A stretch of 64,000 bases of DNA, taken from contig CAYOME010000002.1 in assembly GCA_964405015.1 (NCBI GenBank), positions 68,174-132,173 of the forward strand, in the 5' to 3' direction. This document shows, piece after piece, positions 1-64,000 of this stretch (positions within the stretch are counted from its first letter, which is position 1; each line of letters begins with the position of its first letter). This DNA is from an uncultured Candidatus Saccharibacteria bacterium. Its GTDB lineage: Bacteria > Patescibacteriota > Dojkabacteria > SC72. Both the position numbers and the translations under genes were made by a program. The notes below the pieces were generated by a model. It was given only the letters and a program-made list of their open reading frames with translations. It ran no database searches and had not been told where the DNA came from.

Positions 1-467
1 GTACTCTTTTAAATTTACATATTGGTACTGTTGAAAGATATATAGACCTTTTAGAAAAAAACTATGTAATATTTAGATTACCACCATATTACACAAATGA
101 AAGGAAAGTACTTTCTAAACAAAACAAAATATATTTCTATGACTTAGGAATTAGAAATGCATTGATTAATAACTTTAATCCACTTAGCAAAAGAAGTGAT
201 AGAGGTGCTCTCTGGGAGAACTTCCTAATATTGGAAAGGATGAAAATGAATGCATATTCAAAGAGGTATGTATCAAAGTTCTTTTGGAGAACATACGATG
301 GTGCAGAGGTTGACTATATTGAAAAGTATGCAGATTCTCTAGAGGGATTTGAATTTAAATGGAGTAAGGTTAGGAAGGCACCAAAGAGTTGGTTAGAGTA
401 TCCAAATGCTACATACGAGCTAATTAATATCGATAATTTTAAAAAGTTTTTAAATATATCTAATTAA
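1..467 (+). CDS. AAA+ ATPase (DUF4143 C-terminal domain), 5'-partial. The frame is open from the window start and the track ORF begins at TTG 162.
   Basis: In-frame translation from base 3 gives ...TLLNLHIGTVERYIDLLEKNYVIFRLPPYYTNERKVLSKQNKIYFYDLGIRNALINNFNPLSKRSDRGALWENFLILE..., typical of the DUF4143 part of AAA_14 ATPases. No stop before the window edge. Confidence 0.55.
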   Translation, partial: TLLNLHIGTVERYIDLLEKNYVIFRLPPYYTNERKVLSKQNKIYFYDLGIRNALINNFNPLSKRSDRGALWENFLILERMKMNAYSKRYVSKFFWRTYDGAEVDYIEKYADSLEGFEFKWSKVRKAPKSWLEYPNATYELINIDNFKKFLNISN

Positions 468-486
468 AATATTTTTAAATATATAT

Positions 487-1569
487 ATGAAAGCATTAAT
501 ACTCGCAGGAGGAAGAGGAACAAGATTAAGACCCCTTACACATACAAAAAACAAACATATGTTACCCTTAGGTAATAGACCAATGATAGAGAGGATAATA
601 TTGGATGCAATAGATCTAGGAATAAAAGACATCATTATCAACATTAACAAAGGAGACAAAGAAATGCCTGAATTACTTGGAGATGGTAAAAGATTCGGAT
701 GTAAGATTTCTTACATAGAACAACCAGAACCAAATGGAATGATGTATCCAATAAAGTTAGCAGAGAAACTAATCGGTAACGAAGAGTTCCTCTTCTCAGC
801 AGGAGACAATATCCTAACAGGAGGTCTTAAACAACACTATGAGGATTTTAAAAAGAAGAAATCAGATGCTCATGTATTAGTAGTTAAAAGACCTGACTAT
901 CAAAACTTTGGAGTAGCTGTAATGAAAGATGGAAAGATTGTAAAAACAGTAGAGAAACCAAAGGAGTTTGTAAGTGATTTAGTACTCTCTGCTATATATT
1001 TCTTTACACCTGCAGTATTTAAAGCTTTTGATCATGTAAAACCAATAGATCCTAAAGGAACAGGAAAACCAGAATACTACCCACCAGTAATTAATAACTG
1101 GTTAATAGAGAATGGATATACAATGACAGCATCAGAAGTAACAGGATGGTGGAAAGATACAGGAGCACCAGAAGACCTGATACTTGCTAATAGATTAATA
1201 TTGGAAAGAGAAGTTTTAGATACTTGTGAAGGAGAGTTAGTAGACTCACATATTGAAGGTAATGTAGAGATTAAAAAGGGGGCTAAGATAAAGAATTGTA
1301 CGTTAAGAGGTCCAATCTCCATTGCAGAGAATGCTGTTGTAGAAGATTCATACATAGGACCTTTTACATCCATTGGTGCTGATAGTGTGGTTAAGAATGT
1401 AGAAATTGAAAATAGTATTCTAATGGGTAATTGTAATGTACATGATTTAGATAGGAGACTTGATAGCTGTTTAATAGGATGGAATGCGGAAGTAACTAGT
1501 AAGAGTGGCCATCCTAAAGCAGATAGGCTCTTTATAGGTGACGACTCTAAGGTAGAGATAAGTAGATAG
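487..1569 (+). CDS. Sugar-1-phosphate nucleotidyltransferase (RmlA/glucose-1-phosphate thymidylyltransferase-like) with a C-terminal left-handed beta-helix
   Basis: N-terminal MKALILAGGRGTRLRPLT...K..LP motif of the NTP_transferase family. C-terminal hexapeptide-like repeats (IEGNVEIKKGAKIKNCTLRGPISIAENAVVEDSYIGPFTSIGADSVV). 360 aa. Confidence 0.7.
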   Translation: MKALILAGGRGTRLRPLTHTKNKHMLPLGNRPMIERIILDAIDLGIKDIIININKGDKEMPELLGDGKRFGCKISYIEQPEPNGMMYPIKLAEKLIGNEEFLFSAGDNILTGGLKQHYEDFKKKKSDAHVLVVKRPDYQNFGVAVMKDGKIVKTVEKPKEFVSDLVLSAIYFFTPAVFKAFDHVKPIDPKGTGKPEYYPPVINNWLIENGYTMTASEVTGWWKDTGAPEDLILANRLILEREVLDTCEGELVDSHIEGNVEIKKGAKIKNCTLRGPISIAENAVVEDSYIGPFTSIGADSVVKNVEIENSILMGNCNVHDLDRRLDSCLIGWNAEVTSKSGHPKADRLFIGDDSKVEISR

Positions 1570-1570
1570 A

Positions 1571-2218
1571 TTAGAAATATCTACCAGAATGTTTACCATA
1601 TTGAATAATCTGATCTAATGCGGTACGAATGTTCGGGAATTCTTTTAATAGGCTTCTTTTGCACTGAATAGCCACTACAGTGCGATTACATTCAAACAAG
1701 TTCTTCATCTCTTCTACAAAAGTCCCAGTATATGCTAAATCCCAATTAACAAATTGTTTATCAAATTGCTTTATTTGTAATTCTAAATATTTAATAGGAA
1801 CAAGGAGATGGCCTGCAAAAGAATTAGCATCTTTTTCTATTTTATCGTATACAGAATTTTTGATACTCTCCATCCTCTTAAGATATTCATCCTTGTCTTT
1901 AATATCTGAGAAGAGATCCCTATGAAGAATATAGTGGCCGATTTCATGGCTAAGTGAAAACCTTAGTCGTTCTCTGCGACTATCCTGTGTGTATAGGGAT
2001 TCATCTATAACTACAACCTTATTACCCACTGTAAGAAAAGCTTCACCTCCATTTGAGAATTCAGATTCAAGTTGAGGTAAAATGTAGGGTTTAAGCTTCA
2101 GTCCTAATTCCATAATTTCTTCAACATCAATAGGGAGAGGGACTTCTTTTTTGTAGTAATCTTCTATCGTAGATAGTGCGAGATTTTTAATTTCCTCTTG
2201 GGTTCTTTGGGGGGACAC
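1571..2218 (-). CDS. ImmA/IrrE-family (DUF955) zinc metallopeptidase
   Basis: HEIGHYILH (HExxH) motif in a ~215-aa protein. Immediately downstream of and overlapping an XRE-HTH gene, the classic ImmA/ImmR arrangement. Confidence 0.6.
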   Translation of the reverse strand: MSPQRTQEEIKNLALSTIEDYYKKEVPLPIDVEEIMELGLKLKPYILPQLESEFSNGGEAFLTVGNKVVVIDESLYTQDSRRERLRFSLSHEIGHYILHRDLFSDIKDKDEYLKRMESIKNSVYDKIEKDANSFAGHLLVPIKYLELQIKQFDKQFVNWDLAYTGTFVEEMKNLFECNRTVVAIQCKRSLLKEFPNIRTALDQIIQYGKHSGRYF

Positions 2219-2651
2219 GATCTGGTGCAGTAATAAGTTTAAGTAAATCTTTTAAATCTTTCTCAGTAATTTTCTTTCCTCTCGCTTTTCGAAAAAATGC
2301 AGGTAAAATTGATAAATTGGATTGTAAATCCTGCGGTATTTCACCTCTGCTAATATCGGCTAAATCACACATATATCCATATTCTTCTGAATCGATTTTT
2401 ACACCAATTGCTTTTGCTACTTTCTTTAAGAAAAGCTTGCTCTTAGGTACTTTAAGAAGATTGTTCTCAATTTTACTTACTTGTGCAGGATCAAAATCAT
2501 ACTTTCTACAAAACTCTCTTAGGGTAAGATTTTTTGAGACTCTTTCATTGTAAAGCATCTCTCCAAATGAGGAGTAATCTTTTTTCATACTGTTTGATAT
2601 TTTTAACTTAGGCAGTTGGTACATTCTAATACAGAAGTTCTGTGTTGTCAA
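2187..2651 (-). CDS. XRE-family helix-turn-helix transcriptional regulator
   Basis: HTH_3-like segment LTLREFCRKYDFDPAQVSKIENN. 32-nt overlap with the downstream ImmA gene. Confidence 0.55.
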   Translation of the reverse strand: MTTQNFCIRMYQLPKLKISNSMKKDYSSFGEMLYNERVSKNLTLREFCRKYDFDPAQVSKIENNLLKVPKSKLFLKKVAKAIGVKIDSEEYGYMCDLADISRGEIPQDLQSNLSILPAFFRKARGKKITEKDLKDLLKLITAPDRVPPKNPRGN

Positions 2652-2699
2652 TTTATTACAACAGTGTGAACTCTCTTAGAACTTTTTGATATAATCTGT

Positions 2700-3035
2700 T
2701 TGATGAGGAAATATCAACATAAAAATCTTGCAAGTGGAGATTGGAATAAAAAATCATTCCTCGAACAAATGGCAAACATTGGTAGTGAGGTATACCGAGC
2801 TATTAACTGGAAGAACAAGGGTAATGAAGAATATGCACATATGGCATTTGTAAGATCACTTGAACTTTTTGATTTAACTAAGGATTCTAAACTAACATAC
2901 CCTCAATACAAAGAACTTTTAAGAATGAGAGAGATATGGGTAGACTTTTTCAAATATGAAAATGAATATAATTCTACCGGAGAGTCTCTTAATACATACT
3001 TTACAAACCTTACAGTTGCTTTTAAAAACAGATAA
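2700..3035 (+). CDS. Hypothetical protein (111 aa)
   Basis: ORF only. It is in the same reading frame as the RmlC ORF and separated from the conserved RmlC N-terminus by a single TAA. Confidence 0.35.
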   Translation: MMRKYQHKNLASGDWNKKSFLEQMANIGSEVYRAINWKNKGNEEYAHMAFVRSLELFDLTKDSKLTYPQYKELLRMREIWVDFFKYENEYNSTGESLNTYFTNLTVAFKNR

Positions 3036-3101
3036 CTTTTTTACTTATATATAGAATTTAAACCATTAAGTATTCCTGGATTAGTACTAATAACACCGAA
3101 T

Positions 3102-3626
3102 GTGTTTGGAGACAGTAGAGGCTTCTTTAAAGAAACATACAACAGAGAAGTATTTCAAGCAAATGGAATAGATATAGATTTTGGTGTACAGAGTAATCAT
3201 TCTAGATCTTCAAAAGGTGTGCTAAGGGGTATGCATTGGCAAAAAGAGCCATTTGCACAAGACAAATTAGTACGTGTTTCAAGGGGAAGAGTATTGGATG
3301 TAGCAGTAGACATTAGAGTAGGTTCTCCTACATTTGGTAAGTATGAAGCAGTAGAGCTTTCAGATGAAAACCACTATATATTCCTCGTACCTAAAGGTTT
3401 TGCTCATGGCTTTTTTGTATTGAGTGATATCGCTGATTTTGAATATCAGGTTAGTGCACCATACAACAAAGAAAATGAGGTGGCTCTTCTTTGGGATGAT
3501 CCAGATATCGGTATAGAATGGGGATTTAGTGAGGGAGAGCAACCACTTCTTTCTGAAAAAGATAGAGTAAATAAATTACTTAAAGATATAGATCCAGAAG
3601 ATCTTTTTAAATTTGTACATAAATAG
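3102..3626 (+). CDS. rmlC: dTDP-4-dehydrorhamnose 3,5-epimerase (RmlC). The conserved N-terminus extends in-frame upstream to ~3036 without a canonical start codon.
   Basis: VFGDSRGFFKETY...GMHWQ...RVLDVAVDIR..SPTFGKYEAVELSDEN...FLVPKGFAHGF. Cupin-type RmlC signatures. The track start is GTG 3102. Upstream in-frame residues EFKPLSIPGLVLITPN match the usual RmlC N-terminus. Confidence 0.8.
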   Translation: MFGDSRGFFKETYNREVFQANGIDIDFGVQSNHSRSSKGVLRGMHWQKEPFAQDKLVRVSRGRVLDVAVDIRVGSPTFGKYEAVELSDENHYIFLVPKGFAHGFFVLSDIADFEYQVSAPYNKENEVALLWDDPDIGIEWGFSEGEQPLLSEKDRVNKLLKDIDPEDLFKFVHK

Positions 3627-4488
3627 GATGGAAAGAATATTTGTATTTGGTTCAAGCGGTATGTTAGGAAACTACCTTTGTACACTGTTAGAAAGTAAAG
3701 GATATGAAGTAGAGAGAAATGATAGGACTTCCGGAGGGATAGATATTACTAAAGATGATGATGTAAGAACGGTAGTAAAAGATTCTGATGCAAGATTTGT
3801 AGTTAACTGTAGTGCATATACAAATGTAGAAAAGGCCGAAGAGGAAAGTGATATAGCTTTTGATGTAAATGCTAATGCTCCTAAATATATGGCACAGGCT
3901 TGTAAAGAATTTAATATTCCATTTGTTCATGTATCTACCGACTATGTATTCGGTGAAAACAAAGAGGATGGATATACGGAGGATTACAAGACCTTTAAGC
4001 CATTGAATGTATATGGTGAGTCTAAATTGGAAGGAGAAAAGGGGGTTCTAGAAGTCGGTGGTCAGGTATATATCTTTAGAACATCATGGTTGTTTGGACC
4101 TAATGCAACAAATTTCATAGAGAAGATATCTAAATATGCAAGAGAATTACCCGAATTGAAAGTAGTTACAGATGAGGTCGGTTGTCCAACATACGTAGGA
4201 GATCTTTCTAAGCATATACTTTCTGCAATACAAGGAGATATAAAACCTGATATATACCATGTGTGTAGTAGGGATATCTGTTCCAGATATGAATTTGCAA
4301 AAGAGATATTAAATATTCAAGGTATTGATACCCCAGTATTAGAATCTAAGTTAAAGGATTTTAATAGAAAGGCACAAGTACCTAATCGTTCTCAACTTCT
4401 TAATACAAAATTACCTGAAATGAGAACATGGAAAGAGATGCTTAGGGAGTATTTTGGTGTTCCGGATATTTCGGTTGTTGAAAAATAG
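3613..4488 (+). CDS. rmlD: dTDP-4-dehydrorhamnose reductase (RmlD)
   Basis: MERIFVFGSSGMLG... Rossmann N-terminus, YTNVEKAEEE, VSTDYVFGENKEDGYTEDYKTFKPLNVYGESKLEGE (YxxxK), RTSWLFG. 14-nt overlap with rmlC. Confidence 0.8.
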   Translation: MYINRMERIFVFGSSGMLGNYLCTLLESKGYEVERNDRTSGGIDITKDDDVRTVVKDSDARFVVNCSAYTNVEKAEEESDIAFDVNANAPKYMAQACKEFNIPFVHVSTDYVFGENKEDGYTEDYKTFKPLNVYGESKLEGEKGVLEVGGQVYIFRTSWLFGPNATNFIEKISKYARELPELKVVTDEVGCPTYVGDLSKHILSAIQGDIKPDIYHVCSRDICSRYEFAKEILNIQGIDTPVLESKLKDFNRKAQVPNRSQLLNTKLPEMRTWKEMLREYFGVPDISVVEK

Positions 4489-4520
4489 TGTTTTTTTTTG
4501 TACAATGAAGAGAATTACTA

Positions 4521-4573
4521 GGAGGAATACGAGCCATTGTCTATGTGACAATGTGTGTACGCCCTCCTTTTTT
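4521..4573 (+). terminator. Hairpin plus T-run, candidate intrinsic terminator for the rml transcript
   Basis: ggagg...CATTGTCtatgtGACAATG...ccctcc followed by TTTTTT. A perfect 7-bp inner stem with imperfect outer arms, between convergent rmlD (+) and the NYN gene (-). Confidence 0.4.
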
Positions 4574-5104
4574 GTACCTCAATTTGTCCTTTTCATATTG
4601 TATGTAGGTTTTGTATTGGGAAAAACCTTTTAGTAGAGAAGATTCCGATTTTGAATTAGGTATTATTATTGATTTTAATTTGTTCTCTTCCTGCAAAAAT
4701 TTGTGTAAACAAAGAAAGTCACCATCTCCGGATACAATTACTGCATTATCAAAGTTTTCATATTCTATTCTGCAGGAGTATAAGACGAGTTCTGCATCTA
4801 TATTTCCTTTAGATTTACCATCTTTGCTAATTACAGTTGGTTTAAAGATTAATTCGTAACCAGATTTTTTAAGTGAAGAATAAAGGAGCTCATTGTTTTT
4901 TAGGTAACCAATAAAAAGGAGAGCCTTCTCTACAAAGAATTTATGCTTAAGGTATATTCTAAATTTCCTAAAATCTAATTTCCAACCTCTATATATTATT
5001 TTATTACCTCTGTATATAGATTTTGATGTTCCGAGATTTAAATTCTGACTATCGATAAAAGCATAAGTTCGCTCTCTTTTTTGTGTTTTTTTCGTTTTTA
5101 TCAT
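4541..5104 (-). CDS. NYN-domain (LabA/DUF88-like) protein, putative RNase
   Basis: AFIDSQNL near the N-terminus, GNIDAEL, VIVSGDGDF. These are the conserved acidic residues of the NYN/PIN-like fold. Confidence 0.5.
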   Translation of the reverse strand: MIKTKKTQKRERTYAFIDSQNLNLGTSKSIYRGNKIIYRGWKLDFRKFRIYLKHKFFVEKALLFIGYLKNNELLYSSLKKSGYELIFKPTVISKDGKSKGNIDAELVLYSCRIEYENFDNAVIVSGDGDFLCLHKFLQEENKLKSIIIPNSKSESSLLKGFSQYKTYIQYEKDKLRYKKGGRTHIVT

Positions 5105-5213
5105 TTAAATATAGATTTTAGTATTGAGTATTCTTAGTGTAAATAGAAAAGCAAAATATAATTATTAACTTTTATCCTTGGTAAGAGATATCATCTTCTG
5201 ATAATATGTACAC

Positions 5214-6395
5214 ATGCATCTAATAGTTGACTGTACAACTACTCAAAATCAATTAAAGTACAATGGTGTAGGACAATATACTTTAAACATATTAAAAAGA
5301 TTGTTTAAATCTTCCGACTTTGATATTACACTCCTCCTTTTTGAAAAAGAATCAACTCTAGATCCATATATTAAAAAATTACCAGAGAATATTAAAGTAG
5401 AGAGAATAGGGGGGTACAAGGTATCCAACTATCTTAACCCTATATGGTATGTAACTAGGATATTACCAGCTATTAAAAAAGTTAGAAGAGAGGATAGTAT
5501 ATATTTCTGTCCTTACTTTTGGGCTGGTATTCCATCTTTACATATACCTACTGTACTAATGGTCCATGATTTCATATTACCTATATTCAATATATATTCA
5601 GAACAGAGTGTCTTTCACAATTTAATTAAAAAAATACAATATTGGGTAGAAATGTATAAGGCGAGATATTGTAAAGCGATAATTAGTAATTCTAAGTGTA
5701 CTACAAGAGATTTTAGAAAATATTTTCCTAAATATCCTAAAGAGAATATATATACAATATATTTAGATGGACAATTAGAAGAAGGTGGGGATATTAATGG
5801 ATGGGACGAATCACTTCCTAAAGATTACAAAGAGAGAGGATATTTCATATATATGGGAGGTACTCCTGCTGTTAACAAAAATTCAGAAGGTATCGTTAGA
5901 GGGTATCGGGAATTTCTAACTATGGCAAAAAATGATACTAAAGCTCCTTACCTAGTAATTGCAGGTAAAAATTTTACTAAGGAAGTAGATAGAAGGGTAA
6001 CTAAGTTTAAAGACAAAGTAGAGTGTCTAGGACTAAAAGAATATATTAAATATACAGGATTCTATGAGGATAGACATGCATTACCTTTGCTTCAGAATTC
6101 AATCTCCTTTATTCATTTATCTTTGTACGAAGGATTTGGTATAGCTTTAGTAGAAGCTATGAGATCTGGTACTCCAGTTATTGCTCATAACGGATCCTGT
6201 TATCCTGAGGTAGTTGGGGATGCAGGGATACTAGTGGATGGTAGTAATGCTAAAGAGGTAGGGGAGAGTATGTACAAAGTATATACGGAAAGAGGCTTTA
6301 GGAAGGAATTAATTGAAAAGGGGAAACAGAGGAGTAAGCTATTCTCATGGGATGATACTGTTGAAAAGACTGTAGGGGTGTTTAATAGTTTATAA
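5214..6395 (+). CDS. Glycosyltransferase family 1 (GT4-type)
   Basis: C-terminal EGFGIALVEAMRSGTPVIAHNGSCYPEVVGDAGILVD, the E-x7-E / GT1 donor-binding motif. Confidence 0.7.
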   Translation: MHLIVDCTTTQNQLKYNGVGQYTLNILKRLFKSSDFDITLLLFEKESTLDPYIKKLPENIKVERIGGYKVSNYLNPIWYVTRILPAIKKVRREDSIYFCPYFWAGIPSLHIPTVLMVHDFILPIFNIYSEQSVFHNLIKKIQYWVEMYKARYCKAIISNSKCTTRDFRKYFPKYPKENIYTIYLDGQLEEGGDINGWDESLPKDYKERGYFIYMGGTPAVNKNSEGIVRGYREFLTMAKNDTKAPYLVIAGKNFTKEVDRRVTKFKDKVECLGLKEYIKYTGFYEDRHALPLLQNSISFIHLSLYEGFGIALVEAMRSGTPVIAHNGSCYPEVVGDAGILVDGSNAKEVGESMYKVYTERGFRKELIEKGKQRSKLFSWDDTVEKTVGVFNSL

Positions 6396-6472
6396 TTTAA
6401 AATACTTTACAAAAGGCTTTCTGTTCAGTAATATACAGGCATCCGAATATCTAAATCAACAATGGTAACGAT

Positions 6473-7708
6473 ATGAATATCTTACTTGTTCCTTATTCAC
6501 ATCAGTTAGGCTCTACGCACGTATTAATATCTATTGGTAAATTTTTGAAAAGTATTGGGCATAATGTCTGGATAGGTGGTAATGGTAAATATATGTATCT
6601 CGCAGATCAAAATGGTTTGGATAGGGTAGAATTAGTAGAAATACCGATAGAAACATATAGGCAAAAAACTGATCATGGGGATATGTCATATCTTTCTGTG
6701 GAAGAAATCCGAGAATTTGTTAATGAAGAGGTAAAGTTATACAAAGAGTTAAATATTGAATTAGTTATATCTACTCTTAGACCCAGTTGTTCATTGTCTG
6801 CAAAAGTAAGTGGTATTAAGCATATCGCTTTGACGTATTCATTCTTAACACCATATTTCAAATTTTTAATTAAAACTCCAGAGTCACATGTTTTGTATAA
6901 CATAGCAAAACTTCCAGTAATTGGTCTCTTGTTTAATCTTCTATGTGTAAAACCAATATATTCACATTTAAAGAAACAATGGGCAAAGAATTATAATATT
7001 GTAGCAAGAGAGTTAATGGTAAAGGGTTTTGCAGATCTCTATGACGCATATTGTGGAGATATTACTTGGCTTTTTGATATAGAAGAGTTTGCACCTCTTA
7101 AATCAAACTCTCCTAAGACTTTAAAATTTTTAGGTCATGTTTTTAATTCTGTTACAGGTTCTGTACCAGAATGGATAGGGAAGGTTAAGACATTGAAAAA
7201 TGAAGCACACAAAGATGTAATTTTACTATCCATGGGAAGTAGTGGCACAAAATTCCCTAGAATACTAAAGGATTTAGTCGAATATTGTACAAAAAATGAT
7301 AAAGTACTTATGTCCACAAGTTGTAACCATTTAATCTCAGAGAGATATACAGATTTTGACAATATCTTTCTAACAGATTTCGCTGATATGAAATCTCTTT
7401 TGGAAGTAACAGATATTGCAATTATTCATGGTGGAAGAGGTACTATTTATGATGCTCTTACTATGAATAGGCCAAGTATAGTAATTCCTCATCAGGCTGA
7501 GCAAGAGACTAATTCTGAAAGAATTCAAGAATTAGGATTGGGTTATAAACTAAGTTTATACAACTACAAGAGAGAAGATCTTTATAAAACATTGGATGAG
7601 TATTTTAATAATAAAGAAAAAGTTCAAAAGAATGTGGATAGATTTGTAAAGAATTTTGAAAAATATGATTGGAAGAAAGTTGTAGAAGATACTATCGCAG
7701 AACTTTAA
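6473..7708 (+). CDS. GT1-family UDP-glycosyltransferase (MGT/UDPGT-like)
   Basis: IIHGGRGTIYDALTMNRPSIVIPHQAEQETNSERIQELGLG, the C-terminal UDPGT/MurG-like nucleotide-sugar binding motif. Confidence 0.6.
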   Translation: MNILLVPYSHQLGSTHVLISIGKFLKSIGHNVWIGGNGKYMYLADQNGLDRVELVEIPIETYRQKTDHGDMSYLSVEEIREFVNEEVKLYKELNIELVISTLRPSCSLSAKVSGIKHIALTYSFLTPYFKFLIKTPESHVLYNIAKLPVIGLLFNLLCVKPIYSHLKKQWAKNYNIVARELMVKGFADLYDAYCGDITWLFDIEEFAPLKSNSPKTLKFLGHVFNSVTGSVPEWIGKVKTLKNEAHKDVILLSMGSSGTKFPRILKDLVEYCTKNDKVLMSTSCNHLISERYTDFDNIFLTDFADMKSLLEVTDIAIIHGGRGTIYDALTMNRPSIVIPHQAEQETNSERIQELGLGYKLSLYNYKREDLYKTLDEYFNNKEKVQKNVDRFVKNFEKYDWKKVVEDTIAEL

Positions 7709-8538
7709 TGAAAGGCTTTATTCAAAGAATAATCAAGATTGAGAATCAGGAGTTTCGTATATATGTTAAGGAGGTAGATCCTTCATTACCATTCATACTG
7801 TTTGTTCCTGGTTTTAGATCTTTGGCAATAAATGCAGAACTTCTTCTTAATGATCTTGGAGGAAACTGTATTACCTTTGATTTCCCAGGTATAGAGTCAA
7901 ACAGTGCTATAAAGAGATTTGCCGATTTTGGATTTGCTACAGACAAGATAGTGGATTTAGTAATTGAAGAAATACTAAAAGTATATGAAGTAAAAACTTT
8001 GATTTGTGCTTCCTTAACAACCCCTTATGTCCTTTACAAGTATCACTTGAGGAAAGATATGAATATATTTCTCTTATCACCACAGTTTAAAACGTCTTTA
8101 ATTGATTATGTGCTACTTTATTATTGTAAATTTAGTTTATTATTACACAAACTACTTAAAAAGAATGTTTATAGGTATTTGGATAGGGTTTTATTAGCTA
8201 AAGTATGGATGGGAATATTAGACTCTCAGACTAGCAACCCCTATACTACTGAGATATTAAAAAAAGATTTGGAGTCATCTGTTTCGCCATGGACTGAAAA
8301 TCAATTTATAACATTCTTCAAATACAAAAAAAAGAGTGTATTATTACTTAGCGAACTTAAAGATATTTCTAATATATATATACTGATTGGAACAAAGGAT
8401 CCTATTGTTGAAGAATCAGTTATACGTTCATATGTAAATCATATTGAGAAAAAGAATATAATAATTATGGAATACAATCATATATTGGAAACAGAAGCTA
8501 CAAAAGAAATTGCTAAGTTGTATAATTCAATTATATGA
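7708..8538 (+). CDS. Hypothetical protein, possibly alpha/beta-hydrolase fold
   Basis: The track ORF starts at 7669 inside the GT gene. ATG 7708 overlaps the GT stop by 1 nt (TAATG) and is the more plausible start. Weak PFILFVPGF motif only. Confidence 0.3.
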   Translation: MKGFIQRIIKIENQEFRIYVKEVDPSLPFILFVPGFRSLAINAELLLNDLGGNCITFDFPGIESNSAIKRFADFGFATDKIVDLVIEEILKVYEVKTLICASLTTPYVLYKYHLRKDMNIFLLSPQFKTSLIDYVLLYYCKFSLLLHKLLKKNVYRYLDRVLLAKVWMGILDSQTSNPYTTEILKKDLESSVSPWTENQFITFFKYKKKSVLLLSELKDISNIYILIGTKDPIVEESVIRSYVNHIEKKNIIIMEYNHILETEATKEIAKLYNSII

Positions 8539-10709
8539 TTTTTGATATTGCAGTAATTACAGTACTATTCGTGATAGTAATAGATATTGTATTTTTGTTT
8601 CTTTTCCTTTTTGATAAAAAATTCGCAAAGATTAGGAAATTCTCTTTGGTAATATTCTCTGTAATTCTTTGGGGTGTTACTCAAATATTGGTATATATTT
8701 CTAGGGACTTAGAATATAGCTTGCTTTACGCTAAAATAGGTTATGTAACGGTATTGCTACTGGTAATATCCTTTTATTTTTTTACTGCTTCTCTAACAAA
8801 CCTTCGTTTAAAGATTGGTCCAATTATTTTTAGTGTAATATTTTTCGTTCTTAATCTCTTTACTCCTTTTTTAGTTTCTAAAGCTGAACTGATTGATGGG
8901 AAATATATAGTATTTACAAATACTGCTATTGGTCAGATTGTATTTTTATTATTAATTTTTTATTTTATCTCTGTAATATTGATATCTTTGCATAGATATT
9001 TTTATTTAGAGAGTAAAAAATTAAATGAGAAGTTTGCGATTCTTTTCCTTATCGTTTCAATTGTATTAAGTGCTTTTTTGATAATCATATTTAACATCGT
9101 TATTCCGACCTTTATTAGCGGTAATCAGATGATGTTTCCATTAATTGGATTCAATTCATCCTTAGTATTCACTTTAGCATCTGTTTATGTTTTCTCAAGA
9201 GAGTCATATTTCGGTTTCCGTTTTATTTTCTTCAAAGCTGTTATCGGTGTTGTATTAGTAGTTTTTGCATTTATTTTCGAGATGTTAATTATGTTATTAA
9301 CTAGTTCTAAGGCAAATTTGGGGGATATTAATATATTCTTAAAACTTCTTTTTATTAATATCATTTATTCAATTGTATTTTCATATGGGATATTTACTTT
9401 GATACCGAAGTACAGGAAAGCGTTTGTTAATAGGGGGATTGAACCTGATGAATATATTATGGAATTAGAGAATGAATTGATTCCTGTTAATACGATAAAT
9501 AGGGCATTGTTTACGGTTGAGAGGCATATGGAAAAGTATTTTGATATTTCTGATGTTTTCTGGATTACTCCTACAAGTGATGGTATATCAAACAAAGAAG
9601 AAATAGATTTGTTTGATAAATTTAAGGATATTAAATCTGATCCTGAAGAGCTTATTGTCGTTAGGGATACTAAGCTACGTGATGATAGTGTATTAGACAG
9701 GATGGGTGCTAATATTATTATGCCTGTGCAAACGGGGGATAAATTGTTTGGTTTTTTTGTACTGTCTACTGATAAGTCTAGACTTTTTTATGAGGAAGAG
9801 TTGAGAATTCTTAAAAAGCTTATGATTTTTATTGTTTCCTCGTTTATTAGAATTTCGCTATATACAGAAATTGAGGTATTTAATCAGACTTTAAAGCATA
9901 AGGTAAATGAACAAACAAAAGAATTACAGGTAAAGATTAAAGAATTAGAAGAGGCTAGAAAGAAAGAAGCAGATATGATTGATATCATGGGTCATGAATT
10001 AAGAACTCCTGCTACTGTAGTTAAACTTAATGCTGAGTTGTTAGAGAAATTTGTAGGTAGTAATCCTGCAGATTTTAAGAAATATTTGGATAGGATTAAA
10101 GATTCTGTACAAACAGAAATTGGATTAATAAATACACTACTTACTTCTGCTAAGTTGGAAGGTGATAAGGTTGAGATACAGGCAGGTAAGGTAGATATAA
10201 AGGCAGAAATAGATATGGCTTTGCATGGTCATGAGGTTGATTTAAAAGAGAAGGGGTTAGAGTTTGTAAATAGGGTAGATACAAATACTCCAGAAGTATA
10301 TGCAGATAAGGTAAGGGTAGTTGAGGTATTAAATAACTTAGTGAGTAACGGTATCAAGTATACAGAAAAGGGTAGTATTACAATCACTACGGAGTATGAT
10401 GACAAGTTTGTAAAGATATCGATACAAGATACAGGTAAGGGTATACCTAAAGAGAATTTAGAAAAGCTTGGTGGTAAGTTCTATAGAATTGACAATTATC
10501 TTGGTTCTGAAATTGTTAGACCAGGTGGTACTGGTTTAGGTTTGTATGTTACCTTTGGTTTAGTAAAGTTAATGGGTGGTGATATATGGGTAGAGAGCGA
10601 AGTAGGGAAGGGTAGTAAATTTACATTTACCTTACCTATATACAATGGTCAGGTTATTAAATCTTCTGATTCTAGTAACATGTTTGAAAAACTAGGATTA
10701 AAGAAATAG
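8535..10709 (+). CDS. Sensor histidine kinase with a large N-terminal polytopic membrane domain
   Basis: About 8-9 predicted TM helices. Then a coiled coil, HisKA H-box MGHELRTPATVV, and HATPase_c with N-box NGIKYT and G-boxes DTGKGI / GGTGLGLYV. No response regulator nearby. Confidence 0.75.
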   Translation: MIFDIAVITVLFVIVIDIVFLFLFLFDKKFAKIRKFSLVIFSVILWGVTQILVYISRDLEYSLLYAKIGYVTVLLLVISFYFFTASLTNLRLKIGPIIFSVIFFVLNLFTPFLVSKAELIDGKYIVFTNTAIGQIVFLLLIFYFISVILISLHRYFYLESKKLNEKFAILFLIVSIVLSAFLIIIFNIVIPTFISGNQMMFPLIGFNSSLVFTLASVYVFSRESYFGFRFIFFKAVIGVVLVVFAFIFEMLIMLLTSSKANLGDINIFLKLLFINIIYSIVFSYGIFTLIPKYRKAFVNRGIEPDEYIMELENELIPVNTINRALFTVERHMEKYFDISDVFWITPTSDGISNKEEIDLFDKFKDIKSDPEELIVVRDTKLRDDSVLDRMGANIIMPVQTGDKLFGFFVLSTDKSRLFYEEELRILKKLMIFIVSSFIRISLYTEIEVFNQTLKHKVNEQTKELQVKIKELEEARKKEADMIDIMGHELRTPATVVKLNAELLEKFVGSNPADFKKYLDRIKDSVQTEIGLINTLLTSAKLEGDKVEIQAGKVDIKAEIDMALHGHEVDLKEKGLEFVNRVDTNTPEVYADKVRVVEVLNNLVSNGIKYTEKGSITITTEYDDKFVKISIQDTGKGIPKENLEKLGGKFYRIDNYLGSEIVRPGGTGLGLYVTFGLVKLMGGDIWVESEVGKGSKFTFTLPIYNGQVIKSSDSSNMFEKLGLKK

Positions 10710-10718
10710 AATTGGGGA
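10684..10718 (+). repeat. 35-nt direct repeat, copy 1 (includes the histidine-kinase stop codon)
   Basis: ttgaaaaactaggattaaagaaatagaattgggga. A second copy at 11023-11057 has 1 mismatch. Confidence 0.8.
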
Positions 10719-10763
10719 AAGTATATTATACGATAGATACTTTTATTTTTAATCATTCTTTGT

Positions 10764-11012
10764 ATGAAGTTTGATGTTTCGATCGGAGACCAAAAGGATA
10801 GTAAAAATTATGAAATTGAGTTTTTTGTAAAAGCCACTCAGGAAGCTTCAGATAAGGATAGGGAAAAGATATATAAAATAATCCGTATTATTGACTCTCT
10901 TGGAGATGATACTGTAGACGAAACTAGTGATAAAGATTATCGATTCCAAACAGATCAAGATGAAGGTATCGATTTGTTAAATGGTGTTCTAGAAGAGAAT
11001 TTGTCACAATAG
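10764..11012 (+). CDS. Small acidic hypothetical protein (82 aa) bracketed by 35-nt direct repeats
   Basis: ORF with D/E-rich sequence. Flanked by a duplicated HK 3'-end segment. Confidence 0.4.
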   Translation: MKFDVSIGDQKDSKNYEIEFFVKATQEASDKDREKIYKIIRIIDSLGDDTVDETSDKDYRFQTDQDEGIDLLNGVLEENLSQ

Positions 11013-11022
11013 GATTTTTCAA

Positions 11023-11057
11023 TTGAAAAGCTAGGATTAAAGAAATAGAATTGGGGA
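11023..11057 (+). repeat. 35-nt direct repeat, copy 2 (a second copy of the codons for ...EKLGLKK*)
   Basis: ttgaaaagctaggattaaagaaatagaattgggga. Encodes IEKLGLKK* in frame, mimicking the kinase C-terminus. Confidence 0.8.
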
Positions 11058-12335
11058 ATGAATATTAAGGAGATATTAGTAAGTAAGTATAATAATAACA
11101 AGGAGTTGTCCTCATCCTTTCTATGGAGATTACTTCAAGTAATCAGTAAACAAGGTTCTAGTGCATTGATGTTTTTCATTGCTACTTTTTTTCTTTCTAA
11201 GCAAGAGATGGGTATATACAATTACATATCTTCTGCATTATTTCTGTTGGTTGCTTTTTCTGACTTTGGTATCTCTACTGCAACTTCTAAGTATGTAGCT
11301 CAATACAATACCTCACAGAAAGAGAAGGTGAATAGGGTATTATTTAATTCTGGATTAATAATTTTTCTTGTATCGATAGTAGTAATATTTTTTATGGTTA
11401 TCTTTGCAAAAAGATTACTTCCTGATTACTATTCATATCTCTACTATTCCTTATCTTTTGTATTAATATATCCTTTTACTTCTTTAATTGATGGAATATA
11501 TAGGGGTTTAAAGAGGTTTAAGATATTAGCTATTGTATCTATATTAAATGGATTCTTAGGTGTTCTGTTTTCATATTTCTTTGTAACTAATTGGGGATTG
11601 ATAGGGGCATTGTTAACTCAGGTATGTTTCTTTTCTACATATGTAATAGTTTTATTGGTATTAAACAAGAATATAGAATTTAAAGTAGATAAGGGAATAC
11701 TTAAGGATATTGCTAGTTATTCTGTATATTTTGGAATTGCTTCTGTAGGATATTTCCTTATATCAAAAGTAAATATCATTATCTTGGGTAATTACAATTT
11801 ACTTGAGGAGATTGCTGTATATGAGTTATTAAACAAAATATATATCATATATCTAATCCCGTTATCTGTATTAGGGCAGGTATTAGCTCCTAATATTGTG
11901 GAGATATTTACACTTAAGCAGTATACAAAGGTCATATCTCTATTTAAAAAAGTATTAGTATATTCTCTTGGATTAACAATATTGTTCATCCCTTTGTCCA
12001 TTTTGTTAACAAATATTGTGTTGCATATATTCTTCCCTGGTTATGTAAATGAAGTATTGTATGCATTACTTTTACCTGTTACTTTGACATTTGCGAAAGC
12101 TATTCCTGTTGTAGTTATCAATACCTCGATGATTACTTCTACTGGTCATGCAAGATATATGGCTGTAGAAAATGTAATAGTAGGGATTTTGAATGTTCTT
12201 TTAAATATATTTGTTGTAAGGATATATGGATATGTAGGTGTAGTATGGGTGACCATGGTATTACAAACTCTCTCTATGTCTATTTTGTATGTTGTATATT
12301 ACTTCGCTCTTCTTAAAAAGAGTAAAGGAGTGTAA
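11058..12335 (+). CDS. Polysaccharide biosynthesis protein / Wzx-like oligosaccharide flippase (MOP superfamily)
   Basis: 425 aa, ~12 TM helices. N-terminal ...LLQVISKQGSSALMFFIATFFLSKQEMGIYNYISSALFLLVAFSDFGISTATSKYVAQY, typical of the PST/Wzx family. Confidence 0.6.
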   Translation: MNIKEILVSKYNNNKELSSSFLWRLLQVISKQGSSALMFFIATFFLSKQEMGIYNYISSALFLLVAFSDFGISTATSKYVAQYNTSQKEKVNRVLFNSGLIIFLVSIVVIFFMVIFAKRLLPDYYSYLYYSLSFVLIYPFTSLIDGIYRGLKRFKILAIVSILNGFLGVLFSYFFVTNWGLIGALLTQVCFFSTYVIVLLVLNKNIEFKVDKGILKDIASYSVYFGIASVGYFLISKVNIIILGNYNLLEEIAVYELLNKIYIIYLIPLSVLGQVLAPNIVEIFTLKQYTKVISLFKKVLVYSLGLTILFIPLSILLTNIVLHIFFPGYVNEVLYALLLPVTLTFAKAIPVVVINTSMITSTGHARYMAVENVIVGILNVLLNIFVVRIYGYVGVVWVTMVLQTLSMSILYVVYYFALLKKSKGV

Positions 12336-12344
12336 AATATATAT

Positions 12345-12824
12345 ATGGAAATATTAATATATATATTAGTAGGTTTACTTTTTTTAGGTGGTATATTACT
12401 TACGGTATTTACCCTACCTGGCGTATGGTTGGTATATATTGGAGTTTTACTTCTTGCTACACTTGATAGCTTTACGGTTATTACTCCTACTCTTTTAGTT
12501 ATTCTTTTCTTACTTTCTCTTCTTTCTACCTTTGTTGACAATATTGTAATTGCTTTGGGTGCTAAGAAATTAGGTGGTTCTAACTGGGGTATGTTTGGTG
12601 CAATTGTAGGAGGTCTAGTTGGTATGATTATCGGTAGTTTTGTAGGTATGTTACTTGGTCCTTTGCTAGGAGCTACAATATTTGAGATTGTATTTGCTAA
12701 AAAAGAACTTAAAGAGGGATTTAAAGCTGGTATTGGTTCTTTTATTGGAGTCTTTGTAAGTATATTGCTTAGGTTTGTTTTTACTGTTGGTATGGCAGTA
12801 TATGCTCTAACGGTTGTGTTCTAA
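12345..12824 (+). CDS. Small integral membrane protein (DUF456-like)
   Basis: 159 aa, 4 hydrophobic segments and Gly-rich helices. Confidence 0.4.
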   Translation: MEILIYILVGLLFLGGILLTVFTLPGVWLVYIGVLLLATLDSFTVITPTLLVILFLLSLLSTFVDNIVIALGAKKLGGSNWGMFGAIVGGLVGMIIGSFVGMLLGPLLGATIFEIVFAKKELKEGFKAGIGSFIGVFVSILLRFVFTVGMAVYALTVVF

Positions 12825-13386
12825 GGTATATTTTTAATAGCCTTTCATCTTCCAAAGATACTATATATTTACCTCCTACTGAGATATTTTTGTAATTGGA
12901 TATCTGCGGATATATTTTCTCCTTTTTCTCATATTCTTTAAATTCCCCGTCCTTTGTATCGAGGATATATATTTTTTGCTCTAAGAATGAGTAAGCACTT
13001 TTTAAAATTAAAGAATCTTTTTTACAAGATATTGGTATTACAGTGGGAAAGAGATCTTGTTGAAAAATCAATTCGTTTTTTGAATTGTAAACTGAGATTG
13101 AAGTACTAAACTCCTCTGGGGAGGATATCTCCCTATGAACATATTCACATCTTAATATTTCTTTGTCATATCCATATATACAATTTGTACAATCTTCTAA
13201 TTTGTTTCTTTGTCTTGATTCAAGGTTAAATATTTCTCCTTGGTTAGGATATGAGATTAATATGTTGTTTTGAGATATCCAATATATATTTACTGGGTTA
13301 CTCTCGATAGGCAATACATATACGAAGGTAGGGACTGAGTATGTATTAAAGAGGGTCACCAACGAAAGAAATATTTTGTTAAACAT
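12781..13386 (-). CDS. Hypothetical protein with an N-terminal signal/anchor
   Basis: ORF with a hydrophobic N-terminus (MFNKIFLSLVTLFNTYSV). 3'-overlaps the preceding + gene by ~44 nt. Confidence 0.35.
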   Translation of the reverse strand: MFNKIFLSLVTLFNTYSVPTFVYVLPIESNPVNIYWISQNNILISYPNQGEIFNLESRQRNKLEDCTNCIYGYDKEILRCEYVHREISSPEEFSTSISVYNSKNELIFQQDLFPTVIPISCKKDSLILKSAYSFLEQKIYILDTKDGEFKEYEKKEKIYPQISNYKNISVGGKYIVSLEDERLLKIYLRTQPLEHILPYQQ

Positions 13387-13397
13387 ATTTAAAGAAA

Positions 13398-14834
13398 TTA
13401 AAAATTAGGATGTGGATTGTCACCACTTAATCTGTCAGGATATACATCCTTTCCAATGGTATTGATCATATTCCAATCTATATTTATATATTCAACGGGG
13501 TTTACATGAGTTGATGAAGGTACATCCTTTCTTGTTTCAAAATGTAAGTGATATCCCAAATTCTGACAATTCCATTTTCCACTGTTTCCACTAACTCCAA
13601 GAAGTTGTCCTTTTAAAACTGGATCACCTTGCTTTACATTGTAATGGTCAAGGTGAAAGTAGGTTGAATACATTCCATTCGTATGTTTAACGATTACAAA
13701 ATTGCCTCCTTGTTTACATTCTCCTCCATATTTGTCATATCCTACTTGTATTACAGTACCATCTCCCACTGAGATTACTTTGTTTAGTCTTGCTCCAAAA
13801 TCTATCCCTTTGTGCGGACATTGATATTTTGTACACCCATGCCATTGTGTTACTCCAATATATCTATCTAATGGAAATGAGAATGGTTTTTCTTGTTTAG
13901 TAATTTTCTCTAAGGAAATATCCTTCTTGAAGGAATATTCGAAATCTATCCATGCTTTTTCTTTAAAAGAGATGTACATATTAAGCAATATTGAAGGTTT
14001 CTTTTGTTCTATGGTTTCCTTGGCTATTGATGAAATGGAGAAGGTATCTTTGTTAAAAGAAAAGCCTTTGTTTCTCAGTAAATTATTTTCAAGTAGGATA
14101 TTCCCTGAATATATTGGGTATATATCTGTATATATTTCTCCTGTTTTCTTTAATTTGCATTTACCCCATGTCTTAAAATCAAAGAGATTAAATGGCTCGC
14201 ATTGAAAGAGGAAGATATTTGAAGATATCTTCTCAGCATATTTTCCTTCCACTAGAATTGATGAATATCCTTCATTCTCTATATATTCTCCCCTCGAAAT
14301 TCCGAAACCAATATTACAATCTATATGTATTACTTCATATCTCTTTTTCTTAAGTAAGTGTATCTCACATTCCTTGGGTATTTCTTCGGATATTCCTAAT
14401 ACGGATTCTTGGATATTAGGCTTAGGTATAACTTCAACGGTTTCTTTCTTCTCTTCCTTTGGTTTTGAAATGGGTTCGGGTATTTCTTCTTTTACAATTA
14501 CCACAGGAATATCATTTGGTATTTCCTGCGGAGGTGGTAAAGGGGGTTCTTCTTCTGGAGGCTCTTCTTGTGGAGGAGGGTCAAGATATACCTGGAAGAA
14601 ACCCAAGTCTAAGGTCTTGTTTTTTCCACTATCAGGATCTACCAAGCATGTCGCATATCTGTAATATATTCCCTCTTTAGGAGCTATCCATATCTGTGAT
14701 GTTTCTCTCGTTGGAAATGTAGTATATACTACCTCTTGCTCTGATACATAAAGTATTGAGCAGAGAGCATTTTCAACAGGTGCTTCCCATTGTGAATATA
14801 CTTGTGCGTTGTAATATATTGGCATTTGATCCAT
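13398..14834 (-). CDS. M23-family (LytM-type) metallopeptidase with a Pro/Glu-rich linker
   Basis: HKGIDFGA...(HxxxD), GNFVIVKH, YFHL, GNSG..TGPHLHFE-like motif (GYHLHFETR). The PPPQEEPPEEEPPLPPPQEIP linker is N-terminal to the domain. Confidence 0.7.
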   Translation of the reverse strand: MDQMPIYYNAQVYSQWEAPVENALCSILYVSEQEVVYTTFPTRETSQIWIAPKEGIYYRYATCLVDPDSGKNKTLDLGFFQVYLDPPPQEEPPEEEPPLPPPQEIPNDIPVVIVKEEIPEPISKPKEEKKETVEVIPKPNIQESVLGISEEIPKECEIHLLKKKRYEVIHIDCNIGFGISRGEYIENEGYSSILVEGKYAEKISSNIFLFQCEPFNLFDFKTWGKCKLKKTGEIYTDIYPIYSGNILLENNLLRNKGFSFNKDTFSISSIAKETIEQKKPSILLNMYISFKEKAWIDFEYSFKKDISLEKITKQEKPFSFPLDRYIGVTQWHGCTKYQCPHKGIDFGARLNKVISVGDGTVIQVGYDKYGGECKQGGNFVIVKHTNGMYSTYFHLDHYNVKQGDPVLKGQLLGVSGNSGKWNCQNLGYHLHFETRKDVPSSTHVNPVEYINIDWNMINTIGKDVYPDRLSGDNPHPNF

Positions 14835-14917
14835 GTATATATTGTTTCAAAAAGAAATGAACTAATCTTTAAATATTTGATTTGTACTAAAGTGAAATAT
14901 TGATATAATCGAGAGCG

Positions 14918-17854
14918 ATGCTAAAAATACTAGAAGGTCTTTTTGACTCAAACGAAAAACAATTAAAGAAAATTCAATTGATAGTTGATAGGGTAAGTGA
15001 ATATGAGGAAGAGATAGAGAAGCTCTCTGATGAAGAGTTACGTTCAAAGACTCAGGACTTTAGAAATATCCTTAATGTTAATTTGGAGAATGCAAGAAAA
15101 GAGTTTAATCTCCTTAATAGGGAGGAATTAAAAAGAAGGTTGGATGAGGAAAAGGGTGTGTTAAGAGAGATATTACCTGAGGCTTTTGCAGTCATTAGGG
15201 AAGCTTCAAAGAGGGTTGCGAATCACAGGCATTTTGATGTTCAAGTTATGGCTGGATATGTGCTGTTTGATAACAAGGTGGCAGAGTTGTTTACAGGTGA
15301 AGGTAAGACATTGGCTGCTAATATGCCTTTGTATTTGTATGCATTAACAGGTAGAGGTGCACACTTGGTTACTGTAAATGATTACTTAGCAAGAAGAGAT
15401 GCAGAATGGAATGGTCATATATTTAATAGCTTGGGGATGAGTGTTGCTGCTATTAACTCTGGTACTCAATATCGATATATTACAGATGAGGAAGTTTTAA
15501 AGATTAAGGGTGATGAGGGTAAGAAGTTAATTGCAGAAAGAGAAAAGAAAGCTAAAGATGCAGGTAGGCTTAAATATGATCATATGAGTGGGGTTAATCT
15601 CATTGAATGTAGTAAGAAAGAGGCATATGCATGTGATGTTGTATATGGTACGAACAATGAATATGGTTTTGATTACTTAAGGGACAATATGGTTTCTAGT
15701 TTGGATGAACGTGTTCAAGGTCCTAGATATTTCGCTATCGTTGATGAGGCTGACTCTATCTTAATTGATGAGGCTAGAACACCTTTAATCATTTCTACTA
15801 GTGCTCAAGCTTCTAATGATATGTACAAGCAATTTGCAAATATTGTTACGGCTTTGCAAAAGGAAAGACACTATACCGTAGATGAAAAGAGTAATTCTGT
15901 ATCTTTAAACGATGAGGGTATTGATGCTGTAGAAAAGGCTTTGAAGGTAAAAAATATATATGAGAATGCACAATTGGCATATCATTTAGACAATGCTTTG
16001 AAAGCAAAAGAGCTCTACAAATTGGATGATGAATATATGATTAAGGATGGTGAGGTATTAATAGTTGATGAATTTACTGGTAGAGCTTTACCTGGGAGAA
16101 GATATAGTGAGGGTTTACACCAAGCTATCGAAGCCAAAGAAGGTGTAGAGGTAAAAAGAGAGAGTAGAACAATGGCAACAATTACTTTACAGAACTACTT
16201 TAGATTGTACTCATATCTTTCTGGTATGACAGGGACTGCATTAACTGAGGCTGAAGAATTCTCCTCTATCTACAAACTCGATACTATTGTTGTTCCTACT
16301 AACAGACCTGTTGTAAGAAAGGATTACAATGATGTTGTTTACAGAACTATGATGGGTAAGTTCCAAGCTATTGTTGAAGATATTAAAGAACACAACGCTA
16401 AGGGTCAACCAGTGTTAGTAGGTACTACATCAGTAGAGAAGTCTGAGGCCCTCTCTATGCTTCTTTCTAAAGAAGGGGTTGCCCATGAAGTCTTAAATGC
16501 TAAATACCATGAGAGAGAGGCTAAGATCGTCTCAGAAGCAGGTCAAAAGGGTGCGGTTACAATTGCAACTAATATGGCTGGTAGAGGTACAGATATCGCA
16601 CTGGGAGATGGAGTTAAGGAAGCTGGTGGTTTGTATATCATTGGTTCTGAACGACATGAATCTAGAAGAATTGATAACCAGTTGAGAGGTAGAGCCGGTA
16701 GACAGGGAGATCCTGGAGAGTCAAAATTCTTCGTATCTTTCGAAGATGAACTAATGAGACTCTTTGGTGGAGAAAGAATGCAAATGATCATGACTCAGGC
16801 CGGTATGGAAGATGATATGCCAATATCAATGGGTATATTGGGTCGAACTATAGAGAATGCTCAAAAGAAGGTAGAATCTCACAACTATGATAGCCGAAAA
16901 AGACTTGTTGAATATGATGATGTATTAAATCAGCAAAGAAATATCATATATGATCTTAGAACTAAAATACTTGAGATATCCGGAGGGTTAAAGAATGTAA
17001 AAGATATCTCTTTAAAGGATGATCTTAAATTTGTATTAGGTTTGGATATTGAAAGACTTCAAGATGAACTCGACGGTTTTGGATTGACTAGAAGAGATTC
17101 TTGGAATATTGATATGCTTAATGGTTTGAAATTTTCTTTAAATCCATTAGATATTTCAATATTGAAGAAAGTCTTGGACTATGTAGATATGCTTGTTGAG
17201 TCTCAACTTAAAGATGATATGGAGATAGATAATGTGGAGGAGAGGAATTTGTATATGCAGATTAAAAATCTTCTTACAGAGGAATTGTTTGAAAAGAGTG
17301 TAAAAGATCTTTCATACAAGGATAGTGTAGAGTACTTTAGATCTTTAGATGGTATGAATATGGTAGAGATATCTAAAGAGCTTAAGAGATTGGTTGTAGT
17401 CGGATATATTGAGCATATATATGGTATTGGAGTAGAGCCTATGAGAGAACTTTCTAAGGTCTTAATACTTCAAGGTATTGATAGATTCTGGATGGAGCAT
17501 TTGGATAATATGCAAGATTTAAGAGAGGGTATATCTTTGCGTAATTTAGCACAGAGAGATCCATTAGTAGAATACAAGAATGAAGGTTTCAGATTGTTTG
17601 ATACTATGCTTGCTAGTATTGATGAAAATACTGTAAACAGATTCTTCAAGGTACGTGTTGTAAGAAACACATCTCCATTGTCTGCTCCAATTCAAGCTAA
17701 CAAAGAGGAAGTGAAGAGTATCTCTGATTCTAGACCTGGAAATGTTAGTAAGCAAAAGACTGTTAAAAAAAATCCTAAGGTTGGTAGGAATGATCCATGC
17801 CCATGTGGTAGTGGAAAAAAGTACAAGAAATGCTGTTATCCTAAGTTTGAATAG
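14918..17854 (+). CDS. secA: Preprotein translocase ATPase SecA
   Basis: GEGKTLAA Walker A, DEADSILIDEARTPLIIS, GRGTDI, and the C-terminal zinc-binding CPCGSGKKYKKCC motif. 978 aa. Confidence 0.9.
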   Translation: MLKILEGLFDSNEKQLKKIQLIVDRVSEYEEEIEKLSDEELRSKTQDFRNILNVNLENARKEFNLLNREELKRRLDEEKGVLREILPEAFAVIREASKRVANHRHFDVQVMAGYVLFDNKVAELFTGEGKTLAANMPLYLYALTGRGAHLVTVNDYLARRDAEWNGHIFNSLGMSVAAINSGTQYRYITDEEVLKIKGDEGKKLIAEREKKAKDAGRLKYDHMSGVNLIECSKKEAYACDVVYGTNNEYGFDYLRDNMVSSLDERVQGPRYFAIVDEADSILIDEARTPLIISTSAQASNDMYKQFANIVTALQKERHYTVDEKSNSVSLNDEGIDAVEKALKVKNIYENAQLAYHLDNALKAKELYKLDDEYMIKDGEVLIVDEFTGRALPGRRYSEGLHQAIEAKEGVEVKRESRTMATITLQNYFRLYSYLSGMTGTALTEAEEFSSIYKLDTIVVPTNRPVVRKDYNDVVYRTMMGKFQAIVEDIKEHNAKGQPVLVGTTSVEKSEALSMLLSKEGVAHEVLNAKYHEREAKIVSEAGQKGAVTIATNMAGRGTDIALGDGVKEAGGLYIIGSERHESRRIDNQLRGRAGRQGDPGESKFFVSFEDELMRLFGGERMQMIMTQAGMEDDMPISMGILGRTIENAQKKVESHNYDSRKRLVEYDDVLNQQRNIIYDLRTKILEISGGLKNVKDISLKDDLKFVLGLDIERLQDELDGFGLTRRDSWNIDMLNGLKFSLNPLDISILKKVLDYVDMLVESQLKDDMEIDNVEERNLYMQIKNLLTEELFEKSVKDLSYKDSVEYFRSLDGMNMVEISKELKRLVVVGYIEHIYGIGVEPMRELSKVLILQGIDRFWMEHLDNMQDLREGISLRNLAQRDPLVEYKNEGFRLFDTMLASIDENTVNRFFKVRVVRNTSPLSAPIQANKEEVKSISDSRPGNVSKQKTVKKNPKVGRNDPCPCGSGKKYKKCCYPKFE

Positions 17855-17930
17855 CTATTATTATGGGTTTCTTGACCTATATCTCTTAATTGTAATATCC
17901 TAGATTACGTAATCAGTTAAAGGTTGAAAT

Positions 17931-18425
17931 ATGTCAAAACTAGAAAATACAAAGAAGGTTGTTACTCAGAGGCAAAGTGTACATGTTGTTTTCTTCTCAT
18001 GTCCTGACTGTGGTGAAGAGACTGAACATATTCATTTCTGTCCAGATTGTTCTAAACCAATGAGGGTCATTGATGTTGTAGAAAAATTCGGAGATGAAGC
18101 AGATGAGTTCTTAAAAAAGATACAAGAGAAAGTAGAGAATGGTACTTTAAAGAAGGATGATTTCGTTAGTGTAGAAGAGGATGATGAACAACCAAATGTA
18201 ATTGTATTAACGGATGATGTTTCATTAGATGATGGTGCTTTAGTTGATGATGGTGTTGATACATTGGGAGATATCTTTCCCGATGATGATGAAGAAAAGG
18301 TTTCCTCCTCTGCCCCAGAGGGTCTTACTGATTTGGACGATATTGTCGCAGAATTAGATAAGGAAGAGGATGACGAATTCCCATTGGTTGATGATCTTGG
18401 GGATGAAGGTCTTCCAGAGCTTTAA
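17931..18425 (+). CDS. Zinc-ribbon protein with a poly-acidic C-terminal tail
   Basis: CPDCGEETEHIHFCPDCSKPM (CxxC-x10-CxxC), followed by ~100 aa of D/E-rich low complexity. Confidence 0.4.
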   Translation: MSKLENTKKVVTQRQSVHVVFFSCPDCGEETEHIHFCPDCSKPMRVIDVVEKFGDEADEFLKKIQEKVENGTLKKDDFVSVEEDDEQPNVIVLTDDVSLDDGALVDDGVDTLGDIFPDDDEEKVSSSAPEGLTDLDDIVAELDKEEDDEFPLVDDLGDEGLPEL

Positions 18426-19576
18426 TGCTTCAAAACAAATTCAAAAGGATTGCTGTTATTGCGGATCAAATGACTTCTTTTGGTGGTGCTGATAGGGAGA
18501 TGTTCTCTATGTTAAAGCTTTTTCCTAATGCTGATATATTTACGATCGCCTTTGACAAGAGTGCATATGAGGGTATCTCTCAAAATGTATATACGAGTTT
18601 TGTACAGAGAATTCCAAAACCAAAGAGTTTTTACAGACATCTTAAAATACTCTCTCCTTTAGCATATGAAAATTTCAATTTGGAAGGGTATGATCTTGTA
18701 ATTAGTATTTCTGCTGGTCCTGCAAGAGGGGTTATAACTGGGATATATCAACCCCACATAGCTATGGTTATGACACCTCCTCGTAGTCTTTGGGATCATG
18801 AATTGAATGTTAGATCTTCTAGATTAAGAAATATATACAAACCAATTTCTACTGTCTTAAATACATACATGCGTATTTGGGATTACTCAATATCCAAAAG
18901 AGTAGATTACTGGACGGCTAATTCTAAATATATAGCTTCAAAGATCAAGAAAAGATATGGGGTTAATCCTACCGTTATATATCCTGGTATTTCTAAAGAG
19001 TGTTTTGAGGATATATCTGAAAAAAGGGAAGAGGATATTAGGAGAAAATATGATTTACAAGGAGATTTTGTCTTGGTTGTTTCTCGTTTGTATGATTACA
19101 AAAGGATAGATTGGGCCATTAGATCTTGTATATCTGTTGGCAAACAACTGGTAATTGTTGGTGATGGTCCTGACATGAAATATTTAAAAAAGGTTGCAAA
19201 TGGGAATCCTTTAGTAAAGTTTTTAGGCTTTGTTAAAGATGATTCTGAGGTTCGGGTGTTTTACAAAATTTCCGATGTATTACTTTTTTGCGGTATAGAG
19301 GATTTTGGCCTAGTACCTGTAGAAGCTATGGCACAGGGTACTCCTGTGTTTGCATATGCTAGAGGTGGTGTACTTGAAACAGTTAAAAGAGTAGTATGTG
19401 GAGAGTTTTTTAATGATGAGGAGGAGTTGGTAAAATTACTTAAGAATTTTCAAAAGAGAGGGTATAATCCTAGAGAGATTGTTAAAAGGGCCAATGAATT
19501 TAGTGAAGAGAAATTTTTAGATAATCTAGAGAGATATATTTCAAAAGTATATGACACAGAAAGAAAAAAGTATTAA
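18425..19576 (+). CDS. Glycosyltransferase family 1 (GT4-type)
   Basis: EDFGLVPVEAMAQGTPVFAYARGGVLETV. Confidence 0.7.
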   Translation: MLQNKFKRIAVIADQMTSFGGADREMFSMLKLFPNADIFTIAFDKSAYEGISQNVYTSFVQRIPKPKSFYRHLKILSPLAYENFNLEGYDLVISISAGPARGVITGIYQPHIAMVMTPPRSLWDHELNVRSSRLRNIYKPISTVLNTYMRIWDYSISKRVDYWTANSKYIASKIKKRYGVNPTVIYPGISKECFEDISEKREEDIRRKYDLQGDFVLVVSRLYDYKRIDWAIRSCISVGKQLVIVGDGPDMKYLKKVANGNPLVKFLGFVKDDSEVRVFYKISDVLLFCGIEDFGLVPVEAMAQGTPVFAYARGGVLETVKRVVCGEFFNDEEELVKLLKNFQKRGYNPREIVKRANEFSEEKFLDNLERYISKVYDTERKKY

Positions 19577-20723
19577 ATACAAAATCGCTATTGTAAGTGA
19601 CCCTTTATACAAATATGGAGGTGCTGAGAAGCATTTAGGAGATATGATAAGGGCATTCCCTAACTGTACTTTGTATACGGCTTTTTGTGATAGGGAATTT
19701 GTTAAGAGATATTTCCCAAATGTTGAAATCAAGACTTCCTTTATGCAATATATTCCTGGTAAGTTTAAGTTCAGATATTTTTTACAACTTTTTCAGCCAT
19801 TGGCATACAGATCATTTAGGTTTAAAGGATATGATGCGATACTTTCCCTCTCTATCGCTTTTGCTAAATATGCAAATGGAGATATACCACATATTAATAT
19901 CTGTATGTCACCTACAAAATTCTTCTGGGAGAAAGAGGGTCGATCATTAAAGAGTAGCAATCAGCTAAAAGGTTTCAACAAAGTCCTTTTTAATATATAT
20001 TCCTTTTTCATGGATACCTTCTTGGAGGATATTTGGAAAGATTGGGATAGGAAAGCTGCACAAAAAGTAGACCGAATGATTGCAATATCTAATGTTGTTA
20101 AAAAAAGAATTAAAAAGTATTACCAAAGAGAAAGTGATGTAATATATCCTCCTGTTGAAGTGAAGGCTATTGGAGAAGTGACAAAGGTTAACAGAAAAGA
20201 GAATTGGTTTTTGTATTTAGGTCGAGTTGAAACCTACAAAGGTGTTGAGTTAGCTATTAGAGCAGCCCATGATGCAAAAGTTCCACTAAAGGTTGCTGGT
20301 GCAGGAGATGATTTAGAAAGAATGAAATCGTTGGTTAAAGAATTAAATGCAAAAGGTTTTGTTAAATTCTTGGGTTTCGTATCCGAAGAAGAAAAATTGG
20401 ATTTACTTGCGAAGGCCAAAGCTTTGATATTTCCAGTTCAAGGAGAAGACTTCGGAATTGTACCTGTAGAAGCTAATGCAGCTGGTACTCCAGTTGTTGC
20501 ATACCAGGATGGAGGAGTTACCGAAACAATATCCGATATTAATCCGAAAAGTGGTGAGTTCTTTGCTAAATATGATTACAAATCTCTTTCAAAGATATTA
20601 AAGAATTTTGACGGTAGGCAATACAAGAGTGAAAACTGTAGAAAACAAGCTAGTAACTTTGCTGTAGAAATATTTATTTACAAACTTCAAAGGTATGTCG
20701 ATGATGTTATACAGAATAGCTAA
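19551..20723 (+). CDS. Glycosyltransferase family 1 (GT4-type)
   Basis: EDFGIVPVEANAAGTPVVAYQDGGVTETI. Overlaps its neighbours, operon-like. Confidence 0.7.
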   Translation: MTQKEKSIKYKIAIVSDPLYKYGGAEKHLGDMIRAFPNCTLYTAFCDREFVKRYFPNVEIKTSFMQYIPGKFKFRYFLQLFQPLAYRSFRFKGYDAILSLSIAFAKYANGDIPHINICMSPTKFFWEKEGRSLKSSNQLKGFNKVLFNIYSFFMDTFLEDIWKDWDRKAAQKVDRMIAISNVVKKRIKKYYQRESDVIYPPVEVKAIGEVTKVNRKENWFLYLGRVETYKGVELAIRAAHDAKVPLKVAGAGDDLERMKSLVKELNAKGFVKFLGFVSEEEKLDLLAKAKALIFPVQGEDFGIVPVEANAAGTPVVAYQDGGVTETISDINPKSGEFFAKYDYKSLSKILKNFDGRQYKSENCRKQASNFAVEIFIYKLQRYVDDVIQNS

Positions 20724-21342
20724 AAGGATAATCGACTTGATTGTTTCAACTATTCTTTGGATATTAACTTCTCCCTTAATGCTTGTAATTTCTTTTTTAA
20801 TTAAAATATCAGATGGAGGGGAAATATTTGTAGGAACTCCAGTCAGATATGGCTTCGGAAAGAAATCTTTCTTTATGTACAAGTTTCGTACAATGATACC
20901 TAATGCTCATGAAAGAGCCATGAGTGAAGAAAACATTAGGGAAGAATTGTTAAGCAATCATAAGCTAGAAAAGGATAGTAGAGTAACAAGAATAGGGGGA
21001 TGGCTTCGCAATACCGATATGGATGAGCTACCTCAATTGATAAATGTAATACTTGGTCAAATGAGCATGGTTGGTCCAAGACCCTTTTACGACGAAGAGA
21101 TAAAGTATCATTTAGAGAAATATCCGAATGATATACAATATTTTAATGATATATTTAAGGCGAAACCTGGATTAACAGGAATCTGGCAAGTCTCTGGAAG
21201 AAATGAAATACCCTTTAGAAAACGATTACAAATGGAAAGCTACTACGCAACTCACCCAAATATCCTAAAAGACATCTATATACTTCTTAAAACCCCCTTT
21301 GTAATTCTCACTCGCAAAGGTGTAAAGGGAAGAAATATATAG
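20695..21342 (+). CDS. Initiating undecaprenyl-phosphate sugar phosphotransferase (bacterial sugar transferase family, WbaP/PglC-like)
   Basis: N-terminal TM helix, then MYKFRTM, MSMVGPRP and QVSGRNE motifs of PF02397. Confidence 0.7.
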   Translation: MSMMLYRIAKRIIDLIVSTILWILTSPLMLVISFLIKISDGGEIFVGTPVRYGFGKKSFFMYKFRTMIPNAHERAMSEENIREELLSNHKLEKDSRVTRIGGWLRNTDMDELPQLINVILGQMSMVGPRPFYDEEIKYHLEKYPNDIQYFNDIFKAKPGLTGIWQVSGRNEIPFRKRLQMESYYATHPNILKDIYILLKTPFVILTRKGVKGRNI

Positions 21343-21399
21343 ACCCAGGTCTGTTAATTTAGCTCATACCTAAGATAAAAGGTTAGACTAGGGTCTACC
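21340..21399 (-). repeat. Conserved intergenic element, copy A (reverse orientation): palindrome TAGAC-N4-GTCTA plus GACCTGGGT box
   Basis: The reverse complement reads GGTAGACCCTAGTCTAA-(31 nt)-CAGACCTGGGTCTA. Same spacing (46 nt) as copies B-D. Confidence 0.6.
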
Positions 21400-21405
21400 A
21401 ATGAT

Positions 21406-22020
21406 ATGCGAGATGTTGTTGTAATAATAAAATCTGTGAACTATTCCGAAGCCGATAAAGTTTTGACTGTATTTGGTCGAAATAGCGGGAAATTTACTCT
21501 TTTTGCAAGAGGTATTAGAAAGATAAATAGTAAAAACAGGGGGAATATGCAAACTCTTTGTATCAGTGATATATCTTTTCATGAAGGTAAGGGACTACCT
21601 TTGTTAATAGAATCTTCTTTTTTGTTTACACCTAACACTGATGTATTAAAGAATAGAACTGAAAATCTAAGAAGAGTATTAATCATGTTGAATAAAATTC
21701 TTGCTGAAAATGATCCTAATGTAAAAGTATTTAATATGCTGAAGAGCGTTTTAGAAAAAGATTTCAATACAGAATCAACAAATCGTTTCAGAGTTATCTT
21801 TCTAAAAGAGATGGGTTTTCTTCAAGATTTTAGTATGTGTAATATCTGTGGTGTTAACGAAGGACTCGAATATATGGATGTTTCCAGCTTTGCTCTTCTT
21901 TGTAAAAACTGTTACAGTAAGGTAGGAAAGTGTTACAGATTAGGTAAAAATCCATATACAGAAGAATTCTTTACGCAGGCTTTAGATATATATGTTAAGA
22001 GAGTAATAGAAGAGATATAG
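21406..22020 (+). CDS. recO: DNA repair protein RecO
   Basis: N-terminal OB-fold segment ...IIKSVNYSEADKVLTVFGRNSGKFTLFARG... and a C-terminal CNICG...LLCKNC zinc finger. Confidence 0.6.
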   Translation: MRDVVVIIKSVNYSEADKVLTVFGRNSGKFTLFARGIRKINSKNRGNMQTLCISDISFHEGKGLPLLIESSFLFTPNTDVLKNRTENLRRVLIMLNKILAENDPNVKVFNMLKSVLEKDFNTESTNRFRVIFLKEMGFLQDFSMCNICGVNEGLEYMDVSSFALLCKNCYSKVGKCYRLGKNPYTEEFFTQALDIYVKRVIEEI

Positions 22021-22022
22021 CT

Positions 22023-24098
22023 ATGAAATATACTGCTGCCCTAAAATATATATTTCTTTTTTTTCTTACAATCTTTTTTGTTCCAAAAGTTTTTGCACAA
22101 AATTATATTGAAATGAGTTCTGAGGGTGTAACTGTTGAAGCCAATATTAATGTAGATTTCTATTCCATTGTTAATGCAAACCCAATAACTGTAGAGATAG
22201 GGCAACCAAGTAATGTTGAGATTAGAGTTTTGTCACCTAGTGGATTGGGTATTTCTGGAAGACAGGTAGTAATTGTTTCCTCTGGATTAAATATTACTCA
22301 ACCTGTGACATTAACGAATGCGACTGGTAGGACAAATGGCTCTGTATATTCGAATGTACCTGGGACATATACAATCTGTGCTAAGGATACAACATTTGGA
22401 TATGATATTGTCATACAGAATTGTAAAACTTTGTATGTAGTGCCTGTCCCTATACCTTCTATTTTACCTGAACCCCAATATACAAAAGGTTTAAGTAATA
22501 TGGTTATGTGGAGTAGTTTAGGTAATAACTATCGATACAACGTTCAAGTAAGTGAATTCTCTGATTTCAATACAGTACTCAGTGAGTCTGGATATACAAC
22601 AAATACCTCTTTTGAATTTAATGGGCTGGAAGATGGAAAGATGTATTTTTACAGAGTTAGAGCCCAAAATGAATATGGTGGTGTAAGTAGTTGGTCTAAT
22701 ATTGTTTATAGTGTACAGGATAATGTGCCTCCAGTTATTGAAGTATTAGATCTTGGTAATGTAGGTGAGAATGATACTGTTAACTGGAGTGGAACTGATA
22801 TTGTTACTATGATCTTTAGGGTTAGTGATAACTTGCAGTTAGCTAGTGCAAAACCAATTTGTATTACCTCCTATGACATGAGCTATGTATGTACCAATGA
22901 TTACGTGCTAGAAGGAGATATTCTAACAGTTAATGTAAGGTTGGGAGATTTAGAAAGAGTATCTGGGGTATATTTGAGAGATAGCTATGAATTTTGTATA
23001 GAGGCAAGTGATACAGCTACAAATATTACAAAAATGTGTGATATTCGTATAAATATCTCACAAGGAGAGTATCCTGTCGAACCAGCAAAACCACCTGTTA
23101 TAGATAGAATTGAGAAGGGTTTAGAGGATTTAGATGTTATTTTGGATAATACTATCGGTAAATTAGATCCTACGGATCTTGATAGGGTAAGTACTACTAC
23201 ATCCATAGTTACTGCTACGTCAGCAATCGCGATTGCTGCTGGTAGTTTTGGTAGTATTCCATATTTCTTTCTTCAGTTATTCCTAAATCTACTTTCTTGG
23301 TTGGGCTTTAGGAAGGGTGTTAAACCTGTTGGTTTTGTATATGACTCAGTTACTAAAGAACCTATTTCTCAAGCCATTGTAAGAATCTTTGATGAGGAAA
23401 ACCGTATTGTATGGTCTGATGTTACTGATTCTAAGGGATATTTTAGTGCTAGCTTAAAAGATGGAAAATACAGGATTGTTGTTCGTGTTCCTGGGTATTT
23501 GTATCCTTCTAATGTTGTATTTGGTAAGGAGGATTATCCTTTAACCAATGTTTACCATGGTGAGGAGTTTACAATAACTTCAGATGATGAACCAAACTTT
23601 GCTGTTCCTTTGGATCCTCTCGAAATATCAAAATTACGAATATCTTTTGAAACAATTTGGGCTAGATTTAAATTTCTAATTAATATATTGCATGTTTTGT
23701 TGTTTGTATTTGGTCTAGTCTTTGCTTTGTATACTTATTACAATTTCCCTTCTACATTGTCCTTAATTGTATTACTTTTGTATATACCTTCTTTCTTCTT
23801 TATCTTACGATATATTTTTGTTGTTTCTGATGAATATGGAATTGTTAAAAACAAAGATGGAGAAAGGCTTGAGGGGGTAGTTGTTGGTTTGAGGGAATCT
23901 GAATTCGACAAGATTATTGCTAAAAGGGTTACTGATTCTAGGGGTAGGTATAGGTTTCTTGTAGATGAGGGCCGTTACTATATTGAAATATTAGATACTG
24001 GATACAAAGTAGAGGATATTGAGAGTGGGGATGAGGTATTAGTTAAGAAAGAGGAATTGGTTACAAGGGATATTGTATTATCAAGGATTGAAGAGTGA
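22023..24098 (+). CDS. Large surface protein with signal peptide, Fn3-like domain and a C-terminal TM + CarboxypepD_reg-like module (paralogous to the C-terminus of the 2184-aa protein)
   Basis: Signal/anchor MKYTAALKYIFLFFLTIFFVPKVFA. Fn3-like YRYNVQVSEF...YFYRVRAQNEYGGVSSWS. The C-terminal block LGFRKGVKPVGFVYDSVTKEPISQAIVRIFD...GKEDYPLTNVYHGEEF...IAKRVTDSRGRYRF is alignable to the giant protein's C-terminus. Confidence 0.6.
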   Translation: MKYTAALKYIFLFFLTIFFVPKVFAQNYIEMSSEGVTVEANINVDFYSIVNANPITVEIGQPSNVEIRVLSPSGLGISGRQVVIVSSGLNITQPVTLTNATGRTNGSVYSNVPGTYTICAKDTTFGYDIVIQNCKTLYVVPVPIPSILPEPQYTKGLSNMVMWSSLGNNYRYNVQVSEFSDFNTVLSESGYTTNTSFEFNGLEDGKMYFYRVRAQNEYGGVSSWSNIVYSVQDNVPPVIEVLDLGNVGENDTVNWSGTDIVTMIFRVSDNLQLASAKPICITSYDMSYVCTNDYVLEGDILTVNVRLGDLERVSGVYLRDSYEFCIEASDTATNITKMCDIRINISQGEYPVEPAKPPVIDRIEKGLEDLDVILDNTIGKLDPTDLDRVSTTTSIVTATSAIAIAAGSFGSIPYFFLQLFLNLLSWLGFRKGVKPVGFVYDSVTKEPISQAIVRIFDEENRIVWSDVTDSKGYFSASLKDGKYRIVVRVPGYLYPSNVVFGKEDYPLTNVYHGEEFTITSDDEPNFAVPLDPLEISKLRISFETIWARFKFLINILHVLLFVFGLVFALYTYYNFPSTLSLIVLLLYIPSFFFILRYIFVVSDEYGIVKNKDGERLEGVVVGLRESEFDKIIAKRVTDSRGRYRFLVDEGRYYIEILDTGYKVEDIESGDEVLVKKEELVTRDIVLSRIEE

Positions 24099-24150
24099 TT
24101 TGTATTGAAAAATCTTTAATCTATTGGTATTATTCTGTGTTCATTGAACT

Positions 24151-24223
24151 GGGTGTATAGCTCAATTGGTAGAGCAAACGGCTCTTAACCGTTAGGTTCA
24201 GGGTTCGAGCCCCTGTACACCCA
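24151..24223 (+). tRNA. tRNA-Lys: tRNA-Lys (anticodon CTT)
   Basis: Hand-folded cloverleaf with acceptor GGGTGTA/TACACCC, D-stem GCTC/GAGC, anticodon stem AACGG/CCGTT with loop CTCTTAA, and T-arm CAGGG-TTCGAGC-CCCTG. Discriminator A. CCA not encoded. Confidence 0.8.
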
Positions 24224-24373
24224 AAGCTAAAGCGTCTCTTGTATATCCCATAGCTATTAATTCCCCTACAAAGTCTTTATTTTAAATAGACAATTTGTTT
24301 CCAAGCTTACTAGCTTTTATAATTCTTACTGCAAAGTGGTAATATTGTTTATATAATCTCTTGAATTAAAAAC

Positions 24374-24844
24374 ATGATAGAAAACAATCGATTAAAAAGC
24401 CTTTTAAGAGAGTTTAATATAAAAGGTTATGCAGATTCAAACTCAAAATATATTGATAACGGTAAGAATGGGAAAGTTTTAAATCTTGTAATTGGTAACT
24501 ATACATATGAGGATGAATTCTACGGAGGAGAACCATATTCAGGAAATGAAACTATATGGGAAGAAGGTAAGGATATCTTTAGATGTGTGTATTGGGGGAA
24601 GGTAGCTAATGGTATCAATTTCTCTGATATTTATAGTTTCCTCAGAAAAGCATTATCAAAAGGTCCAGATGGAGAATTAGTACATAGGGGACCTAGTGAA
24701 TATGTAGAAGGTAATTTGAAGTATACAAACAGTGTAGAAGGAAATATTGAAGAGTTTAGACAAGTAGAGAAAATCTCTATGAATGAAAAAGAGGTCTATG
24801 TCGCATATTTTGTCGGTGGTAGAGTTAATGTGCAGAAGGAATAG
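24374..24844 (+). CDS. Hypothetical protein (156 aa)
   Basis: ORF only. Confidence 0.3.
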   Translation: MIENNRLKSLLREFNIKGYADSNSKYIDNGKNGKVLNLVIGNYTYEDEFYGGEPYSGNETIWEEGKDIFRCVYWGKVANGINFSDIYSFLRKALSKGPDGELVHRGPSEYVEGNLKYTNSVEGNIEEFRQVEKISMNEKEVYVAYFVGGRVNVQKE

Positions 24845-24896
24845 CTTCTGAAATCGAAATGAGAATATAATTCAGGGTATTCATATTTTAAACCTT

Positions 24897-25631
24897 TTAC
24901 TCTATCTTCTGATATCCCATTACTTCAAAATTGCCACCATCTCTTTGTATTTCCTCCATGAAGACATCAACCTCTTCCTGAGATAGGACTCCACCAGCCA
25001 TATGTTCTTCTAAAGCAGATCTCTTTTCATCAAGAAAATCAGATATCTCTATTCCAACAGGGTTATTTCTCATATATGAGTCAGAGAGAAGGAATTCGGA
25101 GACATAACAAGGTTTTAGACCATCCTTAATTTGTTCAGGAAAAAACCCGTTATCTCTACAATATGGATATGTAGCATCAAAAACAGTAGTTGCTAAATTT
25201 CTATGATCTCTGTGATTAATCCACCTTATATCCTTTGAAAAATCATTTATTATCTCGAAAGGGTTATGTGTTATTACGATATCAGGCTGAAAATCTCTTA
25301 AGTGGTATACTATTTTCCCTATATTCTCTATTGAAGCTTCAAATTCTCCATCCGGAACATCAAGATTAAAAATTTCATCTTCTTTCAAACCAAGTTTTAA
25401 TCCCGCAGAAATTTGAGAATTAAGCCTAATCTTTCTAAAATCGTTATTTGAGAAATTTCCCTCGTGCATTCCTTTATCACCATTTGTTGCAATTATGGTT
25501 CTTACTTTCTTCCCATCTTTTATTAATCTTGTAATCGTTCCTCCACATATGATTTCAGCATCATCCGGATGTGCTAACACTACTAATACTCTCTCTTTAT
25601 TCCCAAATATTTCTAAGTAAGAATCAATCAT
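24897..25631 (-). CDS. PIG-L/LmbE-family N-acetylglucosaminyl deacetylase
   Basis: VLAHPDDAEIICGGTI and ...HRDH... metal-binding motifs of the LmbE-like family. Confidence 0.65.
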   Translation of the reverse strand: MIDSYLEIFGNKERVLVVLAHPDDAEIICGGTITRLIKDGKKVRTIIATNGDKGMHEGNFSNNDFRKIRLNSQISAGLKLGLKEDEIFNLDVPDGEFEASIENIGKIVYHLRDFQPDIVITHNPFEIINDFSKDIRWINHRDHRNLATTVFDATYPYCRDNGFFPEQIKDGLKPCYVSEFLLSDSYMRNNPVGIEISDFLDEKRSALEEHMAGGVLSQEEVDVFMEEIQRDGGNFEVMGYQKIE

Positions 25632-25795
25632 TATTTCTTAAAAGAAAAATATTAATACCTGATTATATCACTTACAATTTAAAGCTTCTCTTACATATCC
25701 TATAGATGCTCAATTCCATCTTAAATGTTGTCATAATAGTAAATATTTCTCCTAGGCTTACTCTATTGTTGTCTTGTATATTTGAGATATAATAA

Positions 25796-26695
25796 ATGTA
25801 TAAATTTAGGATAGTAAAAATGGAAAATAGTAATGATCAAAAAGTAAATGGTAAAGAAATGAAAGAGAAGGAAGTAGTTAAATCACCGAAAAAGAATCTT
25901 CTACTATATATAATTCTTGGAATAGTCTCTTTCCTTTTCATTTCGTTTATATGTCTTGTAATAGTTCTTTTTGTTACTCATAAAGTGCAAATTATAAAAG
26001 ATGGAGATAACAATCCGTATACTCCAGAAATAGTTGAAGACAAGGATAAAGATGGAGTTGATGATTTACTACCAAATGATGAAAAGGGTGATGAATCTAA
26101 TGAAGAGAAGGTAGAGAATACTCCTGATGAGGTCAGTATTAAATTGGTAGATGGTAAGGAATTAGTTGTAAACATTGAAAACTCTGAATGCGATAATACA
26201 GGTTTTCAAATTATTGAGCACAATGAAAAAATGACTAGGTATGCAGATAATCAGAATATGTATTGTTCATCATGGTACGAATTAGAATATTTTGTTGATG
26301 AAAATGCAATGACGAACTACTACTCAAAAGGTACCGCAAAATATCCATTGGAAGCAGAAATAATTGAGGGTGTTACATATACGTATATTGCAAAATATGA
26401 AGGTGAGACTGAGGATGATTGGGGATATGGTCTTGCATATCAATGGTTTCCTGTAACGAAGGTTAAAGGATATGAAGCATCAAAGATTGTTAGCTATGAG
26501 AATAGATTGTACAGGGAAGCGAATATTAAGGAAGGTGCTTTGAAAACAAATCTTTGTGTCTTTAATTTGAATAAAGTAGATAACAAATTGTCTGGATATT
26601 TGGTATTTAGTGGAGCTGCCTCATATGGTAGTGAAGTTAATTACTGTAATGATCTTAGCGACATGGAGACTTTTGGTTTAAAGCTTGGTTTGTAA
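25796..26695 (+). CDS. Membrane-anchored hypothetical protein with an acidic linker
   Basis: N-terminal TM LLLYIILGIVSFLFISFICLVIVLFV, then a D/E/K-rich segment. Confidence 0.35.
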   Translation: MYKFRIVKMENSNDQKVNGKEMKEKEVVKSPKKNLLLYIILGIVSFLFISFICLVIVLFVTHKVQIIKDGDNNPYTPEIVEDKDKDGVDDLLPNDEKGDESNEEKVENTPDEVSIKLVDGKELVVNIENSECDNTGFQIIEHNEKMTRYADNQNMYCSSWYELEYFVDENAMTNYYSKGTAKYPLEAEIIEGVTYTYIAKYEGETEDDWGYGLAYQWFPVTKVKGYEASKIVSYENRLYREANIKEGALKTNLCVFNLNKVDNKLSGYLVFSGAASYGSEVNYCNDLSDMETFGLKLGL

Positions 26696-26747
26696 GACTT
26701 GTAGTATGTAAAATATGTGTAAAATCTTTTCTTGAAAAGGATATCTT

Positions 26748-28346
26748 CTATACAGGCTTAGACATGTACATTCCAGTTTCATTAAAACCTCTCTTTTTAT
26801 AATATTGTTTAGTTCCGATAGCAGTAATTACGGAAATCTTTTTAAATCCTTCATCTTTGCTTATTTCTTGAGCTTTCTCTATCATTTTCTTACCCAAACC
26901 AAGATGTTGAGATTCTCCAGAGCTTTCATCCCCAATATTTACTAAAGAACCATATACATGTACCTCCCTTATTATTGCATGTCCATTAATCTCATCAATA
27001 TATGAATCTTTAAGAGGTAATGAAAGTCTTAAAAATGAACAGATCTTGTCTGATGTTTTAGTTTTGTATGAAATGAAATATTCATCTGAAACTGTAGTAT
27101 GGTAATTGAGTATCTCTAATTCTAAATCCTCCCATGTCACTCTCTCATCCTTTATTTCTCTACTTCGGATATCTTGAATACTTAGACCTAAACGTTTAAT
27201 TTCCCTCTCTGCTATTTCTCTAAAATTAGTAGACTTATTTCCATCCACTATCTCATTTGAAGGAATATCTCTTACAATCCTGGTTAGTCTTGTATATCTA
27301 GGTGTATTAGGAAGGATATTTACAAACAAATTCATTAATTCATCTTTAGAATACGGCTTGTATTTACCTTCTCTGTAATATTTCTCAAGCAAAGTATTAG
27401 ATATTATCGAAGTAGGGTAGATCTTTAATTCATCTGGAGAATATTCTTTATTCCAAAGCATATTAAAATCCAAAATATCTTTTTCCACTGATGAACCATA
27501 TAGATTGGGCATCCAATGAGCATGAATTTTAAAACCAGCAAGTCTTAACAATTCAAATGCTTTTTTGGTTTCGGTAGTGCTATGACCCCTTCTATTAAGT
27601 TCTAAGATTTTGTCATCTAAACTCTGTATCCCTATTTGAATCTTAGTAGCACCCAACTTTCTTAACCTAATGACTTCTTCAGGTGTAATGTAATCAGGTC
27701 TAGTTTCTAGAACTAATCCTACATTTCTACATACCGTTGTTTCATTGTATTTTTGGACTTCAAGAAGTTGTTCCCAAGAAATATCATTAATCCCTTCCTC
27801 ATTTTTTTCAAAAGAGGAATCACCAAAGCTATTCATAGCATCAAAACATCTCTTTACAAACCAAATGATGTATGATTCGGGGTAGAAGGAACAAGTACCA
27901 CCTAAAATTATCAACTCAACCTTGTCAGTATTATGACCAATATTTTGCAATGCCTTTATACGATTGTATGTTTGGTAGAATGGATCAAAATCATTTTTAA
28001 AAGCCCTCTGAGCCCCTGGTTCACTAGCTATATATGATTTAGGCATACTTGGGTCATTAGGGCAGAATATACAGTTCCCAGGACACCCAAAGGGCTTCAT
28101 GAGTACCGTAACAGTAGCCACTCCAGATTGAGTTCTAACAGGTTTCATCCTGATTCTCTCCTCAATATCCTTGTTTAGAGTAATCTCCCCATCATTAACC
28201 AACACTCTATATGCTTCTACCAGTTCATCATGTCTATATAACCCTTTCCCATCCTTTGGAAAACGCTTAAGAATACCCTGAAGAGAATTCTCCCTCCAAA
28301 ACCTCGTACCCTCAATCTCTTTGAAAATCTTTTTAAAATCATCCAT
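26748..28346 (-). CDS. elp3: Elp3-like tRNA-modifying radical-SAM / GNAT acetyltransferase
   Basis: PFGCPGNCIFCPN radical-SAM cluster motif after an N-terminal basic region. C-terminal GNAT domain (...HLGLGKKMIEKAQEISKDEGFKKISVITAIGTKQYYKKRGF). 532 aa, the size and architecture of archaeal/eukaryotic Elp3. Confidence 0.75.
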   Translation of the reverse strand: MDDFKKIFKEIEGTRFWRENSLQGILKRFPKDGKGLYRHDELVEAYRVLVNDGEITLNKDIEERIRMKPVRTQSGVATVTVLMKPFGCPGNCIFCPNDPSMPKSYIASEPGAQRAFKNDFDPFYQTYNRIKALQNIGHNTDKVELIILGGTCSFYPESYIIWFVKRCFDAMNSFGDSSFEKNEEGINDISWEQLLEVQKYNETTVCRNVGLVLETRPDYITPEEVIRLRKLGATKIQIGIQSLDDKILELNRRGHSTTETKKAFELLRLAGFKIHAHWMPNLYGSSVEKDILDFNMLWNKEYSPDELKIYPTSIISNTLLEKYYREGKYKPYSKDELMNLFVNILPNTPRYTRLTRIVRDIPSNEIVDGNKSTNFREIAEREIKRLGLSIQDIRSREIKDERVTWEDLELEILNYHTTVSDEYFISYKTKTSDKICSFLRLSLPLKDSYIDEINGHAIIREVHVYGSLVNIGDESSGESQHLGLGKKMIEKAQEISKDEGFKKISVITAIGTKQYYKKRGFNETGMYMSKPV

Positions 28347-28359
28347 ACCCGAATTATAT

Positions 28360-28420
28360 GGTAAACCCTAGTCTAATAGAAGGGGGTGTGGGAAAGGGTT
28401 AACCTACTGACCTGGGTATG
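28360..28420 (+). repeat. Conserved intergenic element, copy B
   Basis: GGTAAACCCTAGTCTAA-(32 nt)-CTGACCTGGGTATG. The GACCTGGGTA box also supplies the last codons (TYPGQ*) of the flavoprotein gene on the opposite strand. Confidence 0.6.
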
Positions 28421-29648
28421 TTTTTTGCATCCTTGCAGATATTACTCCGGTACTCCAGCAGATCTGAAGGTTGTACCCACCTGTTGGGCCGTAAACATCA
28501 ATAATTTCCCCTGCGAAGTAAAGATTTGGGACAAGTTTAGATTGCAAAGTCTTAGGATCTATTTCTTTTATATCTACTCCTCCCGCAGTTACAATCGCTT
28601 TATCCCACGACCCTATCTCTTTTACCGCTATTCTAAAATCCTTTAACAGCATGAGAATCTTTTTCCTTTCATCTTTGTTAATCTCAAAACCCTGTCTAGA
28701 AGAAGGTATTTGAGTTAATTCTATTACGGTTGGAATTAATGAAGAGGGTAAGAAACTTTTTAAAATGCTTCTCAAATTCTTCTTACTGTTGACCTTTAAC
28801 TCTTCTTGCAATCTTGAATCTAATTCTTCTAATGAAATTGCTGGTTTAAAATCTATACTCATCCAAACATCTCCCTTTTCTAATGCATCCCCAACTATTC
28901 GTGACATATCAATTACAATGGGACCACTTAAACCTTCATGAGTAAAAAGTGCTTCTCCAAATTTGCTTACAATTCTTTTCTCATTTTGTAATGCTGTGAT
29001 TCTTACATACTTCAATGACAAACCTGCAAGATCTTTTACCCAGTTTTCTTTACAAACGATGGGAACTAGAGCTGGTTTCGGTTCAATTATTGTGTGTCCT
29101 ACACTTTTTGCTAATGAATATCCATCACCATTTGATCCGGTTTCTGGATATGATTTTCCACCAGTAGCTAATATATATCTTTTTGCTTTAAATTCACCCT
29201 TGTAAGTGTTTACCGAAACAATTTCTCCATTCTCAATTTTGAAATTTAAAACAGAAGTATTAGGAAGAATATGCTCATTAAGTAGATTCATGAATGAATA
29301 TACTATATCCAAAGCCTTGTCACTTTTTGGAAAAACTCTTTTACCCCTTTCTACCTTTAACGGTACTTTCAATATATCTTCAAAGTAAATAAGCGTATCT
29401 TCTACAGAAAATCTTGAAAAAGCACCATACAAGAATTTTCCATTCCTTTGATATTTTGAGACAAGATCATCCAAATCAAGATTGTAATTTGTTACATTGC
29501 ATCGACCTTTCCCTGTTATCAAGATCTTTTTACCTGGACGTGGGTTCCTTTCAATTATCAAAAATGAAAGACCTTGTCTTAAACATTCTACACCAGCAAT
29601 TAAACCAGCCGCACCACCACCGATAATTATGACATCAAATTCCTTCAT
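28404..29648 (-). CDS. FAD-dependent oxidoreductase, HI0933/BaiN-like flavoprotein family
   Basis: MKEFDVIIIGGGAAGLIAG dinucleotide-binding N-terminus. ...ITGKGRCNVTN is diagnostic of the HI0933-like family. GEIIDVYGPTGGYNLQ near the C-terminus. Confidence 0.65.
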   Translation of the reverse strand: MKEFDVIIIGGGAAGLIAGVECLRQGLSFLIIERNPRPGKKILITGKGRCNVTNYNLDLDDLVSKYQRNGKFLYGAFSRFSVEDTLIYFEDILKVPLKVERGKRVFPKSDKALDIVYSFMNLLNEHILPNTSVLNFKIENGEIVSVNTYKGEFKAKRYILATGGKSYPETGSNGDGYSLAKSVGHTIIEPKPALVPIVCKENWVKDLAGLSLKYVRITALQNEKRIVSKFGEALFTHEGLSGPIVIDMSRIVGDALEKGDVWMSIDFKPAISLEELDSRLQEELKVNSKKNLRSILKSFLPSSLIPTVIELTQIPSSRQGFEINKDERKKILMLLKDFRIAVKEIGSWDKAIVTAGGVDIKEIDPKTLQSKLVPNLYFAGEIIDVYGPTGGYNLQICWSTGVISARMQKTYPGQ

Positions 29649-29664
29649 ATATGCCCATTATACA

Positions 29665-29725
29665 GTAGACTAGAGTCTACTAGAATGGCTATGTTGCAAG
29701 GTGGGAGCGGTGACCTGGGTATGGT
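29665..29725 (+). repeat. Conserved intergenic element, copy C
   Basis: AGTAGACTAGAGTCTAC-(31 nt)-GTGACCTGGGTATGG between the divergent flavoprotein and ndk genes. Confidence 0.6.
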
Positions 29726-29753
29726 AAAATATGTAATTAATTTGAGGTATTGT

Positions 29754-30356
29754 ATGGTAATGATATCTAAGAATAAAGAGAAGTCTTTAGTAGTTTTTAA
29801 ACCTGATGTAGTTCAGAGGCAAATAGTTGGAGAATTAATCTCAAGGTTTGAAAGAAAAGGTTTCAAGATCGTGGGAATGAAAATGCTTGTTCCAAGCAGG
29901 GAACTCGTTGGTAAGCACTATGAAGATAAGAAGGAATACCTAATTGAGACTGGGGAAAAAGCAAAGAAAGGAGCTATTGCAAGAGGTGAGGATGTAAGTA
30001 ATTGGGACTCATTAACTAGGGAACAATGGATCCGGGAATCAAATATTAACTATCTTACTTGTGGTCCAGTTATTGCCCTTGTTCTCGAGGGGTTTGGAGT
30101 TGTAGCTGGAGTAAGGAAAATGTTGGGTAGCACTAGTCCTGCAGATGGAGATGTTGGAACAATTAGAGCGGATTTTTCTCTTGATTCTTTCGCATTGGCT
30201 GATGAACAAGGGAGGGTAACTAGAAGCATGGTTCATGCATCAGATAGTGTGGAGAATGCAGAAAAAGAAATAGGGCTTTGGTTTAATGCTACTGAAATTT
30301 CAGAATATGAAACCGCAGCAGAAAAGATATTCTATGATGTAGGGTGGAGTAATTAA
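29754..30356 (+). CDS. ndk: Nucleoside diphosphate kinase with a ~55-aa internal insertion
   Basis: SLVVFKPDVVQRQIVGELISRFERKGFKIVGMKM and a C-terminal ...NMVHASDSVENAEKEIGLWF (catalytic His). The track ORF starts at 29685, but that extension lies inside the repeat element. ATG 29754/29760 is the likelier start. Confidence 0.7.
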   Translation: MVMISKNKEKSLVVFKPDVVQRQIVGELISRFERKGFKIVGMKMLVPSRELVGKHYEDKKEYLIETGEKAKKGAIARGEDVSNWDSLTREQWIRESNINYLTCGPVIALVLEGFGVVAGVRKMLGSTSPADGDVGTIRADFSLDSFALADEQGRVTRSMVHASDSVENAEKEIGLWFNATEISEYETAAEKIFYDVGWSN

Positions 30357-31006
30357 AGCTTAAGAATATCTTCTACAATTAATCGTTTTTTCTCACTCAA
30401 ATTAGAATCTTTCTTTTCGATCTCTACTTCCTGAATAGAGATTTCTCCATCAAAAAATTTCTTTAATCTTTCGAAATCTTTCTCGAGAATATCTTTCAAT
30501 GTAGGATTGTAAAGTGCTACGGCAGGATGATACATTGCAAAAACTGGGATACCTGTACTATGTTTATATACCTGCCCATGAGCAGAAGATATTTTTAAAT
30601 CAGGAACAAACCTCTCAAGTGCATGTTTCCCAAGTGTAATGATAATCTTTGGTTTAATGAATAGAAGTTCAGCATTAAGCCATGTTCTACAAGCATCTTT
30701 TTCTTCAGGTAAGGGTTCTCTATTAGCAGGGGGTCTGTATTTAACAATATTTGTTACATACACATCCTCTCTTGAATATTTAACAATCTTTAGTAAGCTA
30801 TCAAGTAATTTCCCTGCAGCTCCTACAAAAGGTCTTCCTTCTTTATCCTCATTCATGCCAGGTGCTTCTCCAACAAAAACTATACCTGATTTTGGTATCT
30901 TCAATTCATATACAGGTTGTGTAGCAATATGCTTTAGTTTACAGCTGTTATGTAATGAAAAATATTCATGTATTTCTTTTAAACTATTAAAATCTTCAAT
31001 CCTCAT
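30353..31006 (-). CDS. Uracil-DNA glycosylase, family 4
   Basis: GIVFVGEAPGMNEDKEGRPFVGAAGKLL (GEAPG motif) and ...HPAVAL region. 4-nt overlap with ndk on the opposite strand. Confidence 0.7.
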   Translation of the reverse strand: MRIEDFNSLKEIHEYFSLHNSCKLKHIATQPVYELKIPKSGIVFVGEAPGMNEDKEGRPFVGAAGKLLDSLLKIVKYSREDVYVTNIVKYRPPANREPLPEEKDACRTWLNAELLFIKPKIIITLGKHALERFVPDLKISSAHGQVYKHSTGIPVFAMYHPAVALYNPTLKDILEKDFERLKKFFDGEISIQEVEIEKKDSNLSEKKRLIVEDILKL

Positions 31007-31061
31007 ATCATCATTATATCAACGAATGAAGAATTCCATACTATATACATTGGAAATTGAT

Positions 31062-34000
31062 TTACGCTCTTTCTACTTTAAGTCTAGTATTTATATATAT
31101 CTTACCCTTTGATTTGATAGTTGTCTTACCATCAATGATCCTAATGCTGTTATCAGCACTTTCAATTGCAAAATTACCGCTCTCATTGAGATCAAATGAA
31201 TATCTACCTTTTTCATCAGTGATTCTCTTTGCAACAATTTTTTCAAAATCTTTATCCTTAAGAACTAATGTAATGTTTGAAGCTGGAGTACCATTTGGAT
31301 ATGTTACTTTACCTAGTTTTTTACCCCTTCCACTAATACTTTTTATCAAGACAAAGACTGTAGGAATATACAAAAGAAGAAGTACTAGGTTAATGAGGTT
31401 TGATTCTTTGTTGTAGACATATATAGCAATGGTTAGGCCAAGTAGGAAGATTGCACAGTTAAGCAAAGGTAATATTAAGGATATCCCACTTCTTAAGACT
31501 GTTAATATTTTCTTTGTAGCTATATCTTCTTCAGGATCTAAAGGTATTACAATGTTTATTTCATTTTCTACTAATCGAACTTTTTCTCCATGGTAAACAT
31601 TTGAGAAAGGATAGTCTTCTTTTCCAAGGATTAATCTTGAAGGGAATTTGAAATCCCTTTTCTTAATATCAAGTATGTAATCCCCTGTATTTAGACCGAG
31701 ACGGAATTTACCTTGTCCGTCAGTAACGCTTGTATCTACTAATTTCTGGGAGAGATCATATACCCTAACGATAGCTTGTTGAAGGGGAGCTCTCGTAATA
31801 GAATCATATATATATCCAGCTGGTAATCTCTTCCTTCTAAATCCCAATGTACTTAATATATTTACAAATATTTGAGATATGGAATATCCTAATTGACCAA
31901 TATTTCCGAATATCGAGGCAAAACCAACAGATACTGTTACGGCTGTAGTCGTTGCAGCCACTGTTGTTAAATCTTCAGTCTGAATGTTTCCCAATGGCGT
32001 GTCATTTAAAGAATCTAAGGCTTTTGTTAAGGCACCTTCTACAGATTCTGTAATGTTCTTGAAAAGATTTGCACTGCTTGATGGAATATTCACTATTTCT
32101 TTTGATATCTCTTCTCCTTGTCCACCAGTACCACTTAGACCATCTGCGATCCAATACATAACCCCAGAGATACTAGCTTGAGATACGGTGACATTAGAAC
32201 CCTCAACTTCTTTTTTCTGAGGGAAATTACCAGTGTAAAGTATTCCATTTGGACAATCTTTGTTTACCTCTTCTAAGGAAATTGCTTCTGGACATATTCT
32301 AAATGCATTATCATTATCCTTTTTGATAACGTAGAGGGTAAATTTATCAGTTAATCCATGGGATTCATTTATCTTTACAACACTCTTACCCTCTTTAGGG
32401 GATGATTTAATTATTGCATTACTCCAATCTCTGTTGTCAGTGAATGAAATAGGGAGATCAGCAATTATATATTCTTCAGTAAGAACCCTTATCTTCTGTA
32501 CTCCAGTTTGTGCACCTTCCAGACTACTTACATCAATATCTGTATTGTCTAAAAGTATTGTGGATATATCTTCTGGTTTGTTTACAATGATAGAATATGT
32601 TTTCCCTGTATTACTCTCAATGTAGTTAGTTTCTACATTTGCTGAGTTAATAGCTTTAGCTCTAAAGGAATATTCAACACCTGGTTGGAGATTTCTAAAT
32701 ATTACTCCACTTGTATTGCCCCAAGAGGCATAGCTCCCCCAAACAGGAGTATCTACTAATGATTGAGTAGAGTAATCAAGATATTTTCCAGATATTTTAT
32801 CCTGTATTGCAAATTTAGTTGCGGTAGGGTTTAGGTTCCTATCAAACTTTATCCTTCCGGATGTACCTCCAACAATTTCAAAGGTTAAATCTTTTGGTGT
32901 ATTAGCCCATGTTGTAACTGAGATATCTTCTGACCAAGAAGAGTAGACCTCTTCGGAATTAATACTCCTTACTCTAAAATTGTATGTAGTATTTGGTGGT
33001 AAGGTATTTAGTTTAAATACCTGAGATATCCTTTCGTCAGTATGTATCACTGCAGTATTTGTAAGTGTTCCATCATTAGTAATATTCCCATTTGTATTTA
33101 TGTCTACTATTTGGTATCTGGTATTAGAAGGGTTATTATTTTTGTTTACAACTACCTCTATTGAAGAAGAGCTTATAACTCTAGCCGAAAGGGTTGTTGC
33201 ATTGGAAAGGGTATATGTACTTACAACTTGAGAACATTCAGTTTCAATATTGTTAATATTTTTTGCTTTTACACAGAATGAATATTGAGTATTAGGAGTG
33301 AGACCTTGAAGAGTAATACCTGTATTTCCCCCTATTTCTTCATATGTTTTCCAAAGAATTTCAGAAGAGAGTGTATTTGTTGAAGGTGTAACATATTTTC
33401 CACTCTTTGTTTCGGTAAGAGTATATAGAGTTGTATTTATATTTCCTTGGTTGTTAACTACAATTTTTAATGTTGTAGTATCAATTGCTTCAACAGATAC
33501 AATACTTGGTGCTTTTACTAAGGTTGTAAATGTTACTTCATTACTAAAGTTTGTATCCACTAAATCAATATTCTGAGCTTTGGCTCTAAATACGTATGTG
33601 CTGTTTGGAATTAAACCATATATTCTTTTACCTTCAAGTGAACCTAATTGAGTGTATGTGGAATAGTGGGGGGATTCTTGCAACAACTGTGTCTCGGAGT
33701 TAAAGTAAAGACCTGTATTTTTCTCCTCGATCAAATATTTTGTAGAAGAAGAGTTGTTTAAAGGATCTATTTGAATGTTTACACTCTCAGCATCAAAATC
33801 TTCTGATGTAATCTCTATTAAGGAAGGTACCTCTGCAAAGGTAGATGCAGAAACGGTATTAGAGAATGCACTCTCTGCAAGATTGTTGTAAATCTTGAAC
33901 TTTCTTACATATGTTGTATTTGGAATTAGTGAGTCTTCAGTACATGAAGTAATATCACTTCCTAAACATGTTTTAATCAAATCTCCATTTTCATTGTATA

Positions 34001-37000
34001 CCTTAATTCCTAATACTGAATCTGTATATGCAGAAATATTCCAAGTTATTTGATTCTTTGAATCAACTGTAGGAGTTAATGCCGATATTGATGACAGAGA
34101 AGATGTAGATGAAACGGTTGAGGAGTATGCAGTTTCAATATTTTCTGTATTTCTACCTTTTACTCTAAAGGTATATGTTGTACCCGATTGTAATCCCGTG
34201 ACTGTAATGGAAGGTGTAGCTCCTTCTAAATGCCCCCAGAAAGCAGTAGGTACCAATTCCCCTGTCGTTAGATTTACGTACATTCCTGTAAAAGTTTCTT
34301 GTATTAGTAATTCTGTTAGATTAGGGTTTGTCTCTTTATCAATACCTACAGTCATTTGTGTACTCCCAATTGTATTTACTGAAGAAATACTAGGTACTAC
34401 TGCTAGAGTATATGCATTTACTTCTGAAGAATATGCTGATTCCTCACCTGCGAAGTTTCTTGATTTTACTCTAAAGGTATATTGGGTATTTGGAGAAAGA
34501 TTAATAGCGACATCAGTAGTACTTTGTATCCAATCTTGAATTCCATTACTACAATTAATACTTACGCATTCAAAGAATATTCCAGAATCGCCAGAGGAGA
34601 GATTGTTTACTCCTGTACCACTTAAAGAAATCGATGTTGTTGAGAGTGGTCCTGCATTTAATACAGGTACTGAAGAATGTGTATATATTGTTAAATCAAA
34701 GGAATATGCTGTCTCCACCTGATCATTGTTTCTCGCTTTTACCCTAAATGTATATCCCGTATTGTTAGAAAGGCTTGTTACATTCGCAATGTTTGTTGTT
34801 GTCCAGGTATTAATATTTGTATCACATGAACCTTCACAATCGAAGTAAAGTTCTCCACCATTTACTGGTTGAGGTGCAGATATTGTAATCGAGTTTGATG
34901 TCTTTGTTCCTTGATATTGGATCTCTGGTACAGAGATTAATGTGTAAACAGAATCTGAATTTGATGCTTGGCTTTCAGCCTCTGAGTTGTAAGCTTTAAC
35001 ATATCGAGTATATTGTTTGTTTTCTAAAAGACCAGTCTCATCACAATATGTGAGGTTTTCTCCAACACATGTTTTAACAAGATTGTTTTCCTCATCATAT
35101 ATTCTAATACCATCTTCTCCATTCGCATTATCTGTAAATGACCACCGAATTGATGTAGTTGAAAGACCAGTACCTGAGAGGGTAGTAGGTGATACTGGAA
35201 TATCTAATGTTCTAAATGTATTTGTCGAAGACCAATTACTTACTGATCCACTACTATCCCAGAAGCGAATTCTCCAGTAGTAGGTTGTACCATTTGTAGT
35301 TATTGCTGTTCCAGCATATGGTATTTCTGGTGATCTTGAATTGCTTGGTATTGGTGTTACTGCAGTTTGATTTGAATCCCACATTACGGTACCAGTGAAT
35401 GTTGCATTACTGTTTACCTCTATCTCGTAATATGTTGCAGTATCTCCAGTATCAGAGTCATTAAAGATTGCACTAAATTCAGGAGTAATATCTGTAACTC
35501 TAGTTGGATTGGTTAATCCTTCAGTTTGAAGAGAAGTAGGTAGTCCTGGGGTGGTGTTCATACCAAAACTGCTAGTAGTAGACCAATCAGAAACAGTTCC
35601 ACTGTTATCCCAGAACCTAATTCTCCAGTAGTAAGTAATACCATTTAATGTAAGAGTAGTACCTGCGTATGATATATCTGAACTTCTAGCTCCAATGGCT
35701 ATTGGTGTAATTGCAGTTTGGTTGGAGTCCCACATGACAGTACCTGTAAATGTGTTGTTAGTATTAACCTCTATTTCGTAGTATGTTGCAGTATCTCCAG
35801 TATCAGAGTCATTAAAGATTGCACTAAATTCAGGAGTAGTATCTGTAACTCTAGTAGGATTGGTTAATCCCTCAGTTTGTAGAGAAGTAGGTAGTCCTGG
35901 GGTCGTATTCATCCTAAATGTTGCAGTAGAGGACCATCCTCCAACAGTTCCATAGCTATCAGTAAATCTAATTCTCCAGTAGTAAGTAGTACCGCTTAAT
36001 GTAAGAGCTGTTCCTGCATATGTAACAGCAGGAATTTGAGATCCAGAAGCAACTGGAGTGGAAGCAACTTGTCCTGTATCCCACATTATTGTGCCTGTGA
36101 AAGTGTTGTTGGTATTAACCTCAATTTCATAGTATGCCATATTATCGCTATCAGGATCAGAGTAGGTTGCCTTAAAATCGGGAGTGATATCTGTTAATCG
36201 AGTAGGGTTTGTTAGATCATTTACCAGAAGTGCCGAAGGTGTCGTAGGAGCTGTATTCATTTGGAAAGTTGATACAGTAGACCATGCTCCTACAGTTCCA
36301 TAGTTATCAGTAAATCTAATTCTCCAGTAGTAAGTAGTACCGCTTAATGTAAGTGCAGTACCTGCATATGAAATATCTGAACTTCTTGTCCCAATAGCTA
36401 TAGCTGTCATTGAAACTTGTCCAGTATCCCACATAACGGTACCCGTAAAGGTATTGTTAGTATTAACTTCAATTTCATAGTAGGTTGCAGTATTCCCTGA
36501 ATTGGGATCATTAAAAATAGCACTAAATTCTGGAGTAGTATCAGTTACTCCAACAGGATTTGTAGCACCTTCAGTTAGAAGAGATGTAGGAGCTGTTGGT
36601 GCTGTATTCATTGTAAAATTCGCAACTGCAGACCAAGTTCCTACTGCCCCATTATTATCCCAGAACCGAATTCTCCAGTAGTAAGTAGTACCGTTTAAAG
36701 TAAGAGCAGTACCAGCATATGAGATATCAGGACTTCTTGCTCCGATTGCTGTTGCGCTCATCGCTACTTGTCCAGAATCCCACATAACGGTACCAGTAAA
36801 GGTATTGTTGGTATTTACTTCTATTTCGTAGTAAGTGCCTGTATTTCCTGCGTTCCCATCATTAAAGATTGCACTAAATTCTGGAGTAGTATCAGTTACT
36901 CCAACAGGATTTGTAGCACCTTCGGCTAGAAGAGATGTAGGAGCTGTTGGTGCTGTATTTAATACTACAAAGTTTGCAGTAAACGAACCATCGGCAGTTA

Positions 37001-37616
37001 CATTTGTGTTTGTTCTTGGATTTGCTGTAGAGCCATCACTCCATTGGGAAAAAGCGTAACCTCCATTTGGTACTGCGGTTACTGCTGTACCACTACTACC
37101 TCTACAAATTGATTGAGAGGTAGTACCCGAAAGAGTACCTCCAGTACCTGCTGTGTATGTTAGTGTATATCTAAGAAGGTAGTATGTAAGCGTAGTTGTT
37201 CCACATTCCCCACAGTCATCATATCTTGTACATGAAGCAGTTGTCGTAGAGCAGCTTGTATTGGTTGCTGTATATCCAGTAGGTGTTACCGGAGTACAAC
37301 TATCACAAGCACCACAATCAGGCTCACAGTTATCACAGCAGTATCCTTGACCAGCATAGAATTCTGAAGAGTAACAATTATCGGCACCTTCATATCTACA
37401 TCCTCCAGGTCCAGTACATACTCCTAATGGTGAATTATACTCACATCCACTCGGACAAGTTTGTGCCTCTATTGGTGAGGATTTCGGAGTAACAAGAAAA
37501 ATGCTTAAAAAAGTTGCAACAAAAAGTACAAAAAGTGTAAATATGAAAAGAAAATTCTTCTTATTTTTAGTTCGAACTCTAATCATTATTTTTGTTACTT
37601 CCTTTTTTTCTTTCAC
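31062..37616 (-). CDS. Giant cell-surface protein (2184 aa): N-terminal anchor, Cys-rich module, >12 Fn3-like domains including 5 near-identical tandem copies, C-terminal TM + CarboxypepD_reg-like module
   Basis: N-terminal TM FLFIFTLFVLFVATFLSIFLV. A 20-Cys segment (CPSGCEYNSPLGVCTGPGGCRYEGADNCY...CCDNCEPDCGACDSCT). Repeated ...TYYWRIRF.D..G.VG.WS... Fn3 signature. C-terminal LGFRRKRLPAGYIYDSITRAPLQQAIVRVYD...GKEDYPFSNVYHGE...IVAKRITDEKGRYSF. Confidence 0.75.
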   Translation of the reverse strand: MKEKKEVTKIMIRVRTKNKKNFLFIFTLFVLFVATFLSIFLVTPKSSPIEAQTCPSGCEYNSPLGVCTGPGGCRYEGADNCYSSEFYAGQGYCCDNCEPDCGACDSCTPVTPTGYTATNTSCSTTTASCTRYDDCGECGTTTLTYYLLRYTLTYTAGTGGTLSGTTSQSICRGSSGTAVTAVPNGGYAFSQWSDGSTANPRTNTNVTADGSFTANFVVLNTAPTAPTSLLAEGATNPVGVTDTTPEFSAIFNDGNAGNTGTYYEIEVNTNNTFTGTVMWDSGQVAMSATAIGARSPDISYAGTALTLNGTTYYWRIRFWDNNGAVGTWSAVANFTMNTAPTAPTSLLTEGATNPVGVTDTTPEFSAIFNDPNSGNTATYYEIEVNTNNTFTGTVMWDTGQVSMTAIAIGTRSSDISYAGTALTLSGTTYYWRIRFTDNYGTVGAWSTVSTFQMNTAPTTPSALLVNDLTNPTRLTDITPDFKATYSDPDSDNMAYYEIEVNTNNTFTGTIMWDTGQVASTPVASGSQIPAVTYAGTALTLSGTTYYWRIRFTDSYGTVGGWSSTATFRMNTTPGLPTSLQTEGLTNPTRVTDTTPEFSAIFNDSDTGDTATYYEIEVNTNNTFTGTVMWDSNQTAITPIAIGARSSDISYAGTTLTLNGITYYWRIRFWDNSGTVSDWSTTSSFGMNTTPGLPTSLQTEGLTNPTRVTDITPEFSAIFNDSDTGDTATYYEIEVNSNATFTGTVMWDSNQTAVTPIPSNSRSPEIPYAGTAITTNGTTYYWRIRFWDSSGSVSNWSSTNTFRTLDIPVSPTTLSGTGLSTTSIRWSFTDNANGEDGIRIYDEENNLVKTCVGENLTYCDETGLLENKQYTRYVKAYNSEAESQASNSDSVYTLISVPEIQYQGTKTSNSITISAPQPVNGGELYFDCEGSCDTNINTWTTTNIANVTSLSNNTGYTFRVKARNNDQVETAYSFDLTIYTHSSVPVLNAGPLSTTSISLSGTGVNNLSSGDSGIFFECVSINCSNGIQDWIQSTTDVAINLSPNTQYTFRVKSRNFAGEESAYSSEVNAYTLAVVPSISSVNTIGSTQMTVGIDKETNPNLTELLIQETFTGMYVNLTTGELVPTAFWGHLEGATPSITVTGLQSGTTYTFRVKGRNTENIETAYSSTVSSTSSLSSISALTPTVDSKNQITWNISAYTDSVLGIKVYNENGDLIKTCLGSDITSCTEDSLIPNTTYVRKFKIYNNLAESAFSNTVSASTFAEVPSLIEITSEDFDAESVNIQIDPLNNSSSTKYLIEEKNTGLYFNSETQLLQESPHYSTYTQLGSLEGKRIYGLIPNSTYVFRAKAQNIDLVDTNFSNEVTFTTLVKAPSIVSVEAIDTTTLKIVVNNQGNINTTLYTLTETKSGKYVTPSTNTLSSEILWKTYEEIGGNTGITLQGLTPNTQYSFCVKAKNINNIETECSQVVSTYTLSNATTLSARVISSSSIEVVVNKNNNPSNTRYQIVDINTNGNITNDGTLTNTAVIHTDERISQVFKLNTLPPNTTYNFRVRSINSEEVYSSWSEDISVTTWANTPKDLTFEIVGGTSGRIKFDRNLNPTATKFAIQDKISGKYLDYSTQSLVDTPVWGSYASWGNTSGVIFRNLQPGVEYSFRAKAINSANVETNYIESNTGKTYSIIVNKPEDISTILLDNTDIDVSSLEGAQTGVQKIRVLTEEYIIADLPISFTDNRDWSNAIIKSSPKEGKSVVKINESHGLTDKFTLYVIKKDNDNAFRICPEAISLEEVNKDCPNGILYTGNFPQKKEVEGSNVTVSQASISGVMYWIADGLSGTGGQGEEISKEIVNIPSSSANLFKNITESVEGALTKALDSLNDTPLGNIQTEDLTTVAATTTAVTVSVGFASIFGNIGQLGYSISQIFVNILSTLGFRRKRLPAGYIYDSITRAPLQQAIVRVYDLSQKLVDTSVTDGQGKFRLGLNTGDYILDIKKRDFKFPSRLILGKEDYPFSNVYHGEKVRLVENEINIVIPLDPEEDIATKKILTVLRSGISLILPLLNCAIFLLGLTIAIYVYNKESNLINLVLLLLYIPTVFVLIKSISGRGKKLGKVTYPNGTPASNITLVLKDKDFEKIVAKRITDEKGRYSFDLNESGNFAIESADNSIRIIDGKTTIKSKGKIYINTRLKVERA
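35200..36960 (-). repeat. Five tandem ~349-351-bp near-identical repeats (116-117-aa Fn3 units) inside the giant gene
   Basis: The recurring DNA block ccagaaNNNaattctccagtagtaagtaNtacc appears at ~35272, 35621, 35971, 36321 and 36668. Protein units begin NTAPTAPTSLL / NTTPGLPTSLQ and end ...TYYWRIRF(W/T)D..G.V..WS....F.M. Confidence 0.85.
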
Positions 37617-38226
37617 TGTATGATCCTAAAAACCAACCCCCAAGAAGGAGCGCAGGAATCAATATTATTAAAAATATATATTTAATCTCGAATTTCTCAT
37701 CATCTACTTTCTGCTCATCATCTAAAGTGATCTTTGCATTCTCATCCTTAACTACAGAAAGTGCAAACAAATCTTCAATATCTTTTTCTCCAACCTTAAT
37801 CTTTATTTCATGGCTCCTCTCTTCTAAATTCTGAATACTAAAAAGTACAAACCAATTACCATTTTCATCAACAGTTGCAGAATACTCCTGATCTAATATA
37901 TATATTGAGATATTATCATTAGGATTACCAATTCCTGAGATTTTAACGGTATCTTGATTGTGAACTTCAATATCTCCATCTTCATTTAACTCTGCTTCCT
38001 CGTTATTTATTGCAACGTAATCCAAATTGGGATGCCTAGTAAATGCATCCTCTTCTGCAAGAAGTGGATTTACATTTAAAATGAGTAAAAATGCTGTAAT
38101 TATTAGAGAGAAGGAGCTTTTTATTATTTTTTGCATGAATATATTTATAAAATATATAGCTTGAATGTGGATTGGTACAACCCTTTCCACTACTAATATT
38201 AAAGCAGAATTGATTAAAGCTATCAA
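37579..38226 (-). CDS. Secreted/anchored hypothetical protein (N-terminal signal, C-terminal TM)
   Basis: SFSLIITAFLLILNVNPLLA signal-like segment and C-terminal IFLIILIPALLLGGWFLGSY helix. Immediately upstream of the giant surface-protein gene. Confidence 0.4.
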   Translation of the reverse strand: MIALINSALILVVERVVPIHIQAIYFINIFMQKIIKSSFSLIITAFLLILNVNPLLAEEDAFTRHPNLDYVAINNEEAELNEDGDIEVHNQDTVKISGIGNPNDNISIYILDQEYSATVDENGNWFVLFSIQNLEERSHEIKIKVGEKDIEDLFALSVVKDENAKITLDDEQKVDDEKFEIKYIFLIILIPALLLGGWFLGSYSERKKGSNKNND

Positions 38227-38259
38227 TGATATTTATCACCTAGGAACTATGAGACACTA

Positions 38260-38322
38260 GGTAGACCCTAGTCTACTGGAATGCTGTCGTGTAGGGCTAT
38301 TTCTAGTGACCTGGGTACATGT
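38260..38322 (+). repeat. Conserved intergenic element, copy D
   Basis: GGTAGACCCTAGTCTAC-(31 nt)-GTGACCTGGGTACATG between the DEAD-box helicase and the secreted-protein gene. Confidence 0.6.
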
Positions 38323-38417
38323 GGAATGTTGAAAGTAATAGAAAATACCCTTAAAAAGTCTTGTAAACTATTTAAGGGTACTTCTCGTGGTTTAATATAA
38401 TCCGTAATTGCTTCCGT

Positions 38418-39644
38418 TTAAATAAACGTTAAAGCATATCCTTTTTTACCAGCTCTTCCAGTTCTACCAATTCTATGAATGTAATCATCATAGTTTTCTG
38501 GAATATCATAATTAATGACATGTGTAATATTGTTTACATCCAAACCTCTAGATGCAACATCTGTAGCAATTAATATATTAATCTGATCCTTTTTAAAAGC
38601 ATCAATGATTCTAGATCTTTGAGCCTGTCTTTTGTCACCATGTAAGGCATTAACCCTTACACCATTGTCATACAATTTCTTAGAAAGAGTTTCTGCTTCT
38701 CTCTTAGTTCTTGTAAATATTAACACCTTCTTGAAGTCATCTTTCTTAATATATTCAGAAAGAACTCCAAATTTGTTTTCACCTTCTTTTAATCTGATAA
38801 CATCTTGGTCAACATTCTTACCAGGGGCCTGTTTTTCAACTTCAATTCTTACAGGATTTTTTAGCAATGAATTCGCAATCTCTTCAGATTTCCTGTTCAT
38901 TGTTGCTGAGAAGAAAAGGGACTGTCTATCTTCGTTTAATCTAGAAGTTATATACCTTATATCGTCAATGAATCCCATATCTAACATTCTATCTACTTCA
39001 TCTAATATGACATTGTTTATATCCTTAAGGTATATAGCTCCACGATCTGAAATGTCTTTTAATCTGCCAGGGGTCGCTATTACAAATGAAGGGTCTCTTC
39101 TAAGTATTCCAATCTGTGCACCAATACTGTTACCACCTATTACTAATACAGATCTAAGACCTGTATTCCTAGCTAATTGCATAAATTCATCTTGAATTTG
39201 CATAGCTAATTCTCTAGTAGGTACTACAATCAAGAATCTTTGAGATCTATCCTGTACACCCTTGTTAATCATTGGAATTAAGAAAGCTGCAGTTTTACCT
39301 GAGCCTGTACTTGCCATTCCTAGAATATCTCTACCCTCTAAGATCTTTGGAATTGCTTCGTATTGAATCTTAGTTGGACTAGTATACTTTTTGAAAGTAA
39401 TATTCTTTTTAAGCTCTTTTACCAAATCAAACTCTAAGAGATTATGATCTAATACATAGATACTTGGAAGATCTTCGTATACAGCTTTTGCTATTAACTG
39501 ATTAACATTGATCTTACTACCTCTCCTATTATATCCACCACCTCTTCTGCTATTGCTATATGAGGAGCTTCTATATGAAGGTCTTCTTCTATTTCTATTG
39601 TAACGGTCATTTTGACCGTAATTATTTCTGGAATTGTTTTCCAT
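38418..39644 (-). CDS. DEAD-box ATP-dependent RNA helicase with an N-terminal R/S/N/G-rich tail
   Basis: Q-motif region, AxTGSGKTAAF (motif I), VLDEVDRMLDMGF (DEVD, motif II), SAT, HRIGRTGRAG (motif VI). N-terminal NRNRRRPSYRSSSYSNSRRGGGYNRRG. Confidence 0.85.
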   Translation of the reverse strand: MENNSRNNYGQNDRYNRNRRRPSYRSSSYSNSRRGGGYNRRGSKINVNQLIAKAVYEDLPSIYVLDHNLLEFDLVKELKKNITFKKYTSPTKIQYEAIPKILEGRDILGMASTGSGKTAAFLIPMINKGVQDRSQRFLIVVPTRELAMQIQDEFMQLARNTGLRSVLVIGGNSIGAQIGILRRDPSFVIATPGRLKDISDRGAIYLKDINNVILDEVDRMLDMGFIDDIRYITSRLNEDRQSLFFSATMNRKSEEIANSLLKNPVRIEVEKQAPGKNVDQDVIRLKEGENKFGVLSEYIKKDDFKKVLIFTRTKREAETLSKKLYDNGVRVNALHGDKRQAQRSRIIDAFKKDQINILIATDVASRGLDVNNITHVINYDIPENYDDYIHRIGRTGRAGKKGYALTFI

Positions 39645-39781
39645 ATAAGTAAATATTTAATTTTATTTTCAGTTCATATAGAGGTAACCGAAAATAAAAA
39701 TATTTAACCTTATGGATTGGGGCGATTATTTCGTTTAAATCTACATCAAACAAGAAGCTATTATATCACAAGATTATATTT

Positions 39782-40165
39782 TTAGCTAATTGTGCCATTC
39801 TCATCACCTTCATTATCTTCCAAATCTCCAAATTCTTTGACTACTTGATCCAGAATCGTTTCTATTCTCTCTTCTTGAGTTAGAATCTGATCTTTAGTAT
39901 CTTCTTGAAGTTGGAGGTATCTTTCTGCTTGAGCCTTTAGGGTCTCAACTGGTACACCACAGCTTTTAGCGTTTTGCTCTAAAGCAAGATCTCTATCTTC
40001 TTCTTTGGTTATACCCTTTTTATACAATTCAAGTACCCTCGCAACAACAGCAATCATGTTCCTTCTTTGTTCAGTTTGATTCCTTCTTCCAACATGTAGC
40101 CCTGGCTTATCTTCGTTAGGTGTCCAGTCCTGTCTATTTTCTCCATCTGCTATATAAAATGGCAT
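39782..40165 (-). CDS. Hypothetical acidic protein (127 aa)
   Basis: ORF only. Confidence 0.3.
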   Translation of the reverse strand: MPFYIADGENRQDWTPNEDKPGLHVGRRNQTEQRRNMIAVVARVLELYKKGITKEEDRDLALEQNAKSCGVPVETLKAQAERYLQLQEDTKDQILTQEERIETILDQVVKEFGDLEDNEGDENGTIS

Positions 40166-40281
40166 ATTTGTTCTTTCACTTACTTTAATAAAATATATTC
40201 TACCAGTTATTCCCTAAGAATTTGTATCTTTAATAATATGCAGTGTAATATATACAGACTTAAATCGATAGAAGTAAACAT

Positions 40282-41262
40282 ATGAAGCTAATAACTGGGG
40301 CTACAGGAAGAATAGGGTATGTATTAGTAATGGAATTAAATACCAGAAAAGAAAAAGTAAAAGTATTAGTAAGAGAAGGATCGAGTAGAGAATCTTTAAA
40401 AAACTTCAATTGTGAATATGTACAGGGAGATATATTAGACACATCAAAATGGGAAGATTCATTAGAGAATGTCGACACGATATTTCATTTGGCAGGTAAC
40501 ATTAATATTTCAAGTAAGGGAGCTGACCTTACAATGGATACTAATGTACAAGGTACTAAAAACATTGTAGATATATGTCTCAAAAAAGGTATAACCCTGG
40601 TATATACATCCTCCATACATGCTCTTTCTGCACCTGCTGATGGATCATTAATTGATGAAAATACTCCATTCTGTTTAGATACTAATGAAAGAAGGGGTTC
40701 ATATGATTGTTCTAAAGCTATGGCTACAAAGTATGTACTTGAAGCTATGAAGAAGGGTTTGAAAGCTATTATCGTGCATCCAACAGGTGTAATAGGTCCA
40801 TATGATATTAGACCATCTTTCTTTGGACAGGGAATAGTTCAATTAGTTAACTCTGATATTAAACTAAGCATAGGTGGTAAGTATGACTATGTTGATGTCA
40901 GAGATGTTGTAAATGGTATGTTGACTGCTTTAGAAAAAGAGAAGTTTGGAGAAAGATATATCCTTTCAGGAGAGGTTCTAACTATGTCAGACTATGCAAA
41001 ATATTTAAGAGAATTTTCAGGTATAAAAGGTAATACTACAATTTTAGGATATGGTATTAGTATGCTGTTAGCATATATATCAACAATTGCTCAGAAAGAA
41101 TCACAGATTACTCCATATAGTGTTAAAACATTGTATAGTAATTGTAATATATCTCATCAAAAAGCAACTGAAGAGTTAGGATATGCACCTAGATCTGTAA
41201 AAGAGTCTCTTCGTGATCAATATGAGTGGTTTAAACTAAATGGATATTTTAATGCAAAGTAG
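40282..41262 (+). CDS. NAD-dependent epimerase/dehydratase (extended SDR family)
   Basis: ITGATGRIG Rossmann motif, catalytic YDCSK (YxxxK). ~326 aa. Confidence 0.65.
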   Translation: MKLITGATGRIGYVLVMELNTRKEKVKVLVREGSSRESLKNFNCEYVQGDILDTSKWEDSLENVDTIFHLAGNINISSKGADLTMDTNVQGTKNIVDICLKKGITLVYTSSIHALSAPADGSLIDENTPFCLDTNERRGSYDCSKAMATKYVLEAMKKGLKAIIVHPTGVIGPYDIRPSFFGQGIVQLVNSDIKLSIGGKYDYVDVRDVVNGMLTALEKEKFGERYILSGEVLTMSDYAKYLREFSGIKGNTTILGYGISMLLAYISTIAQKESQITPYSVKTLYSNCNISHQKATEELGYAPRSVKESLRDQYEWFKLNGYFNAK

Positions 41263-41947
41263 AATAGATATTGAAGAAGCTAAAAAGTATGTAAATGAAT
41301 CAAAGGCATTCCTTTTTGATTTTGATGGTACGTTAGCTAATTTGGATCAATTAAATGTTGATGCTTTTAGAAATGTCTTTTTGGAAAAATACTCTTTAGA
41401 GTTTACAAAAGATGACTTTATGAAATATGCATCAGGAAAGGGGACCGAGAATGGTATTAAGTCTTTCCTAGAATCGCATGGTATTAATGAATACCCAATT
41501 CAAGAGCTTAAGGAGATGTACAATATAGGTAAGAAAGAGATGTTGGAAAAAAGATTGGAGGAAGAGATCTATTTAATCCCAGGTATAGGGGAATTCTTGG
41601 ATCATTTTAAGGGTAGTGGGAAGAGAAATATCATTGTAACATCATCAAGGAAAAGACATGTAGAGAATATTCTTACGCATTTTGGAATATATGATCATTT
41701 TGAAGAGGTGTTTGATAGGTATTCTGTAGTAAGGGGTAAGCCTGATCCACAGCCTTTTGAGAGAGGTTTGGAATATCTAGGTTTAGATGCTTCTGATTGT
41801 GTAGCTTTTGAAGATTCTTTCTTTGGCTTACAATCTTCTAAAGGTGCGGGTTTGTTTACTGTCGGTATATTAAATGATGGTTGGAATAATGATTTTGTTT
41901 ATGAACTTTCAGATACTGTTGTTAAAGGGTATGCTGATTTACTTTAG
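41240..41947 (+). CDS. HAD-superfamily hydrolase (beta-phosphoglucomutase-like subfamily IA)
   Basis: AFLFDFDGTLANLD (DxDGT motif I), ...VTSS.. motif II, and the C-terminal FEDS..G region. Confidence 0.6.
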   Translation: MDILMQSRIDIEEAKKYVNESKAFLFDFDGTLANLDQLNVDAFRNVFLEKYSLEFTKDDFMKYASGKGTENGIKSFLESHGINEYPIQELKEMYNIGKKEMLEKRLEEEIYLIPGIGEFLDHFKGSGKRNIIVTSSRKRHVENILTHFGIYDHFEEVFDRYSVVRGKPDPQPFERGLEYLGLDASDCVAFEDSFFGLQSSKGAGLFTVGILNDGWNNDFVYELSDTVVKGYADLL

Positions 41948-41963
41948 TTTAATGTAAAAAGAT

Positions 41964-42593
41964 ATGGATAGGTTTGAGGCATTAAGAAAGGCTCAAGAGG
42001 GTACCTTAGAGAAGACTCCTTTTACACCTGAAGAGCAGTTAGAGCATGTCTCTAAGAGGGAGGAAGAAGATCTTTCGATGAGTGTTGAAGAGAAGAGGGC
42101 CAAGATTTTAAATATGATTCTTTTGATTTTAGTATTTGTTTTAATTGGTTTGTTTGTATATCTTTTCTTTACTGATCGGTTGTTGATAGGGATCGAAAAT
42201 CCCCTTTCTAAAAAAGAAGAAGTTGTAGTAACTCAGGAAAAGGAAGAGGTCTTAGCTGAGGAAGAAAGTTTAAAATTGTACAAGAATTCTAGAGAGGTTT
42301 TTGATTCTAATGGTAATGTTGTAGGTAATAAGGAGCTTTCTTTGAAAATATTTCCAGATTCTTTGAAATATGAGATGGAGATATTAGATTCGAAAGGTAG
42401 TGTTATAGTGGTTAAGGGTTTGTACGTAGAAGAGGGTAGTAAGATATTACTTTCTTTGGATGAGGGTGTATTAAATATGCAAGGTAGTTTAGAATTTTCA
42501 GTTTCTTCAGAGGATGGTACAGTTTTAGAATATACTGGTAGTGATTTCGGAGATACTTTACCTAAGGCAGGTGATAGGTATCTGTTGTATTAA
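41964..42593 (+). CDS. Hypothetical single-pass membrane protein
   Basis: ORF with a central TM ILNMILLILVFVLIGLFVYLFF. Confidence 0.3.
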   Translation: MDRFEALRKAQEGTLEKTPFTPEEQLEHVSKREEEDLSMSVEEKRAKILNMILLILVFVLIGLFVYLFFTDRLLIGIENPLSKKEEVVVTQEKEEVLAEEESLKLYKNSREVFDSNGNVVGNKELSLKIFPDSLKYEMEILDSKGSVIVVKGLYVEEGSKILLSLDEGVLNMQGSLEFSVSSEDGTVLEYTGSDFGDTLPKAGDRYLLY

Positions 42594-42615
42594 TTAGTAT
42601 ATTTGTTTTTATATC

Positions 42616-43047
42616 CTACTTTTTTAATATCCTGGTAGATATGTAATATGATATTGAGGATATTGAAGCCCCTAAGAAAGTACCCCAAATCATGTCAATA
42701 AGAGTAATAATAAAAGGCCAATCTTTTAATGTTGCTAGGTTAGTTAAATCATATGTAGCATATGAAAGAAGACCTAAAAGACCACCATACATGGTTGCTT
42801 TCTTTATTGATTTTTCTTTAATAGCAGGTTTAATAGCAAAGAAAACTAATCCAAATACAAAAAGTAGATAAAAAACTATTGCGGGTAACCATTTAATATC
42901 ATCACTCATAAAGGATGATAGCTGTTTAGCATAGAAATCTTTTGATATTAAACCTAACCAAACCATATCAATAGCAAAAAAGATTGGTAGAGTTATTAGA
43001 TATATTTTAAGAAACATATTAACCAAGTAACATCTTAAATAGCTCAT
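42616..43047 (-). CDS. Hypothetical integral membrane protein (143 aa; start may be M11 at 43017)
   Basis: Four hydrophobic helices. Directly follows a 59-aa membrane ORF. Confidence 0.35.
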   Translation of the reverse strand: MSYLRCYLVNMFLKIYLITLPIFFAIDMVWLGLISKDFYAKQLSSFMSDDIKWLPAIVFYLLFVFGLVFFAIKPAIKEKSIKKATMYGGLLGLLSYATYDLTNLATLKDWPFIITLIDMIWGTFLGASISSISYYISTRILKK

Positions 43048-43198
43048 ATACTAAATATGCTGGCCATACCATTGCTTTAAGTACACCGAGAGCACCCATC
43101 CAGAAAGATGTAGCTGTAGATATAAAATAGATTAATGCTCCTATTAATCCTAATCCATATACTGCATTACTCGATGCTCCATTGTATCCTTTTGACAT
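43019..43198 (-). CDS. Unlisted small membrane protein (59 aa)
   Basis: ATG...MSKGYNGASSNAVYGLGLIGALIYFISTATSFWMGALGVLKAMVWPAYLVYELFKMLLG*. Two hydrophobic helices. The stop is 2 nt before the M11 ATG of the next gene. Not in the provided track (<60 aa). Confidence 0.3.
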   Translation of the reverse strand: MSKGYNGASSNAVYGLGLIGALIYFISTATSFWMGALGVLKAMVWPAYLVYELFKMLLG

Positions 43199-43294
43199 TG
43201 TTAAATATTTTTAACTTATATATTTTAGTTTATCACTTTAAAGAAATATTGGTTAGTTTACAGACATCTATTAATATGGGAATATATTTTAATT

Positions 43295-43954
43295 ATGTTT
43301 ACCTTTATAAAAAGAGTTTTAGAGATATTGGGGCAACAATACATATTCAATGTTATATTTAACACTATTAAATTACCCTCTGCGATATTACTAATTATTG
43401 CAAATCTAATCCCTTTATTAGGTTTCCTTTTCTTGGGTTGGAATCAGTATGATATTTTAATATTGTATTGGGTGGAAAGTGTTGTAATTGGAATATACAA
43501 TTTCTTAAGAATACGTAAAGCTAAGGGGGAAGAGGAGATACCTGATAAAGTGAATAGGAGGTATTCAGTTAGTGAGGCATCTTTCTTTTTCTTCTTACAC
43601 TATGGAATCTTTATTTCTGGTCACGGATTCGCTTTAATGCAACTTGGAGCAGAGAAATCATCATTCTTTCAAGATAGGGATATTCTCGGAATATTAGCAT
43701 TCTTTGTAGCGTTAATGATTAGCCATGGTTTCTCATATTACTTTAACTATATTGGAAAAGGAGAATATTTATACAGATCGCCAGAGCGTCAAATGATTGC
43801 ACCTTATGGGAGAGTAGCTTTAATGCAAATTACCGTTGTAATAGGGGCGTTGTTATTTAAAGTATTGCCTTCTGGTACTTTCCTCCTTTTTATCTTTTTA
43901 AAGATATTTTTTGATTTGTTATTTCATGTGAGAGTTCATACACAAGAGAGTTAA
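43295..43954 (+). CDS. Hypothetical polytopic membrane protein
   Basis: 219 aa, ~6 TM segments. Confidence 0.35.
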   Translation: MFTFIKRVLEILGQQYIFNVIFNTIKLPSAILLIIANLIPLLGFLFLGWNQYDILILYWVESVVIGIYNFLRIRKAKGEEEIPDKVNRRYSVSEASFFFFLHYGIFISGHGFALMQLGAEKSSFFQDRDILGILAFFVALMISHGFSYYFNYIGKGEYLYRSPERQMIAPYGRVALMQITVVIGALLFKVLPSGTFLLFIFLKIFFDLLFHVRVHTQES

Positions 43955-44020
43955 TATTGTGCTTGTAAACTCTATCTTTTTTTTATATCCTTTACTAATT
44001 ACTATATATATCTAACTAAT

Positions 44021-45040
44021 ATGGAGAAACAAAGTATTGTATTAACGGGTATTAAACCAACAGGAGAACCACATATAGGGAATGCTGTTGGAGCTATATT
44101 TCCTGCAATAGAGAAAGTAAAGGAAATAGATGGTAGGTCATACTTCTTTCTTGCTGATTTACATGCACTAAATCAATTAAAGGATCCAGAATTACTTAAG
44201 ACATATACAAGAAGTGTAATAGCTTCATGGTTAACATGTGGTATTGATACACTACCAAATTCTTTCTTTTATAGACAGTCAGATATTCCATATGTAAGTG
44301 AAATGATGGTATTGCTCAATGGTATAACTCCAAAGAGTGAAATGAACTATGCTCATGCTTACAAAGCTATGACTCAGGAGAATGTTTCTAAGGGTTTAAG
44401 TCCAGAGAGTAATGTTAATATGGGTTTGTACTGTTACCCTATCCTAATGGCTGCTGATATCTTAATTATGGATACTAATGTCGTTCCGGTTGGTTCTGAT
44501 CAGATTCAACATATTGAAATTGCAAAAGTAATTGCCAAGAAGTTTAATTCAACCTATGGGAATGTATTAACTGTTCCTGAATATTCTGTACTTGAGGATG
44601 TTGCTAATATTCCTGGTATTGATGGTAGGAAGATGTCTAAATCTTACAACAATCAAATCCCTATGTTTGCTACAAAAGAACAATGGGAATCAATTATTAA
44701 AAAAATACCAACAGATTCTACACCATTAGGTGAGGGTATTAAGGGTGTAGAGGATACTACCATATTTAAAATATTCTCATCTATTGGTACTTCTGATGAA
44801 TCTGTGGAATTTAAGAAATCTCTTGAGAGTGGTGATATGGGATGGAGAGATGCTAAGGTATCGCTTTTAGATCTTTTAGAAAAAAGATTTGGGTCTTTAA
44901 GAGAGAAGTATGAATATTGGTTACATGCAGACAAAGAGGTAAATGAGATATTAGAAAAGGGTAAGGAAGAGGTATTACCTAAAGCTTTGCTAAAGGTATC
45001 TTCTCTTAAAGAGGTTATGGGTATTTCTCAGAGGGTTTAA
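44021..45040 (+). CDS. trpS: Tryptophan--tRNA ligase
   Basis: LTGIKPTGEPHIGN (HIGH-type), KMSKS near residue 205, ~339 aa, the class-Ic TrpRS size. Confidence 0.8.
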   Translation: MEKQSIVLTGIKPTGEPHIGNAVGAIFPAIEKVKEIDGRSYFFLADLHALNQLKDPELLKTYTRSVIASWLTCGIDTLPNSFFYRQSDIPYVSEMMVLLNGITPKSEMNYAHAYKAMTQENVSKGLSPESNVNMGLYCYPILMAADILIMDTNVVPVGSDQIQHIEIAKVIAKKFNSTYGNVLTVPEYSVLEDVANIPGIDGRKMSKSYNNQIPMFATKEQWESIIKKIPTDSTPLGEGIKGVEDTTIFKIFSSIGTSDESVEFKKSLESGDMGWRDAKVSLLDLLEKRFGSLREKYEYWLHADKEVNEILEKGKEEVLPKALLKVSSLKEVMGISQRV

Positions 45041-45079
45041 CTAAGAAGATATTTTTTCTTAATTTTATATATCCATACC

Positions 45080-45853
45080 ATGGATTACATCTCCAAATAT
45101 TACAGCAATGTATATGTCGAAGAGGGTCGGCTTTTTAAAGACAAAAAGCATATGACTGAATATATTCTTACTGTTGAATATATAAATAGATATATAAAGA
45201 GTGGAATGAAGATATTAGAAATAGGGGCAGGAACTGGTGCATATTCTCTTTCATATGCAAAGCAGGGGTATGAAGTTCATGCTTTGGAATATGTTAAAGA
45301 GAACTTAGATGTTTTAAAATCGAAGATAGAATCTAGTATGGATATTCATCCAGTATTAGGTGATGCTAGAGATCTTTCAATGTATGACGATGATACCTTT
45401 GATATGACTCTTTGCTTAGGCCCACTATATCATCTTGATGAAGAGGGACGAAAGAAATGTATAGATGAATGTTTTAGAGTAACTAAAAAGGGTGGTTTGA
45501 TATATATGGCATATATTTCTAACAATTTTACATTTGTTAAATGTGTTAAGAAATTTGATAAATATTTATTAAATGAAGATAAAGAGATAGGGGAGGATTT
45601 TGAATTAAAGGATAGTATGAATGTATTTACATTTATGTACCCAGAAGAGATGGAGGTATTGATTAAGGAGAAGGGTTTAGAAAAGGTTCATCATTTAACA
45701 ACGGATGGTATTACTAGTTTAATAGGGGAGAGAGTTAATTCTTTCTCAGATGAAGAGTTTGCAATTTGGATTGAGTATTTGAAATCTACGGCAGAAAAAG
45801 ATGATCAACTAGGATATGGAGAACATCTTTTGTATATTGCGAAGAAGAAATAG
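45080..45853 (+). CDS. Class I SAM-dependent methyltransferase
   Basis: ILEIGAGTGAYSL (motif I GxGxG) and an acidic residue at the end of beta-2 (ALEYV). Confidence 0.6.
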   Translation: MDYISKYYSNVYVEEGRLFKDKKHMTEYILTVEYINRYIKSGMKILEIGAGTGAYSLSYAKQGYEVHALEYVKENLDVLKSKIESSMDIHPVLGDARDLSMYDDDTFDMTLCLGPLYHLDEEGRKKCIDECFRVTKKGGLIYMAYISNNFTFVKCVKKFDKYLLNEDKEIGEDFELKDSMNVFTFMYPEEMEVLIKEKGLEKVHHLTTDGITSLIGERVNSFSDEEFAIWIEYLKSTAEKDDQLGYGEHLLYIAKKK

Positions 45854-45955
45854 CCACCAACGCAACCTCAAGTTTACATAATACAACTGTAAGTTGGTGG
45901 TTGCTACTTGCATTATGATAATATAATCGGACAATAAATTTAATATATTGTTCAG

Positions 45956-47314
45956 ATGAGTTTTCGTAAAAATATAGAATACCTTAGAAAAGGTAATAAT
46001 CTATCACAAGAAGATCTAGCATTTAAATTAGGAGTATCTAGACAAGCAGTCTCTAAGTGGGAATCAGGTGGTGCATATCCTGAAACAGAAAAGATGATGA
46101 AAATGTGTAGCATATTTAATTGCACATTGGATGATCTCTTAAATTCAGATTTAGAAGAAGAAAGAAAAGAAAAAGAAGGTAGATATACTTTTAGTGATAT
46201 CGTAGAGGAGTTTACGGGCTTGTTAAAGAGAACTTTTTATATGTTTGATCATATGGGTCCTAAATCTCTTTTTAAATTCTTCTTTGAGATGTTTATTCTA
46301 TTTGTACTGATCCTTATACTTCATATTCCATTTAACTATCTTTTTGAATTAGGAAACAATATCTTAATTAATATTGGTGGTACTATATCTCAACTCTTTA
46401 TCTCTTCATGGAAATTTGTGATAGAGATTGTATATATAGTTTCGGCGGTTGTTTTGTTTGTATATATATACAAAGTAAGATTCCTTGATAGGTTTGATAT
46501 TGTAAAGGAGAAAATTGAAAAGAAAGAAGTCTATGAATTTGAAGTAGAGAAGAAAGAAAATATAGAGGTTGTTAGATATGATTTTGGTATATTCTCTTTC
46601 TTTGGTAAGGTTATACTTTTCTTTATAAAATGTTTTACAATATTTGTTTCATTACCAATTGTATTCTTACTTTTTCTTTGCGTAAGTAGTTTTGTAATTG
46701 GTGGGGTATTAATCTTTAGTGGAGTGTCTTTCTTTGGATATCTTGTGGTTATACTTTCTGTAATTGGGTTTACAATTGCATTACTTAATATTCTTTACAA
46801 TTTTATTGTAAACAGGAGAAGTAATTGGAAAAGATTGTTCTATATATTCTTGATATCAATTGTTGGATTAGGATTGGGTACAGGTATTTCAGTATTAGAG
46901 TTTACAAATATGATGATCTCTTTACAGGCACCAGTAAATGTTCAGAAGAAGTATCTTGCAGAGAGTATTGATATGAGAGATGATCTAATTATTCAGAATC
47001 TTCCATATAATTCGGAATATATTATAGACAATACATTGAGTAATACTGTTAAGATTGAAGTAGGATATTACTCTACATTCTCTAATGGAGTAGATATTCA
47101 AGAAGATACTAATACTAGCGATGTATTCATATATTCTGATATTAAGGACTCTGTAAATATGAAAGATTTATACAATATCTTAGTAGGTGATTTAAGATAC
47201 AAGAGGTTATCAGACTATACAAAACTAGGCGAATTATCTGTAAAGATATATTCGAGTGAAGAGAATATTAACAAAATTAAGGAGAATGTGTTGGAAAGGG
47301 TTAATAGCTATTAA
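45956..47314 (+). CDS. XRE-family HTH regulator fused to a multi-TM membrane domain
   Basis: N-terminal LSQEDLAFKLGVSRQAVSKWESGGAYPETEKMMKMCSIFNCTLDDLL (HTH_3). Then ≥5 hydrophobic helices and a C-terminal extracytoplasmic-like domain. Confidence 0.55.
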   Translation: MSFRKNIEYLRKGNNLSQEDLAFKLGVSRQAVSKWESGGAYPETEKMMKMCSIFNCTLDDLLNSDLEEERKEKEGRYTFSDIVEEFTGLLKRTFYMFDHMGPKSLFKFFFEMFILFVLILILHIPFNYLFELGNNILINIGGTISQLFISSWKFVIEIVYIVSAVVLFVYIYKVRFLDRFDIVKEKIEKKEVYEFEVEKKENIEVVRYDFGIFSFFGKVILFFIKCFTIFVSLPIVFLLFLCVSSFVIGGVLIFSGVSFFGYLVVILSVIGFTIALLNILYNFIVNRRSNWKRLFYIFLISIVGLGLGTGISVLEFTNMMISLQAPVNVQKKYLAESIDMRDDLIIQNLPYNSEYIIDNTLSNTVKIEVGYYSTFSNGVDIQEDTNTSDVFIYSDIKDSVNMKDLYNILVGDLRYKRLSDYTKLGELSVKIYSSEENINKIKENVLERVNSY

Positions 47315-47353
47315 AAGATATTTACTAATAGGGGTGGGTAGGTAGTTGAAATA

Positions 47354-48430
47354 CTACTCACTCCTTGATAACTGACCAATCTCGTTCGATAGTGAGGGGT
47401 TATTTTTTGAAAATATTAGTAGTAATTCTTTAATATCTTTGTGTAAAGTGAAGAAAGTTGCGAACCTTTCTTGAAGATCTTTAGAGGTTCTAATTTTTTC
47501 TATATTTTTGCTGATCCAGAAATAAAGTTCAGAAATAAGGATTTTTTCAACATCATTATCACCAACGGATAGGTTTTTATTATCTGGCCAGTTATAAATC
47601 TCATCTATATTGTCCAAGACCTCTTCTATAGAATATTGGGAATTATGGTCATTATTTATTTGTATCATTTTCCAGAGAGGTCCTATATCGAAGTATTCGG
47701 CACTCTCCATATTTCCAGAAAAAGTATTTGCATGAATTGTTCCAGTAGGTATTCCTAGTTGAAGTCTTAAATTATAAACACATTCATCTAGATTTTTATG
47801 ATGAGAATATCTGCCATTCTCCCTAGTTAATGGTGTGTAATTCATTTCTAATAGATGGGAAGATACAATATCTTGAAATTTTTGATGACTCTCTTTTCTG
47901 AGATCATTTAGTTCTGCCTCTGCTTTGTTTAATTCTTGAATATCACTAGGATTAGAAATAATTTCTTCAAGTGATTTTGCTTTATCTTCAATATCATTAA
48001 TCATTTTTAACCCTACATTCTTATATCTGCTATTTGCAAACCCCTCAGGTATTGTATCTCTCCAAAGAAGGATAGAATCTATAGGTATTTTAATATCTCC
48101 ATACCAAAAAGTATCTACATGGGCTAGATTTTGAGGTAAACCATTCAAGTCTACTGTTGATTCTCCTGGCATTATGATTATTAGTTCAGGATTTGACCAT
48201 TCTCCGACCATATGATCATTTACTAGATGATTTATTGCGGTATGATTCGTTATTCTGGGTATCTCCCCATTTGTAGATCTGGCTGCACTCATTAAAATAA
48301 TCTCACCGTTTTCGTTTACTGTAACGCTTCTTATATCTTTTATTGCTTTAACAAATGCTATTTGATCCAGAGAAATAGAAGGGTCTCCTTCTTGCCATGG
48401 TTTATTTGTTTTTTCTTCTTCTAAACTCAT
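47354..48430 (-). CDS. Hypothetical protein (358 aa)
   Basis: ORF only. Tightly packed with the downstream NUDIX and kinase genes. Confidence 0.35.
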   Translation of the reverse strand: MSLEEEKTNKPWQEGDPSISLDQIAFVKAIKDIRSVTVNENGEIILMSAARSTNGEIPRITNHTAINHLVNDHMVGEWSNPELIIIMPGESTVDLNGLPQNLAHVDTFWYGDIKIPIDSILLWRDTIPEGFANSRYKNVGLKMINDIEDKAKSLEEIISNPSDIQELNKAEAELNDLRKESHQKFQDIVSSHLLEMNYTPLTRENGRYSHHKNLDECVYNLRLQLGIPTGTIHANTFSGNMESAEYFDIGPLWKMIQINNDHNSQYSIEEVLDNIDEIYNWPDNKNLSVGDNDVEKILISELYFWISKNIEKIRTSKDLQERFATFFTLHKDIKELLLIFSKNNPSLSNEIGQLSRSE

Positions 48431-48441
48431 ATCTCTTTATA

Positions 48442-48849
48442 CTAATCTCTATTAAAATACTCTGTAACTATCTTTCTACCTGTGGGTGTGAGATTGTAAT
48501 TTGAAAGGTCATCTTCTCCCCTTATTTCAACATATCCTTGTCCTTCATATATTTCTAATCCTTCTCTTTCAACATTGTTTAAAAGGAATATTTTTAGGGT
48601 TGTTTCAGATCCATCATCTTCTTGTTTTAAGAAATCTTTAAAAAAGATCAATTCTTCAGGATTAGGCTTAAGGTTAGTTTCTTCCTGTAGTTCTCGTATT
48701 GCTCCTTCTAAAGGTGTTTCATTTTTATTCATAGCTCCTCCGAATGTTGTGATACCATTTCTATTCTTAATCCCCGGTTTATTATCTCTTTGTTGTAAGA
48801 GTATGGAGTTCTCTTTTGTAACTAGTATTACACCTGAGTAATAGTTCAT
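48442..48849 (-). CDS. NUDIX hydrolase
   Basis: Nudix box GGAMNKNETPLEGAIRELQEETNL (GX5EX7REUXEEXGU). Confidence 0.7.
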   Translation of the reverse strand: MNYYSGVILVTKENSILLQQRDNKPGIKNRNGITTFGGAMNKNETPLEGAIRELQEETNLKPNPEELIFFKDFLKQEDDGSETTLKIFLLNNVEREGLEIYEGQGYVEIRGEDDLSNYNLTPTGRKIVTEYFNRD

Positions 48850-49788
48850 TTAATGTAATTGGTTAAACAACTTATATACGGCATGATTTTTTATTTTATG
48901 AGGTCTATTTCTAGCAACCCAATGTAGTTTTCTCACTCCAAAGATTATTGCATCGAGTTTGACTCTTTCAAGATAGTTAGAAGGTAATTGGTATATATAG
49001 TTATATCCCTTTACTAAATGGGCAAAGGAATCGCTATTAAAAGTATAAAAATGTCCAAGATCATGATATTTATTACAACCTCTTATATCTCCGAAATCAA
49101 TTATTCCTGAATACTTATTATTGTTTGAATATATATGCTCAGTACAGAAGTCTCCATGAGAAAGAAAAGAGATATTATCCTCTTCTAGCAATTTTATATT
49201 TGCTTCTAAATATTTCTTAATACTAAGTTCAATTTGGGTATCAATGATTTGCAAGTTTTTTAATTCTTCAATTCTCGACTCAAAATCTTCAAGAGCAAAA
49301 TCTAAATATGATGAATGTCTTGCTTTAAGCTGTCCTTCTTCCTCATTCTCAATATCTCCAAATCCTCCTACTTGAATACTGTTTATTTTAGCTAAGTCTT
49401 CTCCAGCCATAACAAGGATATCCTTTGTTATGCTATTGTCAGAGATTTTTTCTATTGAGTTACCTAAAATCGCTTTTTCTATGTAATATGGCAAGCCAAT
49501 TATGTTTTCTGTATTTTCTTTTGAGAATATAATTTCAGGAATATGAATATTTTTATCTAGCATTAAAGTATTTGCTTTTAGGAGACACTTTAGAGTATTT
49601 GTGTCTTCTATAATCTTTAGGTACAGATTTTCATCTTTGTAAACTAGATTAAAAACATTTGTAGAAACACCTTTCTGTATTGGAATGATTGAGAAGTTTT
49701 TGTAATGAGTTGTGAAGATCTCATTTTGAATCTTTTCAATATTTATATTCAATTTCATTGTAAATAATAGCATAAAAGTAATTCTCAT
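48850..49788 (-). CDS. Aminoglycoside/choline-kinase-like phosphotransferase (APH family)
   Basis: HGDFCTEHI (HGDxxxxN-like catalytic loop) and IIDFGD (DFG-type metal-binding motif). Confidence 0.55.
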   Translation of the reverse strand: MRITFMLLFTMKLNINIEKIQNEIFTTHYKNFSIIPIQKGVSTNVFNLVYKDENLYLKIIEDTNTLKCLLKANTLMLDKNIHIPEIIFSKENTENIIGLPYYIEKAILGNSIEKISDNSITKDILVMAGEDLAKINSIQVGGFGDIENEEEGQLKARHSSYLDFALEDFESRIEELKNLQIIDTQIELSIKKYLEANIKLLEEDNISFLSHGDFCTEHIYSNNNKYSGIIDFGDIRGCNKYHDLGHFYTFNSDSFAHLVKGYNYIYQLPSNYLERVKLDAIIFGVRKLHWVARNRPHKIKNHAVYKLFNQLH

Positions 49789-49933
49789 ATAGTGAAAGTG
49801 CAGTTAAATTACTTATTGAAAAAGTATGTAAGAAAAGAATTTAAATATCCTGTTAAAGGTTGAATAGCTTCTATTAATGTCCAAAAATAGAAATTCATGA
49901 TACGATAATTAATAACTTTGAAGATTTTTTTAT

Positions 49934-50710
49934 ATGGATAGCAATACAGAGCAAACTAACGTAAATCCAATTGTACCAAACGATGTACAACAATCCCTTA
50001 CTCATATAGAAACTAAAAAGAAGAGTTGGTTAGGTTTATATATCTCAGTATTTATCCTTTTCTTTTTGATAGGACTATTTACGTACTTACTTACGTTCCA
50101 CAAAGATGAAATACCATTCTTGAATAAAGATACCGAGATAGAAGAAAGGAATGATGATCAAGAAGTAGTTACAAACGACGAAGATATAACAGAGGAGAAA
50201 AAGGAAGAAGAAGAGGAGGAGGAAGTTGTAATAGTAGAACAGAAGGAATATATAAATGATAATTTTGGGGTACGATTATCATATCCAAAAGATTGGGTGA
50301 TTATAGAAGAAACTGAAGAGGGAGATATGGCACTTACTGTTAGAATTGGTAAGAGTAAAGATGCAACTACCAATATCTTCCTTTATCAGGTAATGCCGAC
50401 AAGTATAGATAAATGCGTATATTCTGAATCAGCATTAACAGTAACAGAAGGTCAATCATTAGAGGTATACTATGATAACTATGTATCTATAGGATCTGAT
50501 GATCAGTACCGAAGAAGTTTTGCTAAATATGGTGAAGTCGATTCCTACTTGGTTTGTAGAAAAACAGATGAAGAGTATACATTTAAAAGGGGGGGGCCAG
50601 AATTTATTACATATCACAACGTAGATGAAAATGATGTTGGAGCTTTAGCTATCCTAGATGATATATTACTTTCTTATGAATACTTTGGAGATGTGAGTAG
50701 TAAATGGTAG
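49934..50710 (+). CDS. Membrane-anchored hypothetical protein with a poly-Glu linker
   Basis: TM LGLYISVFILFFLIGLFTYLLTF. EEKKEEEEEEEVVIVEQKE. Confidence 0.35.
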   Translation: MDSNTEQTNVNPIVPNDVQQSLTHIETKKKSWLGLYISVFILFFLIGLFTYLLTFHKDEIPFLNKDTEIEERNDDQEVVTNDEDITEEKKEEEEEEEVVIVEQKEYINDNFGVRLSYPKDWVIIEETEEGDMALTVRIGKSKDATTNIFLYQVMPTSIDKCVYSESALTVTEGQSLEVYYDNYVSIGSDDQYRRSFAKYGEVDSYLVCRKTDEEYTFKRGGPEFITYHNVDENDVGALAILDDILLSYEYFGDVSSKW

Positions 50711-51555
50711 AGAAGAAACTAGCAATTATTGCTTCTGGTGGAGGTATGAAATGTAGTTATACAGCAGGTGTAGTAATTGCTCTTGCAAAAGAACTGAATA
50801 TTACCGATCCAGATATAGTTATTGCAGGATCTGGTAGTAGTGGTACTATGGCATACTATCTTGGTCGTCAATATGATTCTGTTACTAATGCATGGACTAA
50901 TCTCCTTTCAACTAAAACCTTTATTAATCCCTTACGTTTGAAAAAGATAATAGATATTGATTTCTTGGTAGATCAGGTATTTAAAGTAATAGATCCTTTG
51001 TTTGTAGATAAAGTAAAGGAATCTAAAAGTCAATTCTATATATCTACAACAGACTATGAGAACGGTAGTTTAAAATATTTCTCTAAGGATGATAACGAGG
51101 ATATCTTTGAAATGATAAGGGCATCTAAAGCTATGCCTGTTGTATACAACAAAAAGGTAAATATAGGGGAACATTCATATTGTGATAGTTTTATGTCTTC
51201 TTCTCCATATACTCATATTAAAAAGGCTATAGAATTAGGAGCTACACATATTATTGTAATTGATTGTAATGGTGGTAGAAAAAGTAAATTGCAAAGATTT
51301 GTATTTGGTATATGGGCACTCTTAAGAGGTAATACCTTTAGATCTAGCTATTATGCCAATGAGAAAGAATGTATAAATACAAGTTATGGTAGTGGTATTA
51401 ATATGGTTAACATTCATCCAAGAAAGAAATTGAAACTGGGTACATTAGAAAACAGTAAGAAAGAGTTATTCAAGACCTTTTATATGGGATACAATGATTG
51501 TAAAGAAGATACGAATCTTAGATCTCTGTTGAGTGATTATTTAGTTTCAAAGTAA
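50704..51555 (+). CDS. Patatin-like phospholipase domain protein (tentative)
   Basis: IASGGGMKCSYTAGVV (GGGxK/R oxyanion motif), AGSGSSGT near the expected GxSxG position, and a later ID.NGG. Confidence 0.4.
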   Translation: MVEKKLAIIASGGGMKCSYTAGVVIALAKELNITDPDIVIAGSGSSGTMAYYLGRQYDSVTNAWTNLLSTKTFINPLRLKKIIDIDFLVDQVFKVIDPLFVDKVKESKSQFYISTTDYENGSLKYFSKDDNEDIFEMIRASKAMPVVYNKKVNIGEHSYCDSFMSSSPYTHIKKAIELGATHIIVIDCNGGRKSKLQRFVFGIWALLRGNTFRSSYYANEKECINTSYGSGINMVNIHPRKKLKLGTLENSKKELFKTFYMGYNDCKEDTNLRSLLSDYLVSK

Positions 51556-51598
51556 ACAGTAATTGACAATCAAGAAGATATAAAACTATACTAAAGTT

Positions 51599-52135
51599 AT
51601 GAAAAAGAAAGCCAATATTTCAAAGAAAAAATTGTTAATGGGTGTTGTTATAACTATTTTTTTAGTTATTTTCTCTGCATATTTATATGTAATAAATAAA
51701 CCTAGTTGTGATGATAGATCATATGATGATGGATGGGAATGTAGGTACCCTGAGTATCTTCCTTTTATGCCAATAAGTAAAGATATTCAATACAAGATAA
51801 AATGTACAAAAGAAGGTGGAGAGTATAAGAGTATGGTTGTTACAGATTTCCTTTATTCTGGAAGTCCATATAAACCTGAAAATGGTCCACTTTTTTATTG
51901 TATGATTGATTACTCAGATTACGGTAAATCATGTAGTTCTAGTGAAGAATGTAAAGGTGGTTGTGAATATCTTGGAGAGGTTCCTTCTACTTGTAATAGC
52001 CAGGATGGTAAGTTATATACTTGTACTGAAAATGTTGTAGGTACATGTACTAAGGGTCGTGAGGATGGCCATAATGGTAGAAAGATAGTAGATGGTAATA
52101 CTATTCTTCAAACAGAGTTAGGGATAATTAATTAG
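51599..52135 (+). CDS. Secreted Cys-rich hypothetical protein
   Basis: Signal-anchor MGVVITIFLVIFSAYLYVI. 12 Cys in the mature part. Confidence 0.35.
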   Translation: MKKKANISKKKLLMGVVITIFLVIFSAYLYVINKPSCDDRSYDDGWECRYPEYLPFMPISKDIQYKIKCTKEGGEYKSMVVTDFLYSGSPYKPENGPLFYCMIDYSDYGKSCSSSEECKGGCEYLGEVPSTCNSQDGKLYTCTENVVGTCTKGREDGHNGRKIVDGNTILQTELGIIN

Positions 52136-52217
52136 ATTTAAATATGTCTCAAACTATTGATAAATTAGTGTGGATAGATCTTTTGCTTTCCTAACAGAGA
52201 AAATAATTCAATTCGGT

Positions 52218-52508
52218 TTATTCCTTTTTCCTCCTCAGTGCGTATTTATTAAACAGGTATATAGCTATACCTGGTATTATTAATGCTTTGATAACCATAA
52301 TTGCAATACTGATAAAGGTTGCACTAAAAATTTCTGAATCAATTCTTTGACCAAACATAAAGTAACAGAAGCAATCGCACAAGAGACCTTCTGGGCAGGA
52401 TGGACAAGCACAAAGGGTTGCTGTAGGTTCTGGGACTATTAAAAAAAGGATAAACCATATTAATATAGAGATTAATACCTTAAGAGATATCCTAGCTATG
52501 TTTTTCAT
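52218..52508 (-). CDS. Small membrane protein with a Cys cluster
   Basis: Two TM helices flanking LCACPSCPEGLLCDCFCYF. Confidence 0.3.
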   Translation of the reverse strand: MKNIARISLKVLISILIWFILFLIVPEPTATLCACPSCPEGLLCDCFCYFMFGQRIDSEIFSATFISIAIMVIKALIIPGIAIYLFNKYALRRKKE

Positions 52509-52935
52509 ACTTACCTTTCTTAATATTAAGTAATTCAGTATCCCAATTTAATACTGTAATAGTTGTTTGTAATACTCCTGCAAAAGATACCCAAAGTAAA
52601 TATGGAATTTGCATATATGCTACCCATGGATAGTAGGGGAATATAGCAACCATGATCCATATTAGTGTAATTAGTAGTAGTAATATATCGATAGCTGCTA
52701 ATAGGTTACTTTTGAGTACCCATTGTATTGGTGAAAAGAGAATATTAAAAATGATATTTAGTACAAATGGTAATACTAAAATAGTATCTAGTTCTCCCTT
52801 ATATACTTTGAAAAATCCATATCCAAAGGATATAAATATTAAGATGTAAAGAAAAGACCATACTGGTCCAAATAGTGAAGATGGTGGTGCCCATGATGGT
52901 TTAATAGTTTTTGAATACCATTTTTTTGAATCCAT
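52492..52935 (-). CDS. TspO/MBR-family tryptophan-rich sensory protein
   Basis: IKPSWAPPSSLFGPVWSFLYILI and the 5-TM layout typical of TspO. Confidence 0.6.
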   Translation of the reverse strand: MDSKKWYSKTIKPSWAPPSSLFGPVWSFLYILIFISFGYGFFKVYKGELDTILVLPFVLNIIFNILFSPIQWVLKSNLLAAIDILLLLITLIWIMVAIFPYYPWVAYMQIPYLLWVSFAGVLQTTITVLNWDTELLNIKKGKYEKHS

Positions 52936-52941
52936 TGCTTC

Positions 52942-53853
52942 CTAAAATATTTTGTTAAATACCGTAGTAAATATAATAATCGTTAATATGAAAAGAACAA
53001 TAATAGCTAATATGATGGTATTTCGGAGATACTCTTTTGACATTTTTGAAATATACCCATAGAAATTATTACGATAGTCTTTTTCAATAGCAAAAATACA
53101 ACCGGAGAATTTTAAAGGAAGTAACTCTTTGTTCTTACTCCATTTGCCTACAACCCAACCATATATACCGTAGGGAATATACCTTTCATTGTAAGTATTA
53201 TTCAGAAATAGTTCTTGAGAGAAGTTAACTACCTTATTATGTGTAGAAAAGGAATTGAGTTTATTAAAACTTTGTAAAAGATATTCCGATGAAATATCAC
53301 TTGCTTGTAAAGAATTGCTCTTTTCTTGAAGGATGTAATTGTAGAAATGTGATAAATTATGTGTCTTGGGATTGTACGTATTCTCTGGGAAGTAAGTAAT
53401 CGATAGTAATCCATTCATAGGTATCGATTCCCCTGACGGATTTATTGTTGCTGGTATTTGTTGGGCACCTCCCGCTACTAGATTATTTCCGTATGTATAA
53501 GCGACGGTTCTCTGTTTTGTTATTGGTGAATATACGAAATTGTTTTTATCTTGTGCCTCAATGGTACCTTCCAAACAAACAATCTCGTTATTCTTAAAGA
53601 ATTGAACTCTATTTCTGGCATTTAAATATGCTTTCTTAGTTTTAGAAATTTCAAATATTGCGAATATATTTTCTTTTAGAATGTAGAGGATTGTAGAGAG
53701 TATGAAGTTACCTATTAATATCATAAATACCGTAGAAAAGATTTGCATATTAAACGGATCTTTACTGTTTTCTAATGAAAGATACACTAGTAACGCTGTG
53801 GATAGTACGTAATAGATAAAAAAAAGTGTCTTGTTTCTTATTAAATCAATCAT
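52942..53853 (-). CDS. Hypothetical membrane protein. The track ORF extends to 54081, but ATG 53853 (MIDLIRNK...) avoids overlap with the 53936 + gene.
   Basis: The long track ORF overlaps the convergent/divergent + ORF by 146 nt. An internal Met is followed by TM helices. Confidence 0.35.
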   Translation of the reverse strand: MIDLIRNKTLFFIYYVLSTALLVYLSLENSKDPFNMQIFSTVFMILIGNFILSTILYILKENIFAIFEISKTKKAYLNARNRVQFFKNNEIVCLEGTIEAQDKNNFVYSPITKQRTVAYTYGNNLVAGGAQQIPATINPSGESIPMNGLLSITYFPENTYNPKTHNLSHFYNYILQEKSNSLQASDISSEYLLQSFNKLNSFSTHNKVVNFSQELFLNNTYNERYIPYGIYGWVVGKWSKNKELLPLKFSGCIFAIEKDYRNNFYGYISKMSKEYLRNTIILAIIVLFILTIIIFTTVFNKIF

Positions 53854-53935
53854 AATCAATTCTAGAATATCTATATGGTTATAACAAGAATAATCTCTGA
53901 TATAATACATAGTAACTAAAATTGTATTAATAAAT

Positions 53936-54772
53936 ATGAACAAAACCCTCAAATACATTATATTCTTTTTAATATTTGTATTAATTGGTGTTGGGGTATT
54001 TCTCATAGTTAAGAATATGGGTAATGATGATAAGAAGGAGAATGGTGATGATGTTAATACCGTAGTATCTGATGATTCCAAATTAGAATACCTTTTAGAA
54101 GGATATCCTATTGATGAGGTACCTTTGTATAAGTTGACAGAGGTTAGTTCTAGTAAATATATAATTAACTTTGATCCTAAGAATACCTCGTATTTTGATC
54201 ATACTAATTTTGCATATTACAATGTAGTTTTGTATACACAAGCATCACAATCTGAATTCTTAGAATATTACAAAAATCTTTTCGACGAAGAGATAGTAGA
54301 TGAATATCCTATGCCTGATATGGTGAAAGGAACTATTGGTAAGTATAGGGTAACTGCTGCTCACTATGATTCATATGATACCGGATATATTCAGGTATAT
54401 CTTCCTAATAGTGAATTTACTAAAGAAAATAAATATTTTGATAAATATCCAGATTTGTTTGAGATGGATAATATGTTTGTAGAACACGAGAATTCATATG
54501 GTTTACTTAATCAAGTAGGGGGCCAAACAGAATATACAAAATATTTTACTGTACTTAATAGCGGGGATCAGAATAATGATGGTTTAGATGATGTGGATGA
54601 ATTTGGAGTATTAATATCTAAATATCAAGATCTTTATAATGGTAAAGATGAATATACGTATGATACAAATACTGGATATATGAAATGGAAAGAGGATGGA
54701 TATTCTGTTACTGTAAGTTTCTCAAGAGATCATGGAAGGATATATCTTAATATGAGGGGTAGTATTATTTAA
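53936..54772 (+). CDS. Signal-anchored hypothetical protein
   Basis: MNKTLKYIIFFLIFVLIGVGVFLIV N-terminal anchor. Confidence 0.4.
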   Translation: MNKTLKYIIFFLIFVLIGVGVFLIVKNMGNDDKKENGDDVNTVVSDDSKLEYLLEGYPIDEVPLYKLTEVSSSKYIINFDPKNTSYFDHTNFAYYNVVLYTQASQSEFLEYYKNLFDEEIVDEYPMPDMVKGTIGKYRVTAAHYDSYDTGYIQVYLPNSEFTKENKYFDKYPDLFEMDNMFVEHENSYGLLNQVGGQTEYTKYFTVLNSGDQNNDGLDDVDEFGVLISKYQDLYNGKDEYTYDTNTGYMKWKEDGYSVTVSFSRDHGRIYLNMRGSII

Positions 54773-54951
54773 GATATTCCTTTATCTTGTTGTATTGACC
54801 CTTGGTTAGAAATATTCTATGTATATTCTTGTCTTGGGTTTCTCCTGTAAGAGTAGCTGTATTGGATATTCCCCAATTCACTATCTTTAAAGTAGTTTTG
54901 TTTAGATCTATATAGTAATACTGTTTTTCTTTGTTCATATTATTAATATTC

Positions 54952-55206
54952 TTAAATATATGATTTCTTCCTATGAGGACATCCTGCCCAACAACAGGGT
55001 CTTCTTTTTCCTTCTAGTAGTTCATCACACAGTCTTTGAATTCTTTTAACTCTTGTTTCATCCTTTTTCGCTGATATTATCCAACATATGAATTCATTTT
55101 TTGCTAATGGTGTTAGATCTTCCCAAAGTAATTTAATATTTGGAGTAGAGTCTAATGCTAAAGAGAGATCTTTAGGAGTTTTATGAGGTAATTGATTATC
55201 AATCAT
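54952..55206 (-). CDS. YdeI/OmpD-associated-family small protein
   Basis: LLWEDLTPLAKNEFICWIISAKKDETRVKRIQRLCDEL resembles the PF13376-type domain. Confidence 0.45.
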   Translation of the reverse strand: MIDNQLPHKTPKDLSLALDSTPNIKLLWEDLTPLAKNEFICWIISAKKDETRVKRIQRLCDELLEGKRRPCCWAGCPHRKKSYI

Positions 55207-55208
55207 TG

Positions 55209-55973
55209 TTATTTACAGATCTCATTTTCAGAGATCATATTAAACTTCTTTGTTTCGGTACTATACATAAATATGCCGAGTTGATCCTTATCACATACTC
55301 CTTTTATTATATTGTTTATATTCTCTGTTTCACTAGCATCTCCTCCTAAACCATATTCATGAGTTTTAAATATCAATGTAGATCTACTATCTTCTCCATA
55401 TACATTTAAGTTATCTATCTCTACAGGAGATTCGACACCCCACATTAGATTCATTGTTTCTTTAACAATATCTATTTCATAGAGATGGCCATATGAATAT
55501 ACAACAAAGGTATTATCTATTAAGTAATCAATCCTGTTATTGTATATCTCCCGCTTTGTACTCTCTATCTCTTCACTATCAAACTTCTCACTATTACTAT
55601 CTAATATGCTATACAATTTTGTCTTTAGGAATTGATTACAAGCTACATGTTTTTCAGTCCTATTACCAAACATTATTCCATATTGTAAATGATATCTAGA
55701 AGAATCTTTATTAACTGATTCTTGTATTTCAATATAGTTACATTCAACGATTTCTTCTGTTTCTTCAGGGGCATTTCCATCTTCATCACTCTTAATTATC
55801 TCTCCATCAGTATCATCAGATTTAGGATCATTTTGTACTATCTGGTTACAATCTTTGTTTAAATTTGAGAAATACAAATATCCGAATGTTGTAGAAACAG
55901 AGAGTAGGAGAAATATACATATGTATATTAATATCCACTTAGTTGATATATTTGTTTTTTCTTTTGTATCCAT
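55209..55973 (-). CDS. Membrane-anchored hypothetical protein
   Basis: N-terminal TM WILIYICIFLLLSVSTTFGYLYF. Confidence 0.35.
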   Translation of the reverse strand: MDTKEKTNISTKWILIYICIFLLLSVSTTFGYLYFSNLNKDCNQIVQNDPKSDDTDGEIIKSDEDGNAPEETEEIVECNYIEIQESVNKDSSRYHLQYGIMFGNRTEKHVACNQFLKTKLYSILDSNSEKFDSEEIESTKREIYNNRIDYLIDNTFVVYSYGHLYEIDIVKETMNLMWGVESPVEIDNLNVYGEDSRSTLIFKTHEYGLGGDASETENINNIIKGVCDKDQLGIFMYSTETKKFNMISENEICK

Positions 55974-56008
55974 ATATTTATAGAAAGAAATTAATTTTAT
56001 TAAAGATA

Positions 56009-56542
56009 CTATTCTTCCTTAGTATCTTTTACTTTCTTCTTAGCTACAGACTTTTTAACAACAGGCTTCTTAAGAGTATCAAGTGTAATTATGATCTCAT
56101 CTAATTTTGCAATTATCAATTCTAATTGCTCATTCTGTTTGTTACTTCCGCCACTGTTATTACTTCTCTCATGTGTGTTACCTCTTTTCTCAAAACAGCT
56201 ACTACAGTAAATAGGTTTATCTGAGCTTGGGTTGAAAGGTACTTTACACTCTTTACCACAATCATCGCATATGGCAGAAAACATTTGTTTCTCTCCTCTA
56301 TCCCTATCTCTAGAATCGCCATAGCTTCTTCTACTGTTATCTCTTCTTTCATATCTATTTGAATTACCACTACCCTGTTTTTCAAAACAGTTACTACAAT
56401 ATATTGGTTTATCTCCTGATGGTCTGAATGGTACTTGGCAATCTTTACCACATTGGTCACATACCGCTGGATACATTTCAGTTCTTCTTCCAGAATCTCT
56501 TCCTCCTGATCTACTATTACTATTTCTATCAAATCTTCCCAT
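56009..56542 (-). CDS. Tandem double zinc-ribbon protein with RS/RD-rich linkers
   Basis: Two copies of C-x2-CGK-x-C-x-VPF-x-PS-x-DKPIYCS-x-CFEK separated by NSNRYERRDNSRRSYGDSRDRDRGEK. The 56122..56532 antisense-frame ORF in the track is spurious. Confidence 0.5.
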   Translation of the reverse strand: MGRFDRNSNSRSGGRDSGRRTEMYPAVCDQCGKDCQVPFRPSGDKPIYCSNCFEKQGSGNSNRYERRDNSRRSYGDSRDRDRGEKQMFSAICDDCGKECKVPFNPSSDKPIYCSSCFEKRGNTHERSNNSGGSNKQNEQLELIIAKLDEIIITLDTLKKPVVKKSVAKKKVKDTKEE

Positions 56543-56761
56543 TTTTTATTAACTAATATTAATACTGCTATTCACTCTATATTATTTAGGTAGAGATAAC
56601 AAGGAAATAGGATGGTTATTGTAGTAGGTGGTGGTATCTTGTTGGAACATACCCAATTAATGATAGGATAATTAAAAGTAGATTTCGTAATCAGATTATT
56701 ACAAAGAATTTCTTTAATAAATATTACATACGTTTTTATGTATTTGTTATAATCACACATT

Positions 56762-57673
56762 ATGAAATCAAAGTTATCAGGTTATCTGTTTGTATTCCTA
56801 TCTGTATTTATTTACGGACTTTATGGAATATATACAAGACATATTGCAGGAACATTTGGAGCTTTTAATATTCAGTTTTTCAGAGAAGGATTAACAGCTT
56901 TGATAATTCTTGTATTAACACTCTTGGGATTATCAAAATGGGGAAAGATACAAATAGAAGATATAAAATATCTAATTCTTCTTGGAGTTGTATCAACAAT
57001 TAGCAATGTCTGTATGTATTATGTTTATCAACTACTTCCATTAGGAATAGCATCATTTACTACCTATGCTTCAATAATTGTAATTAGTTTGATAATGGGA
57101 ATTATTATCTTTAAAGAGAAACTAAACTTGATAAATAGCATTTCTTTGATATTGGCAGTACTTGGATTACTCATTATGTTTCAGATACAAACTGGTGATT
57201 TGAATATTTGGGGTATAGTTGCAGGATTGGGATTTGGTTTTCTAATTTCTTCATTTGCAACTTTAACTAAGAAGCTAAAAGGGGACTATGGCCCATTGCA
57301 AGTGTATATGATTGCAGCAACAATAACATCTATTTCTTCACTTTTTATCTCACTGTTATTCAAAGAAAAGTTCCCAGTTATGGAATTTAGTTCGGTTTGG
57401 ATTTGGGTTGTAGTATTTGCTATCTCTGCTGCTCTTGCTAATGGTTTGTATATTTTAGGATTACAACAGAAGATTGAAATATCAATTGCCAGTATTATTA
57501 TGCCAATGGAGAGTGTAACTGCAGCTGTAACGGGATTAATATTTTTTCAGGAGAAAATGGGAGTAAGAAGTATATTAGGAGCAGTAATCATTCTTATTGC
57601 ATCAATAATTCCGCAGGTAGTTGAATTGATAAAAGAAAAGAGACTAAAAAATAGTATGAAGATGTCTGAATAA
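56762..57673 (+). CDS. EamA/DMT-superfamily transporter
   Basis: 10 TM helices in two 5-TM halves. Confidence 0.55.
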   Translation: MKSKLSGYLFVFLSVFIYGLYGIYTRHIAGTFGAFNIQFFREGLTALIILVLTLLGLSKWGKIQIEDIKYLILLGVVSTISNVCMYYVYQLLPLGIASFTTYASIIVISLIMGIIIFKEKLNLINSISLILAVLGLLIMFQIQTGDLNIWGIVAGLGFGFLISSFATLTKKLKGDYGPLQVYMIAATITSISSLFISLLFKEKFPVMEFSSVWIWVVVFAISAALANGLYILGLQQKIEISIASIIMPMESVTAAVTGLIFFQEKMGVRSILGAVIILIASIIPQVVELIKEKRLKNSMKMSE

Positions 57674-57762
57674 GAACTTATTCTCATCTTCAGCTTCGAC
57701 TAGTAGATATTTATGTTTTTCATCTATGAAATTACTTCTAGAGATATTGTGATCTTCTACTA

Positions 57763-58986
57763 CTATTCTAACATTCCTAATATCTCATCTCCTATTTCTT
57801 TGTTGAATCCAGAATATGCTTCTCCTCCTACAAATATAATAGGGTAGTAACCATATGTATCAGAAATTCCTTCACTTTTTGAAATACTACCCTTGTAGGC
57901 ATTAAGTTGAGTTCCAAAATCAGTATCTGTATTAAGATGTTCTTCATATTTAATGTTGTTCTTCTCAAAGAATTCTTCCATTTCTAAACACATTGGGCCA
58001 GTACCATTGTGGAAAACAACTACAGTGGTATCTGCTGTATTGGTAATACCGGAATCTCCCTCTATGAGGTCTTCTACCTTACAAGGGTTGGTAACATTCT
58101 CTTCTTCTTCATATGATATTGCAGGCCTAATCTTTTCTGGAGTATATGGAGCATTCTTGTTTACTGGTATCTGCCACATAGGCATCTCTTTATCTACAGT
58201 ACCGAAGGTATCAAGATCTACCCAATCTACTTCGTAGTTCTCCCACAATCTATGCCACATATCATTCCATCTTTCTTTGTAACCACCTATATATGTATGT
58301 GATACTGCCATGAACTTCTCGTTTTGTATGGCTCTCTTGTACTGTGTTTCCATATCTTCTGGTGAACCATTTCTTTCATAGAAGCTGTAATCACAGAAAC
58401 TGCCATATTTAAATTCTGGTACATCGATATTTGATACAGAAATGATTTTTACATCATATTCCTTTGGCTTGTATATTGTTGTGGCCAATTCTGTTGTACC
58501 TCTTGCTGTAATATATTCTATACCTAATTCTTGTGCTACTTTTACGGTATTTTCATCAGATGCCATATATCGTGAACTAATTACTCTTGGTGTTACTCCT
58601 AGATATGTTTGTGCATTTGTAATCATTTCTGAGATAATTTGGTATTGTTGATCATATGACATTCCCCAAAATGCTTCAGGATCATATGATGGAGCTAATT
58701 CTACAACTCCTGTCTTTAGTATTTCTTTCAATACATCTGAATGCTTCTCTATGAAGCTACCACTTACCATTAGTAAACCCTTTACATCTCTTTCTTTCAT
58801 ATCATTTACCATATTGACTAAACCATCAGTATTTTGAAATTCGATAAGGAGCATCATGGCTCGTGGAGTAGGGATCTCCTCTTGTACATCTCTACAGGCA
58901 TATTTGTTTACAATGAAATATTCTCCTGTAAGAAGGAGTAAAATACCTACTAATATGGAAAATATGATGAATGGTTTTTTATTCAT
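57763..58986 (-). CDS. Signal-anchored hypothetical protein (possible polysaccharide-deacetylase-like N-domain plus thioredoxin-fold-like C-domain)
   Basis: N-terminal TM. The C-terminal VVVFHNGTGPMCLEMEEFFEKNNIKYEE resembles a glutaredoxin-like fold with a single Cys. Weak. Confidence 0.3.
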   Translation of the reverse strand: MNKKPFIIFSILVGILLLLTGEYFIVNKYACRDVQEEIPTPRAMMLLIEFQNTDGLVNMVNDMKERDVKGLLMVSGSFIEKHSDVLKEILKTGVVELAPSYDPEAFWGMSYDQQYQIISEMITNAQTYLGVTPRVISSRYMASDENTVKVAQELGIEYITARGTTELATTIYKPKEYDVKIISVSNIDVPEFKYGSFCDYSFYERNGSPEDMETQYKRAIQNEKFMAVSHTYIGGYKERWNDMWHRLWENYEVDWVDLDTFGTVDKEMPMWQIPVNKNAPYTPEKIRPAISYEEEENVTNPCKVEDLIEGDSGITNTADTTVVVFHNGTGPMCLEMEEFFEKNNIKYEEHLNTDTDFGTQLNAYKGSISKSEGISDTYGYYPIIFVGGEAYSGFNKEIGDEILGMLE

Positions 58987-58987
58987 C

Positions 58988-59302
58988 TTAGAGGGTTAAT
59001 AATTTAAAAAGTTTTTTTAAAATTTCCTTTTTTGATTCTTCCAAATGGTATATGACATGTTGTCCATTCTTGATGCTAGATATATATCTCAAGTCTTGTA
59101 ATTTTTTAAGGTGGTGAGATATTAAGTTATGTTTTAATTCCAAATGTTTGACCATTTGGCAAACGCAGGTATCTTTTTTGAGTAGAAGATTTAGTATTTG
59201 AATACGGTTCGAAACTAATAGATTTCTAACTTCATTAATGTTTTCTTCCTTGATATATTTCAACATATATTGAAATATATCTTTTCTTAAAATATCAGTC
59301 AA
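58988..59302 (-). CDS. ArsR/SmtB-family transcriptional regulator
   Basis: CVCQMVKHLELKHNLISHHLKKLQDLRYIS (HTH with a Cys pair). Confidence 0.5.
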   Translation of the reverse strand: MTDILRKDIFQYMLKYIKEENINEVRNLLVSNRIQILNLLLKKDTCVCQMVKHLELKHNLISHHLKKLQDLRYISSIKNGQHVIYHLEESKKEILKKLFKLLTL

Positions 59303-59312
59303 TATTTAAACA

Positions 59313-59594
59313 CTATGACTCTCTTTTAGTTATTGATATTGCGTAACCGTTAACTAAAGCCTCTGTGATTTTTTGCATAACAAAAGTAAGATCTCTTTGA
59401 TATTGGCTTTGAGAGATACCCATCATTTGAGCTGCTTTTTCTTGATCAATATTTTCTATGTATCTTAATCTTAGTGTCTCTAACTCTTCATCTGTAATAT
59501 TTACTTCTTGAAGGTCTCTTAGGGGTATCCCTCTCGGCTTGAAGTAATTATTGCTAAATTGTATTCCTAGTCTTCTTCTGAATCTCGGTCTCAT
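59313..59594 (-). CDS. DUF134 (UPF0251) DNA-binding-like protein
   Basis: With start MRPRFRRRLGIQFSNNYFKPRGIPLRDLQEVNITDEELETLRLRYIENIDQEKAAQMMGISQSQYQRDL... this matches the M-RPRK-RR...FKP.G.P....V.LT.EE.EALRL.D...Q..AA..MGVS..T..R.L pattern. The track start at 59654 overlaps the upstream gene. Confidence 0.55.
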   Translation of the reverse strand: MRPRFRRRLGIQFSNNYFKPRGIPLRDLQEVNITDEELETLRLRYIENIDQEKAAQMMGISQSQYQRDLTFVMQKITEALVNGYAISITKRES

Positions 59595-59596
59595 AT

Positions 59597-59812
59597 TTAA
59601 CAATACTCTCCTTTTAGTTGTGTACCACATTTGGGGCATACTTTCTTTGTACAAGGTATTCCTCTTGTATGTGGTTCTGTATATCCACAGTTAGGACATT
59701 TACAGATTTGTGAACCACCTTGTCTTTTTCCTCTTGATCTAGGAAGAAAGCCTAATCTTCTTCCAGTCATTGGGCCTTGACCTAATGGTCCAGTATTGTC
59801 TAAGTTTGGCAT
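59597..59812 (-). CDS. DUF5320-like small protein (GTGP-x-G-x-GP-x-TGRG N-terminus + C-terminal zinc ribbon)
   Basis: MPNLDNTGPLGQGPMTGRRLGF...CKCPNCG...CPKCG. Confidence 0.5.
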   Translation of the reverse strand: MPNLDNTGPLGQGPMTGRRLGFLPRSRGKRQGGSQICKCPNCGYTEPHTRGIPCTKKVCPKCGTQLKGEYC

Positions 59813-59987
59813 AAGGATATAAATAAAAATTTATTAATGGGTATATACCCATAACTAAGTATATATCAGTTATTAATTTAATGTCAAGATCTATTAGTAG
59901 GTAGGATATGTTGGTGACTGATTCTTTAAAAATTATAATATGGAGATTTTAAGTGATGAAATATTTAGTTTCTGATATCATTCGTAT

Positions 59988-60557
59988 ATGTATGAAGCAA
60001 ATGAATTAACTATTAAAGAGAATGAAGTAGAAAAATACCTATCTTCAGGTTTACAGACTAATATATCCCCTGAAATACAAAAAATAGCTTCTGAGATTAA
60101 AGGGGCAGTTCTTGAAAAAGTACAAAAAATCCTTGAATTTGGTCCAACACTAGTAGAGGTAAGGGAATATGACAAGAATATTTTTAGAAAAAGAACAGGT
60201 GAGGAGATTATTAGGGAGAGATACATTACTGGATGTACAGACGCAGTATTAGCCTTTATCGTAATATCTAGAGCAAGTGGTATACCTACTAAATATGTAG
60301 AAACTATAGATGTTGGATGGCTTAAAAGCGGCGGAGATACAATAGATGGACATGTATATGCTCAGGTTTATGATTACTTACAAGATGAATGGGTATGGGT
60401 AGATCCAATGTTTGGGGAAATTGGTAAATCTCCAACAGAGAAGCAGAGGGTTGTATTTGGTGAAGGTCTTGATTCTTGGGATTTAGGAATTAAAGATGAG
60501 AATAGCCTAAGGAGTAAGTTCGAAGAATTTAGAAATCAGTTTAATTTGCAATTATAG
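59988..60557 (+). CDS. Transglutaminase-like cysteine-peptidase-fold protein
   Basis: Cys-His-Asp triad context ITGCTDAVLAF ... GHVYAQVYD ... WVWVDP. Confidence 0.5.
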   Translation: MYEANELTIKENEVEKYLSSGLQTNISPEIQKIASEIKGAVLEKVQKILEFGPTLVEVREYDKNIFRKRTGEEIIRERYITGCTDAVLAFIVISRASGIPTKYVETIDVGWLKSGGDTIDGHVYAQVYDYLQDEWVWVDPMFGEIGKSPTEKQRVVFGEGLDSWDLGIKDENSLRSKFEEFRNQFNLQL

Positions 60558-60758
60558 ATTCTCAAATATTACTGAATATTTGTATGTCTTTAGTTCCTCT
60601 CGTAATTCTTTTTTCTTTAGATAATTATCACTATCTACTAATTCATTTCTAACAAGATTGTCCGCAATATGAAGAACTGCACTAGAGGGAATATTGAAAT
60701 AATTTGATACAGCAAAGAATGTCTATGTTTCCATTTCTACACCTAAATATCCATCCAT
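60555..60758 (-). pseudogene. Remnant of a nucleoside phosphorylase (PNP/MTAP/MTA-nucleosidase family) C-terminus with an in-frame TAG
   Basis: Minus-strand translation MDGYLGVEMET*TFFAVSNYFNIPSSAVLHIADNLVRNELVDSD... matches the ...GVEMEAAA..FAV......P...I..ISD.V... C-terminal motif of the PNP_UDP_1 family. An AGGAGG sits upstream of the ATG, a stop falls where Ala is expected, and the N-terminal ~150 aa of the enzyme are missing. Confidence 0.5.
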
Positions 60759-60950
60759 AGTATCCAGCTATTCCTCCTATTATTAAATATTCTCAGATTG
60801 GAATATTCCTGAATAGATTGTTTAAAATAGGTGTTGAGAGAATATTATGAAAATGGAGGATATATGGATCTGGAACCAAAATGAAATAATAAAATAAAAG
60901 GGGAAGAGATATTCTTCCCCAGTTCTTTTCCATTTATTAAAATTTGTGAA

Positions 60951-61280
60951 TTACTTCACAACAACAGTCATGTTACCTAAATCATAAGATTTAAGATAGT
61001 CTCCTCCAAGATATTGGGTAAAAATATCGCGTAAATAATTAACTCCAGCTCCCCGAAGTTCTTGATCAGGTAATAATGCTGAATCAAATAACAAATCTAC
61101 AGCTATATCACTTCCTCCACCTGTTCTTACTTTAAGTTGAATAAATGCTGAGTTTTTATCAGCAATCTTTTTACAAGCTTCTACTAATTGAATTTTGGAT
61201 ATGTAATCCGTTGAGAATTTAATAGTTCCAGAATAATAATCTGGTTTTAAATTCTCCTCTAATATGTTTGGTTTTTTCAT
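60951..61280 (-). CDS. Hypothetical protein (109 aa)
   Basis: ORF only, downstream of the SUKH-like gene. Confidence 0.3.
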   Translation of the reverse strand: MKKPNILEENLKPDYYSGTIKFSTDYISKIQLVEACKKIADKNSAFIQLKVRTGGGSDIAVDLLFDSALLPDQELRGAGVNYLRDIFTQYLGGDYLKSYDLGNMTVVVK

Positions 61281-61331
61281 TGAATTAAAAAATAAAAATT
61301 AAAAGATAAAATGGAAAAGCTATATATTATA

Positions 61332-61745
61332 TCATTCTTTAATTATATCCTCGATCTCTTTCTTAATTTCATCAAATCGTTGTTTAAGAGTATTCTCATC
61401 ATTAGCAAAAATCTTTAATGATCCATCTTCATGATTATAAAGATAAACCTTTCCATCTTTGTTTGTATTCAAGGTTAAGCAATATAGATCTTCATTAGCT
61501 ATGATGACATGATTCTCTGGTAGATATTCCTTCCACTCTCTATTTTCCTTTACAACATCATCTTGAGTATGGAATATATCTTCTTTATCTAATACGGAAA
61601 AGAATCTATATCCTCCTATATAGAAACCATTTTTTTCTTTAAGATATTCTCGTATTAATGATGGATATTCAATATTTAAAATAGTTTCGGCATTTGTAAT
61701 AGACTGATCATTGGTAATTACTTTCTTTGGAAATTTAGTACCCAT
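61332..61745 (-). CDS. SMI1/KNR4 (SUKH-1) family protein, putative immunity protein
   Basis: ...YPSLIREYLKEKNGFYIGGYRFFSV... and ...IIANEDLYCLTLNTNKDGKVYLYNHEDGSLKIFANDENTLKQ, typical of the SUKH-1 fold pattern. Confidence 0.5.
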   Translation of the reverse strand: MGTKFPKKVITNDQSITNAETILNIEYPSLIREYLKEKNGFYIGGYRFFSVLDKEDIFHTQDDVVKENREWKEYLPENHVIIANEDLYCLTLNTNKDGKVYLYNHEDGSLKIFANDENTLKQRFDEIKKEIEDIIKE

Positions 61746-61874
61746 TTAAAATATATTACTTATTTTATATTGTAATTATACCAGTTTTAAATATTCAAAT
61801 ATAAATGGAAGGTCATGTTGAATATGGAAGGCCTGTGAGTCTGGTACCTATGTAAAATGGGAATTTGGGAGGAA

Positions 61875-62882
61875 CTATCTTAGAATATAGAAGCTATTTT
61901 TTGTACTACCCTGTTTCTCTAAATAACCCTTTGAAACAAGACCATCTAAAAGATTAAAAGCTTGTTGTCTAGAAATATTTAAATCTTTAGAAACATCCGA
62001 AGAAGTAATCTCTTTGTATTTCTTTATTAATTCCAATACATCGTTTTCTCTCTTTGTGGGTCTCATATCAAAAGAAATATTTATTAAACCTTCCTTTATC
62101 TTAGCTAATGCAGATTGTAAAGAATATTTAACACCATCTGTAAAATACTCTAACCATTCTGTTTTATCTCCGCTATCTGCAGAGTGTAAAGAGTCAGAGT
62201 ACTGAATCCTATCTATATCATAGTAGTCATCAAGTATGAAATACTTATTTATCTTGTATCCAAGCTTATCTAACAAAAGAGTTGTAGTTAATCTACAAGC
62301 TCTACCATTACCATCAACGAATGGATGGATATATACAAATTCATGATGATATATTCCTGCTTTAAGTATTGGTAGCTCTTGTGATGTATTTGTCCAATCC
62401 ATTAGTTCTTCTAGTAGTTTTGTTATTTCTTTCCTAGTATGTTTAGGTGGTTCATGTTTTATAACAATATTACCATCTTGGGCAGGATTACCAACTACAA
62501 CTTTTCTATTTCTAATCTCACCTCCTATTTGATTTTCCACTCCTTGCAAAAGCTGTTTGTGAATCTTTAGTAGGGTATCTATATCTAAGGTGTCATATTC
62601 TTTCCCTACCTGTTTTAGAATATCAAAATAGTTCTTTACTTCTTTTTCATCTCTATTCGCAGGTACTCTACCACCTAGTATTAAGTTAGTAACTTCTTCT
62701 TGAGATAGTGGGTTACCTTCAATACTGTTTGAAGAGAATGAAGATTTAACTAGATTGTGTTTTTCTAAGTTAAGAAGTAATTGCTTTGGAACTACTTGTG
62801 ATTCTAATTGACCGTAGAGTCTTTCAATAGAGGAAATATTTTCTAAGAGTTTTTTACTTAGTTTGTATTTTGTATTTACCAT
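61875..62882 (-). CDS. Fic-family protein (class II, N-terminal inhibitory motif), putative AMPylase
   Basis: Fic motif HPFVDGNGRACR (HPFx[DE]GNGR). N-terminal SSNSIEGN fits the [ST]xxxE[GN] inhibitory helix. C-terminal winged-helix-like segment. Confidence 0.75.
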   Translation of the reverse strand: MVNTKYKLSKKLLENISSIERLYGQLESQVVPKQLLLNLEKHNLVKSSFSSNSIEGNPLSQEEVTNLILGGRVPANRDEKEVKNYFDILKQVGKEYDTLDIDTLLKIHKQLLQGVENQIGGEIRNRKVVVGNPAQDGNIVIKHEPPKHTRKEITKLLEELMDWTNTSQELPILKAGIYHHEFVYIHPFVDGNGRACRLTTTLLLDKLGYKINKYFILDDYYDIDRIQYSDSLHSADSGDKTEWLEYFTDGVKYSLQSALAKIKEGLINISFDMRPTKRENDVLELIKKYKEITSSDVSKDLNISRQQAFNLLDGLVSKGYLEKQGSTKNSFYILR

Positions 62883-63077
62883 AACCTATTATTATATGGA
62901 TATGTAAAATAATTGTCAAGGTATTTGACAAGGTAATTGTAAAGATGGGAGGTTATTATCAACTTTCATACACGGGAGCTTACTTTTGGGACTTTTACTT
63001 TTTAAGGTCAAAATAACTCAATTCCCCATAAGGATTTTTAAGCATAAAAAACGAGTCTTGTTGGAACATGTTGAAAT

Positions 63078-63106
63078 TGGCGGGGTGGACGGGACTCGAA
63101 CGAGAC
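63078..63106 (-). other. tRNA 3'-end-like remnant (T-loop + acceptor 3' strand + CCA) at the composition boundary. Possible integration-site scar.
   Basis: The minus strand reads ...G-TTCGAGT-CCCGT-CCACCCC-G-CCA, a canonical T-loop, 7-nt acceptor strand, discriminator and CCA. No complementary 5' acceptor (GGGGTGG) or T-stem partner upstream, so it is not a complete tRNA. GC content rises from here to the window end. Confidence 0.3.
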
Positions 63107-63257
63107 AAGAATAAATGCAAGCAAGTAAAGGGTTTCTTGGTAACATGGTTCGAACATCGTTCCATAAGTGGAACGAATAATTGAAAAGAAATTCAAAGTA
63201 TTAATTTTAATAAAGCTTACTGATGAAAGATATCTTTTGGATAGGGGAAATCTCAAA

Positions 63258-63294
63258 GGGGAATGCCTGGTTTGGAAGCCATATGGCATCCCCC
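63258..63294 (-). terminator. Candidate intrinsic terminator after the 68-aa peptide gene
   Basis: GGGGAATGCC-(17 nt)-GGCATCCCCC, a 9-bp GC-rich stem with one mismatch. On the minus strand it is followed by TTTGAGATTT, 10 nt after the stop codon. Confidence 0.45.
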
Positions 63295-63303
63295 TTCTTG
63301 ATC

Positions 63304-63510
63304 TTATAACTGGTCGAAAGGTTCAACGATTTTCGCGTCGAGTAGCTCTTGTAGAAATTCATCGGTATCCACCTCTTCGGAGGAATTTGTTAAGTTCAGG
63401 AATCGGTTGTATTCCTCCTCTTGAAGACAGGTTATGCCTTCTGAACTTTCGATGACTCCACCAAACGCTTCTCCGCGATGCTTGACTCCTTGAACGATTT
63501 TAACTTTCAT
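63304..63510 (-). CDS. Small acidic protein (68 aa) translationally coupled to the radical-SAM/SPASM gene. Either a PqqD-like RRE/chaperone or a precursor peptide.
   Basis: The ATG sits 1 nt after the maturase TAA, with GAGGAG 4 nt upstream. Sequence MKVKIVQGVKHRGEAFGGVIESSEGITCLQEEEYNRFLNLTNSSEEVDTDEFLQELLDAKIVEPFDQL. The C-terminal DEFLQELLDAKIV resembles the PqqD-family helix. Confidence 0.5.
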   Translation of the reverse strand: MKVKIVQGVKHRGEAFGGVIESSEGITCLQEEEYNRFLNLTNSSEEVDTDEFLQELLDAKIVEPFDQL

Positions 63511-63511
63511 C

Positions 63512-64000
63512 TTACTCCTCCATTAATGGATCTAAACCGGTCTCTTTGCCAGTATAGCTCAAGGCTGATGCCCTGCATCCACCATGACAGTAAGAGACAA
63601 GCTCACAGCTTCGGCACGTCGTCGGAGTATTCCGAAACTCTCTAATCCTAATTAGCTCTGGAGCGTTCTGCCAGATTTGGAAAAGATTATCTCGGAGAAT
63701 GTTCCCCACGACGGTTGGTAGTTCCACGCACGGCCTGAGGTCTCCATTGGGAGATACTACAATCTGTGAGATAGCAGCATCGCAGGAGTTAGCAATCAGG
63801 ACCGGTCTTTCAGGGTCTTCTTCGGGTAATACACAATAAGGCATACCTCCTGTCATACCAACGTCAATAACGCTCGAGAGATCTTGGAGTTGTTCGTAAA
63901 CTCGATTCAGATCAACTCGATTACAGACGAGGTTGTTTCGGGAAGCTTCTCCACAGTAGGAGACAATCCCTACCGAGAAGTACTGCACGCCAAGTTCCGC
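63512..64000 (-). CDS. Radical-SAM enzyme, C-terminal SPASM/twitch domain (peptide-modifying maturase family), 5'-partial at the window edge
   Basis: GMPYCVLPEE...ANSCDAAISQIVVSPNGDLRPCVE...CRSCELVSYCHGGCRA (C-x2-C-x5-C-x3-C). The frame is open to the last base of the window. ~48% GC versus ~30% for the rest. Confidence 0.65.
   Translation of the reverse strand, partial: AELGVQYFSVGIVSYCGEASRNNLVCNRVDLNRVYEQLQDLSSVIDVGMTGGMPYCVLPEEDPERPVLIANSCDAAISQIVVSPNGDLRPCVELPTVVGNILRDNLFQIWQNAPELIRIREFRNTPTTCRSCELVSYCHGGCRASALSYTGKETGLDPLMEE

Follow-up and report, generated by a model that had tools for sequence, protein, structure and literature searches.

Why a gene pair of the phage-immunity type should stand in the middle of a locus for dTDP-rhamnose synthesis is the question raised by the 64-kb stretch of DNA analysed here (called the window in the following), the source of which is an uncultured member of Candidatus Dojkabacteria (CPR). 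A previous sequence-only reading had seen in this pair, a helix-turn-helix (HTH) protein of the XRE family and a zinc peptidase, either a stress-responsive switch recruited to control envelope-glycan genes or the remnant of a mobile element. Switches in which an XRE repressor is combined with an M78 protease are well understood in Bacillus elements, in Deinococcus and in CBASS loci. The switch class is well known, and it is the placement inside a rhamnose operon which is the unusual part. To our knowledge, gene regulation has hardly been explored in the CPR/Patescibacteria, which cannot be cultured alone.

The flanking rml genes were scored against the NCBIfam equivalog cutoffs, and all three were found above them: a long-form rmlA (487..1569, plus strand; TIGR01208, 353.9 bits, cutoff 320.25), rmlC (3051..3626, plus strand; TIGR01221, 207.7 bits, cutoff 155.75) and rmlD (3613..4488, plus strand; TIGR01214, 230.4 bits, cutoff 224.05). 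The start of rmlC had previously been placed at a GTG at 3102; however, alignment to relatives shows that the RmlC domain begins at 3051, where the window strain has an ATA start codon and the relatives have ATG. Both minus-strand reading frames described between the rml genes are present at their reported positions, but counting only two genes in this interval overlooked a third one, orf110, on the plus strand (2703..3035). No rmlB was found within the 64-kb window. This had been taken for an absence from the cluster, with a short-chain dehydrogenase (SDR) gene at 40282 as the only candidate. The latter reaches 50 bits against an rmlB cutoff of 365 and is HpnA-like instead. The missing rmlB is rather, in all probability, an effect of the window edge: in relatives this gene is located directly upstream of rmlA or of a gene for a DUF4143 ATPase, and such an ATPase gene is cut off by the left edge of the window, close beyond which rmlB is to be expected.

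The gene next to rmlA (1571..2218, minus strand, GTG start) codes for a zinc metallopeptidase of 215 aa belonging to the M78 family (ImmA/IrrE/CapP type). It is convergent with rmlA, with a single nucleotide between the two stop codons. The family assignment, proposed before from the HEIGH motif (1934–1948, residues 91–95), is well substantiated. The protein matches PF06114 (Peptidase_M78) with an E value of 2.2e-8 and 34.4 bits at a curated Pfam cutoff of 22, and its best match in the PADLOC defence library is capP (E 8.5e-19), although the capP profile is covered only over positions 5–125 of 242. The third zinc ligand is Glu128 within EKDANSFAGHLLVP, which fits the family motif E..AN.FA..LL.P. 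Among 77 homologs, E92, H95 and H99 are present throughout, and conservation is at least 90% for H91, E128, A131, F134, A135, L139 and P141. The AF2 model (pLDDT 92.7) shows the peptidase core followed by three C-terminal helices, after which it ends, so that a GAF domain is absent, and in the sequence no cysteine is located between HEIGH and E128. The top Foldseek matches of this model were IrrE (3dti, E 2e-5), PprI (8sln) and CapP (7t5t), all with probability 1.0.

Its partner (2187..2588, minus strand) is an XRE-family HTH repressor of 133 aa, with the HTH at residues 13–66 and a C-terminal domain behind it. The profile comparison with PF01381 (HTH_3; E 4.8e-7, 30.1–30.7 bits, curated cutoff 23) agrees with the earlier family call, and the 32-nt overlap of the two genes was found again at 2187–2218 and is kept in relatives. 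The proposed length of 154 aa from a TTG at 2651, however, needs correction. Most likely is the start at ATG 2588, which was chosen by the gene callers in five of seven independent contigs and in two further close strains with the same sequence. The TTG at 2651 is not a likely start since it opens the TTGACA of a −35 box. A PDB sequence search with this protein found generic XRE HTH domains only, and therefore its C-terminal domain cannot be equated by sequence with that of CapH, DdrO or ImmR. Within this domain we noted LPAFFRKAR (residues 95–103, codons at 2280..2306, minus strand). L95, P96, A97, R100, K101, A102 and R103 show no variation among five sequences whose identity goes down to 53%, which gives the family form LPAF[F/C]RKAR, and a relative at 33% identity still retains LPAFYR. 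This conservation makes Phe99/Arg100 a candidate cleavage site. By analogy, the motif recalls CapH, in which cleavage occurs at a Phe/Arg site (F82|R83) where the C-terminal domain starts (Lau et al. 2022, bioRxiv 10.1101/2022.04.27.489752).

How the pair came to its position can be judged from loci which do not have it. The synteny check suggested by the sequence-only reading gave a clear answer: in the closest genomes (RmlA 92–94% identical), and likewise in at least 15 further Dojkabacteria, rmlA and rmlC are contiguous, with a gap of about 20 nt. In the nearest comparable locus, L087, blastn aligned window positions 484–1571 with 4559–5646 and window positions 2709–4457 with 6006–7755. Between these breakpoints the window has a segment of 1,137 bp (1572..2708) containing the peptidase gene, the HTH gene and both promoters, whereas in L087 the same slot is filled by a 359-bp DUF5674 segment. 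Taken together, contiguous rmlA and rmlC in relatives and DUF5674 in the slot of L087 lead to the conclusion that the pair is an acquired cassette. The flanks of the pair are homologous to ordinary rml loci. As part of the explanation which we regard as the best, the pair probably replaced a DUF5674 gene between rmlA and orf110 in a narrow lineage of Dojkabacteria. Over the cassette no anomaly in GC content was seen. An inverted repeat of 21 nt (1571–1591 and 2586–2606) was considered as terminal repeat of the cassette, but it is absent in L007, L171 and L172. Likewise, at the two junctions only a weak AGATA(A/G) similarity exists, which is not convincing as a target-site duplication.

The first gene facing the pair, orf110, belongs to the locus itself and was not brought in by the cassette. 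It codes for a protein of 110 aa conserved in Dojkabacteria, and DUF5674 is located directly upstream of it in about 70 of 84 loci. Its interpretation as cargo of the cassette was rejected in view of its 907 homologs, which normally are paired with DUF5674 in many contexts. The AF2 model of orf110 is a four-helix bundle (pLDDT 88.4) for which no significant fold match was obtained, and the sequence had no match in Pfam, NCBIfam, PADLOC, PHROG or the PDB. For DUF5674 there was no NCBIfam match and no significant PDB match either. Elsewhere, the junction of rmlA and rmlC holds a Panacea-antitoxin cassette (L023 and L030) or NYN genes. In Dojkabacteria the rml operon is a hotspot for the exchange of small accessory cassettes: NYN genes, a Panacea toxin-antitoxin pair, DUF5674-orf110, the DUF4143 ATPase and the HTH-M78 pair.

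Once acquired, the pair has been maintained. Both reading frames are intact in seven out of seven contigs, and at a dS of 0.7–1.2 the dN/dS is 0.05–0.09 for the pair (0.05–0.09 for the HTH gene, 0.076–0.083 for the peptidase gene), a constraint equal to that on rmlC. The position of the pair is unchanged between lineages which have reached a dS of about 1 and in which the genes following rmlC differ, and the distribution of the pair among close relatives is patchy. Genes for an integrase, transposase, excisionase, phage or any other mobile-element function were not found within 20 kb (1–20.7 kb of the window).

The HTH gene on the minus strand and orf110-rmlC-rmlD on the plus strand diverge from a region of 114 nt (2589–2702). 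The promoter of the HTH-peptidase operon (2623..2651, minus strand) consists of TTGACA (2651–2646) and TAGAAT (2628–2623) at a distance of 17 nt and agrees with the consensus at 11 of 12 positions. Four clade sequences retain both hexamers, and the −35 box is retained also in L171 and L172. This −35 box is overlapped by a palindrome, TGTTG-N11-CAACA (TGTTGTCAATTTATTACAACA; 2643..2663). Only one exact copy exists in the 64-kb window, a frequency not significant by itself. Its arms are, however, invariant in the window, L005, L007, L171 and, except for one mismatch, L172, and the form TGTTG-N11-CAAC(A/G) with TTGACAAC at the −35 box occurs in five sequences from three unrelated contexts. Among 258 loci the motif was present in 13, and 11 of these are loci of this HTH-M78 pair family. 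Thus, cross-lineage conservation supports this element as a candidate operator, to which the repressor presumably binds. Another palindrome, ACAGAAnTTCTGT, is perfect and located in the promoter spacer (2630–2642), but was rejected as operator because it is not conserved in L005, L006 and L007. Thirteen nt upstream of the HTH start codon there is a conserved leader element, TAAGTTAAA (2602..2610, minus strand), shared by the window, L007, L171 and L172 and represented by TAAATTAAA in L005, while the surrounding DNA is unalignable.

On the other side, the only recognizable promoter in front of orf110-rmlC-rmlD is a putative extended −10 element, TGaTATAAT (2687..2695, plus strand), read from the sequence. 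It lies within the acquired segment, 7 nt before the ATG at 2703, and its TATAAT is retained in all four clade sequences; that the promoter scan did not list it is due to a weak −35. The candidate operator stops 3 nt short of this putative −35, and its centre is about 49 nt upstream of the presumed transcription start of orf110. A dimer bound there could repress, activate or have no effect on orf110.

Homologous pairs occur in other genomes, too. The nearest outside peptidases are 39–41% identical, and each has an overlapping upstream HTH partner, 53–56% identical to the HTH protein of the window; thus, the pair evolves as a unit. The palindrome TGTTG-N11-CAACA also precedes homologous pairs in four genomic contexts besides the window, one of them a phage. 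The latter, contig L356, has a GpA terminase (290 and 219 bits), a pair about 35% identical to ours and two tandem exact operator copies. Two such copies are found also in L257, together with a divergent DUF2188 gene and a peptidase 38% identical to that of the window. In L171 and L172 the pairs have tRNA genes upstream and no divergent operon; therefore, control of a cargo is not a general property of the pair family. The pair in L171 adjoins a tyrosine recombinase besides the tRNA gene. Its reading as an integrative element was rejected, as the recombinase is Xer-like and below cutoffs and a VirD4-like match is weak, and so L171 is not usable as evidence for mobility. A scan of viral sequences with a 14-base operator pattern gave more than 120 matches, of which only those in L281 and L356 adjoin a pair of this family, and a scan of viral contigs with the peptidase profile found only relatives at 26–44% identity.

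Several known systems resemble the pair in part. As in ImmR/ImmA of ICEBs1 and phage phi105 of Bacillus subtilis, the XRE repressor gene comes first and a small, GAF-less M78/COG2856 peptidase second, the repressor is presumably autoregulated and would be cleaved by the peptidase, and a relative exists in a phage (L356). Unlike ImmR/ImmA, the pair stands within a sugar-nucleotide operon, is not accompanied by an integrase, an excisionase or further genes of an element and has no detectable sequence similarity to ImmR outside the HTH domain. Similarity to CapH/CapP is seen in the spacing of the zinc ligands (H91/E92/H95/E128 compared to H96/E97/H100/E129 in CapP), in the conserved aromatic-Arg motif resembling F82|R83, in the operator at the −35 region and in the location, which is upstream of a neighbouring operon and on the opposite strand. 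Pairs of the capH/capP type always have this location with respect to the regulated operon (Lau et al. 2022, bioRxiv 10.1101/2022.04.27.489752). [quoted passage not shown] CapP is activated by ssDNA, and about one third of the members have a cysteine-switch loop. Since the peptidase in the window has neither a GAF domain nor this loop, the ssDNA-sensing groove of CapP cannot exist in the same form, and its trigger is probably a different one. By analogy to ImmA, which responds to RecA or RapI, triggering may be partner-mediated. With DdrO/IrrE (PprI) of Deinococcus, from which the best structural matches of the peptidase come, the pair shares the combination of XRE protein and M78 peptidase and, as we suppose, cleavage of the repressor. 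IrrE has a GAF domain and a genome-wide regulon. In the 64 kb of the window one exact operator exists, and the pair is patchy among relatives and not a conserved core regulator. Pairs of HTH and M78 proteins with a divergent DUF2188 or DUF3892 gene have also been described (Burroughs & Aravind 2020, as cited in Lau et al. 2022). L257 matches this layout exactly; in the window DUF2188 is lacking, and the divergent gene is the native orf110.

From these observations we consider it probable that the two genes, for an XRE repressor and a GAF-less M78 peptidase, form an intact switch of the phage/ICE-immunity type which was acquired laterally and would be opened by proteolysis. A dimer of the repressor would bind TGTTG-N11-CAACA over its own −35 box and so keep the HTH-peptidase operon off. 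Upon some signal the peptidase would cut the C-terminal domain of the repressor, probably at LPAFF|RKAR, by analogy to ImmA/ImmR, IrrE/DdrO and CapP/CapH. By the same analogy, cleavage would remove a part needed for stable DNA binding, and the promoter would open. DNA binding, cleavage and trigger are all inferred here. The cassette lies head to head with orf110-rmlC-rmlD and severs them from rmlA. This layout, the separation from rmlA and the sole recognizable promoter beside the operator suggest that the switch may modulate rmlC and rmlD. That it now modulates the last two steps of dTDP-rhamnose synthesis we hold for possible but somewhat doubtful; the other steps of this scheme are independent of it.

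Other explanations for the presence of the pair must be weighed against this one. A decaying ICE or prophage remnant without present function would fit the typical occurrence of ImmR/ImmA-type pairs in such elements and the homologous pair next to a recombinase and a tRNA gene in L171. Of the earlier suggestion of a mobile-element remnant, the foreign origin stands, in view of the contiguous rmlA-rmlC of relatives, the DUF5674 slot of L087 and the homologous pair which a phage carries together with this operator. Yet strong purifying selection and the absence of mobile-element genes within 20 kb show that the pair is not decaying; promoter and operator are conserved, too, the recombinase of L171 is Xer-like and the GC content is inconspicuous. 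We therefore give this idea almost no weight, and the selection analysis effectively refutes it. Selfish persistence as a toxin-antitoxin or addiction cassette, with the XRE protein as antitoxin and the peptidase as toxin, would fit genes which are small, overlapping and autoregulated, sporadically distributed and inserted at a junction at which a Panacea-antitoxin cassette or NYN genes are found elsewhere. Indeed, Xre-COG2856 has been listed among the TA-like pairs (Makarova et al. 2009, PMC2701414), patchy, mobile-looking two-gene operons of an Xre protein and a zinc peptidase like ours. The same study, however, argued for COG2856 being a protease acting on the Xre repressor and not a classical toxin (PMC2701414), and over-expressed pneumococcal COG2856 proteins were non-toxic in S. 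pneumoniae and E. coli (PMC4257102), a negative test for the class. The operon in the window has no RelE or PIN toxin gene, all characterized members are repressor-cleaving proteases, and the partner, with its conserved motif of the F|R type, looks like a substrate. We hold an addiction cassette for very improbable. A little less improbable is an orphan immunity module, in which the repressor would share its operator with related temperate phages and thus confer superinfection immunity, the peptidase being kept as inactivator. The pair and tandem operators of phage L356, the stand-alone character of the cassette with no other phage genes nearby and the patchy distribution agree with this. On the other hand, the phage pair is only about 35% identical, no phage of the host is known, and immunity alone would not need a peptidase, which yet is as constrained as the repressor.

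More serious, but in our judgement still rather unlikely, is a dedicated glycan regulator. Here the pair would be kept because it places orf110-rmlC-rmlD, and with them the rhamnose for a surface glycan, under a stress- or phage-responsive switch, as CapH/CapP does for CBASS. The recruitment to envelope-glycan genes suggested by the sequence-only reading is geometrically plausible, though unproven, as the operator abuts the orf110 promoter. For such a role speak the head-to-head layout with an operator 3 nt from the putative −35, the cassette which parts rmlC and rmlD from rmlA and bears their only evident promoter, a position held although the genes behind rmlC vary, the invariable placement of CapH/CapP-like pairs relative to their cargo and the divergent DUF2188 cargo with two operators in L257. 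But the single operator of the window has its centre at the HTH promoter, the related pairs of L171 and L172 do without a divergent cargo, and an ATA start, as rmlC has it in this strain, would be strange in a gene whose regulation is selected for. Furthermore, no terminator is predicted between rmlA and orf110, and therefore rmlC and rmlD might still be transcribed from rmlA by read-through. The cargos known so far are defence systems and not sugar-nucleotide enzymes.

The acquired switch, probably opened by proteolysis, remains our preferred reading. The locus is a compact and testable system, as it offers a candidate operator defined to 21 bp, a motif at which cleavage may occur and a protease which has no GAF domain and probably a trigger other than ssDNA. 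If none of this holds, it would be one more orphan ImmR/ImmA-like pair. The most far-reaching version is that a phage-derived repressor/protease switch was captured in an episymbiotic CPR bacterium to gate orf110 and the last two steps of dTDP-rhamnose synthesis, so that the surface glycan changes on a signal of stress or infection. We regard this as unlikely. If the switch did also gate rmlC and rmlD, a stress or phage signal would be tied to surface-glycan synthesis in an episymbiont, and a switch in the style of CapH/CapP would stand over a phage-receptor or host-contact glycan instead of a classical defence operon.

The XRE-HTH gene and ImmA-type M78 peptidase gene that the sequence-only reading had placed inside the rml cluster proved to be real. 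The peptidase, encoded on the minus strand (1571–2218, GTG start, 215 aa, HEIGH motif), scores 34.4 bits against Pfam Peptidase_M78 (gathering score 22). The HTH protein, whose reading frame (minus strand, 2187–2588) lies upstream of the peptidase frame and overlaps it, scores 30.1 bits against HTH_3 (cutoff 23). Its start had to be moved, however: the TTG at 2651, from which 154 aa had been read, is the first base of the promoter, and gene callers on independent contigs chose the ATG at 2588, for a protein of 133 aa. By sequence this protein matches generic XRE HTH domains only, and its family is rare (13 proteins at E of 1e-5 or better). For the peptidase an exhaustive HMMER search returned 1,824 relatives, mostly stand-alone proteins of ~200 aa, with only three 50%-identity clusters at E below 1e-30. 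Among 77 aligned peptidase sequences E92, H95 and H99 are invariant, and H91 and E128 with its AN.FA..LL.P motif nearly so. The AlphaFold model from this alignment (pLDDT 92.7, pTM 0.90) predicts a peptidase core, then three helices (161–210) and nothing beyond. Foldseek relates it to IrrE (3dti, E 2e-5), PprI, CapP (7t5t) and the M78-like domain of an M. tuberculosis regulator, all with probability 1.0. The best PADLOC match is capP (E 8.5e-19), covering profile positions 5–125 of 242 only. CapP senses ssDNA via a peptidase/GAF groove and a cysteine switch. Since the window peptidase, unlike CapP, has no GAF domain and no cysteine between HEIGH and E128, it cannot have this groove and this switch in the CapP form.

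The rmlA (long form), rmlC and rmlD genes all score above the NCBIfam equivalog cutoffs. The pair indeed separates rmlA from rmlC, but not alone as had been supposed: a third gene, orf110 (plus strand, 2703–3035), lies between it and rmlC. On the other side rmlA and the pair converge, with 1 nt between their stop codons. The start of rmlC had been set at GTG 3102, but the RmlC domain reaches upstream to codon 3051. This codon reads ATA both in the window and in the independent assembly L002, and ATG in the related loci L001, L005, L006 and L087, the two forms differing by 2 nt within a TA run (TATATATATGG versus TATATATAG, window 3048–3056). Starting from GTG 3102, the next in-frame start, would shorten the protein by 17 N-terminal residues; translation of rmlC may be poor in this strain.

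Whether rmlA and rmlC are contiguous elsewhere had been raised as a question, and they are. According to a tblastn map of loci recovered via RmlA, only ~20 nt separate them in the closest genomes (L037, L009, L008 and L010; RmlA 92–94% identical) and in at least 15 other Dojkabacteria, and none of these has the peptidase, the HTH gene or orf110 at the rml locus. Among 5.8 billion proteins, close relatives of the peptidase form four clusters at 80–100% identity plus one fragment, all with the same order rmlA, peptidase-HTH, orf110-rmlC; downstream of rmlC the genes vary by lineage (rmlD-NYN-GT4 in the window, DUF456-GT4 in L005 and L006). The nearest comparable locus, L087, reads rmlB-rmlA-DUF5674-orf110-rmlC-rmlD. 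It matches the window by blastn in two blocks, 484–1571 (rmlA, 86%) and 2709–4457 (orf110-rmlC-rmlD, 79%), between which the window has 1,137 bp (peptidase, HTH gene, both promoters) and L087 359 bp (DUF5674). In L111 the slot is empty (rmlA-orf110-rmlC), and no second DUF5674 copy was found in the window. Because L087 holds DUF5674 in the same slot between matching blocks, the pair is, judged by gene order, a cassette that replaced DUF5674. Between the window and L001 the identity is mosaic: the peptidase and HTH genes are 100% and orf110 98% identical, RmlC 87% and RmlD 89%. This suggests exchange of the cassette by homologous recombination between conserved flanks and, for L001, implies a breakpoint close to where orf110 meets rmlC. 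The cassette junctions show neither terminal repeats nor a convincing target duplication.

There are 907 homologs of orf110, the best 120 of which are 67–100% identical, and in ~70 of 84 sampled loci, in many unrelated contexts, DUF5674 (113 aa) lies directly upstream. DUF5674-orf110 is a near-universal pair in Dojkabacteria and relatives (orf110 in the window 2703–3035; L087 5660–6333; L088–L170), abutting or overlapping by 1 nt and seen down to 52% identity. The 110-aa orf110 product is predicted to be a four-helix bundle; neither protein gave a significant structural relative. In L006 (2458–2791, = L123) orf110 is broken into two frames (84 aa and remainder) beside an intact HTH-peptidase pair, either by frameshift mutation or by assembly error.

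Elsewhere the rmlA/rmlC junction holds NYN genes (L011, L015, L019, L030) or a SocA/Panacea antitoxin with a 134-aa partner (L023, L030). Gene order thus marks it as a hotspot, occupied by NYN genes, a SocA/Panacea pair, DUF5674-orf110 or the HTH-M78 pair. Small accessory cassettes at the equivalent of window 1570/3050 occur across Dojkabacteria, including L022. The window's own NYN-domain gene (minus strand, 4541–5104) lies between rmlD and the GT4 gene on the opposite strand and appears to behave like a mobile accessory gene; its homologs (55–63% identity) are found after rmlA, before orf110 or after orf110. At the left edge a DUF4143 AAA+ ATPase fragment (plus strand, 3–467; last 152 residues, 84% identical to that of L111) is a further accessory gene inserted into the operon. 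Dojkabacteria have rmlB either immediately before rmlA (L037, L009, L087) or separated from it by a DUF4143 ATPase gene (L025, L111, L014, L026). As this ATPase gene runs off the edge, rmlB is expected just beyond it, and its apparent absence from the cluster would be a window-edge effect. The SDR at 40282–41262 (plus strand), previously named the only rmlB candidate, was rejected: it reaches 49.7 bits on TIGR01181 (cutoff 365), compared with 471.6 bits for the SDR upstream of rmlA in L087, and most resembles HpnA-type sugar epimerases (219 bits, below cutoff). A beta-phosphoglucomutase-family HAD hydrolase follows it.

The HTH-peptidase promoter (TTGACA-17-TAGAAT, minus strand, from 2651) is near consensus (11 of 12 positions). 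A palindrome in its spacer was rejected as operator, being without conservation. The candidate operator is TGTTG-N11-CAACA (2643–2663), which overlaps the −35 box and does not vary within the clade. It occurs once in the window and is not significant there on frequency alone; the evidence is therefore its footprint across lineages. Outside the clade, the closest peptidases are P0133 (41%) and P0134 (39%); an overlapping gene in front of each encodes a 138–140-aa protein, 53–56% identical to the window HTH protein. The operator, with TTGACAAC at −35, recurs upstream of the HTH genes in L171 (tRNA-Ile, pair, Xer-like recombinase) and, with one mismatch, in L172 (two tRNA-Ala genes, pair, leuS), where the surrounding intergenic DNA is otherwise unalignable. 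Two tandem exact copies lie in the 77-nt divergent region of L257, between the pair of P0135 (38%) and an 83-aa DUF2188 gene, an arrangement listed as CapH/CapP-like (Lau et al. 2022, bioRxiv 10.1101/2022.04.27.489752). Two more lie directly upstream of the HTH gene in L356 (IMGVR_UViG_3300044673_000561), a viral contig with GpA terminase and a ~35% identical pair at 9703–10797; this count was reached in 0 of 200 shuffles. Altogether the exact motif is present in 13 of 258 loci (~2 Mb), 11 of them pair-family loci in which it closely precedes the HTH gene; in the remaining two, which are GC-rich, its presence is consistent with chance. A leader element, TAAGTTAAA (minus strand, 2602–2610), 13 nt before the HTH ATG, is likewise kept in L007, L171 and L172 (TAAATTAAA in L005) though the flanking sequence is unalignable. 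It may act as a translation signal, as an RNA element or as a second site for a protein.

The sequence-only reading had also considered a remnant of a mobile element. In three diverged lineages (window, L005/L006, L007) dN/dS is 0.076–0.083 for the peptidase and 0.05–0.09 for the HTH gene at dS 0.7–1.2, and 0.08–0.17 for the adjacent rmlC. The promoter hexamers are kept across the clade, and the first 20.7 kb of the window contain no integrase, transposase or phage genes (they hold glycosyltransferases, a histidine kinase, a flippase, DUF456, an M23 peptidase and SecA). The GC content of the cassette region is unremarkable. Selection on both genes rules out a decaying remnant. The pair of L356 is a candidate lysogeny switch and a possible source of the chromosomal cassettes, and the operator shared with L356 makes an orphan immunity module against phages carrying it possible. 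A toxin-antitoxin function would fit the hotspot context of the junction, but conflicts with the literature: COG2856 has been argued to be a protease acting on the repressor (Makarova et al. 2009, PMC2701414), and over-expressed COG2856 proteins were not toxic (PMC4257102).

Homology with three characterised systems, ImmR/ImmA, DdrO/IrrE and CapH/CapP, points to autorepression with proteolytic relief. An HTH dimer would repress its own promoter via the operator at the −35 box, and the peptidase would lift repression by cutting the C-terminal domain of the repressor. LPAF[F/C]RKAR is invariant in the HTH partner proteins and still legible as LPAFYR at 33% identity, and CapH is cleaved at Phe82/Arg83, where its C-terminal dimerisation domain begins (Lau et al. 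2022, bioRxiv 10.1101/2022.04.27.489752); we therefore propose Phe99|Arg100 as the putative cut site. Recruitment of the pair to control envelope-glycan genes had been suggested as well. In relatives rmlA, rmlC and rmlD are presumably co-transcribed, since they are co-directional with tiny gaps. In the window the cassette diverges from orf110-rmlC-rmlD and carries a clade-conserved extended −10 (TGaTATAAT, plus strand, 2687–2695) before orf110; the operator ends 3 nt from the putative −35 on this side. This geometry is shared with capH/capP and makes control of orf110-rmlCD plausible. However, there is only one operator, with its centre ~49 nt before the presumed transcription start, a terminator that would block read-through from rmlA was not found, and the L171 and L172 relatives have no divergent cargo, so that we regard such control as somewhat doubtful.

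Summarizing, the sequence-only observation stands with corrections, and its interpretation holds in part. The pair belongs to the ImmR/ImmA-IrrE/DdrO-CapH/CapP class; it is GAF-less, has a defined operator as well as a candidate cleavage motif, and came into the rml operon of a CPR bacterium by cassette replacement.

Follow-up and report, generated by a model that had tools for sequence, protein, structure and literature searches.

A candidate REP-dimer/REPIN/MITE-like intergenic repeat built from two inverted near-palindromes in Candidatus Dojkabacteria

Bacterial MITEs, such as the Correia elements of Neisseria, are 100-155 bp long, bounded by inverted repeats and located between genes near promoters. 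They can alter the expression of their neighbours through changes in the promoter sequence upstream, and their loci occur as filled and empty sites. Paired palindromic operators, including NrdR boxes and tandem LexA boxes, consist of two palindromes at roughly helical-repeat spacing, one of which lies over the core promoter. GTAG-tagged REPs are short extragenic palindromes with an unpaired GTAG at one end that form inverted dimers (BIMEs) and reach tens to hundreds of copies (Di Nocera et al., 2013, PMC3733652). REPINs, which are mobilised by RAYT transposases, combine two inverted REP-like sequences and a spacer into one unit (Bertels and Rainey, 2011, PMC3116915/PMC3337134), an arrangement shared by the element described here. 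We found no report of REP- or MITE-type repeats in CPR bacteria in the searchable literature.

We identified four copies (c1-c4) of a small intergenic unit in a 64-kb stretch of DNA (the window) from a Candidatus Dojkabacteria (WS6, Patescibacteria) bacterium. With a probability of roughly 0.55, this unit is a low-copy REP-dimer/REPIN/MITE-like repeat whose two ends are putative protein-recognition sites. On this reading it belongs to an ordinary class of bacterial repeats and is new for this Dojkabacteria lineage.

A first-pass annotation had reported these four copies, and they are present at those positions, far above chance. The palindrome TAGAC-N4-GTCTA is exact in three copies (21384-21397, 29666-29679 and 38262-38275), against a chance expectation of 0.05 per window, and a count of at least three was reached in 0 of 100 shuffles. 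On the + strand, the c2 palindrome (28362-28375) has TAAAC instead of TAGAC. GACCTGGGT is exact in four of four window copies; the GACCTGGGTA box is exact in three of four and ends in GGGTC in c1. The reported start distances from palindrome to box (46, 47, 46 and 46 nt) hold as well. A TGGAATG said to be conserved in two copies is exact in c4 only; c3 has TAGAATG. A search of the window with a full-length profile returned exactly the four copies c1-c4, whose parts are as follows.

c1, 21340..21399, + strand: gap between Bac_transf and RecO genes
21340-21353, + strand: c1 distal site TAGACCCAGGTCTG; its TAG is the stop codon of the Bac_transf gene
c1 spacer, between distal and proximal sites: 30 nt, AT-rich
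21384-21397, + strand: c1 proximal site TAGACTAGGGTCTA, followed by CC; RecO ATG at 21406
c2, 28360..28420, − strand: gap between Elp3-like radical SAM and HI0933 flavoprotein genes
28420-28407, − strand: c2 distal site CATACCCAGGTCAG, encoding the last codons of HI0933; stop codon at 28406-28404
c2 spacer: 31 nt, C-rich
28375-28362, − strand: c2 proximal site TAGACTAGGGTTTA, followed by TATAAT at 28358-28353 and the Elp3-like ATG at 28346
c3, 29665..29723, − strand: divergent gap between ndk and HI0933
29723-29710, − strand: c3 distal site CATACCCAGGTCAC, followed by a 30-nt C-rich spacer
29679-29666, − strand: c3 proximal site TAGACTCTAGTCTA, followed by an extended −10 box TGTATAAT at 29664-29657 and the HI0933 ATG at 29648
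c4, 38260..38319, − strand: gap between a DEAD-box helicase gene and a small ORF plus a 2184-aa surface-protein gene
38319-38306, − strand: c4 distal site TGTACCCAGGTCAC, followed by a 30-nt spacer
38275-38262, − strand: c4 proximal site TAGACTAGGGTCTA, followed by CC
38257-38245, − strand: conserved block GTGTCTCATAGTT downstream of c4

Pfam assignments agree with the flanking genes as first named: Bac_transf and RecO at c1, Elp3-like radical SAM and HI0933 at c2, HI0933 and NDK at c3, and DEAD-box helicase with the small ORF and 2184-aa surface protein at c4, where the small ORF has its likely true ATG at 38136. GTAG-type REPs are mostly found in co-directional or convergent gaps and downstream of coding regions. 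By gap type, three of the copies here are co-directional and the fourth is divergent, with no convergent case; window gaps of at least 30 nt comprise 18 co-directional, 11 divergent and 8 convergent ones, with only four copies to compare. We rejected the idea that c3 encodes an N-terminal extension of NDK, as all relatives start M(I/L)xKNKEK and the sequence of the extension is soon lost to divergence. The 223-aa ndk ORF crossing c3 has been extended too far; the true start is the ATG at 29760, and c3 is therefore truly intergenic. The first reading of all copies as intergenic thus holds, as does its remark that one of them also encodes the last codons of an opposite-strand gene (c2, HI0933 …YPGQ-stop). 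Copies at random inside coding regions, proposed there as a refuting test, are absent, although an intergenic location is expected of a repeat and of a regulatory site alike in a compact genome.

Promoters in this genome are leaderless-type, with no Shine-Dalgarno signal and with −10 boxes about 6 nt before the ATG in 31% of genes versus 9% of random positions. The informative orientation of the element is the reverse of the one originally chosen: on the gene strand, every copy runs from the upstream stop codon at its distal site to the downstream −10 box or ATG at its proximal site. The element supplies a new stop codon in c1 and c2 and adds an 8-aa tail to HI0933.

The first-pass annotation described a palindrome followed by a second box and suggested a bipartite protein-binding site. 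The second box GACCTGGGTA is no separate motif; it repeats the palindrome in inverted and degenerate form. In the relative L019, the gaps orthologous to c1 and c2 each contain two full palindromes with starts exactly 44 bp apart. These doublets are GTAGACCCGGGTCTAC-N-TAGACTAGAGTCTAC at the c1 gap and GTAGACCCTAGTCTAC-N-TTAGACTAGGGTTTACC at the c2 gap, where the full palindromes read GTAGACCCTAGTCTAC … TAGACTAGGGTTTACC. The unit of about 58-60 bp consists of two inverted copies of one 14-16-bp near-palindrome (full form GTAGACC-N2-GGTCTAC, shared asymmetric core ACCCNNGTC) and a spacer that is free to vary. Expressed as a paired-core pattern, the doublet is ACCCNNGTC…GACNNGGGT, 44±1 bp apart. 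Nine of 11 copies have a start-to-start distance of 44 bp; the other two, c2 among them, have 45 bp. Joint recognition of both ends is thus a reasonable part of the bipartite proposal, with spacing fixed in orthologues from other genomes too, but a second, different motif is not.

All copies carry terminal inverted repeats, a distal core ACCC(A/T)(G/A)GTC and its proximal reverse complement GAC(T)(A)GGGT. The site centres are inverted relative to each other (CCTA versus TAGG), and spacer sequences are unrelated. Proximal sites, with their 5-bp arms and 4-nt centre, fall within the range of GTAG-type REPs (stem 5-13 bp, loop 2-4 nt), and across 11 copies 89% of their cells are paired; distal sites form such a stem-loop in some copies only (64% paired). 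GTAGAC opens many sites (c3, c4 and both L019 copies) and is absent from the distal sites of c2-c4. An origin by 44-bp tandem duplication was rejected, as the sites match better inverted than direct (13/14 versus 9/14 in L019 c2).

We compared syntenic loci from nine relatives (L028 is part of the L017 genome). At c1 the element is present in the window and, with 44-bp spacing throughout, in L019, L021, L022 and L023; L017, L025, L026 and L027 have an empty site. About 60 nt are gained in the c1 alignment between the upstream stop codon and RecO codon 3. The four empty recO sites have an 8-nt gene overlap (ATGTCTAA/ATGTCTAG), and the junction in L017 is homologous to that in the outgroup L027. 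The alignment indicates that insertion at recO split this ancestral overlap and that a new start codon arose. At c2 the window, L015 and L019 have the element, and the site is empty in L017, L025 and L027. With a slash at each junction, the empty site reads GGTCGTAG/TATAAT (L017, L027) and the filled site …GTAG/ACCC…TTTACCAG/TATAAT (L019). The L019 orthologue of c2 has a derived GTTTA arm in common with the window, and the L015 copy is nearly identical. In L021 and L023 the c2 gap contains a distal remnant only, and in L022 it contains nothing. The c3 site is filled only in the window and L015/L016; L017, L019 and L021 have an uninterrupted promoter region. At the c4-equivalent place in the L017 genome (L028) there is no doublet, and the block GTATCTCATAGTT is conserved.

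Non-orthologous copies within the window resemble each other. The distal sites of c2, c3 and c4 share a lineage-specific variant, TACCCAGGTCA(C/G), their spacers are C-rich and G-poor (47-53% GC versus 32% for the genome), and ATTCYAG adjoins their proximal sites. The L019 orthologue of c2 has none of these three features. Because of the empty sites in relatives, the lineage-specific variants shared among paralogues and the decayed remnants, we conclude that the unit arrived as a block insertion of about 60 nt and spread by copy-paste within one Dojkabacteria sub-clade. These observations favour the REP/MITE-like dispersed repeat that the first-pass annotation had listed as its alternative. 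No element copy was found in about 33 kb of the L017 genome. In a tree of six concatenated proteins the outgroups are without the element and the branch joining the window and L017 is short; either L017 lost the element or insertion occurred after L017 had split off.

Like MITEs, the element is a small non-coding unit with inverted-repeat ends and with filled and empty sites. Unlike them, it is about 58 bp rather than 100-155 bp long, each of its ends is palindromic, and it has no demonstrable TA duplication and no known parent IS element. A flanking TA on each side is possible for c1 and the L019 copies (TA/GACCC…GGGTC/TA), although the right end runs on as …CTAC(C) in every case; with element boundaries that can be placed only to within about 4 nt, a target-site duplication is not provable.

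The two ends and the spacer have evolved differently since insertion. Among c1 orthologues, identity is 65-72% at the sites and 39-43% in the spacer (random, 33%), and the five genomes compared show no indel. Between the c3 copies of the window and L015 the spacer is about 60% identical and the two sites match at 27 of 28 positions. These alignments indicate that after insertion the spacer drifts freely and both end sites and their spacing are retained. We infer that the two ends are bound together by a protein on DNA. For the ends to stay conserved in place over long periods, host-level selection or gene conversion is required, and a purely selfish element would not be expected to show this.

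In form the element resembles GTAG-REP dimers, which have a 5-7-bp stem, a 2-4-nt centre and a GTAG start and occur as inverted pairs 20-100 bp apart (PMC3733652). Further likenesses are a spacer of conserved length and variable sequence, singleton remnants, vertical inheritance with patchy loss and, as far as four copies can show, location mostly between co-directional genes. The GTAG itself is placed differently: REPs carry an unpaired tag at one end, whereas here GTAG lies in the stem at both ends, its TAG pairing symmetrically with CTA at the opposite end. Also unlike GTAG-REPs, which number tens to hundreds, the element occupies four loci in the sampled 64 kb, with no RAYT gene seen and a CPR host. 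As in REPINs, lineage-specific variants are common to the copies within a genome, and in some copies the ends are predicted to pair into a long hairpin when single-stranded. The long hairpin is not kept in all copies (c3, L015-c3), however, and shows no covariation. REPINs are also abundant, and their spacers are usually sequence-conserved among copies, which is not the case here.

Copy number is low, and the four loci all lie within 17 kb of the 64-kb window. A profile that recovers every known copy at E≤1e-5 detected none in the rest of 267 kb of Dojkabacteria sequence, and single-site and doublet profiles revealed no additional degenerate copies. The pattern TAGACNNNNGTCTA-N30-35-GACCTGGGT, which is too specific to the distal variant of the window lineage, had no match in metagenome and viral collections and one match in a genome collection, in a GC-rich alphaproteobacterium (Dankookia), which we took as chance. 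Related loci in metagenomes anchored on HI0933 yielded only distant homologues with no palindromes. A phage match for c4 was not found, and an exact look-up of the window RecO returned no record. Among about 40 window proteins scanned, we found no transposase or RAYT-like (Y1/HUH) domain.

In this very compact genome with leaderless-type promoters, the inserted unit survives only if it can be accommodated between the stop codon of one gene and the −10 box or ATG that follows. The protein that binds it, perhaps as a dimer of dimers, could be the mobilising enzyme of the element or a host DNA-binding protein. Secondary side effects on neighbour expression are likely, because the element displaces the −35 region of the downstream promoter and uncouples formerly overlapping genes. 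The low copy number, the absence of transposases among the scanned window proteins and the unprovable target-site duplication count against the repeat reading. So do the uniform orientation towards the downstream gene and, in c2 and c3, a proximal site directly next to the −10 box, both of which would also be seen with a regulatory site.

A paired operator is the first alternative, although we consider it unlikely. A dimeric or tetrameric host regulator would bind two palindromes 44 bp, or about four helical turns, apart; its promoter-proximal site would cover the −35/−10 spacer, and occupancy would repress or loop the recO, Elp3-like, HI0933 and surface-protein promoters. Insertion events would then explain only the arrival of the sites. 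Palindromes of 14-16 bp with spacing fixed across paralogues and orthologues suit such a regulator, as do ends conserved in place while spacers randomise. The distal site, by contrast, is one-armed in c2-c4 yet invariant in that form. As with known paired operators, two similar palindromes stand at fixed spacing near promoters, and in c2, c3 and L019-c2 only 3-4 nt separate the end of the proximal site from TATAAT, so that the site occupies the 17-nt spacer. This promoter position is not constant: among c1 orthologues the ATG follows 1-8 nt after the proximal site and −10-like hexamers stand upstream of the site, and in c4 the likely ATG is about 125 nt away. Each of the four copies points towards the start of a downstream gene, and all lie within 17 kb, like a possible local regulon, but the genes themselves (RecO, an Elp3-like radical SAM enzyme, an HI0933 flavoprotein and a surface protein) have no function in common. 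L017/L028, the closest relative sampled, is without the sites and has kept the same genes and −10 boxes.

No regulator candidate was found near the copies. The only HTH gene belongs to an Xre/IrrE-like pair at 1571-2651, and we rejected DdrO/IrrE-like control by this Xre+M78 pair (1.5-2.6 kb), whose own promoter has a different inverted repeat and no TAGAC palindrome. To our knowledge, none of the σ54, ECF-type, LexA/Cheo-box (or other LexA variant), NtcA, FNR/CRP, DasR dre, CIRCE, CtsR and NrdR motifs fits both sequence and geometry. Variable promoter position, unrelated downstream genes and arrival by block insertion set the element apart from known paired operators and disfavour the non-σ70 promoter or classical operator that the first-pass annotation had proposed.

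A combination of repeat and operator is also conceivable, but we rate it as quite improbable. The unit would be a mobile operator cassette recognised by a DNA-binding protein specific to the lineage, which might be a transposase domesticated as in REP-RAYT systems, and copy-paste would have brought recO, the Elp3-like gene, HI0933 and the giant surface-protein operon under one shared control. If so, conservation of the ends and of the 44-bp spacing would reflect host function, and unrelated housekeeping operons would be co-controlled in a genome-reduced CPR bacterium with very few regulators and leaderless mRNAs.

A role as an RNA element appears doubtful at best, and negative covariation tests led us to reject it as the principal explanation. 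Transcribed with the flanking genes, its hairpins would protect upstream mRNA from 3' exonucleases, mark a processing site or structure the downstream 5' end; an RNA role has often been proposed for REPs (PMC3733652). Folding z-scores are −4 to −6 for window c1 and both L019 copies, mostly owing to the long stem between the ends. Predictions give this stem in both L019 copies and in c1, c2 and c4 of the window, and over all copies 69.5% of its cells are paired, but c3 and L015-c3 can form the proximal hairpin only, and the distal hairpin is broken in c2-c4 despite strictly conserved sequence. Three arm substitutions are G·U-compatible on the gene strand only (GTTTA in the c2 proximal site, the L022 c1 proximal site and the window c1 distal site). 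The compensatory changes that the first-pass annotation had suggested looking for are essentially absent: double changes number 1-2 only, and paired cells (76% local, 70% long-range) are not above column shuffles. There is no U-tract or terminator consensus, and none of nine terminator-like hits between 21000 and 39000 falls on an element. With the Rfam 15 covariance models, the window matched tRNA-Lys only, and the region 28250-29850, which spans c2 and c3, had no match even at E≤1.

Very improbable is a compact, possibly bidirectional promoter for leaderless transcripts with internal TAGNNT hexamers (TAGACT, TAGGGT, TAGAGT, TAGTCT) as −10 boxes: the genome does rely on −10 boxes about 6 nt before the ATG with no SD signal, TAGAGT of L019-c1 ends 5 nt before the RecO ATG, and a σ70-like TATACA-16-TAGAAT spans c3 on the ndk strand, but c2 and c3 have their own TATAAT or TGTATAAT downstream, retained in element-less relatives, the palindrome-to-ATG distance ranges from 1 to about 125 nt, the distal copy lies over an upstream gene end with no promoter target, and a promoter scan gave no enrichment and no full σ70 consensus promoter on the element.

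The preferred reading, a low-copy repeat of the REP-dimer/REPIN/MITE type, bears on how these genomes are viewed and annotated. CPR/Patescibacteria genomes are regarded as highly streamlined, with few repeats and few regulators. The present case shows that even zero-length gaps between genes can be invaded by a small palindromic doublet, which then persists for long while its ends and spacing stay conserved. In annotation, the element gives rise to spuriously extended ORFs, namely ndk and the small ORF. It also provides a handle for finding the protein that would recognise its ends, be it a transposase-like enzyme or a regulator.

We recovered all four copies of the repeat that the first-pass annotation had placed in the window. 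We refer to them as c1 to c4.

21340-21399, + strand: c1, between the Bac_transf and RecO genes
28360-28420, - strand: c2, between the HI0933 flavoprotein and Elp3-like radical SAM genes
29665-29723, - strand: c3, between the NDK (ndk) and HI0933 genes
38260-38319, - strand: c4, between the DEAD-box helicase gene and a small ORF followed by a 2184-aa surface-protein gene
28353-28358, 29657-29664, 14890-14917 and 25780-25795: examples of the TATAAT signature near gene starts

Pfam matches uphold the flanking genes, and the palindrome-to-box distances were confirmed at 46, 47, 46 and 46 nt. The palindrome said to be shared by every copy, TAGAC-N4-GTCTA, is exact in three (3 matches in the window vs 0.05 expected) and has one mismatch in the fourth; GACCTGGGT is present without mismatch in all four. 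On the gene strand, the order is identical in 4/4 copies: upstream stop codon, box, 30-31-nt spacer, palindrome, and downstream −10 box or ATG. A doublet profile that recovers every known copy at E≤1e-5 found no further copies in 267 kb of Dojkabacteria DNA, exact-pattern scans of public collections returned no useful match, and Rfam and ARAGORN identified only a tRNA-Lys in the window.

The box itself is a second palindrome, as a comparison of syntenic loci, gathered through HI0933 and DEAD-box homologues, shows. One relative (L019, proteins ~74-78% identical to those of the window) has two full palindromes in each of the orthologous c2 (GTAGACCCTAGTCTAC…TTAGACTAGGGTTTACC) and c1 (GTAGACCCGGGTCTAC…TAGACTAGAGTCTAC) gaps, with starts exactly 44 bp apart. 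The distal site (the box) is TAGACCCAGGTCTG in c1 of the window and takes the lineage-specific form (C/T)(A/G)TACCCAGGTCA(C/G) in c2-c4. Distal and proximal sites share an asymmetric core, ACCCNNGTC, and form an inverted pair, since their centres, CCTA and TAGG, are reverse complements.

The ends and spacing of this doublet are conserved. The right arms lie 44 bp apart in every one of five c1 orthologues, and sites are 65-72% identical vs 39-43% for the spacer (random expectation 33%). Between c3 of the window and of L015, a close relative, the spacer is ~60% identical and the sites match at 27/28 positions, the "degenerate" distal form included, with an 18-nt indel directly outside the element. 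Ends and spacing have thus been maintained in place.

The doublet was gained as a block. A neighbour-joining tree from six concatenated proteins sets L025, L026 and L027 as outgroups to the window, L017, L019, L021, L022 and L023. The c1 doublet is carried by the window, L019, L021, L022 and L023; the site is empty in L017, L025, L026 and L027, where an 8-nt overlap joins RecO to the upstream gene. The junctions of L017 and outgroup L027 are homologous. In alignment A1, ~60 nt are gained directly 3' of the stop codon, and RecO at the filled site has lost codon 2 and begins at a new ATG 1-8 nt past the proximal site. The empty c2 site of L017 and L027 reads GGTCGTAG|TATAAT, and the filled site of L019 reads …GTAG|ACCC…TTTACCAG|TATAAT. 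This copy is old, as the window, L015 and L019 have the same derived GTTTA arm, and it has decayed to a distal remnant within the HI0933 C-terminus in L021 and L023; nothing of it is left in the L022 gap. By comparison, c3 is limited to the window and L015/L016, its relative at 92%, and the L017 genome lacks a counterpart of c4. The copies c2, c3 and c4 are alike in distal variant, C-rich spacers and an ATTCYAG adjoining the proximal site, which marks them as copies of a single master, not products of independent origins.

A small dispersed repeat, the alternative offered in the first-pass annotation, fits best; we give it a probability of roughly 0.55. The data show insertion as a block, variants of a copy-paste kind, decay, conservation of the ends and of their spacing, and no RNA signal. 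The favoured proposal there, a bipartite site for regulation or an unusual type of promoter, finds only partial support: the ends and spacing are conserved, but block insertion and the lack of a constant promoter geometry favour the repeat. We infer that a protein recognises both ends together. The proteins scanned include no transposase and no nearby cognate regulator. A host operator pair is unlikely. An RNA role is less likely still: folding z-scores are strong for some copies, chiefly for a long stem joining the ends, but covariation counts do not exceed those of shuffles, whether for local hairpins or for the long stem, and most copies have a broken distal hairpin. A search of 28250-29850, which spans c2 and c3, gave no Rfam match at E≤1, and the elements carry no terminator consensus. 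A promoter element is the least probable reading, since the proximal site lies 3 nt 5' of TATAAT in c2 and c3, 1-8 nt 5' of ATG in c1 orthologues (with −10-like hexamers inside their spacers) and ~125 nt 5' of the likely ATG in c4, and no full σ70 consensus was found in the elements.

Source-named homologues of HI0933 and the DEAD-box helicase identify the host as a Candidatus Dojkabacteria (WS6, Patescibacteria/CPR) bacterium. Its genome (window GC ~32%) carries a leaderless-type signature: ≥5/6 matches to TATAAT end 3-13 nt (mode 6) 5' of the start codon in 31% of genes vs 9% of random positions, and SD-like motifs are not enriched (9.7% vs 10.7%). Overlaps of a few nucleotides are common between adjacent window genes, which suggests translational coupling. 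At 1571-2218 lies an IrrE/ImmA-like M78 peptidase gene, weakly matching the spr1629 repressor/antitoxin, which overlaps a gene of Xre-type HTH protein (2187-2651). A 35-bp inverted repeat, GTTCTGTGTTGTCAATTTATTACAACAGTGTGAAC, occupies the divergent promoter region (2637-2671); such a module is typical of mobile elements or stress switches, and it is unrelated to the TAGAC palindrome.

Several neighbouring features emerged. In both the window (28404-28430, - strand) and L015, a C-terminal tail of ~8 aa on HI0933 (…MQKTYPGQ*) is read from the c2 distal site, and HI0933 has 414 aa with the element vs 406-410 aa in relatives without it. As called, the 223-aa ndk ORF wrongly continues through c3 (29685-29759), and the calls in L015 and L016 share this error; relatives all begin M(I/L)xKNKEK, corresponding to ATG 29760. 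The ndk/HI0933 gap is 350-375 nt in L022 (9655-10000) and L023 (9627-10000) vs 70-105 nt elsewhere. Within this gap are CTAGGACAGACCTCTGGGAT repeated in tandem, stretches rich in GC and, 7 nt 5' of TATAAT, a palindrome-like remnant, GTAGGATAGGGTCTAC, which may have a distal partner at 36-37 nt, not 44; Rfam gave no match to this gap. A ~120-nt non-coding stretch 3' of c4 (38137-38258, - strand; blocks GTRTCTCATAGTT … TTGATA … AATTCTG … TATTAGTAGTGRAAA) is conserved in relatives (L028 12370-12548; L029 ~12190-12215) and precedes the small ORF and giant surface-protein gene. This leader, unusually long for the genome, is a candidate regulatory RNA or 5' UTR. The listed TTG start of the small ORF at 38226 is probably wrong; from ATG 38136 it encodes 185 aa vs 183 aa in the L017 genome. 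The DEAD-box helicase gene of GCA_964621195.1 (L028 10001-11234) is called as one piece of 304 aa and another of 85 aa, indicating a frameshift, pseudogene or assembly error. Reverse-complemented, TGGCGGGGTGGACGGGACTCGAAC at 63078-63101 (- strand) corresponds to the 3' end of a tRNA (half T-arm, acceptor stem, CCA); ARAGORN and Rfam call no tRNA there, and it may be a fragment left at an integrated element's border. Between the Elp3-like gene and a 691-aa surface-protein gene, adjoining tRNA-Lys(CTT), small genes differ in every relative, and the stretch behaves like a variable island or a hotspot of integration.

Variable stretch: window 24150-26700; L017 12825-15000; L019 12889-14071; L023 13112-16276; L025 12841-15515
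Gene content of the stretch: DUF5680, PIG-L, NADAR, DUF2726, DUF1653, unknowns

The searchable literature on Patescibacteria and REP or MITE repeats yielded nothing relevant. The anatomy of the doublet matches that of GTAG-tagged REPs, which have stems of 5-13 bp and loops of 2-4 nt (Di Nocera et al., PMC3733652). REPINs are such doublets of REPs that RAYT transposases mobilise (PMC3116915, PMC3337134). The GTAG of the doublet lies inside the stem, unlike that of GTAG-tagged REPs, copies are few in the DNA sampled, no RAYT is found among the scanned proteins of its host, and no target duplication is provable. The doublet is therefore not a proven member of any one family; by build and spread, we file it as REP-dimer/REPIN/MITE-like.

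Follow-up and report, generated by a model that had tools for sequence, protein, structure and literature searches.

The tandem array described here, found in a window of 64,000 nucleotides (the whole stretch of DNA analysed), is very probably an old and selectively maintained set of five Rha78A-N-type (PF25788) β-sandwich domains in a giant surface protein of Dojkabacteria, which evolves slowly and with short-patch exchange between units. The units are not near-identical, nor is the array the product of recent duplication.

Tandem Repeats Finder reported a sole array (period 351, 4.5 copies, 76% matches, score 1361, at 35349-36941), and a nucleotide unit profile recovered just five full copies, which lie between 35210 and 36959 on the minus strand (E 1e-100 to 1e-110). 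The same profile found no further copies elsewhere in the 64-kb window, ruling out additional donor copies there. The five units lie head to tail (351, 351, 348, 351 and 351 nt; 35208-36959, minus strand) and encode products U1 to U5 of 117, 117, 116, 117 and 117 aa (Table 1). An earlier note on this DNA, in which the strand of the repeats was unstated, had described five tandem units in a large predicted surface-protein gene, and both this description and its consensus motif agree with the array and its translation in one intact open reading frame (ORF). The reverse complement of the TAC-TAC-TGG (YYW) motif occurs at 35274, 35625, 35976, 36324 and 36675; all five unit positions in the note fall 2-7 nt from these motifs, but its spacing of 349/350/350/347 should read 351/351/348/351. 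The probable start of the gene is the ATG at 37586, from which the product is 2174 aa long and identical (100% match) to database protein P0001 (2174 aa). A small upstream gene overlaps this ATG by 8 nt, and its counterpart (48% identity, E 1e-58) is kept at the equivalent place in L001, which carries the closest orthologue of the large gene. Judged from its sequence, the product of the large gene is predicted to be a giant surface protein.

Table 1 Features of the array and its surroundings (positions in the window)
Feature	Positions	Strand	Remarks
Small upstream gene	37579..38226	-	start Met31, ~185 aa (probable); predicted signal peptide and C-terminal transmembrane helix
Whole gene	31062..37616	-	one intact 6.5-kb ORF, 2184 aa from GTG
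N-terminal hydrophobic segment	37491..37547	-	aa 24-42; hydropathy peak 2.8; basic residues before, 'IEA/Q' after
Distal 'head'	36969..37457	-	Cys-rich region and divergent InlB B-repeat domain
Unit U1, Ig_Rha78A_N domain	36609..36959	-	aa 220-336; PF25788 E 1e-18
Unit U2, mosaic	36258..36608	-	aa 337-453
Unit U3	35910..36257	-	aa 454-569, 116 aa; PF25788 E 7.5e-13
Unit U4	35559..35909	-	aa 570-686
Unit U5, last unit	35208..35558	-	aa 687-803
U1 high-identity tract	36858..36959	-	partner in U2 36507-36608
U2 high-identity tract	36287..36370	-	partner in U3 35939-36022
U4 high-identity tract	35767..35909	-	partner in U5 35416-35558
Nine Fn3 domains	32607..35207	-	about aa 804-1670
C-terminal membrane-anchor module	31065..32099	-	hydropathy and domain matches

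The five units belong to Pfam family PF25788 (Ig_Rha78A_N), the N-terminal β-sandwich of GH78 rhamnosidases, and are like Fn3 in fold only. The whole protein matched this family with 289 bits (E 1.4e-87) and single units with 67.9 and 49.1 bits (cut-off 27.4), covering positions 1-101 of the 105-position profile; PF25788 was the sole match of single units against Pfam, including fn3 (PF00041), at E values up to 1. For the AlphaFold model of U1 (pLDDT 97.7), the top four Foldseek matches in the PDB were to 6I60 and 3W5M/3W5N (TM 0.81-0.84, rmsd 1.8-2.7 Å, E 1e-7 to 1e-6), and the unit sequence itself matches domain N of rhamnosidase structures 3W5M and 6I60 (E 3e-4). Canonical Fn3 structures aligned to the unit model with TM 0.43-0.57 and E above 1e-3, and the name 'Fn3 unit' used in the earlier note is accordingly right for the fold and wrong for the family. 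The protein as a whole is not a GH78 alpha-L-rhamnosidase, an assignment we considered and rejected because Pfam detects no rhamnosidase catalytic family in it and because NCBIfam models NF041572 and NF041573 match only the N-domain-equivalent region, scoring 150 and 133 bits where 1800 and 1720 are required. The unit profile matched 10,747 representative proteins, of which 575 reached E 1e-30 or better, and Ig_Rha78A_N arrays among such proteins reach ~20 units. With more than 10,000 representative proteins carrying the domain, the novelty of the array is therefore low; the 'rhamnosidase N-terminal' domain appears to serve widely outside enzymes, in tandem copies, as a stalk or for binding.

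The predicted domain order is signal peptide, Cys-rich head, InlB B-repeat, five Rha78A_N units, nine Fn3 domains and a C-terminal transmembrane anchor. Export and anchor features comprise one N-terminal and three C-terminal hydrophobic segments, identified by hydropathy and sequence inspection, of which the N-terminal one (aa 24-42) is probably a Sec signal peptide, its cleavage site being read from the sequence alone. The Cys-rich region has 15 Cys within aa 54-138 and is followed by a divergent InlB B-repeat domain (PF18998) at aa 150-216. Downstream of the array, PF00041 matches seven stretches (E 5.9e-24), and a motif count gives nine Y-x-F-R-V-K-x-x-N-type motifs. Self-BLASTN of this Fn3 part detected no nucleotide self-similarity apart from one 27-nt match, bearing out the earlier observation that the array is the more self-similar of the two. 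The anchor module consists, in order, of a weakly hydrophobic segment, RRKR, CarboxypepD_reg, two transmembrane helices and a second CarboxypepD_reg/SdrD_B-like domain, and is also found in another protein encoded in the window (22023-24098; 35% identity, E 6e-59). No recognised adhesive domain was identified in the protein. We infer a surface location and a stalk role: the signal peptide at the N terminus would direct export and the C-terminal multi-helix anchor would retain the protein in the membrane, while the nine Fn3 and five Rha78A_N domains would form a long stalk with the Cys-rich and InlB-B-repeat head displayed at its tip. Binding surfaces may also be offered by the Rha78A_N domains themselves.

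Nucleotide identity among the ten unit pairs is 63.4-82.9% (mean 71%), being 82.9, 71.2, 67.6 and 78.9% for the adjacent pairs U1/U2, U2/U3, U3/U4 and U4/U5, respectively. Amino-acid identity is 59-84% (mean 69%) and reaches 80% in two of the ten pairs (83.8 and 80.3%); U3 is the most divergent unit, with 59-67% aa identity to the other four. The units had earlier been called near-identical and ascribed to recent duplication, a reading to be abandoned should nucleotide identity fall below 80%. Three of the four adjacent pairs and nine of all ten are below this value, and dS is at least 0.65 in every pair, so neither part of that description holds. Because dS is 0.65 for U1/U2 and 0.79 for U4/U5, the closest pairs, and ~1 or saturated (to above 1.5) for all others, duplication or homogenization of whole units was not recent. 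Across unit pairs, pS is 0.44-0.76, dN 0.09-0.35 and dN/dS about 0.1-0.3, and the five units are old domains under purifying selection. Such selection would have held the units while they diverged to 63-83% identity, with slow evolution at the DNA level.

Strong purifying selection would also be expected of units that serve mainly as ligand-binding modules, for example multivalent ones for a host cell-envelope glycan, with patch exchange reshuffling their loops. Long motifs (TNP..VTD.TPEFSA, YYEIEVNTN..FTGT.MWDSG and TYYWRIRFWD) are kept across 29 units from many species and variation is concentrated at residues about 62-80 and 102-112, which fits this reading, as do the distal, N-terminal position of the array on the predicted stalk and the association of the domain family elsewhere with carbohydrate-active enzymes. 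Motif conservation in a β-sandwich may, however, be purely structural; we found no binding function for GH78 domain N in the literature, and rhamnose binding by SaRha78A is known to involve another domain, the module CBM67. A mainly ligand-binding role is thus unlikely, though compatible with an old, selectively maintained array. Less probable still is the more specific proposal that a Dojkabacteria-wide attachment protein recognises the host through this array, in which five sugar-enzyme-derived β-sandwiches (one to ten in relatives) would bind host envelope polysaccharide multivalently and tract exchange would reshuffle the binding loops. If this were true, short-tract exchange would be a mechanism by which an episymbiotic CPR bacterium adjusts its host range.

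Against this background of old divergence, three of the four adjacent pairs share short tracts of high identity. The U1/U2 tract spans 102 nt with 4 mismatches (96.1% versus 77.5% in the rest of the pair) and contains a 53-nt exact match; the U2/U3 tract spans 84 nt with 5 mismatches (94.0% versus 63.3% elsewhere) and a 49-nt exact match; and the U4/U5 tract spans 143 nt with 8 mismatches (94.4% versus 68.3% elsewhere) and a 57-nt exact match. The boundaries of these tracts were picked after seeing the data, and the permutation of identical-codon run lengths is the only unbiased test. By that test, the runs are 17 codons in U1/U2 (P = 0.0015-0.003), 15 in U2/U3 (reached by no shuffle among 2000-5000) and 18 in U4/U5 (P of 0.001 or less), with P at most 0.003 for these three of four adjacent pairs in each of three permutation runs. 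Among non-adjacent pairs in the window, no run had P below 0.005. The units are mosaics as a result: the first 102 nt of U2 resemble U1 and its nt 239-322 resemble U3, and the N-terminal part of U5 resembles U4 (98% aa). Synonymous codon choice in TYYWRIRF is genome-specific (ACT-TAC-TAC in the window versus ACA-TAT-TAC in L001), and U4 and U5 are 80% identical to each other in amino acids and 79% in nucleotides, whereas identity to any L001 unit is 70% aa or less. Like tracts occur in four other orthologous arrays.

Concerted evolution, which the earlier note had offered as an alternative to duplication, therefore survives in part, as exchange of 84-143-nt tracts at 94-96% identity in three adjacent pairs; recent homogenization of whole units does not, given the dS values. 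It is partial also in that U1 is still nearest its orthologue, unit 1 of L001 (L1; 88% aa). Some homogenization was nevertheless recent, because the array is the most homogeneous at the DNA level of six compared (63-83% versus 54-76%) and its two best pairs have 80-84% protein identity. A single unequal-crossover history was tried for the mosaics and rejected: the N-terminal part of U2 resembles U1 and its C-terminal part U3, and the N-terminal part of U4 resembles U5, leaving no single duplication junction. Since the patterns misfit one junction, we describe them as short-tract conversion without a specific history. As a mechanism we infer that gene conversion or unequal recombination now and then swaps patches of ~80-140 nt between adjacent units, and so would yield mosaic units. 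The array offers a compact, clear case of probable gene conversion at sub-domain scale among bacterial repeats.

The predicted surface protein is conserved across Candidatus Dojkabacteria (Patescibacteria/CPR), and its gene is syntenic there. The orthologue in L001 has the same neighbours as the window gene (UDG, NDK, HI0933-like, radical SAM, DEAD helicase, epimerase and HAD) and encodes six units rather than five, its first unit being orthologous to U1 and its last (unit 6, L6) to the C-terminal part of U5 (76% aa). Orthologues have 1, 2, 3, 4, 5, 6 and 10 units, so that unit number does differ when the locus is compared across relatives, as the earlier note had anticipated. However, it is equal in six orthologue pairs that are 54-86% identical, and the one difference met at 70% identity is that between the window and its closest orthologue. 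Within ten 90%-identity orthologue clusters, whose member lengths serve as a proxy for direct strain comparison, there are no 117-aa length steps: complete proteins are equal in length or 1-15 aa apart, and larger differences (222 and 271 aa) are gene calls without the N-terminus, with arrays unchanged. No conspecific genome was found for the window: the 90% cluster of P0001 has one member, P0001 is linked to no recorded contig, scanning metagenomes with the Fn3 segment adjoining the array gave 62 matching patterns with no relative among them, and the window's own genome is absent from the GTDB species representatives. Equal unit number at 54-86% identity and the lack of 117-aa steps argue against rapid strain-to-strain variation, and assembly collapse is unlikely because the longest exact matches between units (49-57 nt) are shorter than ordinary reads and every unit is distinct. 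This indirect evidence does not support the strain-level variation and assembly collapse previously proposed. Units may have been gained or lost within the window's species on occasion, and gain or loss would otherwise be confined to deep divergence.

These observations bear on two further readings. A recent or fully homogenised array of Periscope type, with frequent slipped or unequal recombination, strain length variation and a collapse-prone assembly, could draw on the two adjacent pairs at 80-84% protein and 79-83% nucleotide identity, the in-register exact matches of adjacent units, which are long enough for RecA-dependent recombination, the presence of recO in the window and the sixth unit of the closest orthologue. 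We consider it improbable given the mean identities, the dS values, the intact ORF with five distinct units and the constancy of length and unit number among orthologues. It is very improbable that metagenome assembly, through a chimeric repeat path or a mixture of strains, created the array or gave it a false unit number and mosaic pattern. The contig is indeed metagenome-assembled, and at the exact stretches shared by adjacent units a small-k de Bruijn graph could switch paths, but those stretches are shorter than typical reads, no stop codon interrupts the 6.5-kb frame, and none of the five units is truncated or out of register. Both end units have orthologues in the L001 array, and orthologues assembled independently share the architecture, with 5 or 6 units and mosaic tracts like those in the window.

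An old, slowly evolving array with short-patch exchange has mainly a corrective value: the locus is probably a stable, diverged domain array, for which flags such as near-identical repeat, likely collapse or contingency locus would be misplaced. It also documents, across Candidatus Dojkabacteria, a predicted giant surface protein of a kind that is an obvious candidate for host attachment. To our knowledge, this phylum has no cultured members, and our literature search on Dojkabacteria surface proteins and on rhamnosidase-N-type repeats in CPR found nothing relevant.

The units share family and predicted fold with domain N of the GH78 enzymes SaRha78A from Streptomyces avermitilis (3W5M/3W5N) and DtRha from Dictyoglomus thermophilum (6I60), at 26-28% identity and with a common Y-x-W-R/K-[IV]-R-x-W-D...WS core. 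GH78 enzymes carry a single such N-terminal domain on an (alpha/alpha)6 catalytic barrel, whereas the window protein has five tandem copies and no catalytic domain. Closer in arrangement are proteins of Patescibacteria and uncultured bacteria with tandem Ig_Rha78A_N arrays, such as P0011 (9 units), P0005 (10 units) and P0121 (21 matched stretches), in which the same unit, with identity of up to 63% across the array, is repeated head to tail without linkers. These proteins often have DUF2341 (PF10102) where the window protein has its Cys-rich head and InlB B-repeat, and many, unlike the window protein, lack an Fn3 stalk and a C-terminal anchor. SiiE and LapA-type proteins are stalk-forming fibrillar adhesins with Ig- or Fn3-like repeats, and the window protein resembles them in its predicted signal peptide, diverged β-sandwich stalk, distinct terminal region and anchor. 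It differs from characterised fibrillar adhesins in its stalk domain (Rha78A_N), its CarboxypepD_reg/transmembrane anchor and its host phylum, Dojkabacteria. With Periscope Proteins (SasG/Aap, Rib and Sgo_0707 SHIRT arrays; Whelan et al. 2021, PMC8201768) it shares tandem folded domains of more than 50 aa (116-117 aa here) and, as predicted from its sequence, a surface location, an N-terminal head and a C-terminal anchor, the last being a transmembrane module rather than LPXTG. Periscope repeats are highly similar at the DNA level and change in number between similar strains; the screen for them required repeat identity of at least 80%, and adjacent domains of the model example are 82-100% identical (PMC8201768), which further argues against a Periscope-type reading of the window array, where identity averages about 70%, synonymous substitution approaches saturation and no length steps are seen within orthologue clusters. 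Adjacent domains of large multidomain proteins are usually less than 50% identical (PMC8201768), a value that the window array (59-84%) exceeds, placing it between ordinary multidomain proteins and Periscope Proteins.

The tandem array is real and rightly placed, but the similarity of its units was overstated in the earlier note. Tandem Repeats Finder reported this as the sole array (period 351, 4.5 copies, 76% matches, score 1361), and it is enclosed by a single unbroken minus-strand open reading frame of 2184 aa from GTG; the likely start of this giant gene is the ATG at 37586, giving the 2174 aa of its database protein P0001. A nucleotide profile of the unit matched the five units U1-U5 (E 1e-100 to 1e-110) and detected no sixth copy in the 64-kb window. 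The reverse complement of TAC-TAC-TGG (YYW) recurs with a spacing of 351/351/348/351, and each of the five coordinates first proposed lies 2-7 nt from it, so position, period and copy number were correct, as were unit length and consensus motif; the strand, which is minus, had been left unstated. GC content is higher in the array (35208-36959; 39.5%) than in the giant gene (36.0%) or the window (32.7%), consistent with a Thr/Gly/Ala/Pro-rich composition, and foreign origin is not indicated.

Table. Features of the array, the giant protein and associated genes (window coordinates unless marked; U1-U5 in protein register).
Feature	Position	Strand	Length	Remark
Open reading frame of giant gene	31062-37616	-	2184 aa	
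Array, Tandem Repeats Finder	35349-36941			
U1	36609-36959	-	117 aa	YYW motif at 36675
U2	36258-36608	-	117 aa	YYW motif at 36324
U3	35910-36257	-	116 aa	YYW motif at 35976
U4	35559-35909	-	117 aa	YYW motif at 35625
U5	35208-35558	-	117 aa	YYW motif at 35274
U1/U2 tract	nt 1-102 of unit			96.1% identity vs 77.5% elsewhere; exact match 53 nt
U2/U3 tract	nt 239-322 of unit			94.0% vs 63.3%; exact match 49 nt
U4/U5 tract	nt 1-143 of unit			94.4% vs 68.3%; exact match 57 nt
Basic N-terminus, hydrophobic segment, then IEA/Q	aa 24-42			probable signal peptide
Cys-rich region	aa 54-138			15 Cys
Divergent InlB B-repeat	aa 150-216			PF18998
Five Rha78A_N units	aa 220-803			
Nine Fn3 domains	about aa 804-1670			
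Conserved region	about aa 1680-1850			no Pfam family
C-terminus				weakly hydrophobic segment, RRKR, CarboxypepD_reg, two strong transmembrane helices, second CarboxypepD_reg/SdrD_B-like domain
Anchor module	31065-32099	-	last ~310 aa	
Gene of 691-aa protein	22023-24098	+	691 aa	adjoins recO
Upstream gene	37579-38226	-	about 185 aa	probable start Met31

The array is ancient, constrained and homogenised only locally. The units had been called near-identical and taken to imply recent duplication or concerted evolution, yet nucleotide identity over all pairs is 63.4-82.9% (adjacent pairs, U1/U2 to U4/U5: 82.9, 71.2, 67.6 and 78.9%) and amino-acid identity 59-84% (adjacent: 84, 67, 59 and 80%); nine of the ten pairs lie below the 80% nucleotide identity that the earlier note itself took as the lower limit for recent duplication. 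Nei-Gojobori estimates give pS of 0.44-0.76 and dS of 0.65 for U1/U2 and 0.79 for U4/U5, with dS ~1 or saturated in all other pairs, and dN of 0.09-0.35, hence dN/dS of roughly 0.1-0.3, indicating purifying selection on the units. For the non-repeat rest of the gene against the closest orthologue, dS is ~1.7 and dN 0.20. The contrast drawn with the Fn3 domains downstream was borne out, self-similarity being much higher in the array: nucleotide self-comparison of the Fn3 region revealed nothing beyond a single 27-nt match.

High-identity tracts occur in three of the four adjacent unit pairs (U1/U2, U2/U3 and U4/U5). In permutation tests scored by the longest identical-codon run, these pairs gave p <=0.003 in every one of three runs, the U2/U3 run being equalled by no shuffle, and no non-adjacent pair of window units reached p <0.005. 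The concerted evolution previously suggested is partial. U4 and U5 share 80% aa identity with each other vs <=70% with any unit of L001, the locus of the closest orthologue. At the invariant TYYWRIRF, four of five window units use ACT-TAC-TAC (U5, ACC-TAC-TAC) and five of six L001 units ACA-TAT-TAC; these genome-specific synonymous codons are a small but clean mark that units have been homogenised within each array, in the core that is conserved most. Orthology is kept at the array ends, U1 being nearest to unit 1 of L001 (88% aa) and U5, in its C-terminal third, to the final unit there (76%); interior units are mosaics. Similar tracts are present in the arrays of related loci L002, L003, L005, L007 and L008. 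The simplest reading would be that neighbouring units now and then undergo gene conversion over short tracts, or exchange unequally; a single unequal-crossover history was rejected, as none fits all three mosaics.

Unit number, counted as matches to the unit HMM, is five in the window, P0003, P0004 and L008, six in L005 and the closest orthologue (P0002, L001), at least six in the partial P0010, ten in P0005, four in P0016, three in each of P0006-P0009, two in each of P0013-P0015, one full plus one truncated in P0021, and one in P0036. Numbers are equal between orthologues at 86% (P0003/P0004, P0006/P0007), 76-78% (P0006 and P0007 with P0008), 71% (P0014/P0015), 58% (P0013/P0014) and 54% identity (P0008/P0009). 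Complete members of ten 90%-identity clusters of orthologues have the same length or differ by 1-15 aa, and larger gaps (222, 271 aa) reflect gene calls without the N-terminus, with identical arrays. Unit gain and loss is therefore real but slow. No conspecific sequence for strain comparison was found among P0001 contig records, its 90% cluster, metagenome contigs or GTDB species representatives. In a different protein with nine Rha78A_N units and a DUF2341 N-terminus (P0011, P0017-P0020), five variants >99.6% identical are all 1554 aa; one, P0019, has five substitutions packed into seven residues (aa 811-817, DSTTVSD to IDGGVSN), which looks like strain-level micro-conversion from a neighbouring unit. 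In the distant orthologue P0021/P0259, ~40 residues are missing in frame from the start of the second unit ('...FTMDIPTAHYYEIEVN...'), apparently a relic of out-of-register deletion inside the array.

Indirect evidence argues against assembly collapse: the reading frame is unbroken, each of the five units is full-length and differs from the others, the longest exact stretches common to units measure 49-57 nt, less than the length of an ordinary read, and orthologues from independent assemblies have the same architecture. Because they lie in register at a distance of 351 nt, these stretches could in principle let a single unit be lost or gained in frame on rare occasions, consistent with slow turnover among species.

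As a description of fold, the earlier label 'Fn3-like' can stand; by family the units are Ig_Rha78A_N (PF25788, 'Rha78A-like N-terminal immunoglobulin domain'). Pfam assigns PF25788 to the whole protein (E 1.4e-87) and to each unit (single units, E 1e-18 and 7.5e-13, profile positions 1-101 of 105), in which no other family appears at E up to 1. A PDB sequence search retrieved domain N of SaRha78A (3W5M) and a Dictyoglomus rhamnosidase (6I60). The seven-stranded AlphaFold model of U1 (input, 29 units; pLDDT 97.7) has its closest PDB counterparts in these N domains (TM 0.81-0.84, rmsd 1.8-2.7 A), ahead of canonical Fn3 domains at TM of just 0.43-0.57. The protein is not an enzyme, and a rhamnosidase function was rejected, as NCBIfam rhamnosidase models cover the N-domain-equivalent part only (133-150 bits vs cut-offs of 1720-1800). 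The unit itself is common: the 29-unit profile has hits in 10,747 representative proteins at E <=0.001, with 575 of them at E <=1e-30, including arrays of ~20 units in proteins of ~6000 aa, and among the close matches are many Patescibacteria proteins with an additional DUF2341.

The giant gene lies among housekeeping genes (UDG, NDK, HI0933-like flavoprotein, radical SAM, DEAD helicase, epimerase, HAD), with SecA and RecO genes farther away in the 33% GC window. P0002 (70% identity) has a matching neighbourhood on contig CAZULJ010000002.1. The small gene directly upstream extends 8 nt past the ATG of the giant gene, and L001 has its counterpart in the corresponding place (48% identity, E 1e-58); its product, with a signal peptide, weak Big-like middle and C-terminal transmembrane helix, is probably a co-translated partner. 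The anchor module shares 35% identity (E 6e-59) with the C-terminal end of the 691-aa protein, whose gene is also found in L001, and looks like a shared, uncharacterised membrane anchor for Dojkabacteria surface proteins. Named homologues are Candidatus Dojkabacteria, as are six of seven related loci. The CAZULJ010000002.1 record (L001/L002) is titled 'uncultured Candidatus Saccharibacteria bacterium', and L006, a 4.1-kb contig with the same Dojkabacteria-type gene (JAVEUZ010000083.1), was assigned to a 'Flavobacteriaceae bacterium' bin; every other relative bears the Dojkabacteria label, and the probable explanations are a taxonomic mislabel and a wrongly binned contig, respectively.

The model first proposed for the array corresponds to the Periscope Proteins, which were screened as repeats >50 aa with >=80% identity and change repeat number between similar strains; adjacent domains of large multidomain proteins usually share <50% (PMC8201768). 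The window array falls between the two: as a whole it misses the >=80% level, and its orthologue clusters give no sign of rapid length change; assignment to the Periscope class was rejected. The protein that carries the array is predicted to be an interesting, uncharacterised Dojkabacteria surface protein, and the array, an ordinary example of a kind already well known, is predicted to work like the stalk of diverged beta-sandwich repeats in fibrillar surface proteins.
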